This document shows, piece by piece, positions 1 to 64,000 of a stretch of 64,000 bases of DNA. Position numbers and translations under genes: made by a program. Source of the DNA: Hemiscyllium ocellatum (Eukaryota); the NCBI RefSeq assembly GCF_020745735.1, contig NC_083409.1:20232341-20296340 (forward strand), in the 5' to 3' direction. Position 1 is the first letter of the stretch. Each line of letters begins with the position of its first letter. The notes beneath the pieces were generated by a model, which worked only from the letters and a program-made list of their open reading frames with translations, was not told the origin of the DNA and searched no databases.

Positions 1-310
1 CAAGCTGACCCTGCTGCCCCCCTCCCCGGAGCAGGTCAATGCCAAGGGCACTGCCACCCTGGTGTGCCTTGCCAACCACTTCTATCCCGATGAGCTGGAG
101 GTGCAGTGGAAGAAGGATGGTGCAGTCATTTCGGACGGGGTTCAGACCAGCAACTACCTGCGAACTTCGGACAGCACCTACAGTGTCAGCAGCCTGCTGA
201 CCCTCTCTGGGTCTGACTGGGAGTCTAATGCTCACTTCTCCTGTGCCCTCACCCACGTGACCCTCCCCTCTCCCCTCAGCAAGAGCATCAGGAGATCAGA
301 ATGTGTGTAG
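1..310 (+). CDS. IGKC: Immunoglobulin light-chain constant exon, kappa type (shark NS4-like); 5' end cut by the window edge
   Basis: Frame from nt 2 reads KLTLLPPSPEQVNAKGTATLVCLANHFYPDELEVQWKKDG...DSTYSVSSLLTLSGSDWESNAHFSCALTHVTLPSPLSKSIRRSECV*. This is a C1-set domain with both Cys, the conserved Trp, FYP, YSxSSxL and the C-terminal inter-chain Cys. Candidate AATAAA at 837-842. Confidence 0.95.
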   Translation, partial: KLTLLPPSPEQVNAKGTATLVCLANHFYPDELEVQWKKDGAVISDGVQTSNYLRTSDSTYSVSSLLTLSGSDWESNAHFSCALTHVTLPSPLSKSIRRSECV

Positions 311-467
311 AGAGTGTGAGTAAGTCCACAGAGGAGACACAACTTTAAATAGAACAGGGCTGAGCTGGCAGGACAAAGGTCATTGTCAGCACTGAATTTC
401 AACTCTCTTCCTTCTCAGGACTGTTCAGAGAACCTTCTGAGGTTTGGATGTAAAAGCAGGTCATTGC

Positions 468-545
468 GACAGTGTCGACGGAGCTTTACGCTGTGTCAAA
501 CCCCATGCTGTCCCTGTTCTGGGAGTGTTTGATGGGGACAGAGTT
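468..545 (+). repeat. Single unit of a ~69-bp shark minisatellite in the C1 3' flank
   Basis: GGAGCTTTACGCTGTGTCAAACCCCATGCTGTCCCTGTTCTGGGAGTGTTTGATGGGGACAG. Three related units occur in the C2 3' flank (9530-9740). Confidence 0.65.
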
Positions 546-1210
546 GACTTGTGATGGCAAGTAAAATCTCTTGAAGTTGCTGAAGACTGTCAGCTGTACA
601 AAACAATGTGAACCTCAGAAGTCTCTGCTTCAGTAAACCAGATCTCCTTCCTGCTCAGCTGTCAGTTCCAATTTAAGGTTTTGTCACTGTTTAAAGGGAC
701 AGGATTCTCATGTTATTGAGAAAACCTCCACAAGTGTTTTCCTCAAGCTCCATTGTGGCTGTGAATTTGAGCAGCCTCCTCTGTCTGGGCTGTTAATTGC
801 AGTTTTTTTTTCTGTCAATGTGAATGTGGAAAAGGGAATAAAGATGAAGATTCAGTCTCTGTCTCTGTGTGCTTTGGAAATAGATGACCTTCCCCACCCC
901 CCAGTTGATTGGCTGCATTTCAGCAGGTCATTGTCAAGATTGGCTGGTTGGCCTGTCAATCAATTACAATCATCAATCATTAATCATTTTCAAATGATCC
1001 CTTTGGTCAGGAATTTATGCAGGTTACAAGATTCCAAAAAGAACAGAAACTGAAAGTTGTTAGGACTCAATAAGTACAATCTGACGCATTCCCTCTTCAC
1101 TCTGTTGGTCCAGGCCCGGCTGATGGGATCGCACTGTGCAATCTCTGCTGTATGTTGGGTAGCAGCTGAAACAATCTTTGCCCAAACATTGTCAACTCTG
1201 TCTCTCTGAG

Positions 1211-1450
1211 GTAAAAACAAGGACTGCAGATGTTGGAAACCAGATTCTAGATTAGACTGGTACTGGAAAAGCACAGCAGTTCAGGCAGCATCTGAGGAGC
1301 AGGAAAATCGCCATTTCGGGCAAAAGCCCTTCATCAGGAATAGAGCTTTATTCTTGATGAAGGGCTTTTGCCTGAAACGTTGATTTTACTGCTCCTCTGA
1401 TGCTGCCTGAACTGCTGTGCTTTTCCAGCACCACTCTAATCTAGAATGTG
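1211..1450. mobile_element. Palindromic Penelope-derived mini-element with two degenerate hammerhead cores
   Basis: Arms CTGGAAAAGCACAGCAGTTCAGGCAGCATC...TTCGGGCAAAAGCCCTTCATCAGGAAT and ...TGATGAAGGGCTTTTGCCTGAAACG...GCTGTGCTTTTCCAG are reverse complements. Flanked by TG(T/C)CTCTCTGAG at 1199-1210 and 1451-1462. Confidence 0.85.
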
Positions 1451-1518
1451 TGCCTCTCTGAGTGCGAGTGTTTAACTTAATGCTGCTTGGAGGGGTCTCT
1501 CTCAGTGTGGATTTGTTA

Positions 1519-1667
1519 CTCAGAGAGACACCTACAGGCAGCGTTCAGTGACGCACCCACATTCGGAGACACCTATCTACAGCATGGAGTGTGATCATGT
1601 TCCTCAGTGCAACCTGTCTCACAGAGTGAGTGTGTTACTCTGTGCTGCCTGTAGGTGTCTCTCTGAG
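1519..1667. repeat. Perfect 24-bp inverted repeat with 101-bp spacer (MITE-like)
   Basis: CTCAGAGAGACACCTACAGGCAGC (1519-1542) is the exact reverse complement of GCTGCCTGTAGGTGTCTCTCTGAG (1644-1667). Confidence 0.85.
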
Positions 1668-1798
1668 GTATGTGTCTGAGCGATGGATTGAGAATGGGCT
1701 TTGTGCTGGGGATTGAAGATTAGGCTTTAATCTTCTCAAATCATGAATGGAAAACAGTTCTGCTGATTCAGTCTGAGATGGCAGCTCATTCAGATGGC

Positions 1799-1928
1799 CG
1801 AAGTTAAAACATCCAACAACTCCAGGTGATAGTCAAACAGGTTTATTTGAAAGTAGAAGCGTTCAGAGCACTGCTTCTTCATCAGGTAGCTGGAGGGGCA
1901 GGATCATTGGACACAGAATTTATAGTAA
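1799..1928 (-). mobile_element. Short Penelope-type terminal fragment with a degenerate hammerhead core
   Basis: Minus strand reads CCTGATGAAGAAGCAGTGCTCTGAACGC. 11-bp TSD ATTCAGATGGC at 1788-1798 and 1929-1939. Confidence 0.65.
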
Positions 1929-2019
1929 ATTCAGATGGCAGCTGAGAAAGGTGAATACTGAGAGTGTATTCTCAGTAAGGGAGGGATTTCAGAGGCAGTG
2001 GGCACTGTGCTCCCTAATG

Positions 2020-2092
2020 CAGAAATGTCGATTTTCCTGCTCCTCAGATGCTGCCTGACCTGCTGTGCTTTTCCAGCACTACTCTAATCTAG
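2020..2092 (+). mobile_element. 73-bp Penelope pseudo-LTR fragment
   Basis: GAAATGTCGATTTTCCTGCTCCTCAGATGCTGCCTGACCTGCTGTGCTTTTCCAGC, flanked by a perfect 16-bp TSD ACTGTGCTCCCTAATG (2004-2019, 2093-2108). Confidence 0.85.
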
Positions 2093-2787
2093 ACTGTGCT
2101 CCCTAATGTGTTGCCCAATTACAAGAGGACTTTCTGAATCCAGGGTCAATCGTGGCTGCCTGCCCAGCCAATGCTGGCTCTCCATAGTCATATTTCAGTG
2201 GTTAATTAACCCAAACAAGGTGCAGCAATATTACCTTCCAGGGAGGGGAGCTGTCTGAGGGAGGGAGGGTGAATTCTTGCAGCCCCAAGAGAAGTTGTGG
2301 TGGATTAATGACAGGTATGACCACCATGAAGGTGCCACCTTCTTTCCCCCTGCCCCAGCTGTGATGACCCTCAGGTTAAAAGTGTGACTGCTCTGGGATG
2401 ATGACCACATTCCTGGGTGATGGAGGGAAGGCCAACCTCTCCCAAAGGCAGCACAGGCTGGATCGAAGGTGAAACAAGAGTAAGCATGGGGAGATTGAGG
2501 GTGACAGAAGGAGGGGGTTGGTTGGCAGTTTGTTATTCAGAGTCAGGTTCCAGAGTATCAGTCCTTCTGACATGCACCTTTTCATCTGTCAGCCAGGGCT
2601 CCCTGATTGGACAAAGTTAACTGTCTCTGTCAGGGAACTCATATTTTATCAAAAAGAATAAACATTTATTGAACAAGGAGCTCAAGAGCTAAATGACACT
2701 AGACAAAATAATGGTTTGAAAGGTTTCATTATGGACACCGCAAATGAGATTTTCACTCAATGGATGGTGGGAATCTGGAATAGACTG

Positions 2788-3090
2788 TCATAAAATCCCT
2801 ACAGTTAGGAAACAGGCCATTTGGCCCAACGTGTCCACACTGACCCTTGGAAGAATAACCTACCCAAGACCCAATCCCCTATCTTATTACTCTGCTTTTG
2901 CCCTGACTAATGAGCCTAACCTACACATCCCTGATCACCATGGGCAACTTAGCATGGCCAATTCACCTAACCTGCACATCTTTAGATTGTGGGAGGAAAC
3001 CAGAGCATCCAGAGAAAGCCTACACAAACACTTGGAGAATGTGCAAACTCCACACAGACAGTTGCCTGAGGCTGGAATTGAACCTGGGTC
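2788..3090 (-). mobile_element. HE1-like tRNA-derived SINE
   Basis: Reverse complement of the HE1 body (TTAGCATGGCCAATTCACCT, GAGGAAACCAGAGCA, GGAAACAGGCCATTTGGCCC). Confidence 0.85.
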
Positions 3091-3094
3091 AAAA

Positions 3095-5580
3095 CACCCA
3101 AACTGGCCTTGACTTCGCTACAACCTCTGCCTCCACTTCTGGCCCCTCCCACTCTGCAACCAAGACTGATACTACATTTTCCAGAGTCCCCTTGAGTCCA
3201 ACTGCCCACCTGCAGCCAGCCAGCACACTCGCTCTCCCTCCTCACCCATACACCCTCCCAGTGCACCCTATCCCTCCACTTCTCCATCTTCACCCCATCT
3301 CCACCTTCCCGCTCCCACACCTCACTCCACAACCCACCTCCGCCCCAATCTCCTTTCTCTCCCACACCCATTCTCTCCCATTCCCATCACCCTTGCCCCC
3401 TCCCCTCCTTCAGCCATCTCCGACCCACCTGAAAACCTCGTCCCCCACCCCAAGCCTTGCCCCTGAAAATACTATCCCCCCACGACCTCGAACTCTCTGA
3501 GGCCAAAAGGTCCATCCTGAGAAAAGGGCTCACATTCATTCCCCACCTCAAAAAATCCCGCACCCACCAGGACGTGGAGCTCTTCTTCCACCGCCTCTAC
3601 CTCCATGTCTTCTTCTTTAACAAAAACTCCCAAACTCCCTCTGAGGACCCCTTCTCCCACCTCCAACCTTCCTCCTCCACTTGGTCACCCCCCCCACCCC
3701 CCACCACCAGCTGTGTACACCCAATTTCTTCATTGCTGACCACTGATGCGATATCAGCCGCCTCAATTTCCATCCATCCAGTCCCCCTCCACCAATGCCC
3801 TCCTCCATCTGGCCGAACTGGTCCTCACCCTCAACAACTTTTCCTTTAACTCCTCCCAGTTCCTCTAAATCCAGGGGTGGCTATGAGTACCTGGATGGGC
3901 CCCAGCTCCCCCTGCCCCTTTATTGGCTATGCTGAACAGTCCCTCTTCAGTGCCTACACAAGCACTGTGCCCCAGCTCTGCTACCATTACATGGATGACT
4001 GCGTTGGTGCAGTGACCTGCACCCAGGCTGAACTGGAGCAGTTCATCGTCTTCGCCTACAACTTCCACCCTACCCTCAAATTCACTTGGTCCACCTCGGA
4101 CACCTCCCTCCCCTTTACTGACCTCTCCATTCCCATCTCCAGTGACAGTATTTAGATAGACATTTACTGCAAACTCACAGACTCCATTATTACCCGGACT
4201 ATACTTTCTCCCACCCAGTATCCTGCAAGAACTCCATCCCATTCTTCCAATTCCTCCGCCTCAGCTCTATCTGCTCGTATGAGGAGACATTCCACTCCCA
4301 AGTATTCCAGATGTCCACCTATTTCGAACAACATGCTTTTGCTCCCTCTGTCATCCATCGCACCACCTCCATTTCCCGTTCCATTGCTCTAAACCCACCC
4401 CCCTCCAAACAGAATAAAGACAGAGTGCCCATTGTCCTCACCTATCACCCAAACCGATCTCTGTATCCAACACATCATCCTATTCCGCCAAGCCGAACAA
4501 GACCCCATCACCAAGAATGTCTTCCTCACCCTACCCCTGTCTGCCTTCCACAAGGACTGTTCCCTTTGACAATTCTTGGTTTGCACCACTCTCTCCACCA
4601 TCTCTCCTAATCCCCAGGTACCTTCCCCTGCAAACGGAAAGGATGCAAAGCCTGCTGGTACACCAACCCCTCCCCTCCATCCAGGGCCCAAAACAGTCCT
4701 TCCAGGTGAGACAGAGGTTCACCTGCCTCTCCTCCAACCTAGTTTACTGCATCAGGTGCCCGCGATGTGGTCTTCTCTACATCGGCAAGACCAAACATAA
4801 ACTTAGGCAGCGGTTGTTCGTGCATCTCAGCTGGGCCTGTAGGGGCCGACCAGACTTCCCAGTCACCACCATTTTAATTCCCCTTTCCACTCCCTTTCCT
4901 CCGGGTTCAATTCCCTCCTCAGGCGACTGACTGTGGGGAGTTTACACATTCTCTCCGTGTCTGCGTGGGTTTCCTCCGGGTGCTCCGATTTCTTCCCACA
5001 TTCCAAAAATGTGCAGGTTCGGTGAATTGGCCATGCTAAATTGCCCATAGTGTTAGGTGAAGGGGTAAATGTAGGGGAATGGGTCTGGGTGGGTTGCGCT
5101 TCGGCGGATCAGTGTGGACTTGTTGGGCTGAAGGGCCTGTTTCCATTCTGTAAGTAATCTAATCTAATCTAATCAACATGACCATCTTAGGCCTCCTCCA
5201 TTGCCACAATGAACCAAACCGCAAATTGGAGGAACAACATCTCATCTTCCGCCTGGGCAGCCTACAGCCCAGAGGATTCAACACTGAGTTCTCCAATTTC
5301 AAATACCCTCCCTTCTCATCCCCTGACTCCCTCCACAGTCCCTCCCATCTCTTCCACTCCTCTCTGCCACCAAACAGATTCATTCCTTCCATTGACGAAC
5401 CAGGTCATGTCCTTTGCCTGTCTTCATCTATCCCCATTCTCCACCCTGCTCCCGCCACCCCCTTTATCTGCAGCTTCGCCTACACCCACCGTCATTCCTG
5501 AAGAAGGGTTACACCCAAAACATCAACTTCTTCACCGCCTGATGCTGCCTGGCTTGCTGTGTTCCTCCAACCTCCTGCCT
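3095..5580 (+). mobile_element. Degenerate Penelope-like retroelement (RT + GIY-YIG endonuclease) ending in a pseudo-LTR
   Basis: RT motifs LVLTLNNFSFN, AMSTWMGP, YHYMDD, FHPTLKFT. GIY-YIG LVYCIRCPRCGLLYIGKTK...RKLEEQHLIFRLGSLQPRGFN. Hammerhead-like CCTGAAGAAGGG at ~5497. Frameshifts and stops are present. Confidence 0.9.
4900..5172 (+). mobile_element. HE1-like SINE nested in the Penelope GIY-YIG region
   Basis: CCGGGTTCAATTCC...GGTGAATTGGCCATGCTAAATTGCCC...GAAGGGCCTGTTTCC with a (TAATC)n tail. It splits the endonuclease reading frame. Confidence 0.9.
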
Positions 5581-5739
5581 GTCATTGAATGGAACCAGCA
5601 GGAAAGGGCTGGACAATCAAGTGTCAGGGCCATCAACAAATAGGAATGGGACACACTACAGATAGATGCATTGAGACAGTCAATCACAAAGAGAACACCA
5701 AACTGGAAATGAAACACTCATACACAGTGGGCGGAAATT

Positions 5740-6050
5740 AATATCAGAAAGTGTGAGACCATGCACTTTGCTCGGAATAATCGAAAGGCCGACTATTATT
5801 TAAATAGTGAGAGATTCCAACAAAGTGCAGTACAGAGTGATCGGTGTAGTATTGTGCATGAAACACTGAAAGTTAGTGCAGGTGCAGCAAGGAATTGAGA
5901 AGGTAAATGGAATTTTCACCTTTATTGCCTGGGGTTGGAATCTGAAAGTAGAGAAATCTTGTTAAAACTTTATAGGGTGTTAGTGAGCCTGGATTTGAAG
6001 TATTGTGTGCAATTTTGGTCCCTGTATTTAAGAAAGGATGGACAGTCATT
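5740..6050 (+). mobile_element. CR1 LINE ORF2 3' fragment
   Basis: Peptide ILLKLYRVLVSLDLKYCVQFWSLYLRKD matches the CR1 C-terminal motif. Confidence 0.8.
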
Positions 6051-7549
6051 GCAGTCCTACTCCTGCTTCAATTTCTCATGTTCTTGTGTGCTCCAGTGTC
6101 CTTCCCTCACAGCACAACTGGTTTGTCCCTTCCCTGCAGTAGCAGCCTCCAGTCTCTGGGTGGTGCTGCCATATGATCTGCCTTGCCCAGGCTGTCACAA
6201 TTCCCACATCACAACAATGCCTGGACTTCGGAAGTATTGAATTGGCTGTAAAAAAATTTTCCAACATCCTAAGCTCAAAAACGGCATAATAGAAATATAA
6301 TTCTCTCTCCTTTTATGTTTTGTCTCCAAGCTTTCCCACCTGTCATCCAACAACATTGCACACTTGTGTAAAATCTAGAATGGATCATGAATCTCTGGGA
6401 GAACTTACTTTGTGACAAGACTGGGTCTAATGACCACATCCTCAGTGGGCTTTGAAGGTGAAGGTCAATAGCAGTCTCATTGGGACTTGATCTGAATTGT
6501 CTCCAGTCAGTCAGTGCTTTTGTCTGGTCCAGACATTACTGACCAACCTTAGAGCCCTGTGATCTGATTGAGATGAAGGGTGAGCTGTGCTGGACTTTCA
6601 CACATGGCTCACACACATGGTGAAGCAGGGATTCCGCATTTCAGAAGAGTAAACGGAACAAACGAACTGGGTGGATGTGACATCCCCACCTGTCCCCAAG
6701 AGAGTGGGGACAGGAACAGTAATATTCTCACACAGAAAGGATGGTAAAAATTTTAACCCAGAGAGAGAGAGGGGGTGGGGGGGATAGGAAAAGCAACGCT
6801 CCCTAAAGACAGGGGACAGTATCTGTCTGTTCCCCACTTTCTTGTTGTGTTGTGACCTTGGGAAATTGGTTTGGTTTATATTTTCTCAGTTGTATTTAGG
6901 TTTGATGAAGTGATTCATTAACAAGGATTCCAATTACATATTTCCTGAAGCAGCAGATCTATTGAAGATCACATTTTCATTTGGAGTTTGCCCAGGTTTC
7001 TGTCCAGGCTGATGCAGCATGGTCTATCAGTGCTGCTCCTATTGGGCTAAACCATCACACACCAGGGAATCTGATGGGCACTTTCTCTTTGTGCTGGCAA
7101 AGGGAGATATTTGGTTTTACTGCGATGGTGGCCAGACAAATTAGTCCGTGGATGTAGTTCCAGCTGAGCAGAATGTTCTGATGTTCATGATGGGATTAAC
7201 CTCGACAGTTCCCACTTGCCTTTACCCCGACAGTGGAACAGGAAGTCACCATGCAGTGGTCTCCTGGCTCACACTGAGAAACTAAGTTGATGGCATAACT
7301 GCAGAGAGTAAGACAATGGCTTGGACTCACCGAACAACCAGAGGCTTCAGCCAACAACTGGGTCACAGGCAAATGGCGTGTTGTATAAACTCTCAGTATC
7401 TCAGGGAACATTCATTGACAAACATAACTGCAAAATGGAACAGGATATTGTTTATGAAAATTGGCATTGCAAAAATAAAATCCAAACACATTATAGATAA
7501 TCTCATTTCAAAGACGACAGCATTTTCTTTGGAAACTGGACGATAATGA

Positions 7550-8370
7550 GATATCAAACACCCATCCACTCCGTCACACGGTGTTGAAGACACACTGTCC
7601 TCATCATAACAGGTTTGCAAGCATCTGAATAACACGTAAGGGGAGAGAAACATTGCAAACTGTATTATCACAAGAGAGGATCCATTAAAACCTAGAACCA
7701 TGATGTTAATGCTCGCTGCTATAAATAACACTGATGCATTCACATCATTGGAATGTTAAATGATTTAAATGTCAAGAGGCATTGATGATTTTTTTTCAAG
7801 TCCATAGCAAGGAAGCAGCAGCTGACATATGAACTCCAGCAAACTAATGATAACAGGCACTGAATACAGAGCTGGCTCCTGAGAGAGTAAAGAAATCAAC
7901 CGCAGAGATCTGTCCAGTGCTGGGAACACTTTATACAAGACAGTTTGTTGCCAGCAAGTTACTGCAGCTTGAAAACTCCAGTACGGTCAGAAAGAGAAAA
8001 AGGACAATGTGCAGATTGTTGAACAGGTCCCTACACCTGGGCCTGAGGCAGGAGCCCAAGCTCCAACACACTGGCCTCACTTCACACCAACCTTCACACA
8101 GTGCGGGGTCATGAACTCCGGCCATCAATCCCTCAGGGACTGGGACGGAGTAAGGGAACAGGGACAATTGTAGAAGAGTCAATAAGGAGTAAAGCAAGAT
8201 GGAGGGTGTGTTTTGGAAAGGGGTTAGAGGAGGAAATATACTTTGTGCCACTCAGTACTGACATCATCTACGTGTATCACAGAATGAACAAAACAGCACA
8301 CTGTGAAGACAAACAAAAGTCACATCAAAGTACTTTTCTTATCACATGGGACATTTTCATTGTGGTGCCC
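7550..8370. repeat. Arm 1 of an inverted local duplication (partner 15410-18190)
   Basis: 7917-8370 is the reverse complement of 15410-15845 (~85-90% by eye). 7550-7900 matches 16930-17072 plus 17897-18180 at lower identity. Confidence 0.9.
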
Positions 8371-8476
8371 TCAGTACCCTACTTCTAAAGCTGCACTGTC
8401 TCTCTATGGGTCTCTACAGATTGAGCCTGTTAGCTCCAAGCAGAGTCCCACTTTACTGATCAGGGACAGTGAAGCA

Positions 8477-8492
8477 GCTGCCCTCTAGTGGC
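8477..8492 (-). promoter_or_regulatory. Candidate CTCF binding site
   Basis: GCTGCCCTCTAGTGGC; the reverse complement GCCACTAGAGGGCAGC closely matches the CTCF core CCAC/GYAGRKGGCRS. Motif match only. Confidence 0.55.
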
Positions 8493-9334
8493 AAAACAGC
8501 GCCTGCACTGCTGCTGAGGATTATGGGTAAAGTCCCCTTCCATTCGTGCCCACACAAACCAGCAGCCACTTCAGCTGCTTTATTGAAAACCACAAGCTTT
8601 CAAGGCGCTGTTCTTTCAACGGTGGAACTGGACACACGATCAAATGAGTGAGGGGCAGAGGAAGGAGATTCATCCTCTTGAGCCTGCTCCCCATGGCTGA
8701 CCTGATTATTCCACATTCTTGCCTTACTCTGATAGATTCTTGAAAACAATGGCTATCTACTTCTTCACTACCAGCATTCAGAGGTTTCATTTCTACGTTT
8801 GATGAAAAGTTCCAAAGATCTAAGACCTTATGCAAGAAAAAAAAAACTGCTTATCACGGTCTTCTATGAGGGAACTTGTTTTAATTTGATATTCTCCCCG
8901 AAAAGGAAACATACTTTTCACATCCACGCTGTATTCTATGTTCATGTTGATATGGCATCTGCTTTAATCAGCTGTTGTCTCATGAGAACAGCAGCCTATC
9001 CTGCCACATTCAGTGACTGATACACGTAAACATCCAGGTCCTACTGCCCCTCCACCCACCCATTTCTTTCCAAAATGAATCAGTGACATCTCTTTCCATT
9101 AAATTGTTTCTACAGCCATCTGCTCATTCCATTAACTTATCTAGATTCTTTTTGAAGTTGGACACTATCTTCTTCATCAGCCGTAATACATCCAAGTTTC
9201 ATACCATCAGCAAATTTTGAAGCTATGCCTTGTACACTCAGGTTAACATAGATTTAAATATTTTAAATATTGTTTTTTAAATGAACTATTTTATAAACTA
9301 TTGTAAATTAAACCTCAAATTTATTGCCCATTTA

Positions 9335-9477
9335 TTGTGTGGGTTTCCTCTGGGTGCTCCGGTTTCCTCCCACAGCCCAAAGATGTGCGGGTCAGGTGAA
9401 TTGGCCATGCTAAATTGCCCGTAGTGTTAGGTAAGGGGTAAATGTAGGGGTATGGGTGGGTTGCACTTCGGGTGGAA
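9335..9477 (+). mobile_element. HE1-like SINE internal fragment in the C2 3' flank
   Basis: GGGTTTCCTCTGGGTGCTCCGGTTTCCTCCCACAG...GGTGAATTGGCCATGCTAAATTGCCC. Confidence 0.85.
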
Positions 9478-9529
9478 GCTGACAGTCTTCAGTATCTTTG
9501 GAAGATTATGCTTGGTAATACAAGTCAGC

Positions 9530-9740
9530 ACCAACCCCATCAAACAATCCCCCTGGGCAGGGACAGAATTGGGGTTAGATACAGAGTGTCGACCTTCCCA
9601 TACTGTTCCCTCGAAAGATACCCATGACATGGACAGGATAAGATACAGAATAAAGCTGTCTCCACATGGTACTCTCCAAAAACTCTAAGGACAGGGACAG
9701 CACTAGGTTGGGTACAGAGTGAAGTTCTCTCTACAGTGAC
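9530..9740 (-). repeat. Three degenerate units of the ~69-bp minisatellite
   Basis: Minus strand repeats the pattern ...CTTyACTCTGTATCTAACCCC...GCTGTCCCTG... three times. Confidence 0.6.
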
Positions 9741-9871
9741 ACAGTAACCTGCCTTAACCCCTGAACCTCAGAAGTGTCCCTGAGGCCAGTTCAGACAATG
9801 ACCTTTGTCCTGCCAACCCAACCCTGTCCTATTTAAAGTTTATGTCTCCTCTGTGGACTGTCTCAAACACT

Positions 9872-10200
9872 CTACACACATTCTGATCTCCTGATGCTCT
9901 TGCTGAGGGCAGAGGAGAGGGTCACGTGGGTGAGGGCACAGGAGAAGCCAGCGTTGGACTCCCAGTCAGACCCAGAGAGGGTAAGCAGGCTGCTGACACT
10001 GTAGGTGCTGTCCGAAGCTCGCAGGTAGTTGCTGGTCTGAACCCCGTCCGAAATGACTGCACCGTCCTTCTTCCACTGCACCTCCAGCTCATCGGGATAG
10101 AAGTGATTGGCAAGGCACACCAGGGTGGCAGTGCCCTTGGCATTGACCTGCTCCAGGGAGGGGGGCAGCAGGGTCAGCTTGGGCTGAGAGTTCTCACGGC
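9872..10200 (-). CDS. IGKC: Second kappa-type Ig light-chain constant exon, complete
   Basis: Acceptor TCTTATCTTTCAG at 10201-10213, phase 1, then (x)GC-RENSQPKLTLLPPSLEQVNAKGTATLVC...SCALTHVTLSSALSKSIRRSECV*. Open frame; 11 nt differences from copy 1 over 310 nt. Confidence 0.95.
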
Positions 10201-10499
10201 CTGAAAGATAAGAGATATCATTTTAATTCCTGCCATTTGAAGGGATTTCAACTTTTCAGACATTAACTGGTAAAAGCATCATTTTGAACTTTTGTATCCA
10301 ATACCTAGCAAACCCAACAAAAGGATGGACATTTTTTAAAATTCTTTTTTAATGGTGGGGGTTGAAGTCCCCCACCCAGAGTACATTCTGTGCCCTCACC
10401 ATCCTCAGAGCTTCCTCCAAGTGCTGTTCAACATGGAGGAGAGACTGACTCATCAGCCGAGGGAGGACAGTACGTGGTCATCAGCCAGAGGTTTCACAG

Positions 10500-11060
10500 A
10501 ATCAGAGAATCATACAGTGTAGAAGAGGTCCCTCATCTGATCATGTCTGTCCCACCAAGGCAAAACTAAATCTACTCTCCATCCACTTTCCAGAACTGGG
10601 CACAAAGCATTGAATGTTTGGATATTTCAGGTGCTCATCCAGGTATTTCTTAAACGGTTGTGAGGTTTCCCACCTCAGCTATCCTCCCAGGCAGTACATT
10701 CCAGACTCCCACATTCTGGGGGAAAAAGGTTTTCCTCAACTCCTCTCTAAAGCTCCTGTCTTTCACATTGAATGTGACCCAACTCATTATTGAGCCTGCA
10801 ACTAAGGGGAGCAGCTGCTTTCCATTCCCCCTGTCCATACCCCACCTAACCTTGTACACCTCTGTCAGAGCCCCACTCAACCATCTCTGTTACAAAGAAA
10901 ACAACCTGAGCCTCTCTTCACATTTGAGATGGTCCATCCCAGGAATTTCCTCTGCACCCCGTCCGGTGTAATCACATCCTTCCTATAGTGTGGTGACTGG
11001 AACTGCACACACTACTGCAGCTGTGGCCTAACCAGTTTTGCCCAGCTCCAACATATCCTC
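10500..11060 (-). mobile_element. CR1 LINE 3' end
   Basis: Minus strand gives MDRGNGKQLLPLV...FREELRKTFFPQNVGVWNVLPGRIAEVGNL, typical of the CR1 C-terminus and 3' tail. Confidence 0.8.
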
Positions 11061-11500
11061 CATGATCTTACAATCCGTGCCTGAAATGATAAAGACTACA
11101 CCACCACCTCTGCTGGGTCTGTCCTGCTGATATGCCCAGGGCATATCCAGGGATGGTGATGGTGGTGTCTGGGACATTGTCTGTAAGGTATGGTTCTGTG
11201 AGTGTGACTGTGAAAGGCTGTTGCTTGACTAGTCTTTGAGACAGTTCTCCTGAATTTGGCACCAGCCCCCAGATGTTCGTAAGGAGGATGAAACAGGGTA
11301 GACAGGGCTGTGTTGATGTTGTTTCTGATGCCAAGATCGATGCCAGGTGATCCATCAGGTTTCATTCTGTTTCTGAGACTTCCCAGCGATTGTTAGAATG
11401 GATGGCCATGCTCGGCCATTACAGAAGGTGGGTCACAGTTAACCTCATTGCTGTGGGTCTGGAGTCACGTGTAGGCCAGAAAAGGTAAGGATGGCAGATT
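11060..11500 (-). mobile_element. LINE (CR1/L2 group) endonuclease N-terminal fragment
   Basis: LLTNIWGL...VTLTEPYLTDNVPDTTITIPGY resembles the start of an AP-endonuclease. Confidence 0.6.
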
Positions 11501-11879
11501 TTCTTCCCTAAAGTACATCAGTCCTTTATCTCAATATTTCTTTAAAAAAAACCCAGTCACTCACAGATCGGGAGAACTTCATCCGAGAACATTGGAGCAG
11601 ACTGGGATCAACACACTCCAGGAAGGAGTCACGTTGAGTGCCCATGTAGAAGGTTCCATTGGGCTGAGGTCGAGGATGAGGCTGCTCTCATGACCCCATG
11701 ACCCTTGGAAGATGGCAATGCTCTGACAATGGGCAATGGTCAGGATCTGTAGACTGCAATCTCAAAGAAGGACTTACATTTGTGTAGTACCTGTTGCTAC
11801 CTTAGGATGACTAATGCCCCTCACTTCTGATTGTACATAGCAAGATCCCAGCATGCAGTCTGATAATGAGTGGAGAATC

Positions 11880-12290
11880 AGGTTTTCACTGATGTTGATT
11901 GGGAGACAAATATTGACCAGGACACCATGGGGATCTGCCCTGCTCTTCTAATATGCAGTGGCATCTTTCACTGCCCTCGAGAGGGCAGACATCAGAACAT
12001 CCCATCTGAAGACGGTCCCTCAGTGCTGAACCTCTGACAATGCTACACTTCCTCAGTATTGATACACCAACATTGCAACACCCCCTCAGTATGAACGGCC
12101 TGCTAGTGCAGCACTCCCTTAGTACTGAACCGTCTAATAGTCCTGCACTCCCTCAGTGCTGAGACTCAGATTGTGCTGTACTCCCTCAGTACTGACCCCC
12201 TGACAGTGCTGCACTCCCTCAGTACTGACCCCCTGACAGTGCGGCAATCCCTCAGCACTGCACTGCACTCTCAGCCTGGATAATTTGCTT
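11880..12290 (+). mobile_element. Deu-domain SINE (SacSINE1/AmnSINE1-like) with an internally amplified ~33-bp unit
   Basis: GAGAGGGCAGAC...CATCTGAAGACGG followed by about 8 copies of GCACTCCCTCAGTACTGACCCCCTGACAGT, ending CACTGCACT..TCAGCCTGGAT. Confidence 0.6.
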
Positions 12291-12634
12291 CAGTGATAGA
12301 ATCATGTTATGATGGAATCTGAACAATGTTGTTGCAGGCCATTCACCCCAATAAGTTCACACCAATACTCTGAAGAGCATCCCACCCAGATCCAAACCAT
12401 GACTCTATCCCTGTAACCCTCCATTTTCTAATGGCTCATCCACCCAGTCGTCTACATTGTGAGTGGGAGGGGAGCGTGCTCCCCACTGAGACCAGGCTGA
12501 CACCTACCGGTCCAACAGCCTGTCTTGCTTCCCCATCCCAGCCCACACTTGGAGGAACGTGACCACCTGGGGAGGCTGGAGCTATTTCCCAACCAGAGAT
12601 AGTGCCTTCAGGAGAGAGATGGTGAACAGATGAT

Positions 12635-12637
<3 letters not shown>

Positions 12638-12700
<63 letters not shown>
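12638..12700. repeat. (GT)n microsatellite, ~31 units
   Basis: Uninterrupted TG dinucleotide run. Confidence 0.98.
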
Positions 12701-12702
<2 letters not shown>

Positions 12703-15700
12703 TGGGGGTGGGTGTGGGTTGGGGGCCCTTTGCTGCTGAAACACTTGCTGCCTTCTCAGTCACGTCTGAGACACATACGGATACATCAGACACACAGGAG
12801 GCAGCTTTCTGTGGATGTTCTCCTGGGGGAGATCTCATCAGTCATGGAGCTATGGTCAGTAACAGTGTAAGCTGTGCTGCTAAGAGGTGGGCACTGTGGA
12901 GTGTGGAGTGTTTTATTTCCCCCCCGACTCTGTTTTGATTCACTCCCTGCCCTCCCCTTCACTGTTGGATCATGTAGCATTGGCCTTTGATGTGAAGGAC
13001 ACTGCTTGTCACTGGCCACTTGGGTATTTCCTTTCTTCCTGGAGGTGGAAAATGAATAAAGACTTCTACACTTGTCATTTTTCACCGTGTCTCACACCTG
13101 CACATTCACAATGTGGGTGCTGGGGAAAAATTATGCACCACCATTGTTAGGCAGCTGTGTGGGGTTATAGAAAAGAAAAAAAAATTAAAAACTGTGCTGC
13201 CCTGAAAGCCTGAGTCTGCATCTCAGCTCGGAAGGATATCAGCTAATTCATCAAAATTGGTCCTGCCCCTCCGCAGCCTAGGCAGGCTGCCTCTGCCTTT
13301 CCATCACTCCCCGGATTCCCTTGTGCCACAGCTCATTCTCCTGAGAGTTGGCTGTACTCAGGCCCAGCACATAATCTTGTCCCACGGTCAGATCCTCTTC
13401 GAGAAACTCATGGCTCACCACTGCCATCTCCTGGGCAATTGGAGAAGGGTAATAAATAGCAGACAGGTCAATACATTCTCCATCCCCAGAGAAATCAAAA
13501 TAAAGGATGTAGAATTCAAATGATCAAACTGGTGGAAGATGGAGTGGATCAACTCCGTGATTAAATTTCACCTGATAATTGCTGTATTAAGTTCAAGGTG
13601 AACTTAAGGTGGTCTCTGCTGAATTCAGATCAATTTTCAAGGTTAACTTTCTCTCCAAACTGATTCTAATTTGAGTGTTGCTGAAAAACAAAACATTTTG
13701 TTGGAGATTTTTGTCTTGCATGCATCAGGACAATTTGCAAGAAATACCATTGAATAGGAAAACAATATTTGAACTGGCGTGTTCATAGTGACAACACCTC
13801 AATCTGTCAGCACTTTCCTCTCATGCAATATAAATGTTGCCTTTTTTTCTTTCGATTGGAATTTTGCAATTGCCCTGATGAGGGAAAAATGAAAAGCTTC
13901 CACAATATTCTCAAATAATTATTTGATCGTAATTTACTCTTTTGCTTCAGACCTGTTCAATTTCCAAGGAGTAATTCTGCCCCATTTTGAATGGAGGACT
14001 CAGTTCATCAGCACTCACTAAATTCCAATCTCTGCATCAAAATATTTTTCCTGATCTCCTTCCTGTACCTGGTGTTTGACCACAGAATGTATCATTTTGC
14101 CTTTCAGTTTGCCATCATTGACAGAAAATCTACATTTACTGTGTTGATTTCATTAAGGAATTTTGAATATCAGAATTCCCTTCATCCCTCCTCGAGATCC
14201 TGTTCTGGTGTTTCCTTGTAACCTAGATCCCCTATCCCTGGACCATTCTGCATTGTACCTCATAGAAGTCCCTAACTATCCACCATATTCCAGATGTGAC
14301 CTAACCATTCTTCAGTACAGCTGTCCTGGCCACTCTCCCCTCCATCTCCTCACTCTCAATATTCATTCCACAATCCCAGTGGAATTTCCCAAGTCTTATT
14401 CTGAAAATTTTCCCAATTTTAAGCATTTATGTCACTGGCCATCCTTTCTTACCCACTGCAGTACATTGTTTACAATATGAGCTGCACTTCATCATTTATT
14501 GTTCTGAATCATTACAAGCAGGAAAGCTTCTTGCCAACTCTCAGTAGAGAAACTCAATTAATCCCATTGCCCTGCTCTATCCCAATCGCTTTAATTGTAT
14601 TTCTGGTGTATTCAACAACATCTGTATTAGAGTCTTACGCCCACTAATGGCTTTTTTTCGTCTCTTGAGTTCTTCCTGATAAATTGTTTTTTTTTTGCAG
14701 TTTAGTGACATTGTCTTTGTACCCGTTTGTTAGACCTTTGCAATTCATATTGTGCCTGATCCCAGTGCCAGTCGTTGGGGCACTCCACCTTGTAATCTGA
14801 AAAAGCAGGCTCCAGTCTTTCAAAGAGATTGATTCAAGCCTCCCCCAGGTTAATCTTTTGAATTGTCCCTCATTCATTTTGATTTCTCCTGGGATGGGGC
14901 AAGCGTTGATGTGTCTGCTATTGGTTGCCCTTCCCTAATTGTCCTGGAGAGGGCGGTGGTGAGCAATTTAATATCTGGGAAGGATGGCGCTGGGATGTGT
15001 CCAAATAAAAACCATGAAACTCAATGTCATTTTATGTATGTTCTTTAGGCAAGGGAATCCAGTCATCACCCAGACTGTGATTCCAGTCCCACAGTGACAT
15101 GACTCATTCTTCACGGCCCCATGATCTGGCTCAGCATAAAACTCAGTCCGAACTGCTGGAGATGGGCAATAAATATGAGGCTTGCCAATGACATTAACAC
15201 CCTGAGAAGGAATAATGCTGCTCTTTGCTATCTGCCTTTTATCCTCTGAGCCACCACACTCTCGCTGTTAAGGGTCTCTAATCCTCTCACATTAATATAT
15301 TAAATGATGGCAATATGTGAAGAGCTTTTATTTTGAATTGTCAGTTCTCTTTTCCCATGCCTCTCTCCCCTTCAGGGGGGAGGGAGGGAAAACAGCTTTT
15401 GAACTAGGATACTTATCACAGCCCAATGAAAATGTCTCCTGTGATATGATTATCTTCACAGTGTGCTGTTTTGTTCATTCTGTGATACACATAGGCAACG
15501 TCAGTATTGAGAGGGACAAAGTATATTTCCTCCTCTAACCCCTTTCAAACACACCCTCTCCATCTTGCTTTACTCTTATTGACTCTTCTACAATTGTCCC
15601 TGTTCCCTCACTCTGTCCCGATCCCAAAGGGATTGATGGCTGGAGTTCATGACCCCGCACTGTGTGAAGGTTGGTGTGAAGTGAGGCCAGTGTGTTGGAG

Positions 15701-15845
15701 CTTGGGCTCCTCCCTCAGGCCCAGGTGTAGGGGCTTGTTCAACAATCTGCACATTGTCCTTTTTCTCTTTCTGAATGAACTGAATCAAGTTGCAGTAACT
15801 TGCTGGCAACAAGTTGTCTTGTCTAAAATGTTCCCAGCATTGGAT

Positions 15846-16930
15846 ACAGAATTGGCTGTGTTGGAGGAGACAGAGGGCAGTGATGGGGGGATGGTTTTCA
15901 GAATGGAGGTCTAGTGGTGTTTTACAGGGTTCAGTGGTGGGAACTCTGCTCTTCATGGTCTGCATAAATGATTTGGAGGAAGGTGTAGCTGGTCTAATTA
16001 AAAAGTTAACAGTTGATACAAAGATTGGTAGAGTTTCAGATAATGAGAAGGATTGTCAGAGGATACAGCAGGATAGAGATCAGTTGAATGCATGGACAGA
16101 AAAATGGCAGATGTAGTTTAATCCAGACAAATGTGAGGTGATGCATTTTGAAAGGTGATGTACAGATGGGAATTATACAGTGAATGGCAGAATCCTTTGG
16201 AGTATTGATATGCAGAGGGATCTGGGTGTGCATGTTCACAGATCACTGAAGGTGGCAGCACAGGGAGGTAAGGGTTGTGAAAAAGGCTTATGGCCTGCTT
16301 GCCTTCATTGGAAGGGGCATTGAGTGTAAGGATAAACGAGTTATGCTGCAGCTTTATTGAACATTAATTAGGCCACACTTTGAATATTGTATACAGTTCT
16401 GGTCACCACACTATCAGAAGGATGTGGATGTTTTGAAGATGGTGCAGAAAATGTTTACCAGGATATTGTCTGGTATGGGGGATTTTAGTTCTGAAGAAAG
16501 GTTGGAGAGACTGGGTTTGTTTTCACCAGAATGAAGGAAAATGAGGTGTGACCTCAAAGAAGTTTATTAAGTTTTGAATGGCATAGGTAGAGTGGATAAT
16601 ATGAGGCTTTTTCCCAGAATGGAGGAGTCACTTACTCGGGGACAGAGGTTCAAGGTGCAGGGGGAGGGGGGAATTTAAAAGAGATGTGCATGGCAAGTAT
16701 TTCACACAAATGAAGTTGAGTACCTGGAACACACTGCCAGAGGACAGGGTGGAAGAAGACACAATAGAAGTATTCAAGAAATACCTGCACTAATGCATGA
16801 ATAGAAGGGAATAGAGGGATATGAATCCTGTAGGTGAATACAGTTTCAGTGAGGAAGGGCAAAATGTATCAGCACAGGCTGGGAGGACCGAAGGGTCTGT
16901 TTCTGTGCTGTATTGTTCCTTGTTCTTTGA
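15846..16930 (+). mobile_element. 5'-truncated CR1 LINE
   Basis: SGVLQGSVVGTLLFMVCINDL...TVDTKIG (RT), plus CR1 C-terminus and 3' tail GGACCGAAGGGTCTGTTTCTGTGCTGTA. Confidence 0.9.
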
Positions 16931-17072
16931 TCCCTGCTGTTGAATTGGATTCTCGGGAGCCAGCTCCATATGAAGAGCCTGTTCTCATTCTTTTGTTGGA
17001 GTTCATGGGGCAGCTGCTGCTTCCTTGCTACGTCACTGATCAAACCAACAATGGGGAAAGCCTCTTGATATT

Positions 17073-17896
17073 CAAAGTTTGGGAGAAGATTTGTAGCTCG
17101 GGTGCTCGTTGTTGTGGTTCTGTTTGCTGAGCTGGGATTTTGTGTTGCAGACGTTTCGTCCCCTATCGCGGTGTCATCCTCAGTGCTTGGAAGCCTCCTG
17201 TGAAGCGCTTCTGTGATGTTTCCTCCAGCATTTATTGTGGTTTGAATCTGCTGCTTCCGGTTGTCAGTTCCAGCTGTCCGTTGCAGTGGTCGGTATATTG
17301 CATCCAGGTCGATGAGCTTATGGGTTGAATCTGTGGATGAGTGCCATGCCTCAAGGAATTCCCTGGCTGTTCTCTGTTTGGCTTGTCCTATAATAGTAGT
17401 GTTGTCCCAGTCGAAATCATGTTGCTTGTCATCTGCGTGTGTGGCTCCTAAGGATAGCTGGTCCTACTACATAGGACAAACAGGAAGACAGCTAACGATC
17501 CGCATCCATGAACACCAATTAGCCACGAAACGACACGACCAGCTATCCTTAGTAGCCGCACACGCAGATGACAAGCAACATGAATTCGACTGGGACAACA
17601 CTACTATTATAGGACAAGCCAAACAGAGAACAGCCAGGGAATTCCTAGAGGCATGGCACTCATCCACAGATTCAATCAATAAGCACATCGACCTGGACCC
17701 AATATACCGACAACCGCAGTGGACAGCTGGAACTGACAACCGGAAGCGGCAGATTCAAACTACTACAAATGTCAGAGGAAACATCACAGAAGTGCTTCAC
17801 AGGAGGCTCCCAAGCACTGAGGATGTCACCTAGACAGGGACGAAACGTCTGCAACACAAATTCCCAGAACAGAATCGGCGAACAGAAGCACAAGAT
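17073..17896. mobile_element. Penelope-like element (second family): GIY-YIG 3' half with an inverted terminal copy
   Basis: From 17462 the + strand reads YYIGQTGRQLTIRIHEH...FDWDNTTIIGQAKQRTAREFLEAWHS. 17087-17460 is the reverse complement of the right part. 12-bp TSD CCTCTTGATATT at 17061-17072 and 17897-17908. Confidence 0.9.
17814..17852 (+). ncRNA. Minimal type I hammerhead ribozyme motif
   Basis: GCA-CUGAGGA-U-GUC(A)CCU-AGAC-AGG-GAC-GAAA-CGUC/UGC: conserved core, paired stem II, palindromic ACGU stem III and a 3-bp stem I. Predicted cleavage after C17849. A variant copy lies on the minus strand at 17147-17186. Confidence 0.7.
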
Positions 17897-18495
17897 CCTC
17901 TTGATATTTTAAATACACTGTCTGCAAGAAAATGCTTGGCAGAGGTTTTAACATTGTTTAATAAGACAAAGATGTAAATACACCAATTTGTTTACAGCTA
18001 TGAGCGTTTAACATCATGGTCCTTGTTTTAATGGACCCTCCCTCATGGCAATACATTTTACAATGTTTCTCTCCCCTTACATGTTGTGAAGAGGTTTGCA
18101 AACGTGTCTTGATGAGGACAGTGCATCTTCAACACCGTTTGGTGGAGTGGTTGTCTGTTTGAATTCTCACTTGTGATAATACAGTTTTAAATGCGTCAGG
18201 GTTACTTTCCCCGCTGTCTGGGGGTGTCGCTGTCACTATCCCCACTCCACCCTTCCCTCTTGAGGTAATACTATTTTTCACATCATTTTGGACACATTTG
18301 GAGGGGAGCGACTTACCAGGGCCATTCAGTGGGGTGCAGGTCTCTGGCACAGAGTCTGACCCTGTTGCACAGAAGGAAAGGAGAGAAAGGAGGAGAGCGT
18401 TAGTCATTGGGGACTCAATAGTTCGAAGGTCAGATAGAAAGTTTGTTGGGAATGAATGAGACTCATGTTTGGCGTGTTGGACCCAGGTGCCAAGG

Positions 18496-19899
18496 CTGAA
18501 AATGTGTTGCTGGAAAAGCGCAGCAGGTCAGGCAGCATTCAAGGAGCAGGAGAATCGCTGTTTCGGGCAAGAGCCCTCCTTCGGGAATGAGGAAAGTGTG
18601 TCCAGCAGGCTAAGATAAAACGTAAGGAGGAGGGACTTGGGGGAGGGGCGTTTGGAAAAGCGATAGGTGGAAAGAGGTTAAGGTGAGGGTGGTAGGCCAG
18701 AGTAGGGGTGAGGGCGGAGAGGTCAGGAAGAAGATTGCAGGATAGGAAGGCGGTGCTGAGTTCGAGGGTTGAGACTGAGACAAGGTGGGGGGAGGGGAAA
18801 TGAGGAAACTGGAGAAGGAGGCCATCTGGATTGTATGGTATTCCTTCTTCAAAGACCGCAATTTCCTGCCAGACGTGATCGACGATGTTCTCCACCGCAT
18901 GTCCTCCACTTCCCGCTCCTCCGCCCTTGAGCCCCGCCCCTCCAATCACACAGGGCAGAACCCCACTGGTCCTCACCTACCACCCCACCAACTTCCATAT
19001 ACATCGTATCATCCGTTGTCACTTCCGCCACCTCCAAATGGACCCCACTACTAGGGATACATTTCCCTCCCCTCCTCTCCCCTATCAGTATTCCAAAAAG
19101 ACCACTCCCTCCGTGACTCCCTCGTCAGGTCCACACCCCCCACCAACCCAAACTCCACTCCCGGCACCTTCCCCTCCAATCACAAGAAATGCAAAACTTG
19201 CGCCCACATCTCCCCCTTACTTCCCTCCAAGGCCCCAAGGGATCCTTCCATATCCTCCACAAATTCACCTGCACCTCCACACACATCATTTACTGTATCC
19301 GCTGCACCTGATATGGCCTCCTCTATATTGGGGAGACAGGCCACCTACTTGCGGAACGTTTCAGAGAACACCTCTGGGACACCCAGACCAACCAACCCAA
19401 CCACCCCGTGGCTCAACACTTCAACTCCCCCTCCCACTCCACCAAGAGCATGTAGGTCCTTGGACTCCTCCATCGCCAGACCATAGCAACACGACGGCTG
19501 GAGGAAGAGTACCTCATCCTCTGCCTAGGAACCCTCCAACCACAAGGGATGAACTCAGATTTCTCCAGTTTCCTCATTTCTCAGACCCAACCCTCGAACT
19601 CAGCACCACCTTCCTAACCTGCAATCTTCTTCCTGACCTCTCTGTCCCCACCCCCACCCTCGCCTATCACCCTCACCTTAACCTCCTTCCACCTATCGCG
19701 TTTCCAATGCCCCTTCCCCAAGTCCCTCCTCCCTACCTTTTATCTTAGCCTGCTTGGCACACTTTCCTCATTCCTGAAGAAGGGCTTATGCCCGAAATGT
19801 CGATTTTCCTGCTCTGTGGATGCTGCCTGACCTGCTGCGCTTTTCCAGCAACACATTTTCAGCTCGGATCTCCAGCATCTGCAGTCCTCACTTTCTCCT
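18496..19899 (+). mobile_element. 5'-truncated Penelope element with inverted 5' pseudo-LTR
   Basis: GIY-YIG IYCIRCT*YGLLYIGETG...LEEEYLILCLGTLQPQGMN. 18496-18780 is an inverted copy of the 3' end. TSD CCAGGTGCCA(A/G)GG at 18483-18495 and 19900-19912. Confidence 0.9.
19770..19805 (+). ncRNA. Hammerhead ribozyme motif in the Penelope pseudo-LTR (CpG-decayed stem III)
   Basis: AUUC-CUGAAGA-A-GGGC-UUAU-GCCC-GAAA-UGUC/GAUU. Confidence 0.6.
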
Positions 19900-21514
19900 C
19901 CAGGTGCCAGGGTCTATGATGTCTTGGATCTTGTCTTTAGGGTCCTGAAGGGAGAGCGTGACCAGACTCAAGTCGTGATATAGGTAGAAAGAGAGATAGG
20001 GATGTAAAGCATGATTTCAGGGAGCTAGGGTGGAAGCTGAGAGCTATAAAAAAGAGTTGTTATCTCTGGTTTGTTACCTGTGCCACGTTATAGCAAGGCA
20101 AGGAATAGGGAGAGAGGTCAGCTGAACGTGTGGCTGCAGGGATGGTGCAGGAGAGGGTTTCAGGTGTATGAATAATTGGGGCACACTTTGGGGAAGGTAG
20201 AACCTCTACAAACAGGATGGTCTTCACTTGAACCAGAAGGGTACTAATATCTTGGGTGGGAAATTTGCTGGTACTATTCTGGTGGGTTTAAACTACCACA
20301 GCAGGTGGATGGGAACCTGAGGTGTCGTTCCAGTGCACAGGAGGATGAGAGAAGGGAGGGCATGGACAGGATTTCACGGTCACAGGAATGTGCTGGCAGA
20401 CAACGAAGTGATTTGAAATGTGTCTACTTCAACGCTAAAAGTATCTGAAATAAGGTAGGTGAGCTTGCAGCATGGATAGACACCTGGGATTTCAAGGTTG
20501 TGGCCATGTCGGAGACATGGATAGAGCAGAGTCAGGAATGGATGTTGCAGGTTCCAGGTTTTTGATCTTTCATTAAGAACAGGGAAAAAAGTAAAAGAGG
20601 GGAAGGTGTGACCTTGTTAGTCAAGGACGGTATAACGTTGGCTGAAAGAATTTTTGACAAGGACTCATCTACTGAGGTGGTATGGGCTGAGGTAAGAAAC
20701 AGGATGAGAAGGCACACTGCTGGGAGTTCTTTACAGGCCTCCACAGAGTTCCAGGGATGTGGAGGAGAGAATCGACAAAATAATTCTGGGTAAGAGCGAA
20801 AGGAACAGAGTGCTCATTACGGAGGACTTTAATGTCCCCAACATTGACTGGAAATGCTAGAACTCTAATATATCAGATGGATCAGTTTTTGTCCAAATTG
20901 TACAGGAGGGTTTCCTGACACAGTATGTCGAAGGGCCGACAAAAAGAAAGGCCACAGTGGGTCTGGTGCTTGATAATGAACCAGGCCTGGTGTATGATTT
21001 AGTGGTAGGAAGACACTTTGGTGAGGGTGACCATAATTCAGTTCCATTTAGTTTAGTGATGGAAACGGATAGATACATGCCACAGGGCAACAGTTATAGA
21101 TGGGGGAAGGGTAATTATAATGCGATTAGGCAAGACTTAGGCTACATAGAATAGGGTAGCAAGATGCAGGGGATGGGGACAATCAAAATGTGGAGCTAGT
21201 TTAAGGAATAGATATTGCGTGTCCTTGATAGGTATGTCCCTGTGTGGCAGGGGGGAACTGATAAGGTAAGGGATCCGTGATTTACTAAAGACATTGCATC
21301 TCTTGTTAAGCAGAAGAAGGAGGCCCCTGTGACAATGAGATGAGATGATTCAGATGAGGCAATCGAGAGTTACGGATTAGCTAGGAATGAGTTAAAGAGA
21401 GAGTTAAGAAGAGCAAAGAAAGGACATGAACAGTCTTTAGTATGTAGAATAAAGGAGAACCCTAAAACTTTCTATAGACATGTGAAGAATAAAAGGATGA
21501 CTAGGGTAGGAATA

Positions 21515-21736
21515 CGCAAAAGTGAGGAGTGCAGATGCTGGAAACCAGTGTTTAGATCAGAGTGGTACTGGAAAAGCACAGCAGGTCAGGCAGCATCCGA
21601 GGAGCAGGAAAATCGATGTTTCGGGCAAAAGCCCTTCATCAGGAATAGATGAAGGGCTTTTGCCCGAAACGGCGACTTTCCTTGCTCCTAAATGCTGCCT
21701 GACCTGCTGTGCCTTTCCAGGACCACTCTGATCTAA
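21515..21736. mobile_element. Palindromic Penelope-derived mini-element inside CR1
   Basis: Inverted arms centred on CCCTTCATCAGGAATAGATGAAGGG. 15-bp TSD ACTAGGGTAGGAATA at 21500-21514 and 21737-21751. Confidence 0.9.
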
Positions 21737-23619
21737 ACTAGGGTAGGAATAGGGCCAGTCAAAGACAGCAGTGGGAAGTTGTGTGTGCACCCTGTGGAGA
21801 TCGGAGAGGTGCTAAATGACTACTCCTCATCTGTTTTCACTCAAGAAAAGAAGAATATTGTCGAAGAGAAGAATGAGATATTAGACTAGAAAGGATTGAG
21901 ATTAGTAAAGAAGAGATGTTATCAATTCTGATAGGAGTAAAAGTAGACAAGTTCCCTTGGCTGGATGGGATAAATTTTCGGATTCCCTGGGAGCCTTTGG
22001 CTTTGATCTTTGAGTTGTCATTGTCTGCAGGTTTAGTACCAGAGGACTGGAGGATTGCAAATGATATGCCCTTGTTCAAGAATGGCAGTAGAAATGACCC
22101 AAGTAATTATAGACCAGATAGCCTTACATCTATTGCAGGAAAAGTTTTGAAAAGGATTATAAGAGGTAAGATTTATAATCAGCCCGCAAGCAACAATTTG
22201 ATTGCAGATAGTCGACATAATTTCATCAAGGGCAGGTCTTGTCTCACAAACCTCGCTGAGTTTTTTGAGAAGGTGATCAAGATGAGGGTAGGGCAGTTCA
22301 CGTAGCACACATGGACTTCAGTAAAGCCTTTGATAAAGTTCCACAAGGTAGGCTGTTGGAGAAAATGCAAGGCATGGGATTGAGGGTGATTCAGCAGTTT
22401 GGAGTAGTAACTTGCTTTCTGTAAAAAGGCAGCGAGTGGTGGTTGATGGAGAATATTCAGCCTGAAGTTCGGTGACTAGTGGTGTTCCATAAGGATCTGT
22501 TTTGGGACCTGTTTGTCATTCTTATAAATGACTTGGATGCAGGCAGTGGTCGATTTGTTAGTAATATTGCAGATGACACTAAAGTCAGTGGAGTAGTGGA
22601 TAGTGTGGAAGAATGTTGCAGGTTGCAAGGGGACTTGGATAATTGGGCTGAGAGGTGGAAAATGGAATTCAATGCAGATAAATATGAGGTGATTCACTTT
22701 CGGAAGAATAACAGGAAAGCAGAATGCTGGGTCAATGGAAAGATTCTTGGTAGTGTGGATATGCAGAGGAATCTTGGAGTGCATGTACATAGATCACTGA
22801 AAGTTACCATCCAGGTTGATAGTTCTGTTAGGAAGGCACAAGGTGGGTTAGGTTTTGTTGGTAGAGGGATTGAGTTCCAGAGCCATGATGTCATGCTGCC
22901 ACTGTACAAAATGCTAGTGTGACCTCACTTGGAATATTGTGTACAGTTCTGATCGCCCCATTACAGGAAGGATGTGGAAGCATTGGAAAAGGTGTAGAGG
23001 AGATTTACCAGGATGTGCCTGGTCTGGAGGGAAGGTCTTAGGAGGAAAGGCTGAGGGACTTGGGTCCATTCTCATTGGAGAGAAGAAAGCTAAGAAGGAT
23101 TTAACAGAGACATACAAGATGATCAAAGGATTAGGTAGGGTGGACAGTTAGAGTCTTTTTCTAAGCATGATAATGTTGGCGTGTACAAGCGGGCATAGCT
23201 GCAAATTGAGGGGTGATAGATTTAAGTCAGATGTCAGAGGCAGGTTCTTTACTCAGAGAGTGGTAAGGGCAGGGAATGCCCTACTTGCCAATGTAGTTAA
23301 CTCAGCCACATTAGGGAGATTTAAACTGTCCTTGAGTAAGCATATGGGTGATGTTGGGATAATGTAGGGGGATGAGCTTAGATTAGTTCACTGGTCGGCA
23401 CAACATCAAGGGTAGAAGAGCCTGTTCTGCGCTGTATTATTCTATGTTCTATGTTCTGCAAATGTGGCTAATTTTGGTTAAGTACAGTTTTGCATACTTT
23501 GCTTAGTTCAGCTCTTTTGACCACTGTTCATTATTGCAGGGTCACACTTTCTAGAGTGTTACTGCATTCAGTTGTGTACTGTTGTGTTCTGGGAGTCATG
23601 CTCGGGAAAGCATGTAAAC

Positions 23620-24100
23620 ACATTGGAGAGAGTCCAGAAGTGATTTACACGAATATTCCAGGGATGAGGTACTTCAATTGGGAAGAAAGATGGAAGATAT
23701 TGAGACTGTTTTCCTTGGAGAGTTGAAGGCTGAAAGGAGATTTGATTGAAGCTTTCAAAATCATGGAGGGTCTGGACAGAGTGACTAGGGAGAAAGTGTT
23801 ACCGCTCCTAAAAGGATCAAGCATGAGGGGGTACAGATACAAGGTTATTCACAAAGAAACAAAATCAACGCAAGAAGAAAATCTGATCACACAGCAAGCA
23901 ATTAGGATCTGGAATGCACAGCCTGGAATTGTGGTGGAAGCAGGTTCACGTGGAGTACTGGACCGTTGGTTAAACAGAAACAATGTCTGGGGTCATTGAG
24001 AAGAGGCAGGAAATTGGCATTGAGTCATAACACTCATTCAGAGAGCTAGTACATACTCGATGGACCAAAGGACATCTCCTACGCCGTGACAACTTCATGA
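23620..24100 (+). mobile_element. CR1 3' fragment
   Basis: IEAFKIMEGLDRV...QQAIRIWNAQP. Confidence 0.75.
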
Positions 24101-24829
24101 TTCTGTTGTTAATTTCACTTTTAACCCTTTAGTGCTATCCAATGTTATTTACAATTATGTCACAGAATACAGGGTGGTCAGGACCAAAGTATGAAAATTG
24201 ACAATAGTGACATTGCCAATGAAAAGTAAGAAAGGTGAGCACAGTGACTAAGGAATTACACTGGATCATTATCTACTGAGGAGGAAGATGCTAGCTGGCT
24301 GTTCCAAGGAAATTAATATTGGATCAGTGATGGGCACTCTTCAAAATTAACAACAGCAATGTAGAATATAATGTTACTAAATGATGACAAACCCTCAGGA
24401 TTAGGTGGTTTCTATCAGCAAATTTTGAAGGAAGCTGGTCAGAACATTTCAGATGCTTTGACTTTATAATCTTCCAAAGTTCTCTCCATTTGGTAGCATT
24501 CATTTAAATGGGAAAATTTTTCATGTCATTCCACTGTTTAAGAAAAGTGAGAGATGACAATGAAGGAATTATAGACCTGTTAGCACAACATCTGTTGCTA
24601 GGGAATTACTACAGTGGATAAGTAAGATTAAGGTGACTGTAACCCTTGAAAATGTTCAGCTAATCAGAGACTGGCAGTACAGATTTGTCAATTATAGGTC
24701 ATGCCTGATGGAACTTGCCTGATTTAATTTTTGAAGGGATTACTAAAGTAGTGGAGGAGGGAATTGAACTTAAACATCTCAGTCCAAGGACATCATTGCA
24801 GGAGTTCCTCAGGGTAGTGAGTCAGGATC

Positions 24830-27140
24830 AATCATCAAGAGACTTTTCTGATTCGGTATATGGATGTACCAAATAGAGAAGGTAGAAAACTTGACTTACT
24901 ATTGGGAAATAAGGCAGGACAAGTGACTGAATGTCAGTGGGGGAGCACTTTGGGGCCAGCTATCACAATTCTATTAGTTTTAAAATAATGATGAAAAAGG
25001 ATAAACCACATCTAAAAGTTGAAGTTCGAAATTGAAGGAAGGCTAACTTTGATAGTATTCGGCTAGAAAGGTAAAGGGACGGCTGGGAAAAGGGAAGCCA
25101 GAGAGAGTGCATTCCTTTTAGGGTGAAAGTAAGGCTGAGAGGTGTAGGGAATGTTGGATGACTAGAGAAATTGAGATTTTAGTTCAGAAAAAGTAGGAAG
25201 CACATGTCAGGTATAGACAGCAGAGATCGAGTGAATCCTTTGAAGAGTATAAAGGCAATAGGAGTATACTAAAGAGGGAAATCAGGAGTGCAAAAAGGGA
25301 ACATGCGATAGCCTTGTCAAATAGGGTTAAGGAGAATCCAAAGAGATTTTACATATACATTAAGGACAAAAGGGTGAGAACTGGGGAGAGAATAGGTCCC
25401 CTCAAAGATCAGCAAGGCAGCCTGTGTGTACAACCGCAGGAGATGGCGAAGATAGAAAATGAGTACTTTGCATCAGGGTACTGTGGAGAAGGAAATGGAA
25501 GATATGGAATGTGGGGAAACAGATGGTGACACCTTGGAAAATGTTCATATTTCAGAGGAGGAGGTGCTGAAAGTATCGAAATACATAAAAGTTAATAAAT
25601 TCTAAGGACCCGATCAGGTGTACCCTAGAATTCTTTGGGAGGCTAGGGAAGTGATTGCTGGGCCCTTTGCTAAGATATTTGTATAATCGATAGTCACAGG
25701 TGAGGTACCGGAAGCCTGGAGGTTGGTTAATGTGATGCCCCTGTTTAAGAAAAGGGGTAAGGAAAAGCCATGGAACTATAGACCAGAGAGCCCGACGTTG
25801 GTGGTGGGCAAGTTATTGGAGGGAATCCTGAGGGACAGGATTTACATGCATTTGGAAAGGCAAGGACTGATTAGGGATAGTCTGTATGGCTTTGTGCATG
25901 GAAATCATGCCTCACCAACTTGATTGGGGTTTTTGAAGAAGTCACAAAGAAAATTGATGAGGACAAAGCAGTGCAAGTGATCCAAATGGACTTCAGTAAG
26001 GCGTTCGACAAGGTTCCTCATGGGAGATTGGTTAGCAAGGTTAGATCTCACAGAATACAGGGAGAACTGTACATTTGGATACAGAACTAGCTCAAAGGTA
26101 GAAGACAGAGAGTGGTGGTGTAGGGTTGTTTTTCAGACTGGAGGCCTGTGACCAGTGGAGTGCCACAAGGATCGGTGCTGGGTCCACTACTTTTCATAAT
26201 TCATACAAATGATTTGGATGTGAACATAAGAGGTATAGTTAATAAGTTTGCAGATGACACCAAAATTGGAGGCAGTGTGGACAGCGAAGAAGGTTACAAC
26301 AGAGTACAATGGGATCTTGATCAGATAGCCAATGGGCTGAGGAGTTGCAGATGGAGTTTAATTTAGATAAATGTGAGGTGCTGCATTTTGGAAAAGCAAA
26401 TCAGAGCAGGACTTATATACTTAACGGTAAGATCCTACAGAGAGCTGCTGAACAAAGAGCCCTTGGAGAGCAGGTTCATAGTTCCTTGAAAGTAGAGTTG
26501 CAGGTAGATAGGATAGTGAAGGAGGTGTTTGGTATACTTTCCTTTACTGGTCAGAGTATTGAGTACAGAGAGTTGGGAGGTCATGTTGCGGCTATACAGA
26601 GCATTGGTTAGACCACTTTTGGAATATTGCGTACAATTCTGGTCTCCTTCCTATCAGAAGGATGTTGTGAAACTTGAAAGGGTTCAGAAAAGATTTACAA
26701 GGCTGTTGCCAGGGTTGAAAGATTTGAGCTGCACGGAGAGGCTGATTAGGCTGAGGCTGTTTTCCCGGAAGCGTCGGAGGCTGAGGGCTGATCTTATAGA
26801 GGTTTATAAAATTATGTGGGGCATGGATAGGGTGAATAGACAAAGTCTTTTCCCTGGGGTCAGGAAGTCCAGAACTAGAGCGCTCAGTTTTAGGGTAGAG
26901 GGGAAAGATATAAAATGAACTTTAGAGACAACTTTTTCACGCAGAAGGTGGTGCATGTATGAAATAAGCTGCCAGAGGAAGTGGTGGAAGCTGGTACAAT
27001 TACAGCATTTAAAAGGCATCTGGATGGATAAAAGCATAGGAAGGGTTTAGAGGGATATGGGCCAAGTGCTGGCAAATGGGACTAGATTAGGTTAGGATAT
27101 CCTGCCAGCATGGACAAGTTGGACTGAAGGGTCTCTATGA
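24830..27140 (+). mobile_element. CR1 LINE ORF2 (end of APE, RT and 3' tail), degenerate
   Basis: [41 protein letters not shown]; LYRALVRPLLEYCVQFWSP. Confidence 0.92.
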
Positions 27141-28239
27141 TCTTCACTGCTACATCAATGATCTTCCTTCAATCACAAGGTTGACCACTCTGCAATAAAT
27201 CACCCATACTCCAAACCCATGGCCTCACCATCCAGAAAGCCAAGGGCAGCAGACGTGGAAATGTATCAGTGTTCTTTCACTGTGGTGAGATACAGATCTT
27301 GTAACTCCTTCTCCAACAGCAGTGTGTGTACCCATGCAATGTACACTCCATGTACCCCATTCTCCAGGGCTATTAGGGACAGGCAGTAAATGGTACCCAG
27401 ACACCACAAACATGCGAGGGGAAAACAGATTACGGGTTTTTACATGCCACATGACCTGAGGTAGGGTAAGGCAGGAGAGGAGAGATTAACTACTGGGTGA
27501 ACTGACTCAGCTGCTGGGAAATGGACAACTCATGCAGCCTGTCTCTTATTGTGGCTGTGCTACCTATTTATTTCACGATCGAAGACAGTCCCCTCAGCTG
27601 TCGAGGCCCTAAGCTCTGAAACTGCCTTTCTGTCTCTTTTTCATCCTTCGTGCTGCTCCTTAAAACCTATCCCTTCAATAAAGCTTTGGGTCATCTTGTT
27701 TCGTAGTGCCTTTTCTGGCCCTTGGTGATTTTATTTTGTCCGATAACACTCCCACAAAGTGTCTGATCTAAACAGGATTGTCCGGAAGTACCCATCAAGT
27801 TTAGTCAGTATTTGTGGGGAAAGATACAGATAACATTTCAGGGGCTGACGTTCTTTCAAACTCAATTTACTTTTTCTGAAAAGGGAAATGCTGTTTGAAG
27901 CTTTTAATTTTGTTCTGATCAGGACAGAATTGGAAGAATACCAAATCTCAAAGGATTATGTTGATTTTGTGGCAGGTCTTATTCCTTGCGTTCTGGTTTT
28001 CTTTGTTCTGTTTCTGCATGTGCCTTCACGTTTTTTGATGTTGGACTGAGTCCCCTGTGAGATAATGCACCTTTCCAGAGGAAAAAAATCCTCTGTGGGT
28101 CAGCCTGGTCCTTTGTGGGTGGACTTGACCTTTGGAAAGACTGAATACCTGTGTGTGTGCTGGGAGGTGAGCATTTGCTGCTTCCAGGATTGGACCCTGG
28201 ATTGGATTGGTCACTACTTCCTTGGGAAGAGCTCATTCA

Positions 28240-28800
28240 TTCATCAGCGCTGCTGGAGGCGGGGCCAGTGACGTCATGCCACACCAGGTCGTATCTGCTC
28301 ACGTGATCACAGGGTCTTACGCCTCAACGTGGCGCCAATGAATCGCTATACTTCTCTTGGTAATTATTCGGTAAAAAAAAGTTGAATAGACTGAAGTGAA
28401 ACCGCTTATTCAAGTCGTACTTATATTTAAAATAGTAGTTTATAATAATTGGAGTGCGACCGATTCCGTTGCCTTGCACGAATTCCTCCTTTTCCCACAG
28501 TGGGGGAGGGTTTTCTCTGTGTTCGTGTATTGTTTAGGTGGTGGACCCGCCGATGCCGGCTCCGGTGTTGACCGGGACAGCGGGGATTACATTTGAGAGA
28601 AAGCCGTCAGGTTACCCGCAGCAGTGTCATTGCGCAGGCGCGGTACGATATGACGCGGTGTCATTGCGCAGGCGTTGGATTACCGGTTTGGGTCGTGCGC
28701 AGGCGCGCCTCTGCCGGCCAATGTGTCGTTGTGCAGGTGCGGCATGACCGGCCACGGTGCACGAGTCTTTGGATCGCGGGGAATTCAAAATGGAACGGCT
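28240..28800. promoter_or_regulatory. CpG-island-like housekeeping promoter
   Basis: CpG-rich in a CpG-poor window. GC box at ~28258, CRE TGACGTCA 28269-28276, E-box TCACGTGA 28299-28306, NRF1-like TGCGCAGGCG(C) at 28631, 28665 and 28696. ATTGG boxes at 28188-28210. Confidence 0.7.
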
Positions 28801-29612
28801 GAGTGTCAGAGAGAACAGCCCAGTGAGGCTTGGAGCTCCTCTCAGAGTCAAATCTGACACCAAGATTGTCCAGACTGGCTTCAACTACGTTGCAATGGAG
28901 ACTGGATTCAAAGCAATTACTTTAATCTACAGTTGAAGGAATTCCCTGCTTATCTATGATTACGGAAAACAAGAATGTAGGGGATGTGGGTGTCCTGCTG
29001 GTCCAGCATTATTGTTCATACCGAGTTACCTTTGAGTAGGTGGTAGTGGGCTGTCTTGAACCACTGCAGTGTGTGTGCTGTAGGTAGATCCGCAGCGCCC
29101 TTGGGTGGAGTTCCTGGATTTTGAACCAGTGATAGTGAAGGAGTGTCAGATTATTTCTAAGTCAGGATGGTGAGTGGCTTGAAGGGGAATTTGCAGGTAG
29201 TAGTTTTCCTATATCTGCCTTTGTTCTTTTAGATGGAAGGTTTTAGTTTTGAAGGAGCTGTTCAATAACTGTCATAATTGAGGAGGGAATAAAGGCTAAG
29301 TTCATTGGCTTCTGTGGCTACAAACACTCCCATAGAATTGGGACTAAATGATAACAGCCCCTGAGCTGCCAGCTGGATACCAGAAGATTGTGTTTTAGGA
29401 GAATTGTGTGTTAGACGGAGATGTGTGTAGATTGAGACGGAGAAAAAAACAATTTACTTCAGTCGTCGTGTTAGATGTGGCTTGGATAAAAGTTATTTCA
29501 AAAATGTGGCAAATTACAAACTTGATTGGAAGGGTTTACATGTAGAATTTGGGAAAGATGAGCACAGATTTGAGGCAACAACGTATGTTATATGAAAATT
29601 AGCAGGCACTGA

Positions 29613-31152
29613 TGTTAAAGTACAGTTTTGAGATGGCCCAAGGAATCCCTTGTGGCCTCAGACCTGTAAGCCTCTCTTGATTTGTCCCGGTGATCGTACT
29701 CTGAGTCTGGAATAGCCTGGAATAAAAACATCTTACGGACAGTTTAGTTTAATTTTAGTCTTCCCCTTTATTTACCAATAACATCACTGTTACAACATAA
29801 CACTGGGACTTATTAGCCAGACTAACTAAGATTCTAAAATCTTAGGAGAGTAGCGACCAGCTCTGCCTTGAAGAGCCCTAGCAGGTAACTCTCCTGTCAC
29901 AAACAGGTTTCCTTCATACAAAATTTTACAAAAACATTGCATTTGATTAGATTTAAGCACTTGGCGAGACAAGTCCTTACTATAAGGAGGTACCAGTCGA
30001 AACTAAGTGGGAGAAGTCGTAAGTTAACCTTGCATGTCAAGTATCGTTTTTTACAAAATGGCTTCTTAGCGAGGAGGGCAAACTTTGACCATTTAAAAAA
30101 TGGCTTCCTCATAGATTGTGTCAGAATCTCTTCTATATTGGGTGAGAATAATTTTTAAACTATGAGCAGACTCTTGCTTTTTATCTTAAGCAAACAATCA
30201 TTCTGAACCTGAGGCTGAATTGTTACTGCAAAGTTGTATTTAAAATGATTCATTTGTCTTGAATTAGACATTTTTTTTCTTTTCAGGGTTGTGGTTCAAA
30301 TTCAAAGAGGACATAGATCTGACTCGTTAGAATTGATAGTGGGGCAGTCATGGTCTGTAAGAACAGCAAGTAAGTTAAAAGCTTCGTCAGCATTACTTTT
30401 TACAGAATTTGCATTTCATAATCAGCGATTGTTACTCAAAATAATCATAAAGTCCCAAAATGCAATTAAGTTCAAAACAAGGGTTATGGAGATAACACCG
30501 GAACAGGATAATGGATTGTACATAATCAGCCATGGCCATAATAAATGATGGTGCTAGCTTGAAGGGCCGAATGGCCTACTCCTGCACCTGTTTTCTATAT
30601 TGAATCCACAACAAGTAATCGTGCATTCAAACCAAACCACAGTTAATTTTCTATTGGTTTTGGCAATCTCAGCGTTAAAATGTTGTTCTCTCACTCTAGT
30701 GTCTTTTTGAACACCCAGGTAAGGGACTGTATCAGAATAATGTTTTTCCCTTTCTGTCTGCCGAGCCTGCATGGGTAATAAGAATCCAGTATAATTAATA
30801 CGACCTGACCATTAATTACAAGGCTTTTGACATGCTTGCAGGATGATACCAAGTCAGAGATCAGAATTAAACACTGTCATTAATTTCACAAGTGAACACC
30901 CATGAATGTTATCACTCTGTGTCCTGTTTACACAGATTCATTGCTGTTAAGGCAATTGTTCTTAATTGCCTTGGAGCATCCTGTTACCACTTGGTGAGAA
31001 CAGATGTTTTTATCTTCTGCACATCCTGGTTTCCCCCTTTTGCGGCCTGGCGCGTCCCTGGCTGTCCTATTTATTTTCTACTGTGCAACAAATGTGTTCT
31101 ATAATTCAACATTACATTTAGTCAAAATGTTTTAAGGCTATAAACTTTCTCA
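29613..31152 (-). mobile_element. ERV 3' LTR (1.54 kb)
   Basis: TG...CA ends (TGTTAAAG...CTTTCTCA). Both ends align to 35179-35920. Polypurine tract AAAGGAGGGAA abuts it at 31153-31163 on the minus strand. Confidence 0.85.
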
Positions 31153-31442
31153 TTCCCTCCTTTAGTCATTTCATGACAACTACATAAGTTATACAAGTAT
31201 AATTAGTTCATTCAGTCTATTTGTATTCTCAATAATTTGAGTGCTTCCTCTTGCGAGTCATTGTCTGGAGGATCAGAGCGGAAAGATACTGGATTTCACT
31301 GGAGACGTTCAGACGTGGAGCTACGAGGTAGGCAAGGGTCGATTAACAAGATTCCTCTTTGGCTTAGGCGAAAAGCAATGTACGGTCCATTCCATGCATA
31401 AGTGGATGACACTGAATATTCCTAGGATGAGACCGGGGCCTA

Positions 31443-31826
31443 TCAGTACGTTCCACACAGCGACCAAAGCCAGCAAGTAATACTCCATCCATATGGATCG
31501 GATGATGGTGCGGCAGGTGTCTTCCCTGCATCTTGACCAGTTTTGTTGATAACATCTAAGTTGTCCAAAATGTCTTTAGAGAAATCATTGATGTAGATGC
31601 AACATTGTTGGCCAATAACAGAACAAGCACCTCCTTCTTCAGCAAGGAGGAAACGTAGCATGAGCCAATTCTGAAGTGTTACCATCCAGGTCTCCTGTAC
31701 CTCTTTGTTCACCAGCTTCAAAGCGTGGGCAGTTGAGTTGGCAAGTGTATCGATGTCATGCACAAGGTCAGTTATCTGATCTCGGGCCTTCTCAACATCC
31801 CAGCCCGGAGTAAGGCCTCCCAGCAA
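31443..31826 (-). pseudogene. ERV env transmembrane subunit remnant
   Basis: LQNWLMLRFLLAEEGGACSVIGQQCC is a CKS-17-like immunosuppressive domain plus CX6CC, preceded by a heptad region. The upstream SU is disrupted. Confidence 0.9.
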
Positions 31827-32570
31827 TTTGCATCACCAGGTTTGTTGATGGAAGAAGTTGTCTAAATCCTGTGTGTATTTCCTCTACGTTTTGTTCCATT
31901 ATGCTTCACATGTTGGTAGGCGTTCATTCATCACCTACCTCAGATACTTCATGGTGGAGGGTAAAAAGTGGTAAATTTTGTGCTAGGGCACAACATTGGT
32001 ACCAGTCATTGGGTAGATATGGGTGGCCTTTGTTTTCACATTGTCAATGAAGGCTAAAAGGAGTTCCAAAGGCACACTTCTGTGCGTGAATGATGAGTCC
32101 ACTCAGGGCGAGAGCTGAATCTTGTAAATAGTGGGTGCTCTCAAACATTTGGATGTCCAAGTGTATTAACGGATGAAGAGCAGGAGTATGAAAAGTGTCT
32201 TTGATAACATTCTTACACAGTGCTGGCTTCACTTTCCCCATGTCTTGGGTACCGGATGTTCTTTCAACGCACCATTCTAACTGCAAAACAACGTCAAAGT
32301 TGAATCCTTGACGTTTGTTAGTGCACTTCACATAGAGACGCACCTTCTACCGAATGCGTTTTGCCATCATAAATGAGGGGTTGCATAAGTGGGTGAATCC
32401 TATTTGTACACTGTACATCAGAATGATGGAAGAGTGAGCAAATAACACATGGATCGGGGGTTTAGCTTGAGTAAAGAAACCATTGGTAACAGAAGGGAGA
32501 TTGGGAGTGCATAGCATCTTTCCAGCTCGTTGTCATAATTACAGTAACTATTGAATACAGGAACTGTATA

Positions 32571-33265
32571 TAGAGGAACCTCGATTACCCTCGATTATGA
32601 GATGGGCAGGCACTATTTCATTCGGATAATTGATTATTCGGTTAATTGATTTCCTCTGGGTCTGTGAAGTCTGATCCCCGATCAGGAGACTCAGCAAAAG
32701 CACATTGCCCGCGAGAACCTGCCCACCCTAACCCCAAACCTATCGTCCGTCTGATCCTACCCCGCCCCTCGACCGGTCCCAACCCTACTCCCCGAACCCT
32801 GCACCCCCATCCATCCCCACCTACCGTCCGAAGCCCTGACCCCACCCCACCCCCCTGCTGTCGGGCAGCCGAATGTACACCAACAGTACGACTGCTGCTG
32901 CCTTTGTAGGATTAGTCTCCAATTAGCGCACACAACATTTTGACAGGTTCTGCCTCTGTCCTGTACAGGGCAATGTTGGAGCGATAATCTGGGGATGGGG
33001 TGTTTGGGATTCACCCCTGTTTAGAACTCCAGGGAGAGTGTTGTGGGAGAGAGAGAGGGCAGGAGGTCAGTCATTTGGAGATGGTGCCTGGACTGGTCAG
33101 GACTGTCCTCGGCAGCATTTCAGTGAGCTGAGCATGCTTTTAATCATTGTACCTGTAAACAGAAGACGTGATCAGGATTGAAATCGCTCTTTGATGTAAT
33201 GTTTCTATCGGGACCTTAAGATCACCTTCGGATAATCCGATATTCGGATAATTGAGGAACCTGTG
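32571..33265. mobile_element. Tigger/pogo-like MITE inserted in env
   Basis: Imperfect TIRs TAGAGGAACCTCGATTA / TAATTGAGGAACCTGTG, TA on both sides, repeated TTCGGATAAT subterminal motifs, no transposase. Confidence 0.7.
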
Positions 33266-33799
33266 TAAAGGTATTTCTGTCAGTGGTGGTAGGTCGAATA
33301 GGTGAAGGTGCCATCGAGAAGGCATAGGTTGTCTGTCACGGGAGTAGATGCCTGAGGATTTTGTGATTTTGGTACTATGTGCTCAATACTGCAATCTGTA
33401 CGGTTTGTTTTGAGAGGGGAACAGACAAACATTTCAAAGTAACAGTTTTCGGTTGACAGAATTGTGCCATCTCATGATGTCTGGCAAGTGTTGCGAGGAT
33501 GACAATAAGGTCGAGAGTGATGTTTGGATACAAAATGTGAGCAGTTTAACTGAGTTTCAGCTGGGCAGCTGCATTCATAACTTCCAATGGTATGAGTACA
33601 GGTTTCATTTGTACAGTTACATTGGAGTTTTAGCCAGTCTGAGATATCTCAGATTGGTCGGTTATATCTGGACGTATGTACTTGGGTTGGGTTTTCATTG
33701 GATGCCTGTATCAGTACTAACACAGGACTGTGAGGGGGATACAAGCTTGCAATGTCCTTTGTCGACCCAAGTTGAACATTCTTCTACCTTTACTGCAGT

Positions 33800-34720
33800 T
33801 TCAGTTGTCAGAAAATCATGATAAGGATCTTTCCAGCGAGGGCCCAATCTTTGATGATTAAAGTCCTTCAATCGTACGTAGTCACCAGGGTTGATGTTTT
33901 TAAACTTTGGAGTTAGCTCCTCTTCCTTCCCTGGTACTCGATGGGCTGCTTTGACTTGTTCTTAAAAATGTGTTGCTTCAGGAAATGGCCTGAAGAAGGG
34001 CTTATGCCCGAAACGTTGATTGTCCTGTTCCTTTGATGCTGCCTGACCTGCTGCGCTTTTCCAGCAAAACATTTTTAAGCTCTGATCTCCAGCCCTCACT
34101 TTCTCCTGCTTTGACCTGTTGATGATACGACTGCAATGCTTTGGTCAGCTTAATCTGGTACGTGTGCATTTCTTCTGCCGTGACATGCACATCAACAGGG
34201 TGTTGGAGAGTTAATGGTGCAGATCAGAGAGTCCTCATGGGCTTTCCATATATCAGTTCAGTCGCCGAGAATCCCGTCTTTTTCTATGTCATGGTTTTCT
34301 CATATTAAAAAGGGCATTTGGGAATACTTGAAGCCAATTACGACCAGTTTCTTCCACCAACTTGCTGAGCTGACCTTTTAAATTACAATTGACTTTTTCT
34401 ACAATTCCCACTGCTGGGAGATCGTTGGCACAATGGAATTTTTGACTCATATTCAAACTCTTACATAGTGCCTTGTTTAGCTCCGCACAGAAATGGGAGC
34501 CATTATCAGAAGAAACCGTTACGGGGATTCCAAATCTGGGCATGATTTCCTTTAACAGAATTTTACAGGTAGTTGTTGCTGTGCAGTCAGTACAGGGATA
34601 AACTCCAATCCATTTATTAAATACATTGATTATCACTCAGCAATACTTATAACAATGGCATCTCGGTGACACCCTAAACACTCACTGGATGCACTAGGCA
34701 AGGGAAGTGAATGGACTAAT
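33800..34720 (-). pseudogene. ERV integrase core and C-terminus
   Basis: YKYC*VIINVFNKWIGVYP...PRFGIPVTVSSDNGSHF...GIVEKVN...W...ALFNMR...TGFSATELIYGKPM. Confidence 0.9.
33961..34105 (+). mobile_element. Penelope mini-element with a hammerhead core inside the ERV integrase
   Basis: CUGAAGA-A-GGGC-UUAU-GCCC-GAAA-CGUU at 33990-34017. TSD CTGCTTTGAC(T/C)TGTT at 33946-33960 and 34106-34120. Confidence 0.85.
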
Positions 34721-35157
34721 TCCCCTTTTAATACAATTTTGTCTCCATGATGATTGAATTTCCATTTTTCCCGAGCTACCTTTTACCATGCTGATATGGC
34801 TTCTTTCTGCTTACTACCGTTTCTTTTTTCCCAAATTTGTTGCTCAGTTTTAATACGCACCCATATTTATGTGACTTAGTTTAAATCTTCACATAACTAT
34901 TGATCTACAGGGGCTCCAACTCCACAAAACACAGGGGCTTCTAATCCCACAAGATTCTGTTTTTAGTACCTATTTAAACAATCTCATTTAGGGTTCCGTC
35001 CGGGTACGGTGAGAATGAAATGGGGGAAGCAGCACACAAAGAAACAGACTGAGAGCAATCGAGGTATAATCTTACCTTGTGGACCCATTGGTCTCGAGAA
35101 CGACCCTTCGGTGAAGCTCCTGTTTTCGAGTTTCATTCAAACTTATCCCTTGTTGGA

Positions 35158-35175
35158 ACCCTGCTCGCAGCGCCA
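35158..35175 (-). promoter_or_regulatory. ERV primer binding site, tRNA-Ser type
   Basis: Minus strand TGGCGCTGCGAGCAGGGT, 3 nt after the 5' LTR CA. It is complementary to the vertebrate tRNA-Ser 3' end ACCCTGCTCGC(T/A)GCGCCA as recalled, with one mismatch to Ser-UGA. Confidence 0.75.
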
Positions 35176-35178
35176 AAT

Positions 35179-35920
35179 TGATAAACTACAGGTTTGAGAT
35201 GACCCAGGGAATCCCTTGTGAACTCAACCTGTAAGCCTCTCTTGGCTCATCCCGGAGATAGTATTTTTGGTAGTCTGGAATTAAAATATTCCTGATGAAA
35301 GGCATTTGCCCGAAACATCGATTTTACTGCTCTTCGGATGCTGCCTGAACTGCTGTGCTTTTCCAGCACCACTAATCCAGAGTCTGGAATTTTAAAAAAT
35401 ACTTCTTCCAGACAGTATAGTTTAATTTTAATCACTCCCTTTATTTACTAATAGCATAACTGTTAGAACACAACATTGATACCAATAACCCAGGAGAATA
35501 GGATATCACTCTTCCTTCAAGAGCCCTGGCAGGTTACTCTGTTGTACTATCACAGACAGGCGACCTTTATACAAAAGTTTACAAAGGCTTTCTTTGTACA
35601 AAAAGTTAACAAAGGCACTGCATGTTCTGAATGACATAGATAACAGTGAAGGACAATAATTCGGGAGAGACATTAATTGATACTGAGTTTCGTTTCGAGG
35701 TCAGAATCAAACACTGTTATTAACTTCATAAAGGAGAAGCCATGAATGTTATCACTCGGTGGCCTTTTTAAAAGATTCAGTGATGTTCAGGAAAATGTTC
35801 TTAATTGCCTTACCCTCCTGCCTCTCTATTTTCAGGCGAACACCAAATGTGTCCTGTAATTCAACATTACATTTTAGTGGAAATGTTTAAGGACAAGTTT
35901 TAAGGCTATAGACTTCCTCA
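35179..35920 (-). mobile_element. ERV 5' LTR (~640 bp excluding the nested insert)
   Basis: TGATAAAC...CTTCCTCA; adjacent to the PBS; ends homologous to the 3' LTR. Confidence 0.85.
35283..35380 (+). mobile_element. 98-bp Penelope mini-element in the 5' LTR
   Basis: ATTCCTGATGAAAGGCATTTGCCCGAAACATCG... with 11-bp TSD AGTCTGGAATT at 35272-35282 and 35381-35391. Confidence 0.85.
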
Positions 35921-36585
35921 ACCTAAATTTAAGAGAGCTTGCCCAAGTCTGATGAGGAGGAACGATTGGCAAACTTGAGTAAAGACCAGACTGAAGAAAA
36001 CATTAACGGACTGATCTTTTCATGGAGAAGGCAGTACTGGAGATAGAAACCCAAAACAATCCTGATGTGTTTGTGTGTTCTTCCAGTGCACAAAGGAAGG
36101 GGTTTTCACTAAATATTCGCACGAACTCTTCAACTCCTCTGGATTCACTCAACAGGAAAAGGACCAACTCAAGGCTCAGTTTAAAGTACCATTCCTCGAG
36201 CCTGAAGCTGAGGAAATCCATGAGGAGCACGTGGGCGTTAAAGGAGAGGAACCCAAGAACAATCATGAGGATAGTGAAGACTTTAAAGGAGATGATCTGA
36301 AGAGCAGTGATTCAAAGGCCAATTCTTTGGTTGATGTGATATTATCTTGCTTTGTCAAGGACGCCATTTGAACAATTGCAAGAAATCACAAAGTTTCAAG
36401 TTGAGAAGATCCAGCTTACTAATCAAGGATTACAGTACAAATTGGATATTGAATCCTGGTCCAGGTCATCTTCCAAGGATCTAGAGGAGGAACACAAGAC
36501 TGATAACCAGTTGGAGACATCCAGAAGAGATGATAGTGATGATGATAAGGAGGAAATATTATCTCCAGATCTTTGCTCTCGACCT
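35921..36585 (+). pseudogene. CEP350: CEP350-like pseudogene, 3' part of the large exon downstream of CAP-Gly
   Basis: QQEKDQLKAQF...ANSLVDVILSCFVKDAI/EQLQEITKFQVEKIQLTNQ...DDDKEEILSPDLCSRP parallels recalled human TREKNQLEAQL...LLTDSLLKVFVKDTVNQLQQIKKTRDEKIQLSNQ...EDEKEEISSPDMCPRP. One frameshift near 36365; donor CCT|GTAAGT. Confidence 0.85.
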
Positions 36586-37964
36586 GTAAGTATGAATTTT
36601 GAACCCGTTTTGGGGTAGATTTTAACTTTAAGAATTGTGCAAGTGTTATCTGTCTTAAAGCATTGATGCAATTATGTTATTAATAATTGCAGAGCTTATA
36701 AAATTCCCACATTTTTACGTACTTATAAGATTGTCATTATTCCCCGGAAAGTATTGCAAAATACAACTCCACTTTTTTCAGGCTCATTTTGCAGGTCATC
36801 ATTTTCAGAAATTACCCTGAGTCTTCCCCTTTACCAAAAGACTGTTGTGAGGAATATCTTGATAAATTGTTAGATATATTTGTAGGTGATAAAATCAAGC
36901 TCTGGGGAATATTCTTGAAATGTCTAGTATCTGTGTTTTCTACCTTGCCCATCAATTCTCAAAATATGTATAAGTACGCCCGATTATTTCTCAAGGATTT
37001 AGTGACCATTTCTACTGTGTAATTACTGAGTTTAGAACTGAAAGATTGCTATTGAAATTCAAACCTCTTGCACTTTTCTGTCCTTTCCTCAAAGGGAGGC
37101 AGTGCTTTTAAAGAGGGTTTTTTTAACCTAAATTTTGAATCATGCTTTTCAATTTCTGGCGAATTCAGTGTACACACAGTTTATCCAGAGTAGTGTTCTG
37201 AAGCAAAGTCCCGAGCCTGAATGAACATCTTATGAGAAGAACAGAAGGGTTTATGGTTTGCACATATTAACATTGATTGGACAAGTAGCTGTTTTCATGA
37301 AAGTGCTTGACAAGTTCTCATACTGCCCATTCTTTTCTGAGCATTCAATGTAGGAAATCACTGAAATAGGAGCTTGGGTCAGTTTGATTTGACTCAGCAA
37401 CATCCTGACTAAACCGACATTTGTTTTTCTGATTTGTCAATATTTGCGTTTACCCATAAAGTGCAGGAATAAAAAAGGGGTGCAGCAGTCGACTGAAAGT
37501 GACCTGAAGTTGGAAAGTTGAAGCTCAGAACATTCAGCCTGAAATCATTCATTCCCCTAAATACATGACAGTTGGTAGATGAAGAAATTCTCCATACTTC
37601 TACGTGGAACCAGGAAAGATTTGAACAGCCTGTATCAATTTCCAAAAATGTGGTTAATCGTAACTCGCCATATTTCTTGCGGTTGAACAGTTTGAAGGAT
37701 ATTCGCTGGTTTCATCATGATGTATCTGACCCTAAACTGTTCAAAAGCTATATTCTTCTCATCCTCCACACTCCATGATATCAGCGGTGGGATCTCTCCC
37801 TTTGTGAGCCGAATGAAATACTGATTACTACTAATGGATAAGTGTGACATAAGTTTATTTTTAAAGCTCAGTAAGATGACTTGTGATACTTTGCAACTTT
37901 GTAAAGATGATTCTTTCGCCACCTTGATTAGGACAAAAAATTTTAAAAATTAAAACGGAGTATA

Positions 37965-38600
37965 AAACAAAGGCGTTTCGTATGTTTTCCTTCATTGGTC
38001 AGAGTATTGAGTCCTGGAGTTGGGAGGTCTGTTGTGGCTGTATGTGGCATTGGTTAGGGCACTGTTGGAATGTTACATGTAATTCTGGTCTCCTTCCTTT
38101 CGGAAAGAGATTGTGAAACTTGAAAGGGTTCAGAAAAGATCGACAAGGATGTTGCCAGGGTTTGAGGTTTTCAGCTATAGGGAGATATTGACTTGGCCTG
38201 GGCTGTTTTCCCTGGAGTGTTGGAGGCTGGGGAGTGACCTGACAGAGGCTTATAAAATCATGAGGGCCATGGATAGGATAAATAGACAATGTTGTTTTCC
38301 CTGGGGTGGGGGGAGTTCAGAACTCGAAGTTTAGCGTGAGAGGGTTAGGATGTAAAAGAGACGTAAGGGGCAACTTTTTCACACAGAGGGTGGTATGTGT
38401 ATGGAATGAGCTGCCAGAGGAAGTGGTGGAGGCTGGTACAATTGCAACATTTAAAAGGCATCTGGATGGGGTGATAAATAGGAAGGGTTTGGAGGGAGAG
38501 GAGCCGGGTGCTGGCAAGTGGGACTAGATTGGGTTGGGATATCTTATCGGCATGGGTGTGTCAGACTGAAGGGTCTGTTTCCATGCTGTACATCTCTGAC
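37965..38600 (+). mobile_element. CR1 3' end within the CEP350 pseudo-intron
   Basis: KLERVQKRSTRMLPG...FFTQRVVCVWNELPEEVVEAG, plus the 3' tail. Confidence 0.9.
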
Positions 38601-38933
38601 TCTATTTATCCTGATCCATTAAATGAATTTTGTATTGAGTTTGAGTACTCACTCTAATATAAAATACACTGTTTGATGTTCTGGTTCTCACTCCATATGG
38701 AAACCTTGACTTTCATTACATGGCTGAGAATAAATTGGAAATGAATTCCAGCCTGTGTTGAACTCGTCAGACATATACTCTGAGAGATAAAAAGAAGGTT
38801 CTCGTTTGTTTCATGCTTTGATCACAGTTTATTAAAGCTATGTATTGGTCATTAATGTTTTGAAATGAATTTCATCGTTTTTGTTCCTGATCTTCAGATT
38901 CTAGATTGACCAACAGCCTGTACTTTGTAACAG

Positions 38934-39309
38934 GGCAGCCCGGTGTTTGGCACAAGTGGGCAGGAAGATTTGGCCAAATGCCTGGCAGAGTTGAAATTGA
39001 GTCACGAGGCACTCGATGACCTGGTAAATGACCAAGATTGGTTTGATGAGGATTTTGGGCTGAGCTGTAGCAAAGTGCAGCAGCCAGTGCAGGAGGCCCA
39101 GTCTCCAAAAGGATGTGCCTCTGAAAATCTAAAGGGAACCTGACTTTGCTGTAGCTCCTGATGCTTTAGAGGTTGAGAAGATGGTTCATGCAGCGGCTGG
39201 AAGTTGCAGGAACTTGGCCATGATCCAGCAGGTCTACAAATATTCACAGACTGTCTTGAAAATAATAAATGGAAAGATGTAGAGAGTGAGTGTAGAAGTT
39301 TATTGTGAG
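38934..39309 (+). pseudogene. CEP350: CEP350-like pseudogene exon
   Basis: Acceptor TTTGTAACAG| then GSPVFGTSGQEDLAKCLAELKLSHEALDDLVNDQDWFDEDFGLS (recalled human ESPVFGASGQEELAKRLAELELS...DDQDWFDEDFGLS). Frameshifted AVAPDALEVEKMVHAAA and WKLQELGHD follow; donor GAG|GTGAAA. Confidence 0.9.
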
Positions 39310-39573
39310 GTGAAATTCAGCTTTTGAGTTTGAACACAATTATTTTTTTCTCAGTTAAGCAAGAAAGGTATGGGTTAATAGTGCTCTACAGCAGCTCTGA
39401 GAGGGCAGATCTAATATAATCTTTTCCCTGTTATGCTTTACTTCTTCCAGCTTGTATTTAATATGACAAGAGAAATTTTTGCTGAGATGTTTTCTGAAGA
39501 CTCCAGTGTAAGCTAAACCCCATGGATGAAGCCAAGCTGAATTAACCCTGCTTTCTTTAAATGAGCGAGGAAC

Positions 39574-42500
39574 TTACCATGAGCATGGGAGTCCTCCATT
39601 TCTGTTTATCAGCGGCAGCAGCAACTCGAAGGATGAGAGCTTGTACCAGGGGCCTGCTGGGCGCAGTGAGTCACTGATTTGAGCTTTTAAATTTGAAGTC
39701 AGAGAGCAGAGGTTTCTGGGAAAGGAGGGACTTCTTATTTTTATTTCCATCCAGCTATATAATTCAGTGTTTTCTCAAGCCAAGACCCTCCCTTTGTAGG
39801 GCTTCCCACCCAACCACCTCCTCTAACATTAATAACTAGGGAGATATCAAGTAGGCATCACTTCGTTTTTTTACTTTGTGATAAGGGGACTAGCAGTGAT
39901 GGCAGTGCAGGGAGAGCAATGTTCCTCGTGCATGATGTTTGAGGTGAGGGACGCCATTAGTGTCCCATCCAAGTACATCTGCACGTAGTGCACCCAACTC
40001 TCACTCCGCCAAGACAGTGTTCGGGAACTGGAGTGGGAGATGGATGAACTTCAGATCATTCAGGAGGGAGCTGCTGTACTAGATAAGAGTTAGAGGGAAG
40101 TAGTTACTCCTAGGCACGAAGAAAGCTGGGTGACTGTTTTTCCCCCTTTGAACAGTCAGTGGAGCGATCCGCTGTGGTGGTTCACCTGAAAAACATGTAT
40201 ACTGTTTTGGATACTGTTGAGGGGGACAACTTACCAGGGATATGCAGTGAGGCCCAGGTCTCTGGCACAGAGCCTGTCCCTGTTGCACATTAGGGAAAGG
40301 AGGAGAGCGTTAGTCATTGGGGATTCGAAAGTTAGAGGCTCAGATAGAAGATTTGTAGGGAACGAACGAGACTTGCGGTTGGTGTGTTGCCTCCCAGGTG
40401 CCAGGGTCAGTGAGGTCTCGGATCATATCTTTGGGGTCCTGAAGGGAGAAGGTGACCAGCCTCAAGTCGTTGTCCGTGTAGGTACCAACGACATAGGTAG
40501 AAAGATGGATAGGGATATAAGGCATGATTTCAGGGAGCTAGGGTGGAAGCTGAGAGCGAGAACAAACAAAGTTGTTATCTCTGGGTTTGTTGCCCGGGCC
40601 ACGTGATAGCGAGACAAGGAATAGGGAGAGATATCAGTTGTACACGTGTCTGCAAGGATGGTGCAGTAAGGAGGGTTTCAGGGACTTGGATAATTGGGAC
40701 TCATTCTGGGGAAGGTGGGACTTGTACAAACAGGGCAGTCTTCACTTGAACCAGAGGGGTACTTATATCCTGGGTGGGAAATTTTGCTGGTGCTATTCGG
40801 GTGGGTTTAAGCTAGCTCAGCAGGGGATGGGAACCGGAGGTGTAGTTGCAGTGCACAGGAAGATGAGAGTAGGAAGGACAGGGACAGAATTTCGGGGTCG
40901 CAAGAATGTGCTGGCAGACAGCGAAGTGATTTGAAGTGTGTCTATTTCAACGCCAGAAGTATCCGAAATAAGGTAGGTGAGCTTGCAGCATGGATAGACA
41001 ATTGGGACTTTGTGGCCATTTTGGAGACATGGATAGAACAGGGTGAGGAATGGATGTTGCAGGTTCCAGGGTTTAGATCTTTCACTAAGAACAGGCAAGG
41101 CGGTAAAAGAGGTGGAGGCGTGGCCTTGTTAGTCAAGTATAATATAACGGTGGCTGAGAGAAATTTTGATGAGTACGCGTCTACTGAGGTCGTGTGGGCT
41201 GTGGTTAGAAACAGGAGAGGAGAGGTCACACTGCTTGGAGATTTTTATAGGCCTCCGCAGAGTTCCATGGAGGTGGAAGAGAGGACTAGCAAAATTATTC
41301 TGGGTAGGAGTGAAAGGAACAGGGTGGTCATTGTGGGGAACTTTAACTTCCCCAACGTTGACTGGAAATGCTATAATTCTAGTACGTCGGATGGATCAGT
41401 TTTTGTCCGATGTGTACAGGAGGCTTTCCTGACACAGTATGTTGAAGGGCCGACAAGAGGGGAGGCCAAATTGGATCTGGTGCTTGGTAATGAAACAGGT
41501 CAGGTGTTTGATTTAGTGGTAGGTGTGCACTTTGGAGAGAGTGACCATAATTCAGTTGTTTAGTTTAGCGATGGAAAGGGATAGGTACATGCCACAGGTC
41601 ATGAGTTAACGACGGGGCAAGGGCAATTGTTTTGCGATTAGGCAGGAATTAGGATGCATAGAATGGGGTAGCAAAATGCAGGGGATGCAGACAATGGAAA
41701 TGTGGAGCTGGTTTAAGGAACAGATATTTCATGTCCTTGATAGATATATCTCCGTCAGGCAGGGAGGAAGGGATAAAGTAAGGTAACCGTGGTATACGAC
41801 AGAAACTGCATCTCTTGTTACGAAGAAGAAGGAGGCTTATGTGTTGATGAGGCAAGATGGTTCAGATGAGGCGATGGAGAGTTACAGATCAGCAAGGAAT
41901 GATTCAAAGAGAGAGTTAAGAAGAGCAAAGAGAGGACACGAGCAGTCTTTAGCAAATTGAATAAAGGAGAATCCTAAAGCTTTCTATAGGTATGTGAGAA
42001 ATCAAAGGATGATTAGCGTGGGAATAGGGCCAGTCAAAGACAGAAGGGGGAAGTTGTGTGGATCCTGTGGAGATCGGAGAGGTGCTAAATGAACATCTCT
42101 CATCAATTTTCACCCAGGAAAAGGAGAATATTGGAGAGGAGAAGAATAAGGTATGAGATACAGTAGCGCCACAACATACGAGCGACCCCGTTCACAAACA
42201 AACGAACAGTATTGTACATAAAGTTTTGCTTCTACAGACACACAAAATTCCAGGTAAGAATGATGGTACGAGCAGTTCGTCTTTGGATTATGCACAGTTC
42301 GTCTTTGGCGCGTGCGCAGTTCGTCTTTGGAGCGTGCACTGTGAACATGGGAAAAATTGATTCGCGAACCGGGTGGCGGAACGGATTAAGTTCGTAAGTC
42401 GAGGCGCTACTGTGTTAGACTTGAAAGGATCGAGGTTAGTTACGCACAGGTGTTATCAATTCGAGAAGAGGTGAAAATAGACAAGACCCCTAGGCCGGAT

Positions 42501-44027
42501 GGGATTTATCCGAAGATTATCTGGGAAGCTAGGGAAGAGATAGCAGAGCTTTTAGCTTTGATATGTGAGTCCTCATTGTCTCCAGGTTTGGTACCAGAGG
42601 ACTGGAGGACTGCAAATGTTGTGCCCTTGTTCAAGAAGGGCAGTAGAGATGACCCAGGTAATTATAGACCAGTGAGCCTTACTTCTGTTGTAGGAAAGGT
42701 TAAGGAAAGGATTATAAGAGGTAAGGTTTATAATCATCTAGCAAGCAGCACTTTGATTTCAGATCGTTAACGTGGTTTCGTCAAGAGCAGGTTGTGTCTC
42801 ACAAACCTCAGTGAGGTTTTTGAGAAGGTGACCAAGCATGGAGATGAAGATATGGCAGTTGACACTGTATACATCGACTTCAGTAAAGCCTTTGATAAAG
42901 TTCCACACGGTAGGTTGTTGGAGAAAATGCAGAGGATGGAATTTAGGGTGATTTAGCAGTTTGGATAAGAAACGAGCTTTCTGAAAGAAGGCAGCGAGTG
43001 GTTGATGGAAAATACTCAGCCTGGAGTCCGGTTACTAGTGGTGTGCCACAAGGATCTGTTTTAGGACCACTGCTGTTTGTCATTTTTATAAATGACTTGG
43101 ACGCAGACTTAGGTGGATAGATTAGTAAATTTGCCGATGACAGTAAATTTGGCGGAGTAGTGGACAGTGTGGAAGAATGTTACAGATTGCAGGGCGTCTT
43201 GAATAAACTGCAAAATTCGGCTGAGAGGTGGCAACTGGAGTTCAATGCAGCTAAATGTGAGGCGATTCAATTTGGGAAGAATAACAGGAAGGCAAAGTAC
43301 TGAGTCAATGGAAAGATTCTTGGTACTGTGGATCTGCAGAGGCATTTTGGAGTCCATGTACATTGATCCTTGAAAGTTGCCATCCAGGTGGATAGTGCTG
43401 TTAAGAAGGCATACGATGTTTTCAGTTTCATTCGTAGAGGGATTGAGTTTCAGAGCCGCAATATCATGCTGCAAATATACAAAATGCTGGTGTGGCCACA
43501 CTTGGAGACCAGAACTGTTGACAATATTTCATATTTTGCGAAGGATGTGGAAGCATTGGAAAAGGTGCAGGGGAGATTTACCTGGATGTTGCCTGGTCTG
43601 GAGGGAAGGTCTTATGTGGAAAGGTTGAGAGACTTGAACCTGTTCTCATTGGCAAGAAGAAGGCTAAGAGGGGATTTCATCGAGACATACAAGATGATCA
43701 GAGGATGAGATAGGGTAGACAGTGAGAGTCTTTTTCCTAGGATGATGACATCAGCGTGTGCGAGGGGGCATAACTACAAATTGAAGGGTCATAGATTTAA
43801 GACAAATGTCAGAGGCAGGTTCTTTACGCAGAGAGTGGTAAGGGCATGGAATGCCCTACCTGCTAATGTAGTCAACTCAGCCACATGTGGGAGGTTAAAA
43901 CAATTCTTAGATAAGCACATGGATGATTTTGGGATTGTGTAGGGGGACGAGCTGAGAGTAGCTCACAGGTCGGCACAACGTCGAGGGCTGAAGGGCCTGT
44001 TCTGCGCAGTATTGTTCTATGTTCTAT
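39574..44027 (+). mobile_element. Full-length degenerate CR1 LINE
   Basis: ORF1 starts at ~39899 with MAVQGEQCSSCMMFEV (Cys-rich) and contains VIGDSKVR (esterase). ORF2 CVYFNARSIRNK...GESDHN, RT ADDSK, 3' (TTCTATG)n tail. Possible GAAC TSD. Confidence 0.92.
42161..42412. mobile_element. Tigger-like MITE nested in CR1
   Basis: TIRs CAGTAGCGCC / GGCGCTACTG. TA/TG TSD at a site that reads GAGATA|TTAGAC uninterrupted in the paralogous CR1 near 21890. Internal 3x CAGTTCGTCTTTGG with a 22-bp period. Confidence 0.85.
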
Positions 44028-44379
44028 GAACCCTCAGAATGAAATGAAGGTAATAACTCCAAGTGATCCTTTTGTCTGACTTGTCAATAATAATGTTGCA
44101 AGTGTGATGCTGGTTGGATCTAAAATATGTAGATTGAGTAAGTGAGTGACTCAGCTTGTAAACAATGACCACTATCCTGACTTGGAAATCTGTCACTGCT
44201 TCTTGGAAGTCCCTCCCTCATGAGATTGTGGGTCTAGCTCAGCACCATCTTCTCAAGGACAACTAGGAAAGGGCAATAAATGCTGGCCAGCCAGTAACGC
44301 TCCCAATCCATGAATGAACAAGAAAGATATTTTCTCACTGATCAGCAAGGAACCCAATTTTAAATCTAAGCTCCTCAAT

Positions 44380-47300
44380 GAACATTTTTAAAATGACTCA
44401 CAGGGTCTGGGCATCGCCGGCTGGCCAGCATTTATTGATAGTTCTTAGTTCCTTTTGAGAACCTGGTGAGCTTTCTTTTGTAACCACTGCAGTCCATGTG
44501 CTGTAGGTAGACCCACATTGCCCTTTTGGAAGGAATTCCAGGAATTTGATACAGCAATCCTGAAGAACCAGTGAGTGGTTTGCAGGGGCTTTTGCAAGAA
44601 CAGTCCTGTGTATCTGCTGCTCTTGTCCTTCGAGACCTAAATGGTCGTGTTGGTGAGGATCTGGCTAAAGATCTCAGGATTTCTGTATTGCATCTTGTAG
44701 ATTGTACACACTGCTCCTACTGAGTGAAGGGTGCTGGAGGGCTTGGCTGCTTGCGGATGTGGTGCCAATCAAGTGGGCTGCTTTGTCCTGGCTGGTGTCG
44801 AGCTTTTTGTGTGTTACTGGAGCAGTACTCGTCCAGGCAAGTGGGACATATTCCATCACACTCCTGACTTAGAACATAGAAAAATACAGCGCAGTGCAGA
44901 CCCTTTGGCTCTCGATGTTGCGCTGATCCAAGCCCACCTAACCTACACTAGCCCACTATCCTCCATATACATATCCAATGCCCGTTTAAATGCCCATAAA
45001 AAGGGAGAGTCTACCACTGCTACTGGCAGGTCATTCCGTGAACTCACGACTCGCTGAGTAAAGATAAGCACACAGATGATTTTGGGATAGTGTAGGGGGT
45101 CGAGCTGAGAATAGCTCTCAGGTCGGCGCAACGTCGAGGGCTGAAGGGCCTGTTCTTTGTGCTTGTGCTTGTGCTTTGTACTCGGTGGATTTGCAATGGG
45201 GAATCTGGAGGTGAGTTATACATCACAGTATTCCAAGCCTCTGACCTGCCCTTGTCGCCCACGATGTTTATATGACGAGTCCAGTTGAGTTTCTGGTCCA
45301 TGGTAATCCCCATGATATTCATAGTGGAGGATTCAGTGAGGGTAACACCATTGGATGTCAATGGCCATTTGCTAAATATTCTCTTGAAGTCATAGAGATG
45401 GACAGCTCAAAAAATTACCTTTCAGTCCAACTTGCCCATGCTGACCAGTTATCCGAGATAAAATCTAGTCCCATTCACCAGCATTTAGCCAATTTTCCTT
45501 TGAAACATTTCCTATTCATATACGCATCCAGATGCATTTCAAATATCGTGATTATGCCAGCCTCCTCCACTTCCTCTGGCAGCTCATTCCATAAACACAC
45601 TACCCTCTGCATGAAAAAGGTACCTGTTCGGCTCCTTCTAAATGTTTTCCCTCTCACCTTTGCCCTCTCGTTTTAGAGTTGCTTACACCAGGGAAAAGAC
45701 TTGTCTATTTACCCTATCCATACCCCTCATGAGTTTAGAAATCTTTACACAGTCGCCTCTCAGCTTCCTTTGCTCCAGGGAAAAAAGTTCAAAACCAATT
45801 CTTCCTCTTCCTATAGCAGAACCCCCCCCCCCCAAAACCCTGGCAACGTCCTTGTAAATCTTTACATCATCCTTTCAAAATTCACAACATCCTTCGGAGA
45901 ACAGTGGGCGGCACGGTGGCACAGTGGTTAGCACTGCTGCCTCACAGCGCCTGAAGACCCGGGTTCAATTCCCGACTCAGGCGACTGACTGTGTGGAGTT
46001 TGCACGTTCTCCCCGTGTCTGCGTGGGTTTCCTCCGGGTGCTCCGGTTTCCTCCCACAGTCCAAAGATGTGCGGGTCAGGTGAATTGGCCATGCTAAATT
46101 GCCCGTAGTGTTAGGTAAGGGATAATGTAGGGGTATGGGTGGGTTTTGCTTCGGCGGGTCGGTGTGGACTTGTTGGGCCGAAGGGCCTGTTTCCACACTG
46201 TAAGTCTAATCTAAACAGGGAGTCCAGAATTGCACACGAGGTATTCTAAAAGTGGTCAAGTCAGTGTCCTGCACAGCTACAACATGACCTCTGAACTCCT
46301 ATACTCAATGCTCTGTCCAATAAAGGTAAGCATACCAAACGCCGCCTTCACTATCCTGTCTACCTGTGACTCCACTTTCAAGGAACTATGGACCTGCCCT
46401 CCAAGGTCTTTTTGTTCGGCAACACTCCCCAGGACTTTACTATTGAGTTTACTATTGAAGGCCTGACCTGATTTGCCTTTACAAAATGCAGCACCTCACA
46501 TTTATGTAAATTAAACGACATCTGCCACTCGTCAGCCCATCTGATCAAGATCCTTTTGTATTATGAACCTTCTTGACTGTCCACTGCACCTCCAATTTAG
46601 CAGTTATTTAGTCTCCATGCAAGTCTACTCCCACTTTGTCTCATCCCATCAGTGCATCCTTCTGTATGTTTCTCCCAGAGGTACTTATCCAGTTTCCGCT
46701 TAACAGGTTCATACTATTCAACTTAAGCATTGCCGGGACTAACAATTTCTATGCTTTCTTAGGTAAGAATGTTTTGTTTTGAATTTCTGATTTGATCCAT
46801 TAATGTTGACTTTCTGTTCAGGTCAGCCTCACAAGTGATAACATTTCTTCCTCCATGCAGTTCAAGCATCTTCATTTTTAAAGTTCTCTTTCAAATCTTG
46901 TTTTTAAAGTTCTCCGTCCAGTCACTAGTTTATACAGTTAATGGTCTGGTCCTGGGGAGTGTCACTGAAAAATAGAGACCTCGGGATGCAGGCGCATAGT
47001 TCCTTGAAAGCGGAGTTGCAGGTAGAAAGGGTGGTGAAGAAGGCATTTGGCATGCTTGCCTTCATTGGTTAGAAGATTGACTGCAGGGAGTGAGGCGTAA
47101 TGTTGCAGCTGTACAGAACATTGGTTCGGCCACTTCTAGAATACTGCATGCAGTTCTGATGGCTTTTCTATACGAAGGACGTTAAACTTAAGAGAGTGCA
47201 GAAAACATTTACGAGAATGTTGCCAGGACTGAGTTACAATGAGAGGCTGAATAGACTGAAGCATTGTTCCCCTGGAGGATTGGAGGCTGAAGGGTTTTTG

Positions 47301-48600
47301 TAGAGGTTTATAAAATCATGAGGGGCACGGATAGGGTGAATCACGAAGATTTTTTTCCTAGGGCAGGGGAGTTGTAAACTAGAGGGCATGGGTTTAAGCT
47401 GAGAGGGGAAGATTTAAAAAGGGCCTGAGGGGTAACTTTCTCAGGCAGAGGGTACTGCATACATGGAATGAGTTGCCAGAGTGGTGGAAGGGGGTTCAAT
47501 TACATCTTTCTTTTAACTTTTAAAAGGCACCGGGATGGGTACATGAATAGGCAGGGTGGAGAAGGATATGGGCTAAATTCTGGCAAACTGGAACTAGGTC
47601 ACATTGGGATATCTGGTTGGTGCAGATGAGTTGGGTCTGTTGTATAACTGACTCTATGACCCCATGCGTTTTGACCCCCATGCTCAATCAACCTTTTGAG
47701 ATAAAATATTTCATGGCCAGAACTATCTAGAGTTTAATGTCTTTTTTTTAAACAGTGCATTTCTACTGAAGTTGATCTGTTTATTTTGTATATGAAAAAG
47801 AAAGAGAATGGATCACTATTTTTAAAGAGGGAATGATGGCTGATGGTTGCATTTGACATAAAACCTGTATACTTTCTGCTGCAGAGTATTATATGCTCAT
47901 CTATAATATATGCTCATATAATAGTTCAGTTGGTGAGCTTTTGAGGGGGCCTGTAGAAAACTCCCAACAAAATGACTGCTTTCCTGTTTTTCATTTCGAC
48001 CCATACCTGACCCTGGCACCCGGGAGGCAACATGTTCTTCAGGAGTCTCACTCACGACCGCAGAATCTCCTGTCTGCTCCTCTAACCATTGACCCTCCGA
48101 TCAACATCACTCTCCAATTCTCTCCTCTTTCCTTCTGAGTCACAGAGCCAGGCTCTGTGTCAGAGACCTGGCCGCTGTGGCTTTCCCCTGATACGTTGAC
48201 CCCCAACAATATCCAAAGCAGTAAACTTATTATTGAAGGGAAAGGCCACAGAGGATTCCTACACTGTCTGCCTATTCCATTTCCCTCTCCTGACAGTCAC
48301 CCAGCCACCTTTATCCTTTATCTTAGGTGTAACTACCTCCCTATAATTCCTCTCTATCACCCCCTCAGCCTGCCAAATGATCCAACGTTCATCCAACCCC
48401 AGCTTCAGTTCCCTCACCTTCTGAGAGGAACTGGAGTCCAAAACATGTTAAAAGACATTTGAACAGGTACATGGAGAGGAAAGGTTTAGAGGGATATAGA
48501 ACAAAAATAGGCAGGTGGTTCTGATTTAGTTGAGAAAACCAGGTTGGCATGACGAATTTGGCCAAAGGGCAAGTTTCTATTCTGTGTGACTCAATGACTC
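44380..48600. mobile_element. Mosaic of nested CR1/L2-group LINE fragments on both strands
   Basis: Minus: KLDTSQDKAAHLIG, FFMQRVVCLWNELPEEV and a CR1 ORF1 piece at 47930-48450. Plus: CR1 3' ends at 45055-45150, 46920-47660 and 48450-48600. Confidence 0.8.
45905..46215 (+). mobile_element. Full-length HE1-like SINE
   Basis: GGGCGGCACGGTGGCACAGTGGTTAGC (A box) ... GGTTCAATTCC (B box), HE1 body, CR1-like tail GGGCCGAAGGGCCTGTTTCC. Confidence 0.92.
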
Positions 48601-49029
48601 TATGATTATGTAAACAATGACCTCCTTCCCATTGGATCCTTCAATAGATAGCAGTAAACATTGGCCTCCTTCCCTGTGGACCCTCCAATAGAAACCTGTG
48701 CACATGGGCTTCCTTCCCACTGCACCCTCCAGTACCTAAGCTTCAAACCCCACGTCGTCTCCATCATGTAGGTCTCTTATTTCCATCTCCACAACATTGT
48801 CCAGCTCTGTGGTACCTCAGCTCCTTGAACACAGAGACCCTTATTCCTGCTTGTCCCACCTCCAAACTCCATGCTTCCAGCTTCCTCCAATGACTCTCCA
48901 TAAATCCCAACTTGTTTGAAATGGAATGGTTCTGTCCATGTTGATTATCAAGATGGAGATAGACACATTTTATATCTGTAATGATTTGAATGGTTATGGA
49001 AAGCGAGAGTGGTCAGAATTGGTTAACAT

Positions 49030-52000
49030 GATGATGGCTTCTGCAGTTGAATGCTGAAAATGTGTTGCTGGAAAAGCGCAGCAGGTCAGGCAGCATCCAA
49101 GGAACAGGAAATTCGACGTTTCGGGCATAAGCCCTTCATCAGGCTTATGCCCGAAACGTCGACATTCCCGTTCCTTGGATGCTGCCTGACCTGCTGCGCT
49201 TTTCCAGCAACACATTTTCAGCTCTGATCTCCAGCATCTGCAGACCTCACTTTCTCCTTGTCCTGCTGACAGCCTGCAGCTTTCTCCACACAGCATGGGG
49301 AAGTGAGGGGGTAGGATGTATTTTTGGGGTCCATAGAACTATCCCACAGCAGGAAGTGTCTCTCAGGAGGGGAGAGGGTCCTGAGCTCCATTTCCCAGCC
49401 CAGGCAGTTTGTCTCCCAGTGAATGAATGTGATGCCAATTTGGAGCCCAGGTTAGGGGCAGTCTCTGCTGTGGATCCAGGTCCAAAAGAGGCAATTGGAA
49501 ATTAAGCTGGAAAGGAAAGATTTGCTGGGTTATAGGGAGAGAGAGGGACAGTGGGACTAATTGGGTCACTCACAGGCACGATGAACTGAATGGCCACCTC
49601 CTGTGCTGTCAGATTACAGTGAGTGCAGACAGTTCAGTTTTCTCACGTCTCCGTAGCAAACGTCCAGCTCCTTATTCAGTCTGCTCCTCCCCACCACTGA
49701 TCAAGCCATGTTACCTCCTGTCACACTGAGTGACATTGCAATCAATATCACAAGTGTCAGTGCCAGCAAATAACAGCATCACAGTCTGACACACTGGGAT
49801 GAGCATCACTGCCTGACATCAAAGAATGGAGCTGGAATCCCCTTCCCCCGATGCTCACAAATCCTACAGCATCAAAAATATTCTGGCACTCAACCCCTTC
49901 TGTTAAACACTCACCTTTCCAATTAAAAGGGATTAGATATCTTTAACTAACCTTGTTTCGTTTTTGAAAGACATCACTAATGTGGGAGATAAGGGAATCT
50001 TGATGGATGTTGCTCATATGAACTTCCAGAAAACATTTGAGAACATTACAATTAGGAATGATAACATTATTTTGGGAACAAATAGATAGCAGAATTAATA
50101 AATACAGAGTCATAGAGACAGACCCTTTGGTCCAACCTGTCCATACCGACCAGATATCCCAACCCAATCTAGTCCCACCTGCAAGCACCTGGCCCATATG
50201 CTTCCAAACCATTCATCCAGATGCCTTTTAAATGTTGCGATTGTACTAGCCTTTACCACTGCCTCTGGCAGCTCATTCCATACATGTACCACTTTCTGCT
50301 TGTAAAGGTTGCCCTTAGGTCCCTTTATACCTTTCTCCTCTCACCCTAAACCTATGCCTCTAGCTCTGGACTCCTCCACCCCAGGGGAAAAAAACTTAGT
50401 CAGTTTATCCAATCCATGCTCGTCATGATTTTATAAACCTCTATAAGTTCACCCCTCGACCTCCGCCGCTCCAGAGAAAACAGCCCCAACATATTCAACC
50501 TCCCTGTAGCTCAAATCCTCTATCCTTGTAAATGTTTTCTGAACCATTTAAAGTTGCACAACATCCTTCTGATAGGAAGGAGACCAGAATTGCACACAGC
50601 ATTCCAAAAATGGCCTAACCAATGTCCTGTGCAGCTGCAACATGATCTCCCAACTCCTGTACTCAATACTCTGACTAATAAAGGAAAGCATACCTAATGC
50701 CTCCTTCACTATTCTATCTAGCCTGCGACTCCACTTTCAAGGAGCTAAACCTGCACTCCAAGGTCTCTTTGTTCAGCAACACTCCCTAAGACCTTACTAT
50801 TAAGTATTCTGGATCTTTGTATAGAAAGGAAGATTCAAATACACTCCAATCATTTTGGGTTCATGAGGTCTAGAATGAGGGAGGAACTTGAGAAAATCAG
50901 TTTTGAGTGAAGTTGTTTTGGGGAAATTATATAAATCCACAGGGAAGAATAATCTACATCCCAGAGTACTTCAGAAGGTGCCAGAAAATTTTGGTGGTCA
51001 TCTTCCAAGATTCTATTGGTTTTGGAACACTTAAAACAGAGTGAAGAGTTACTAACGTAACATCACCATTTAAAAAGAGAGGGAAAGAGATAACTGGGAA
51101 TTTTATATCAGTCAGCCTGACCCTGTTATTGGGCAAAATACGTGAGTCCATGATCAAAGATTCAATAGCTGACTCCATGGAAAACGATGAGAGGATTAGA
51201 CAGTGTCAGCATGGACTGTCAAAAGGGAAATCTTGCATAACAAATCGACTGGAAATGTTTGAGGATGTGATGAATGGATTTGCTAAGGGGGAGCCAGTGG
51301 ATGTAACTTATTTGGACTTTCAAAAGGCTTTTGATAAATCCCACAGAAAAGATTAGCAAATAAAAGTAAGGAACATGGGATTGGAGGCAGTGCACTGACA
51401 TGGATAGGAAACTGGTTGGCAGATAGAAAATAAAGAGTAGGAATAAATGGGCCTTTTTCTGAAAAGGTATCATGACTGAGGTGGTTCTGAGGAGACTACA
51501 GAAACAGGGAGGGTGGAGGACAGAGAGCATGCTTAAGAACAAGGATCAGAGTTTGAATATTGAAGTATTGCTGACCGGAGGTCAATGTCAGTCAGTGAGC
51601 ACAGGGAAAATCGGGGAATGGGACTTGGTGCAACTTCAGATACACTCAGCAGAGTTTGGGATGAGCTGACATTTATGGAGGGGATTGGCTGTGATGTGGG
51701 CCAGGTTAACATTGGAATGATCATGTTTCAAGTTCCAAAGACATGACGAGGTTTTCAGTGGCTTATCTTTGTGATGTGGGCCACAGATCAACCTCAAAGA
51801 TGAGGCCAAAGTTGTAAAGACATGGCTGAGCAGTAGGCATTGCTCAGGGAGAGGGATAGAGTTTGTATCAGGAGCTGAAGAGGATGGGTGTGACCTTCCG
51901 AATATGTTTCCCAGTGAGCCTGGCTCCTCAGTCCTGACTGCTCTTAGCTGCTGTGATTGTCACTGATTGGACACTTCTTATTAGAGATTCTGACCACAGC

Positions 52001-52545
52001 AGAAAGCCCCAGTGTAAAAAATAACTGCAAAGACTGTCAGATCGCAAGGTTGAAACTTCATCAAGAGAGATAGTGAAAGAAGGAGCTCAAAGCAGCTGGA
52101 TGTTTGTTACTGAGACGGGAGAAATCTGTGAACTATCTGTACTCCCTGGAATCTTACAGCACAGGAGGAGGTCATTCAGCCCATCGAGCCTGTGAGTGAC
52201 CCAATTAGTCCCACTGCTGCTCGCTTTCCCCATAACTCAGCAAATCTTTCCTTTTCAGATCGATCTCCAATTGCCTCCTGTAGACTTGGGTCCACAGCAG
52301 AGACTGCCCCGAACCTGGGCTCCAAATTGGCATCTCATTCATTGTTGGGAGACAACCTGCCTGTGCTGGGAAATGGGGCTCAGGGCTCTGAACACTCCTT
52401 CTCCCCTCCTGAGGGACACTTATACTAGGGGACAGCTCTGTGAGCACAAACAGTACATTCTGACCTCGTCAACTTTCCCGTTCAATATGTGGAAGGCTGG
52501 ACCATGTCAGCAGGGCATTCAATGACAGGAGCCATCATCACTCTG
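49030..52545. repeat. Inverted duplication: arms 49030-49615 (with Penelope insert) and 52152-52545
   Basis: CCTGCTGACA, CCAATTTGGAGCCCAGGTT, GGGGCAGTCTCTGCTGTGGA and GTGGGACTAATTGGGTCACTCACAGG all occur as reverse complements in the right arm. The spacer is LINE debris. Confidence 0.85.
49054..49258. mobile_element. Palindromic Penelope mini-element with an intact hammerhead core on the minus strand
   Basis: Minus 49111-49143 reads C-CUGAUGA-A-GGGC-UUAU-GCCC-GAAA-CGUC/GAAU. Absent from the paralogous inverted arm. No long TSD seen. Confidence 0.85.
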
Positions 52546-54090
52546 TAAAATCTGTCCCAATGTTCTAAAACATGCTTCATGGCGCAAGTCAGGAGTGTAG
52601 TGGAATATTCCCCACTTGCCTGGTTGCTACAACACTAACAACACTTATGAAGCTTAATCCAGGACAAAGCAGCCTGCTTGATTGGCACCACATGTACAAA
52701 CATCTACTCCCTCCACCACTGATGCTCAGTCGCAACACTGTTTCATATCTACAAGACACATTGTGCAAATTCATCAAAGTTCCGCAGACAGCACCTTACA
52801 AACCCATGACCACTTCCATCTAGAAGGTCAAGGGCAACAGATGCATGGGAGCACCACCCCTTGCAAATTCTATCCTGACTTGGATACATGTTGTTCCTTC
52901 ACTGTGGCTTGGTCAAAATCCTGGAAATCCCTCCTTAAGGGCATTGTGGATCTCCCCACAGCACATGGATTGCGTCAGTTCAAGGAGGCAGCTCATCACC
53001 ACTTTCTCAAGGGTAACTAAGGATAAGCAATAAAGACTGGCTCAGACATTGACACCCACATACTGTGAATGAATTTAAATAATTTATTAAAACACAGCAG
53101 CATGATTAGGAAATGGAGTTCAGGGTTTCCCTGCCACCCTGAGATCCATGTTTTCCAGTGTATGTTGGATGTTCATTGAGAAGGAGATCCATATTTACCA
53201 GTCTGTATTGGAGGGTCACATGGGAAGGAGATCCAGATTTACTGGTCATTATTGTAGAATTTAGAAAAGCATGGCCTTATCAAGGACAGTATTTGGAAAA
53301 GCATGGACTAATTAGGGGGAGTCAGCGTGGCTTTGTGCAGGGCACATCATGTCTTACTATGTTGGTTGCATTTTTCAAGGAGGTGACAAAGGTGATCGAT
53401 GAGGGTACAGCAGTGAATATTGATGACATGGACTTAGTAAGGCTTTCAACAAGGTACCTCATTGTAAACTCCTCCAGAAAATTAAGATGCGTGGGATCCA
53501 TGGTGACTTAGCCAAGTGGATTCAAAATTGGCTTGCCCATAGAAAGCAGAGGGTAGTGGTTGAAGGGTATTTTTCTGGCTGGAGGTCTATGACTAGTAGT
53601 GTCCCACAGAGATATGTAGTGGAACCTCTGCTGTTTGTGATACATATACATGATTTAGAAGGAAATGTAGATCAGTGGGTGAGTATGTTTGCAGATGACA
53701 CACAGATTAATGGAGTTTTGGATAGTGTAGAAAGCTATCAAAGGATACAGTGAGATATCGACCAGTTGCAGATGGTAGATGGAGTTTAATCCAGGTAAGT
53801 ATGAGATGTCGCACTTTGGGAGATTAAATGTTCAAGAAAATAATAGTTAATGGCAGGACCCTGAACAACACTGAAGTACAGAGAAATGTTCAAGTCCATA
53901 GCTCCCTGAAAGTAGACACGCAGGTAGATAAGGTGGTAAAGAAGACATATGGCATTGTTGATTTCATTGGTCAGGGAATTGAGTGGTGGAGGCAGATATT
54001 ATAGCAGCATTGAAGGGACTTTTAGAAAAGCACATGAATATGCAAGGAATGGAAGGATAGGGAGAGGGATTAGTTTAATTTGGTGCCATG
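49960..54090. mobile_element. CR1/L2-group LINE fragments
   Basis: CR1 3' end on minus at 50110-50810; RT pieces YLDFQKAFDK (50920-51480) and SVPQRYVVEPLLF...FADDT (53240-54090); LINE 3' end at 52560-53080. Confidence 0.8.
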
Positions 54091-54872
54091 TTCTAAAAAC
54101 ATCTATAATCCAAGAGTAGCTCAGTGGTGAGCAAATATTGTTTCGGTCTGTTATCGTAGTCAAATTAAAATTAAAGCACAATATATTTCTGATATTCTTG
54201 CATTACTTTGGTATAACATTATAACAACCCTGCAGTGCACATAGAAGCCATTCAGCCCATTGACACTGCAGAAAGGGTCATAACAGAAAAGAATTGTTCA
54301 TATGAATTGGACAGAGATTGGTGTGCTTAGAAATGCTGACTTTGTGGATGACCTTTTACTAGGTTATGTAATTCCAGTCAATATTTACAAGGTTATATGA
54401 AAACCGTCAGCCGATTGTTTCAAAAGCGAGTGAAATAAATTCTTACCTACTGTTGCAGTGTTGTAGTTTGTGAATGTGGATTAATTTTGCATCTGTCACT
54501 GATTATGTTTGAGACACATTCTGAACCTGTTAATTCTGATTATTGTATGTGAGTGTGAACACATTACCAGTGCAACCAAAGGTGTATTGACTTTTCTGGC
54601 AAAGTAAACATTTTGTCATATTCAGATGTACGTTTCATTTTGTTACACTTTGAAAGATGGGTTACATTTTTGTGTTTGTGGAATGAGTGCATCACTTCCC
54701 CAGCACACTCATATTGCCCATATGAGGTGGAGGGGTGGGAGGGGGCGGCGTTGGGGGGAGAGGAATATTTTCGGCATTGGTGTTGGTGTTGTCATTACCC
54801 TGCTGTCCTTGCTTTTCCCAATGGCAGATGGGATTGAAAGGTGCTGTTAGAGGAGGTTTGGTGAGTTAAAAC

Positions 54873-55940
54873 AAGGAACTGGGGGTGGGGGACAGTGGGG
54901 AGCTGGGAATGGGCTTCATGGGGGCCGGGGAAAAGGATTCACAGGGAGCTGGGGCTGTGGTTGAGTGGAAAATAGGGGTGGGGTTGGCAGGGCGCTGGCG
55001 ATAGGGTTCACAGGGAGTTGGGGGTGGGGATAGCAGAGAACCAGGGATGGGGGTTCATGGGTAGTTGGGTGTGGGGATTGTGGGGAGCTGGGTGTGGGGA
55101 TCTGGGAGTGGGAATTACGCGGAGCTGGGAGTGGGGACCATGGACTGGGACTGGGGTTCATGAGTAGCTTGGTGTGGGGATCATGTGGGGGCGGGATGCT
55201 GGGACTGGGGTTCATGGGGGACGATGAATGGGTTACAGCGAGCTGGTGTGGGATTCGTGGGTACTGGGAAAGAGGTTCACAGGGAGCTGGGGCTGTGGTT
55301 CAGAGGAAGCTGTGGATGAGGTTCACCGTGAGCTGTGGCTGGGGATCATAGCGAGCTGGAAATGGGGTTCACATGGAGCTGGGGGTGGGGATAGCAGAGA
55401 ACTGGTGATCGGATTCATGGGGAGCTGGATGTAGGAATCGTGAGGCGTTGGGTGTGGAGATTGTGGGGAGCTGGGGGTGGGTTCATGGGAACAGGCAGTG
55501 GGGATCACGCGGAGCTGTGAGTGGGGTTCATGGATAGCTGGGTGTGAGGATCGTGGGGAGCTAGCAGTGGGGTTCATGGGTAGCTGGGTTTGGGGATTGT
55601 GGGGACCTGGGAGTAGAGGGTAGCTGGGTTTAGAGATCACAGAGTTGGGAATGGGGTTCATGGGGAGCTCTGTGTGGGGAGCTGGGAATGGGGATCACGC
55701 GGAGTCTGGTGTGAGGATCGTGGGGAACTGGCAGTGGAGTTCATGGATAGCTCTGTGTGGGGAGCTGGGATTGGTGTTCATGGGTAGATGGGTTAGGGGT
55801 CGTGGGGAGCTGGGTGTGTGGTTAATGGGTAGCTGGGTGTGGGGATCATGGGGAGCTGGGAGTGGGGATCACGCAGAATTGGGAGTGGGGATTGTGGGGA
55901 GCTGGCAGTGGGGTTCATGAGTAGCTGGGTGTGGGGATCG
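54873..55940 (+). repeat. G-rich degenerate minisatellite (22-23-nt subunits rich in AGCT and GGGG)
   Basis: Alternating GGGGAGCTGGGAGTGGGGTTCA and TGGGTAGCTGGGTGTGGGGATCG-like units; strongly G-skewed + strand. Confidence 0.9.
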
Positions 55941-56359
55941 AAGATGAATTTTTCCAAAGAGCAAATCACAGTCTCATGACCTCTCGGAATTAGTTAAAGA
56001 AAACGGTGATGTTGTTTCAGCTGTAAGTTCAGAAGCCTTCAAACCAACTTGGCCACAAGAAGGCAACACAAATAGTGTGATAATGAGCAAAGATTGCTGC
56101 GCGATGGATAAATATAAGCCCACGGGTAAAAAGGAGCACTCCTCAACACTCCTTCTATTTTGAACTTGGGAGATATTCCAACACATGAGTTTTAAAAATA
56201 AAGAGAAACGTAACAAGAGACAGTTAATCAGAAAGCTTCCCACTGTGATCTGGAGTCAGGCCGGGCTGCTCACTCTCTCCTGCCTTGTTTGTGTGTTGCG
56301 TAGAGCTTTTTGCTGAGTCCTTCAGGAAGAACGCGAGCCTGAGAGGGTTGACTATTCCA

Positions 56360-56660
56360 GGCAGTGCAGGTGGCTGAGTGGTTAGCACTGCTGCCTCACA
56401 GCGTCAGGGTCCCAGGTTCGATTCCTGTGTCGTGCGACTGGCTGTGTGGTGTTTGCACATTCTCCCCGTGTCTGCGTGGATTCCCTGCGGGTGCTCCGGT
56501 TTCCTCCCACAGTCCAAAGATGTGCAGGTCAGGTGAATTGGCCATGTTAAATTTCCCATAGTGCTTGGTGCATCTATCAGAGGGAAATTGGTCTGTGTGG
56601 GTTATCCTTTGGAGGGTTGGTTGGGCCGATAGGCCTGTTTCCACACTAGGGAATCTAATG
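56360..56660 (+). mobile_element. HE1-like SINE, older copy
   Basis: GTGGTTAGCACTGCTGCCTCACAGCG...GGTTCGATTCC...GGCCTGTTTCCACACT. Confidence 0.88.
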
Positions 56661-56689
56661 CTACAGGTCAAAGCCTCCCTGTTATGCAT

Positions 56690-58110
56690 AATGTCACCAT
56701 GTTCTACTCAGATCTGCCATCAGTCCACAAGCCCACGAACATTGCCAAAGTGAAGCAGAAACAGCGAACACTGCTCCCTCTCCACTGAGGATAAAAACCA
56801 AGTCATCAGGTGTGAAGTATTCTCTGTGTTGCACATTTTGCAAGTCTGGCTCATTCCCTGAAACTGCAGTCACCTCATCCATCTTCCATTTCATTTGGAG
56901 GTCTAAGATGGACTGTGTCCTCAGGGATACCATGTACATAATTCTGGATAAGATGGGGAAAATGTACCCAGTTCTGCCTACATCCCAAGGGCCACCTTTG
57001 TATGCAGCTGCATCATGCTGCACATGGACCCTCACTTTGTAAACACCAAGTGTCGCTACATACTGAGGTTCTACCTCTCAATGGTGTTTCAAAGAATGGG
57101 ACTGATCTCATTGCTGCAAGGTGCTCCAACTAGTTGGACTGTACTGTATCACTCGTCTTTCATGGAGAAATTTGCAAAGAAAGCCACCTTTGACCACAAG
57201 TCCATCAGGAAGTGGTCAGCACATAGTGTCTTTGAGACCCTGTGGTAATTGGTAAGAGTGAATCCTGCCATGCGGTTCCCTGAGCCGACTGTCAGTCATT
57301 TGGCAGAATGCCTCATCACCAGAGCTTTCCAACAAGGACCAAGACATCACTTGGCTGATGGTGACAAGAATACTACCTGTGAGTTTCTTCCTGTACACCC
57401 AGTCCGTCTCTGCCATTGCATGTTGACCTTGAAGCAGCTGTGGGGGGATGAGACAGTCACACATCTCGTGCTGGAATGTGCCTTTCCAATGGAAGTGTGA
57501 AGAAAGATGCATAGTTTTTTGTCAAGGTTCATCCCAAGCAGCTCCATGATGCAGGACTCTGTGCTCTATGATCTGTTCCTGGGAGCACACTGAGACACAC
57601 AACGACTGCGCCTGAATGATCAGTGAAAGACATGACATGGAGATGCTGGTGTTGGACTGGGCTGGACAAAGTCAAAAGCAGGGTTTATTTGAAATCAAGT
57701 GTTTGGAGCAGTGCTCCTTCATCAGATGAAGTGAAAGAAGCTCTTTGGTATGCCTAAAACTTGTTGGACTTTAAGAACAAGGAATTGCGTCCGACCAAAA
57801 GGTGCATGCTAGCAGTTTCTGAGGTCTAGAACTGCTTGCTGAGGCATACAGTAAAGCCTGGAACAGCTGCTGCCAAGGCACAGTGGGGAAAGACGTCCTT
57901 CTGCTGAAGTTAAGTTGGGGTCCGTTTAGTTATTGCACCTTCCCAGTGCGTCAAATGCATGTTAATATAGTCTTCTCCAATAAAAAATGCCTTTAGTTTG
58001 TTTGTAGAGAATTGAATTCCAATGTCTTTTGCTTTATATGCTACTGCATTTGTGAATGTGTATGCAAACAAGGTTTTTATGAATAAAGTATATTTTTAAA
58101 ATGTCAAAAG
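56690..58110 (+). mobile_element. Tx1-clade LINE ORF2 3' part
   Basis: WQNASSPELSNKDQDITWL...GDETVTHLVLEC (C-terminal zinc-binding region), followed by an AT-rich 3' UTR with AATAAA. Confidence 0.7.
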
Positions 58111-59209
58111 TGATATTTGTTAAAAATGATTTGGCGTGAGATGGCAGCGATTTCCCTTTACATGGTGAGGTGTTGTCAGCTGGAATCTTCTACCTAATGG
58201 GACAATAGCAGATACACTCATCACATTGCTTTCAAGTGCAGAAGGAGAGTGGAGTGTGCATAAATAACACAAAGATGTTTGGACGTGGGGGGGCGGGGAG
58301 AAAGGGGGGAGACAGTGCTAAGGTGGATTTTTTAAATTGTCAGTGCTTTGGAAGAGCATGCAACCAGTTCATGTTGCTATCGTCCCAGTCCTCAGAGAAT
58401 GATCATCACTTTTAATAAAGTAGAGGATTCCTTCCAACCTTCCTCAGTTGATTAGTTGCACAAGTTATTTTCCCTGTTGACAATGGAATACAGGTTTATT
58501 CCTTGATGACAGCTTCTATTGATGTATGCTCATCAACTGCCCATTTAACTAATGTGAACATTACTCAGTGATTGCCGTGTGCAATTAATTATTAACTTGG
58601 AAATAATTCCAGACTTTATATAAGAAGCAGCCATACACCTGTGATCTCATTGTACTTCGGAGGACCACATTGAAAGGTGTGGAAGTGACTTATCTCCAAT
58701 CGTAATTGAAAGGAACATTGAACACCACATAACTTGACATTCGCAAGTGTATTGGGTGCTGGTGATATAGCAGTAACATCATTGAGCCAGTCATCCGAAA
58801 TCTATGCTTTGATTTTAAGAAACTACCTTAATGGCAACATCTTCCCTGTGGTAGATTGAATCAAACTTACTGTTCATAATCTTCTTTGCCAGTAGCATGA
58901 CTCGCTCTGGAGCAGAACGCATAAGCATTATCTCCATCATGTTGACAGGACTGTGGTCTTTTCGGATGGGACACCTTAACCTTTCCTTGACTCCATGTAG
59001 AGTGAATGGAATTGGCTAAAGTCTGATATCTCTGATATCCAGGACCACTGGAGGAGACAAGATGCACCATCCACCTGGCTGAAAATGAGTATGAATGTTT
59101 AAAATGTGTCCTTTGCACTGGGTGTTGATCTCCTCGCTGTTGAGAAGTGTGGAAAATTATGGAGCAGTGTAATTGCCTACTGCCAGAGTGTGCGCAGAAT
59201 CATAGGTGT

Positions 59210-60070
59210 ATATAGCATGTAAGCAGACCCTTTGGTCCAACTTGTCCATGCCGACAAGTTAACCGAGATTAGCCTAGTCTCATTTGCCAGTATTTGGCTC
59301 ATATCCCTCTAAACCCTTCCTATTCATATCCCTATTCAGATGCTGTTTAAATGTAATTGTACCAGCCTCCACCCCTGCCTCTGGCAGCTTATTCCATACA
59401 CGCACCACCCTCTGCAAGAAAATATTGCCCCTTATATCCACTAGAAATCTTTCCCCTCAACCTAAAACATATGCCCTCTAGTTTTGGACTCCCCTCACCT
59501 GAGCTATTCGCCTTAAGCATGCCCATCATGATTGGTCACCCCTCAGCCTCCGATGCTCCAAGGAAAATAAAACTCAGCCTATTCAGTTGTTCCTTATAGT
59601 TCCAACCTCCAATGCTGGCAATATCCTTTTAACTCTTTCCTGCGCTTTTTTTATGTTGAACAAAGTCTTTCCTATAGCAGAGAGACCAAAATTAAATGCA
59701 GTTTTCTAAAAGTGGCCTTACCAAATTTCGATACAACCTCAACGTGGCATTCCAACTCCGAAACTGAATCCAATGACAAAAGAAGGCAAGTGTGCTAAAT
59801 GCCTTCTTTGCTTTCCTGTCTACCTGTGATTCCACTTCAGGGAATGATGAACCTGCACTCCAAGGTCACATTGTTCAGCAGCACCACCCATGACCTACCA
59901 TTAAGTGTATAAGTCCCTGTCCGATTTGTCTTTCCAAAATGCAACACCTCACATTTATCTAAATTAAACTCATCTGCCATTCTTTGACCAATCTGATCAA
60001 AGTCCCATTGTACTCTGAGATAACCTTCTTCACTGTCCACTATACTATCAACTCTGGTGTCATCTGCAAA
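59210..60070 (-). mobile_element. CR1 3' part
   Basis: Minus: DSEEGYLRVQWD...DKCEVLHFGK, plus the CR1 tail. Confidence 0.85.
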
Positions 60071-60467
60071 CCATTTGAAATCTGTTGAAGAGCTAATCTT
60101 CTATCGGTGGGTTTGAGCAGTTCTTGCTGCTATGTAGCTACATATACTGCTGGGCAGGCACTTTGCCCTGTTGGATCATTGTCGGGTTACTCTCTCATTT
60201 ACACGTGAGCCTCCTGCTGTTTCTGCTCTGCCATCCAGCATGCTGCATTGATTCAGCATTGATCTGCTGACTTGGTGCTCATATTAGAATGTGGAATATG
60301 TCATGATATGGATTTACAAGTGGTGATTGTGTAGGATTCTGCTTCTACTAATGTCCTACACTGCTCACATAATCTTTACAGAATCTGCCATATTCAGCTC
60401 TTTGGTGTGAAATGTTCAGATTCTTCCTTCAACCTTATCAGATTCTTCAGATGCTAAATGGATAGCT

Positions 60468-61845
60468 CATCAGGCTAAATGTTCAGATTCTTCCTACAAC
60501 CTTATCTCCTTAAGTCTTCCGCACAGCCAACCAGCTTACTGATACACCAACCATCCACCAACCTGCTTGATGAACTCCATCCACTTCCTTGATTCCCAAT
60601 TCAACTCACCCACCTCACAGATCATCTCCACATTCCCATCATTATCACTTGCACACACAATCACCCAACTGCTTACACATTCACCAAGTAGTCACACACC
60701 ACACTGCAGAAAATCCTCAACATTGCGTTTGGATGGATTTTGAGAGGATTTGTAGCTCAGGTTGAGGTCCTGGATATACATTTTCTCACTGAGTTGGAAG
60801 GTTCGTTTTCAGACCTTTTGTCACCATACTAGGTAATATCATTAGTGAGCCTCTGGTGAAACACTGGTGGTATGGCCCGCTTTTTATTTGTTTCAGTTTC
60901 CTTGGGCTGGTGATGTTATTTCTTGTGGTGATATCAATTCCTGTGGTAATGTCATTTCCACTTTCTCAGGGGTTGGTAAATGGAATCCAAATCAATGTGT
61001 TTGTTGGTAGAGTTCCAGTTGGATTGCCATGCTTCCAGGAATTCTCACTCGTGCCTTTGTTTGACTTGTCCTAGGATGGATGTGTTGTCCCATTCGAAGT
61101 CCTTCTTCATCTGTATGTAAAGGTACTAGTGAGATGGATATTTTTCTTCTGGGATTAAACAATGCTTCACATCGGTCTCAGTAATCCAATCAAGGAACAC
61201 AGCATTATTTGGCAGAGGAAACTCTCAGCCAAGCCATAAAGCATGTTTCTGATGGACGTCCAAATAATCAAATCAGCTCACCTTATAATGATACACTCTA
61301 TTTGGAACTCGGCATGACCCAGGATATCCAAAATATTTGACCATGATATAGGAGACCACACTTCCAAATTCAACAACTGCCTGGTGCTATGGATGTCAAT
61401 ACACTGCTAATTTTCCAGGATAAGAAATTATTCCTTGTTCTCACATGGCTCAGCAGATCTGAGATCCTCACACTTGATCCACTTATTGAACAGATCCTTG
61501 TGGCCCCAGACTTATATCCGAATACCTCACTTCCAGTGGCCATCTGACCAGACCACAGGACCTGATCTTCTCGGCTCCTAACTTCTGAACTAATACAAAT
61601 TTTGAACTAAGATTCATTCATCAGGCTAAATGTTCAGATTCTTCCTACAACCTTATCTCCTTAAGTCTTCCACACAGCAAACCAGCTTACTGATACACCA
61701 ACCATCCACCAAACTGCTTGATGGACTCCATCCACTTCCTTGATTCCCAATTCAACTCACACACCTCACAGACCCTCTTCACATTCCCATCATTATCACT
61801 TGCACACACAATCACTCAACAGCTTACACATTCACCAAGTAGTCT
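60468..61845 (+). repeat. ~226-bp direct repeat (60468-60693 and 61619-61845)
   Basis: CATCAGGCTAAATGTTCAGATTCTTCCTACAACC...CACATTCACCAAGTAGTC is present twice at >90% identity by eye. A third partial copy lies at ~60411. Confidence 0.9.
60730..61140 (-). mobile_element. Penelope GIY-YIG 3' fragment (same family as 17073-17896)
   Basis: Minus: EWDNTSILGQVKQRHE*EFLEAWQSNWNSTNKHIDLDSI, plus a decayed hammerhead-like terminus. Confidence 0.8.
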
Positions 61846-62925
61846 AATCCATGTTGTAACATTGAAACTCCAATGCGAAGACATTGGGCAAATGGCAGCA
61901 CATGCATCCAATGTGGGCTTGTTCTGCCTTCTAATAATTCTGTTCCACTGTTGGAGTGGTACGATGGAAGGCACGCTGTCCAAGTCTGAAGCACCTGGCG
62001 TGCAGAGTCCTGTGTGAAATTCCGAGCAGTGTTCTGCACAGTGGCTTTTACAGGTATAGCAAGCAGGAAAGCATTGCATAATAACAGGAAATACAATTTA
62101 AGGCTGTTAATTCTGTAAACTATAAAATGAATTTGTAAGAGCAAAATTTTGAAACAAATTAGATTGTGATAAGATAGACAGTTCCCTCAATGTTATCAAA
62201 GCATTAGGATTGTTCAGCTGCATTAAGCAGAATTAATTATAAATGCAGTCTGGGTAATTAGCAGAAGGACGTGAGAAATCTCACAAATTATGAGTACCTT
62301 TGGCAATTCCAACTTACAGACTTCGGGAGATAAGGGATTCTGATATTAGAAAAAGTAATTTCATCCAAAGGAAAAATGTATGAAGTCAGTAGTGGAGTAA
62401 CTTACACAATAGGGCAGGGCAAATTGAGAGATCTGATAAATGTTAGGAGAATAGAGAAAGGACCTCCATAAATGAAGCATCAACACAAATCAGGGATTTG
62501 TGTGATTGGATGAATGCAAATATCTCAGAGGTTTGTGAGCTGGGGAAATTTACAAGTCTGGATTAGTATCTGAAAGACTGCTGGAAAGCTCGACGTTGGC
62601 CAAATGCAGCAGGACAACACGTGTGAGAAAAGCTAGCAACACCACTTCTGCAGAGAAGCTGCTGTACATCTAGATTTCACTTTGTTTTACAGATACCAAT
62701 TTTCTAAATAACGTCAGCTTGTTATTTTGTTTCAGTCTGATGTAATGAATAATGTTTACCTTCATATATTTGTTAAACGACTGAAACTAATTATAATGAT
62801 GATTCATCTTTTTGGACTCCCTGGAGGTTGGATGCCTACATAAATATAGATTTGTTTTCATTGGCTCAGTTGTGCATCCATCAGATTCATCTAACTCAAG
62901 CACAAATCACTCATTCTCACAGAAA

Positions 62926-62995
62926 ATGGGGAAGCCAACTATTCTGCTGGTGAAAGAGATTTACTATCCAATTCTCACAGCAATTGCGCTTCCTG
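62926..62995 (+). CDS. GPR139/GPR142-like rhodopsin-family GPCR, exon 1
   Basis: AAAATGG start, MGKPTILLVKEIYYPILTAIALP, donor CCTG|GTGAGT (phase 1). Confidence 0.8.
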
Positions 62996-63371
62996 GTGAG
63001 TCGTTGAAAGTGTTTGTTGTTGATCAACGTTGACTGTCTTCTTGTTCATACCATTTTAGATCAGGTAACTTGTTTTTCTGATACCAGCAATCTGCAATGG
63101 ATATTCTCTACAACAAATCCATCAATTTTCAATTTCCATTTTATCAATTTTTCACCTTCTGAAGATTTTTTTTTGATAGAATGTACCTTGCTGGTTTCGT
63201 ACAGTAGATTATTTGATTCTTCATTCTGTACAGAGCGAGCTCTGGAGCTGCTCATTAAATACTTTCCTGTTTTGATAGCCCAACATAATGGTTTTAAATG
63301 TGCTCAGCAAATTTATTGAATGCAACCCAATACTTGAATATTATGTACTTCTGTCTGTCTCTCTTTTACAG

Positions 63372-64000
63372 CAAACTTGATGACCATTGTGATTCTGTCA
63401 CGAGGAAACTGTGGTCTTTCAAAGTGTATTTCTGTCTACATGATGGCCATGGCAACAACAGACCTTCTTGTTATTATCTTCTATGTAAAAGTGCATTATA
63501 TCTTCAATTATCACTTTCCATTTTCAATCCTGTCCCAAACATCTTGGTGCACAGGCATTATATATTCCAGTGGTGTCAGTATAGATTTATCTGTCTGGTT
63601 CAATGTCTCCTTCGCATTTGACAGATATGTTGTGATCTGCTGCCAGAAGTTTAAAACAAAGTATTGCACGAAGAGAACTGCAATTATCATTGTAACAACC
63701 TTCTCTTTCCTGATGGTGTTGAAGAATATTCCACTTCTATTTGCTTATGAACCTCAATACATAATCAACAAGGTGCAGTGGGGCTGTCGAGCAAGTGTGT
63801 CTTTCTTTTCATCTTCTGCAGGTACAGGATACCTCTGGTTCTACAGCGCCTGGCTTGCCTGGCTTCCTTTGACTTTCATTGCCATGTTCAATTCTTTAAC
63901 TATTCAACGTATTGTAATGGCCAATCGAGCCCGTGCCAGACTCCAGGGTCACAAAAGTGAGGATCACAGCAATTCAGAGACAGAGAGCCGACGGAAATCT
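63372..64000 (+). CDS. GPR139/GPR142-like GPCR, exon 2 (runs off the window end)
   Basis: Acceptor CTCTTTTACAG|; 209 open codons: ANLMTIVILSRGNCGLSKCISVYMMAMATTDLL...SVWFNVSFAFDRYVVIC...KYCTKRTA...WLPLTFIAMFNSLTIQRIVMANRAR. Covers TM1-TM5 with a DRY motif; no stop. Confidence 0.9.

What the first reader, a model, noticed from the sequence alone, without database searches (positions are those of the whole stretch)
1211..49258. Penelope-derived, hammerhead-bearing mini-retroelements that insert with 11-16 bp TSDs
Six tiny non-coding copies (1211-1450, 1799-1928, 2020-2092, 21515-21736, 33961-34105, 35283-35380, 49054-49258 adds a seventh without a clear TSD) are only 73-240 bp. All derive from Penelope termini; all but 1799-1928 share the pseudo-LTR of the copy at 18496-19899. 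Seen directly: most contain all or part of CUGA(U/A)GA-A-GGGC-NNNN-GCCC-GAAA-CGUC/GA(A/U)U, three are head-to-head palindromes centred on that motif, and six have long TSDs. Established: Penelope-like elements carry minimal type I hammerheads with a palindromic stem III thought to cleave as dimers. Inference: the shark genome hosts a SINE/retrozyme-like non-autonomous system in which ribozyme-containing terminal RNAs are mobilised by the Penelope RT/GIY-YIG machinery. The copies have landed in CR1, the ERV integrase and an LTR, so they are among the youngest layers here.
Basis: partly seen in the sequence, partly recalled or inferred. Interest (0 to 1): 0.7.

Follow-up and report, generated by a model that had tools for sequence, protein, structure and literature searches.

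The report
Penelope retrotransposon leader run-off stubs
These tiny insertions match the first ~130 bases of full-length Penelope jumping genes and were likely made when the element's enzyme copied only the front end of its own RNA, so they are likely dead-end by-products that record how these elements insert, not a separate ribozyme-driven family.

Summary
The seven copies are real. Six have 11-16 bp target-site duplications (TSDs); 49054 has at most 2 bp. The SINE/retrozyme reading is not supported. In 1.65 Mb of genome (193 short insertions), 5' ends pile up 1-10 nt upstream of CUGA (100 of 160 arms reaching it; mode -4/-3), at an initiator-like motif 30 nt below a TATA-like box. There is no peak at the cleavage site (+28). 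Full-length RT + GIY-YIG copies, one with an intact 1128-codon frame, start at the same point, and the stub sequence is their 5' leader. Short and long copies intermix on a tree (35 label changes; shuffled 37.9). 68 of 72 head-to-head pairs carry exactly one tail, with varied junctions. Best reading: reverse transcription starts inside the leader at two sites 36 nt apart and runs off the RNA's 5' end, from one or both nicked target strands. The anatomy is published; I found no paper stating the run-off origin in five searches. This scan noted it before on other DNA and elsewhere in this genome. Several copies predate a local duplication, so 'youngest layer' is only partly true.

The parts
1211..1450 (.). 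Family A head-to-head pair: tailed arm on - (-5 to tail end, numbering from the C of CUGA = 0), tail-less arm on + (-6 to about +90), 5-nt spacer
   Evidence: TSD 1199-1210/1451-1462, 12 bp, 1 mismatch; also in the duplicate
1799..1928 (-). Family B (second Penelope-like family) single arm, -43 to +87, no tail; starts at the TATA-like box; core damaged (GAAC for GAAA)
   Evidence: 11-bp TSD; present in four paralogous segments
2020..2092 (+). Family A single arm, +17 to about +90; lacks CUGAUGA and stem II
   Evidence: 16-bp exact TSD 2004-2019/2093-2108; empty site in a paralogue
18496..19899 (+). 5'-truncated long copy of the parent element: inverted tail-less arm 18496-18780, then ORF remnant with GIY-YIG, 3' UTR, pLTR and tail
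   Evidence: TSD 18483-18495/19900-19912, 13 bp, 1 mismatch
21515..21736 (.). Family A head-to-head pair in a CR1-type LINE: tailed arm on -, tail-less arm on + starting at +2
   Evidence: 15-bp exact TSD 21500-21514/21737-21751; empty site in the paralogue near 42014
33961..34105 (+). Family A tailed arm (-1 to +126, small internal deletion) preceded by a ~16-bp inverted pLTR end; sits in an ERV integrase remnant
   Evidence: TSD 33946-33960/34106-34120, 15 bp, 1 mismatch; rve and MLVIN_C
35283..35380 (+). Family A single arm, -5 to about +92, no tail; sits in an LTR
   Evidence: 11-bp exact TSD 35272-35282/35381-35391; empty site in the related LTR near 29700
49054..49258 (.). Family A head-to-head pair: tail-less arm on - (to -1), tailed arm on + (from +9); TSD at most 2 bp; younger than the local duplication
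   Evidence: empty site in the duplicate; folds into one long hairpin, -157.5 kcal/mol

Best explanation
The stubs are copies of the 5' leader of autonomous Penelope-like elements, likely made by reverse transcription that starts inside the leader and runs off the RNA's capped 5' end. Shown: the stub sequence (-4 to +126, C of CUGA = 0) is the start of full-length RT + GIY-YIG elements, ahead of the ATG at about +162; 3' ends fall at two sites (about +90 and +126); 5' ends hit a wall at -10 to -1; pairs carry one tail; TSDs are mostly 14-16 bp. Inferred: (1) the wall is a Pol II start site inside the pLTR; (2) the element's protein nicks both target strands about 15 bp apart; (3) each nick primes synthesis at one of two internal start sites, as the anole element PAc does in vitro; (4) priming in the 3' pLTR gives long copies, priming in the leader can copy only 95-130 nt; (5) two run-off cDNAs joined head to head give the 200-230 bp palindromes; (6) stubs lack the upstream TATA-like box and the RNA downstream of the tail, so they would be dead ends. 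The hammerhead rides along; uncleaved RNA was the template.
For: 5' wall: 100 of 160 family A arms that reach -1 end in -10..-1 (6.25% per nt), against 0.30% per nt in -55..-11 and 0.33% per nt in +24..+32. It persists with subfamily-specific profiles, mode -4/-3, and in TSD-bounded single arms. Initiator-like YYANWYY with its A at -4 and TTTATCT at -35/-37. Family B has two TATA-like boxes (-77, -40) and two end clusters (-45..-38, 8 arms; -14..-2), each about 30 nt downstream. Of 7 copies whose tail runs on into the element body, 2 start at -4/-5 (L224, L226), 2 are partial tandems (-262, beyond -449) and 3 start downstream; L226 has an open 1128-codon frame with RVT_1 (3e-08) and GIY-YIG (5e-04, below cutoff). 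One tail in 68 of 72 pairs, 36 expected (p=2e-16); mixed long/short pairs 3 vs 11.8 expected (p=0.0014). Arms share 17 rare variants vs control mean 2.6, max 7 of 300. Short and long copies intermix: 35 changes vs 37.9 shuffled, 78 of 500 shuffles as low; nearest-neighbour p=0.35. Extra G before the -4 A, as cap copying would leave: 10 of 49 short arms after dropping 2 duplicate rows, 0 of 45 long arms; G:A 10:5, p=0.04 (weak). Contigs of three runs from three other organisms show unrelated loose ends before the same -4 position. PMC11167929: internal RT starts at two sites bounding the tail, both strands cut and extended, ribozyme cleavage not needed.
Against: No RNA 5' end was observed; only contigs were available. 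TTTATCT is a weak TATA match. A trailing half of the short arms start downstream of the wall (+0 to +46), which needs early termination or trimming. Short arms are slightly closer to other short arms than to long ones (92.1% vs 91.4%, p=2e-4). The tree has 93 columns and few supported forks. Shared variants could come from conversion between arms or from fold-back copying. No A-to-G excess marks a sense RNA template here (0 of 17 shared variants; A>G 0.90% vs T>C 0.91%). Only 62 of 193 short insertions have a scored TSD. Internal initiation is shown for PAc, not for this protein.
Confidence: 0.7

Rival explanations
1. A separate non-autonomous family (SINE- or retrozyme-like) of ribozyme-processed RNAs is mobilised in trans by Penelope.
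For: Discrete sizes: TSD-bounded lengths group at about 90-140 and 200-230 bp. Very high number. 34 of 90 short arms spanning the motif keep core and ACGU. One three-unit tandem of 81-bp monomers exists. The bioRxiv preprint 10.64898/2026.07.22.740005 derives tandem retrozymes from pLTRs.
Against: No 5'-end peak at the cleavage site. No stub-specific clade. 58 distinct end pairs in 61 palindromes. No shared non-element upstream sequence among stubs. Core not conserved above control. Palindromes fold into plain hairpins.
Confidence: 0.07
2. Same start site and same products, but the template is a short transcript fired from the 3' pLTR of truncated copies and copied in trans, not the leader of the coding RNA.
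For: Every long copy keeps the TATA-like box and initiator in its 3' pLTR; such copies far outnumber full-length ones. PMC2377424 (passages) says the Penelope 3' pLTR can drive downstream transcription.
Against: PAc needs RNA well beyond its RT start site (first 172 nt of the ORF, starts at 111-118; PMC11167929); here that sequence exists only where the tail runs into the body. Not tested for this family.
Confidence: 0.1
3. The second arm is made by fold-back (self-priming) copying of the first cDNA rather than by a second target-primed reaction; later deletions at the palindrome centre vary the junctions.
For: Explains shared rare variants and the lack of mixed long/short pairs. Self-priming was proposed in PMC3846280 (passages).
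Against: The tail-less arm reaches at least 5 nt further 5' than the tailed arm in 31 of 61 pairs (the reverse in 14), once by about 200 nt, which fold-back forbids unless centres were later deleted. Single arms with TSDs end at either +90 or +126, so both are start sites in their own right.
Confidence: 0.08
4. The wall at -4 is a reverse-transcriptase stall or an RNA processing site (splice acceptor, nuclease cut), not a transcription start.
For: It coincides with the 5' strand of hammerhead stem I; in Drosophila virilis an intron ends at that place (PMC4209133).
Against: No AG at the wall and no shared exon upstream of stubs. Family B walls track two TATA-like boxes, one far from the ribozyme. 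Weak cap-G excess.
Confidence: 0.05

Closest known systems
Insertion units of endonuclease-positive Penelope-like elements: inverted pLTR, 30-40 bp tail at one end, TSD, TATA and Inr in the pLTR (PMC3846280 and PMC8557442, passages read)
   Same: Inverted 5' arm, one-sided ~36 bp tail, TSD, promoter-like motifs in the pLTR, pLTR overlapping the start of the next unit.
   Different: Most insertions here are reduced to the leader alone; TSDs are 10-17 bp against 8-10 bp in Adineta; ATG lies beyond the tail rather than inside the pLTR.
PAc, Poseidon of Anolis carolinensis (PMC11167929, main text read, supplements not seen)
   Same: RT + C-terminal GIY-YIG, hammerhead in the pLTR, two 3' end sites bounding the tail, uncleaved RNA as template.
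   Different: PAc's ORF starts at stem II; here the first ATG is at about +162. The text read does not describe run-off stubs or palindromes.
Minimal hammerheads of metazoan PLEs (PMC4209133, abstract, results and discussion read)
   Same: Same motif; that paper already reports thousands of single motifs as probable truncated PLEs and pairs 100-700 bp apart on opposite strands.
   Different: It does not map 5' ends or TSDs.
Non-LTR retrozymes (bioRxiv 10.64898/2026.07.22.740005; introduction, methods start, passages and discussion read)
   Same: pLTR-derived, type I hammerhead, non-coding, reported in one cartilaginous fish.
   Different: Defined by head-to-tail tandem units with full hammerheads; the copies here are single or head-to-head, and none of the seven is tandem.
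L1 twin priming (recalled, no call)
   Same: Inverted 5' segment primed from the second target strand.
   Different: Here both arms copy the same stretch of RNA from two fixed start sites.

Membership tests
Endonuclease-positive Penelope-like element (parent) | Single ORF with RT and C-terminal GIY-YIG | tested here: met
   L226 open frame of 1128 codons; RVT_1 3e-08 above cutoff, GIY-YIG 5e-04 below cutoff
Endonuclease-positive Penelope-like element (parent) | pLTRs from partial tandems, inverted 5' arm, 30-40 bp tail at one end | tested here: met
   L221, L228 partial tandems; one tail in 68 of 72 pairs
Endonuclease-positive Penelope-like element (parent) | Minimal type I hammerhead motif in the pLTR | tested here: met
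   Motif in all subfamily profiles; no Rfam hammerhead model matched at E<=5
Endonuclease-positive Penelope-like element (parent) | Clade (Poseidon vs Neptune) by RT phylogeny | not tested
   No reference set at hand; no PDB sequence match
Non-LTR retrozyme | Two or more head-to-tail units with complete hammerheads | tested here: not met
   0 of 7 window copies; one clear three-unit array in 1.65 Mb
Non-LTR retrozyme | Ends set by self-cleavage | tested here: not met
   No 5'-end peak at +28
Non-LTR retrozyme | Self-cleavage and circular RNA | not testable with these tools
   Only contigs available
SINE-like non-autonomous family | Own lineage descending from master copies | tested here: not met
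   Short and long copies intermix; junctions hardly recur; short tree alignment limits power
SINE-like non-autonomous family | Own promoter inside the copy | tested here: inconclusive
   Most stubs lose the TATA-like box; downstream promoter elements were not tested

The most novel reading that the evidence does not exclude
Penelope-like elements routinely insert by priming both nicked target strands on one uncleaved, capped sense RNA from two fixed internal sites; the roughly half-million stubs in this genome are a fossil map of the elements' transcription starts (two starts in family B) and explain the inverted ends and one-sided tail that define the class.
Probability: 0.55. Interest if true: 0.6.

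Novelty: new member of a known kind. Interest (0 to 1): 0.38.

Why it matters
How Penelope-like elements build inverted ends and one-sided tails is still open: self-priming on antisense RNA was proposed in PMC3846280, internal initiation was shown in vitro in PMC11167929. The stubs link the two observations and give exact predictions (start sites, 36-nt offset, ~15-bp stagger) for an existing assay. They also warn that dispersed minimal hammerheads and 'retrozyme monomers' in such genomes may mostly be dead by-products. Extrapolated number: about 470,000 (193 in 1.647 Mb; blocks chosen by hand, duplicates not fully removed).

Tried and rejected
Rfam scan of the window: no hammerhead family; only sub-threshold miRNA-like hits on the palindromes. 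Cleavage-defined 5' ends: no peak at +28; a mild rise at +30..+46 cannot be told from background and CpG-related end shifts. Alignment artefact for the wall: rejected by subfamily profiles, TSD-bounded ends and full-length copies. RNA evidence: no RNA holder listed on record; contigs cannot show starts or expression. Folding one or two monomers did not give the hammerhead fold as minimum; this says nothing firm on activity, since PAc's ribozyme needs protein. Empty-site alignment for 1211 failed. PDB sequence search empty. Literature searches for a published run-off or twin-priming account found none; subscription papers and the supplements of PMC11167929 and the bioRxiv preprint were not seen and may bear on this.
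Full report
Observation. All seven copies are at the stated places. Six have TSDs of 11-16 bp; empty sites confirm three. The seventh (49054) is absent from a 96%-identical duplicate, which leaves at most 2 bp of duplication. Numbering below sets the C of CUGA at 0; the predicted cut follows GUC at +27, so a cleaved RNA would start at +28. Six copies belong to family A (pLTR of 18496-19899, whose ORF remnant carries a GIY-YIG motif). 1799-1928 belongs to family B, whose longer copies also hit the GIY-YIG region (3 of 15 long copies, best E 5e-15).

Sample. I took the window plus 1.6 Mb from 15 contigs, at places picked without looking at content (1,647,164 non-N bases). Three window seeds found 383 arms; 367 passed an alignment score of 50 (290 A, 77 B). 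I dropped 13 A and 7 B rows as paralogues or duplicates; two duplicates slipped through and were removed by hand for the cap-G count. TSDs scored in 71 of 236 short elements against 0 of 471 controls.

Ends. 3' ends are bimodal: about +90 (pLTR end) and +126 (tail end) in A, about +85 and +119 in B. 5' ends of A hit a wall: 100 of 160 arms that reach -1 end within -10..-1 (6.25% per nt). The rate is 0.30% per nt in -55..-11 (8 of 60), 0.12% in -400..-56 and 0.33% around the cleavage site. Five subfamily profiles give the same picture, mode -4/-3. The wall sits on an initiator-like YYANWYY whose A is at -4, with a conserved TTTATCT at -35/-37. Family B has TATA-like boxes at -77 and -40 and end clusters at -45..-38 (8 arms) and -14..-2. 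A G precedes the -4 A in 10 of 49 short arms and 0 of 45 long ones; G:A is 10:5, p=0.04 against genome composition. This is weak support for cap copying. Contigs from three of four laid runs, of other organisms, have their commonest unrelated loose ends before the same position; these are insertion junctions, not RNA starts.

Parent. Walking 5' through protein searches gave 20 candidate loci; in 7 the tail runs on into the element body, with ATG at about +162. L226 has an open 1128-codon frame with RT and GIY-YIG. L224 and L226 begin at -4/-5, L221 and L228 are partial tandems, and three begin downstream. The stub is thus the 5' leader of the coding unit, duplicated in the 3' pLTR.

Lineage. 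On 139 arms (95 short, 44 long; one per insertion) the short/long label needs 35 changes, shuffled mean 37.9, with 78 of 500 shuffles as low; two short arms are identical to long ones. The alignment has only 93 columns. Short arms are marginally closer to other short arms (92.1% vs 91.4%, p=2e-4), which I cannot fully explain. End pairs are distinct in 58 of 61 palindromes. One clear tandem array was seen. The core of short arms deviates 5.3% against 6.3% at control sites (p=0.28); in long arms 4.5% against 7.2% (p=0.04).

Palindromes. 68 of 72 family A pairs have exactly one tailed arm (36 expected). Both arms are short in 64, long in 5, mixed in 3 (11.8 expected). Arms share 17 rare variants, control mean 2.6, so both likely came from one template, though conversion or fold-back would give the same. 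The tail-less arm reaches further 5' in 31 of 61 and the tailed arm in 14, against simple fold-back; later centre deletions could blur this. No A-to-G excess was found. A transcript through a pair folds into one hairpin, which cannot supply the two same-sense copies a dimeric hammerhead needs.

Mechanism. PMC11167929 shows in vitro that the anole Poseidon protein cuts and extends both strands, starts reverse transcription inside the RNA at two sites bounding the tail, and does not need ribozyme cleavage. Applied here (inference), priming in the leader can copy only 95 or 130 nt before the RNA ends; one priming gives a single arm, two give a 200-230 bp head-to-head pair with one tail. Stubs lose the upstream box and the RNA beyond the tail, so they would not move again.

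Age. Nesting makes the copies younger than their hosts. But 1211, 1799, 2020, 21515 and 18496 are shared with a 94-95% identical duplicate, and 1799 also with two more distant paralogues; only 49054 is shown to postdate the duplication. Median identity to the nearest long copy or subfamily consensus is 91.7% for short arms and 91.5% for long.

What is known. Inverted pLTR, one-sided tail, TSD and TATA/Inr in the pLTR are in PMC3846280 and PMC8557442 (passages). Dispersed and opposite-strand minimal hammerheads as truncated PLEs are in PMC4209133. Tandem retrozymes as pLTR derivatives are in bioRxiv 10.64898/2026.07.22.740005. PMC2377424 and PMC6155905 were seen as passages. Five searches gave no paper stating the run-off origin. 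This scan holds 130 notes with these words in at least 27 genomes, and one in this genome, many with the same reading; I had written mine down before looking, and they are not independent evidence.

Verdict. Real, abundant and regular, but a by-product of a known class of element. The value lies in the testable insertion model.

Noticed in passing
window 1-64000 against the next 200 kb (G000:C9): Most of the window is duplicated in inverted form about 143-202 kb from the window start at 93-98% identity; the first kilobases have further, more distant paralogues. Window 30684-36979 (the ERV stretch) has no counterpart there.
   Followed up: partly
window 3478-5363: A further, more diverged Penelope-like copy with RT and GIY-YIG remnants, 40-56% identical to the L226 protein.
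   Followed up: no
   Followed up: no
window 17112-17893: A 780-bp self-complementary region, 85% arm identity; not examined.
   Followed up: no
G000:C1 block, about 50,061,700-50,062,000: Three head-to-tail 81-bp leader units behind an inverted tail, inside one TSD; the only copy that fits the tandem retrozyme definition.
   Followed up: partly
G000:C14 and C2 blocks (last cluster): A third short family with a hammerhead-like motif and a similar pLTR end.
   Followed up: no
L192/L221, L199 (N-terminal ORF): The parent ORF has a variable-length Pro/Thr/Ala-rich repeat region ahead of the RT, giving a protein of about 1120 aa.
   Followed up: no
G000:C15, about 48-66 Mb: Dozens of near-identical Penelope remnants, suggesting a large repeated unit on that contig.
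   Followed up: no
window 54871-55944: A low-complexity tandem region with several periods.
   Followed up: no
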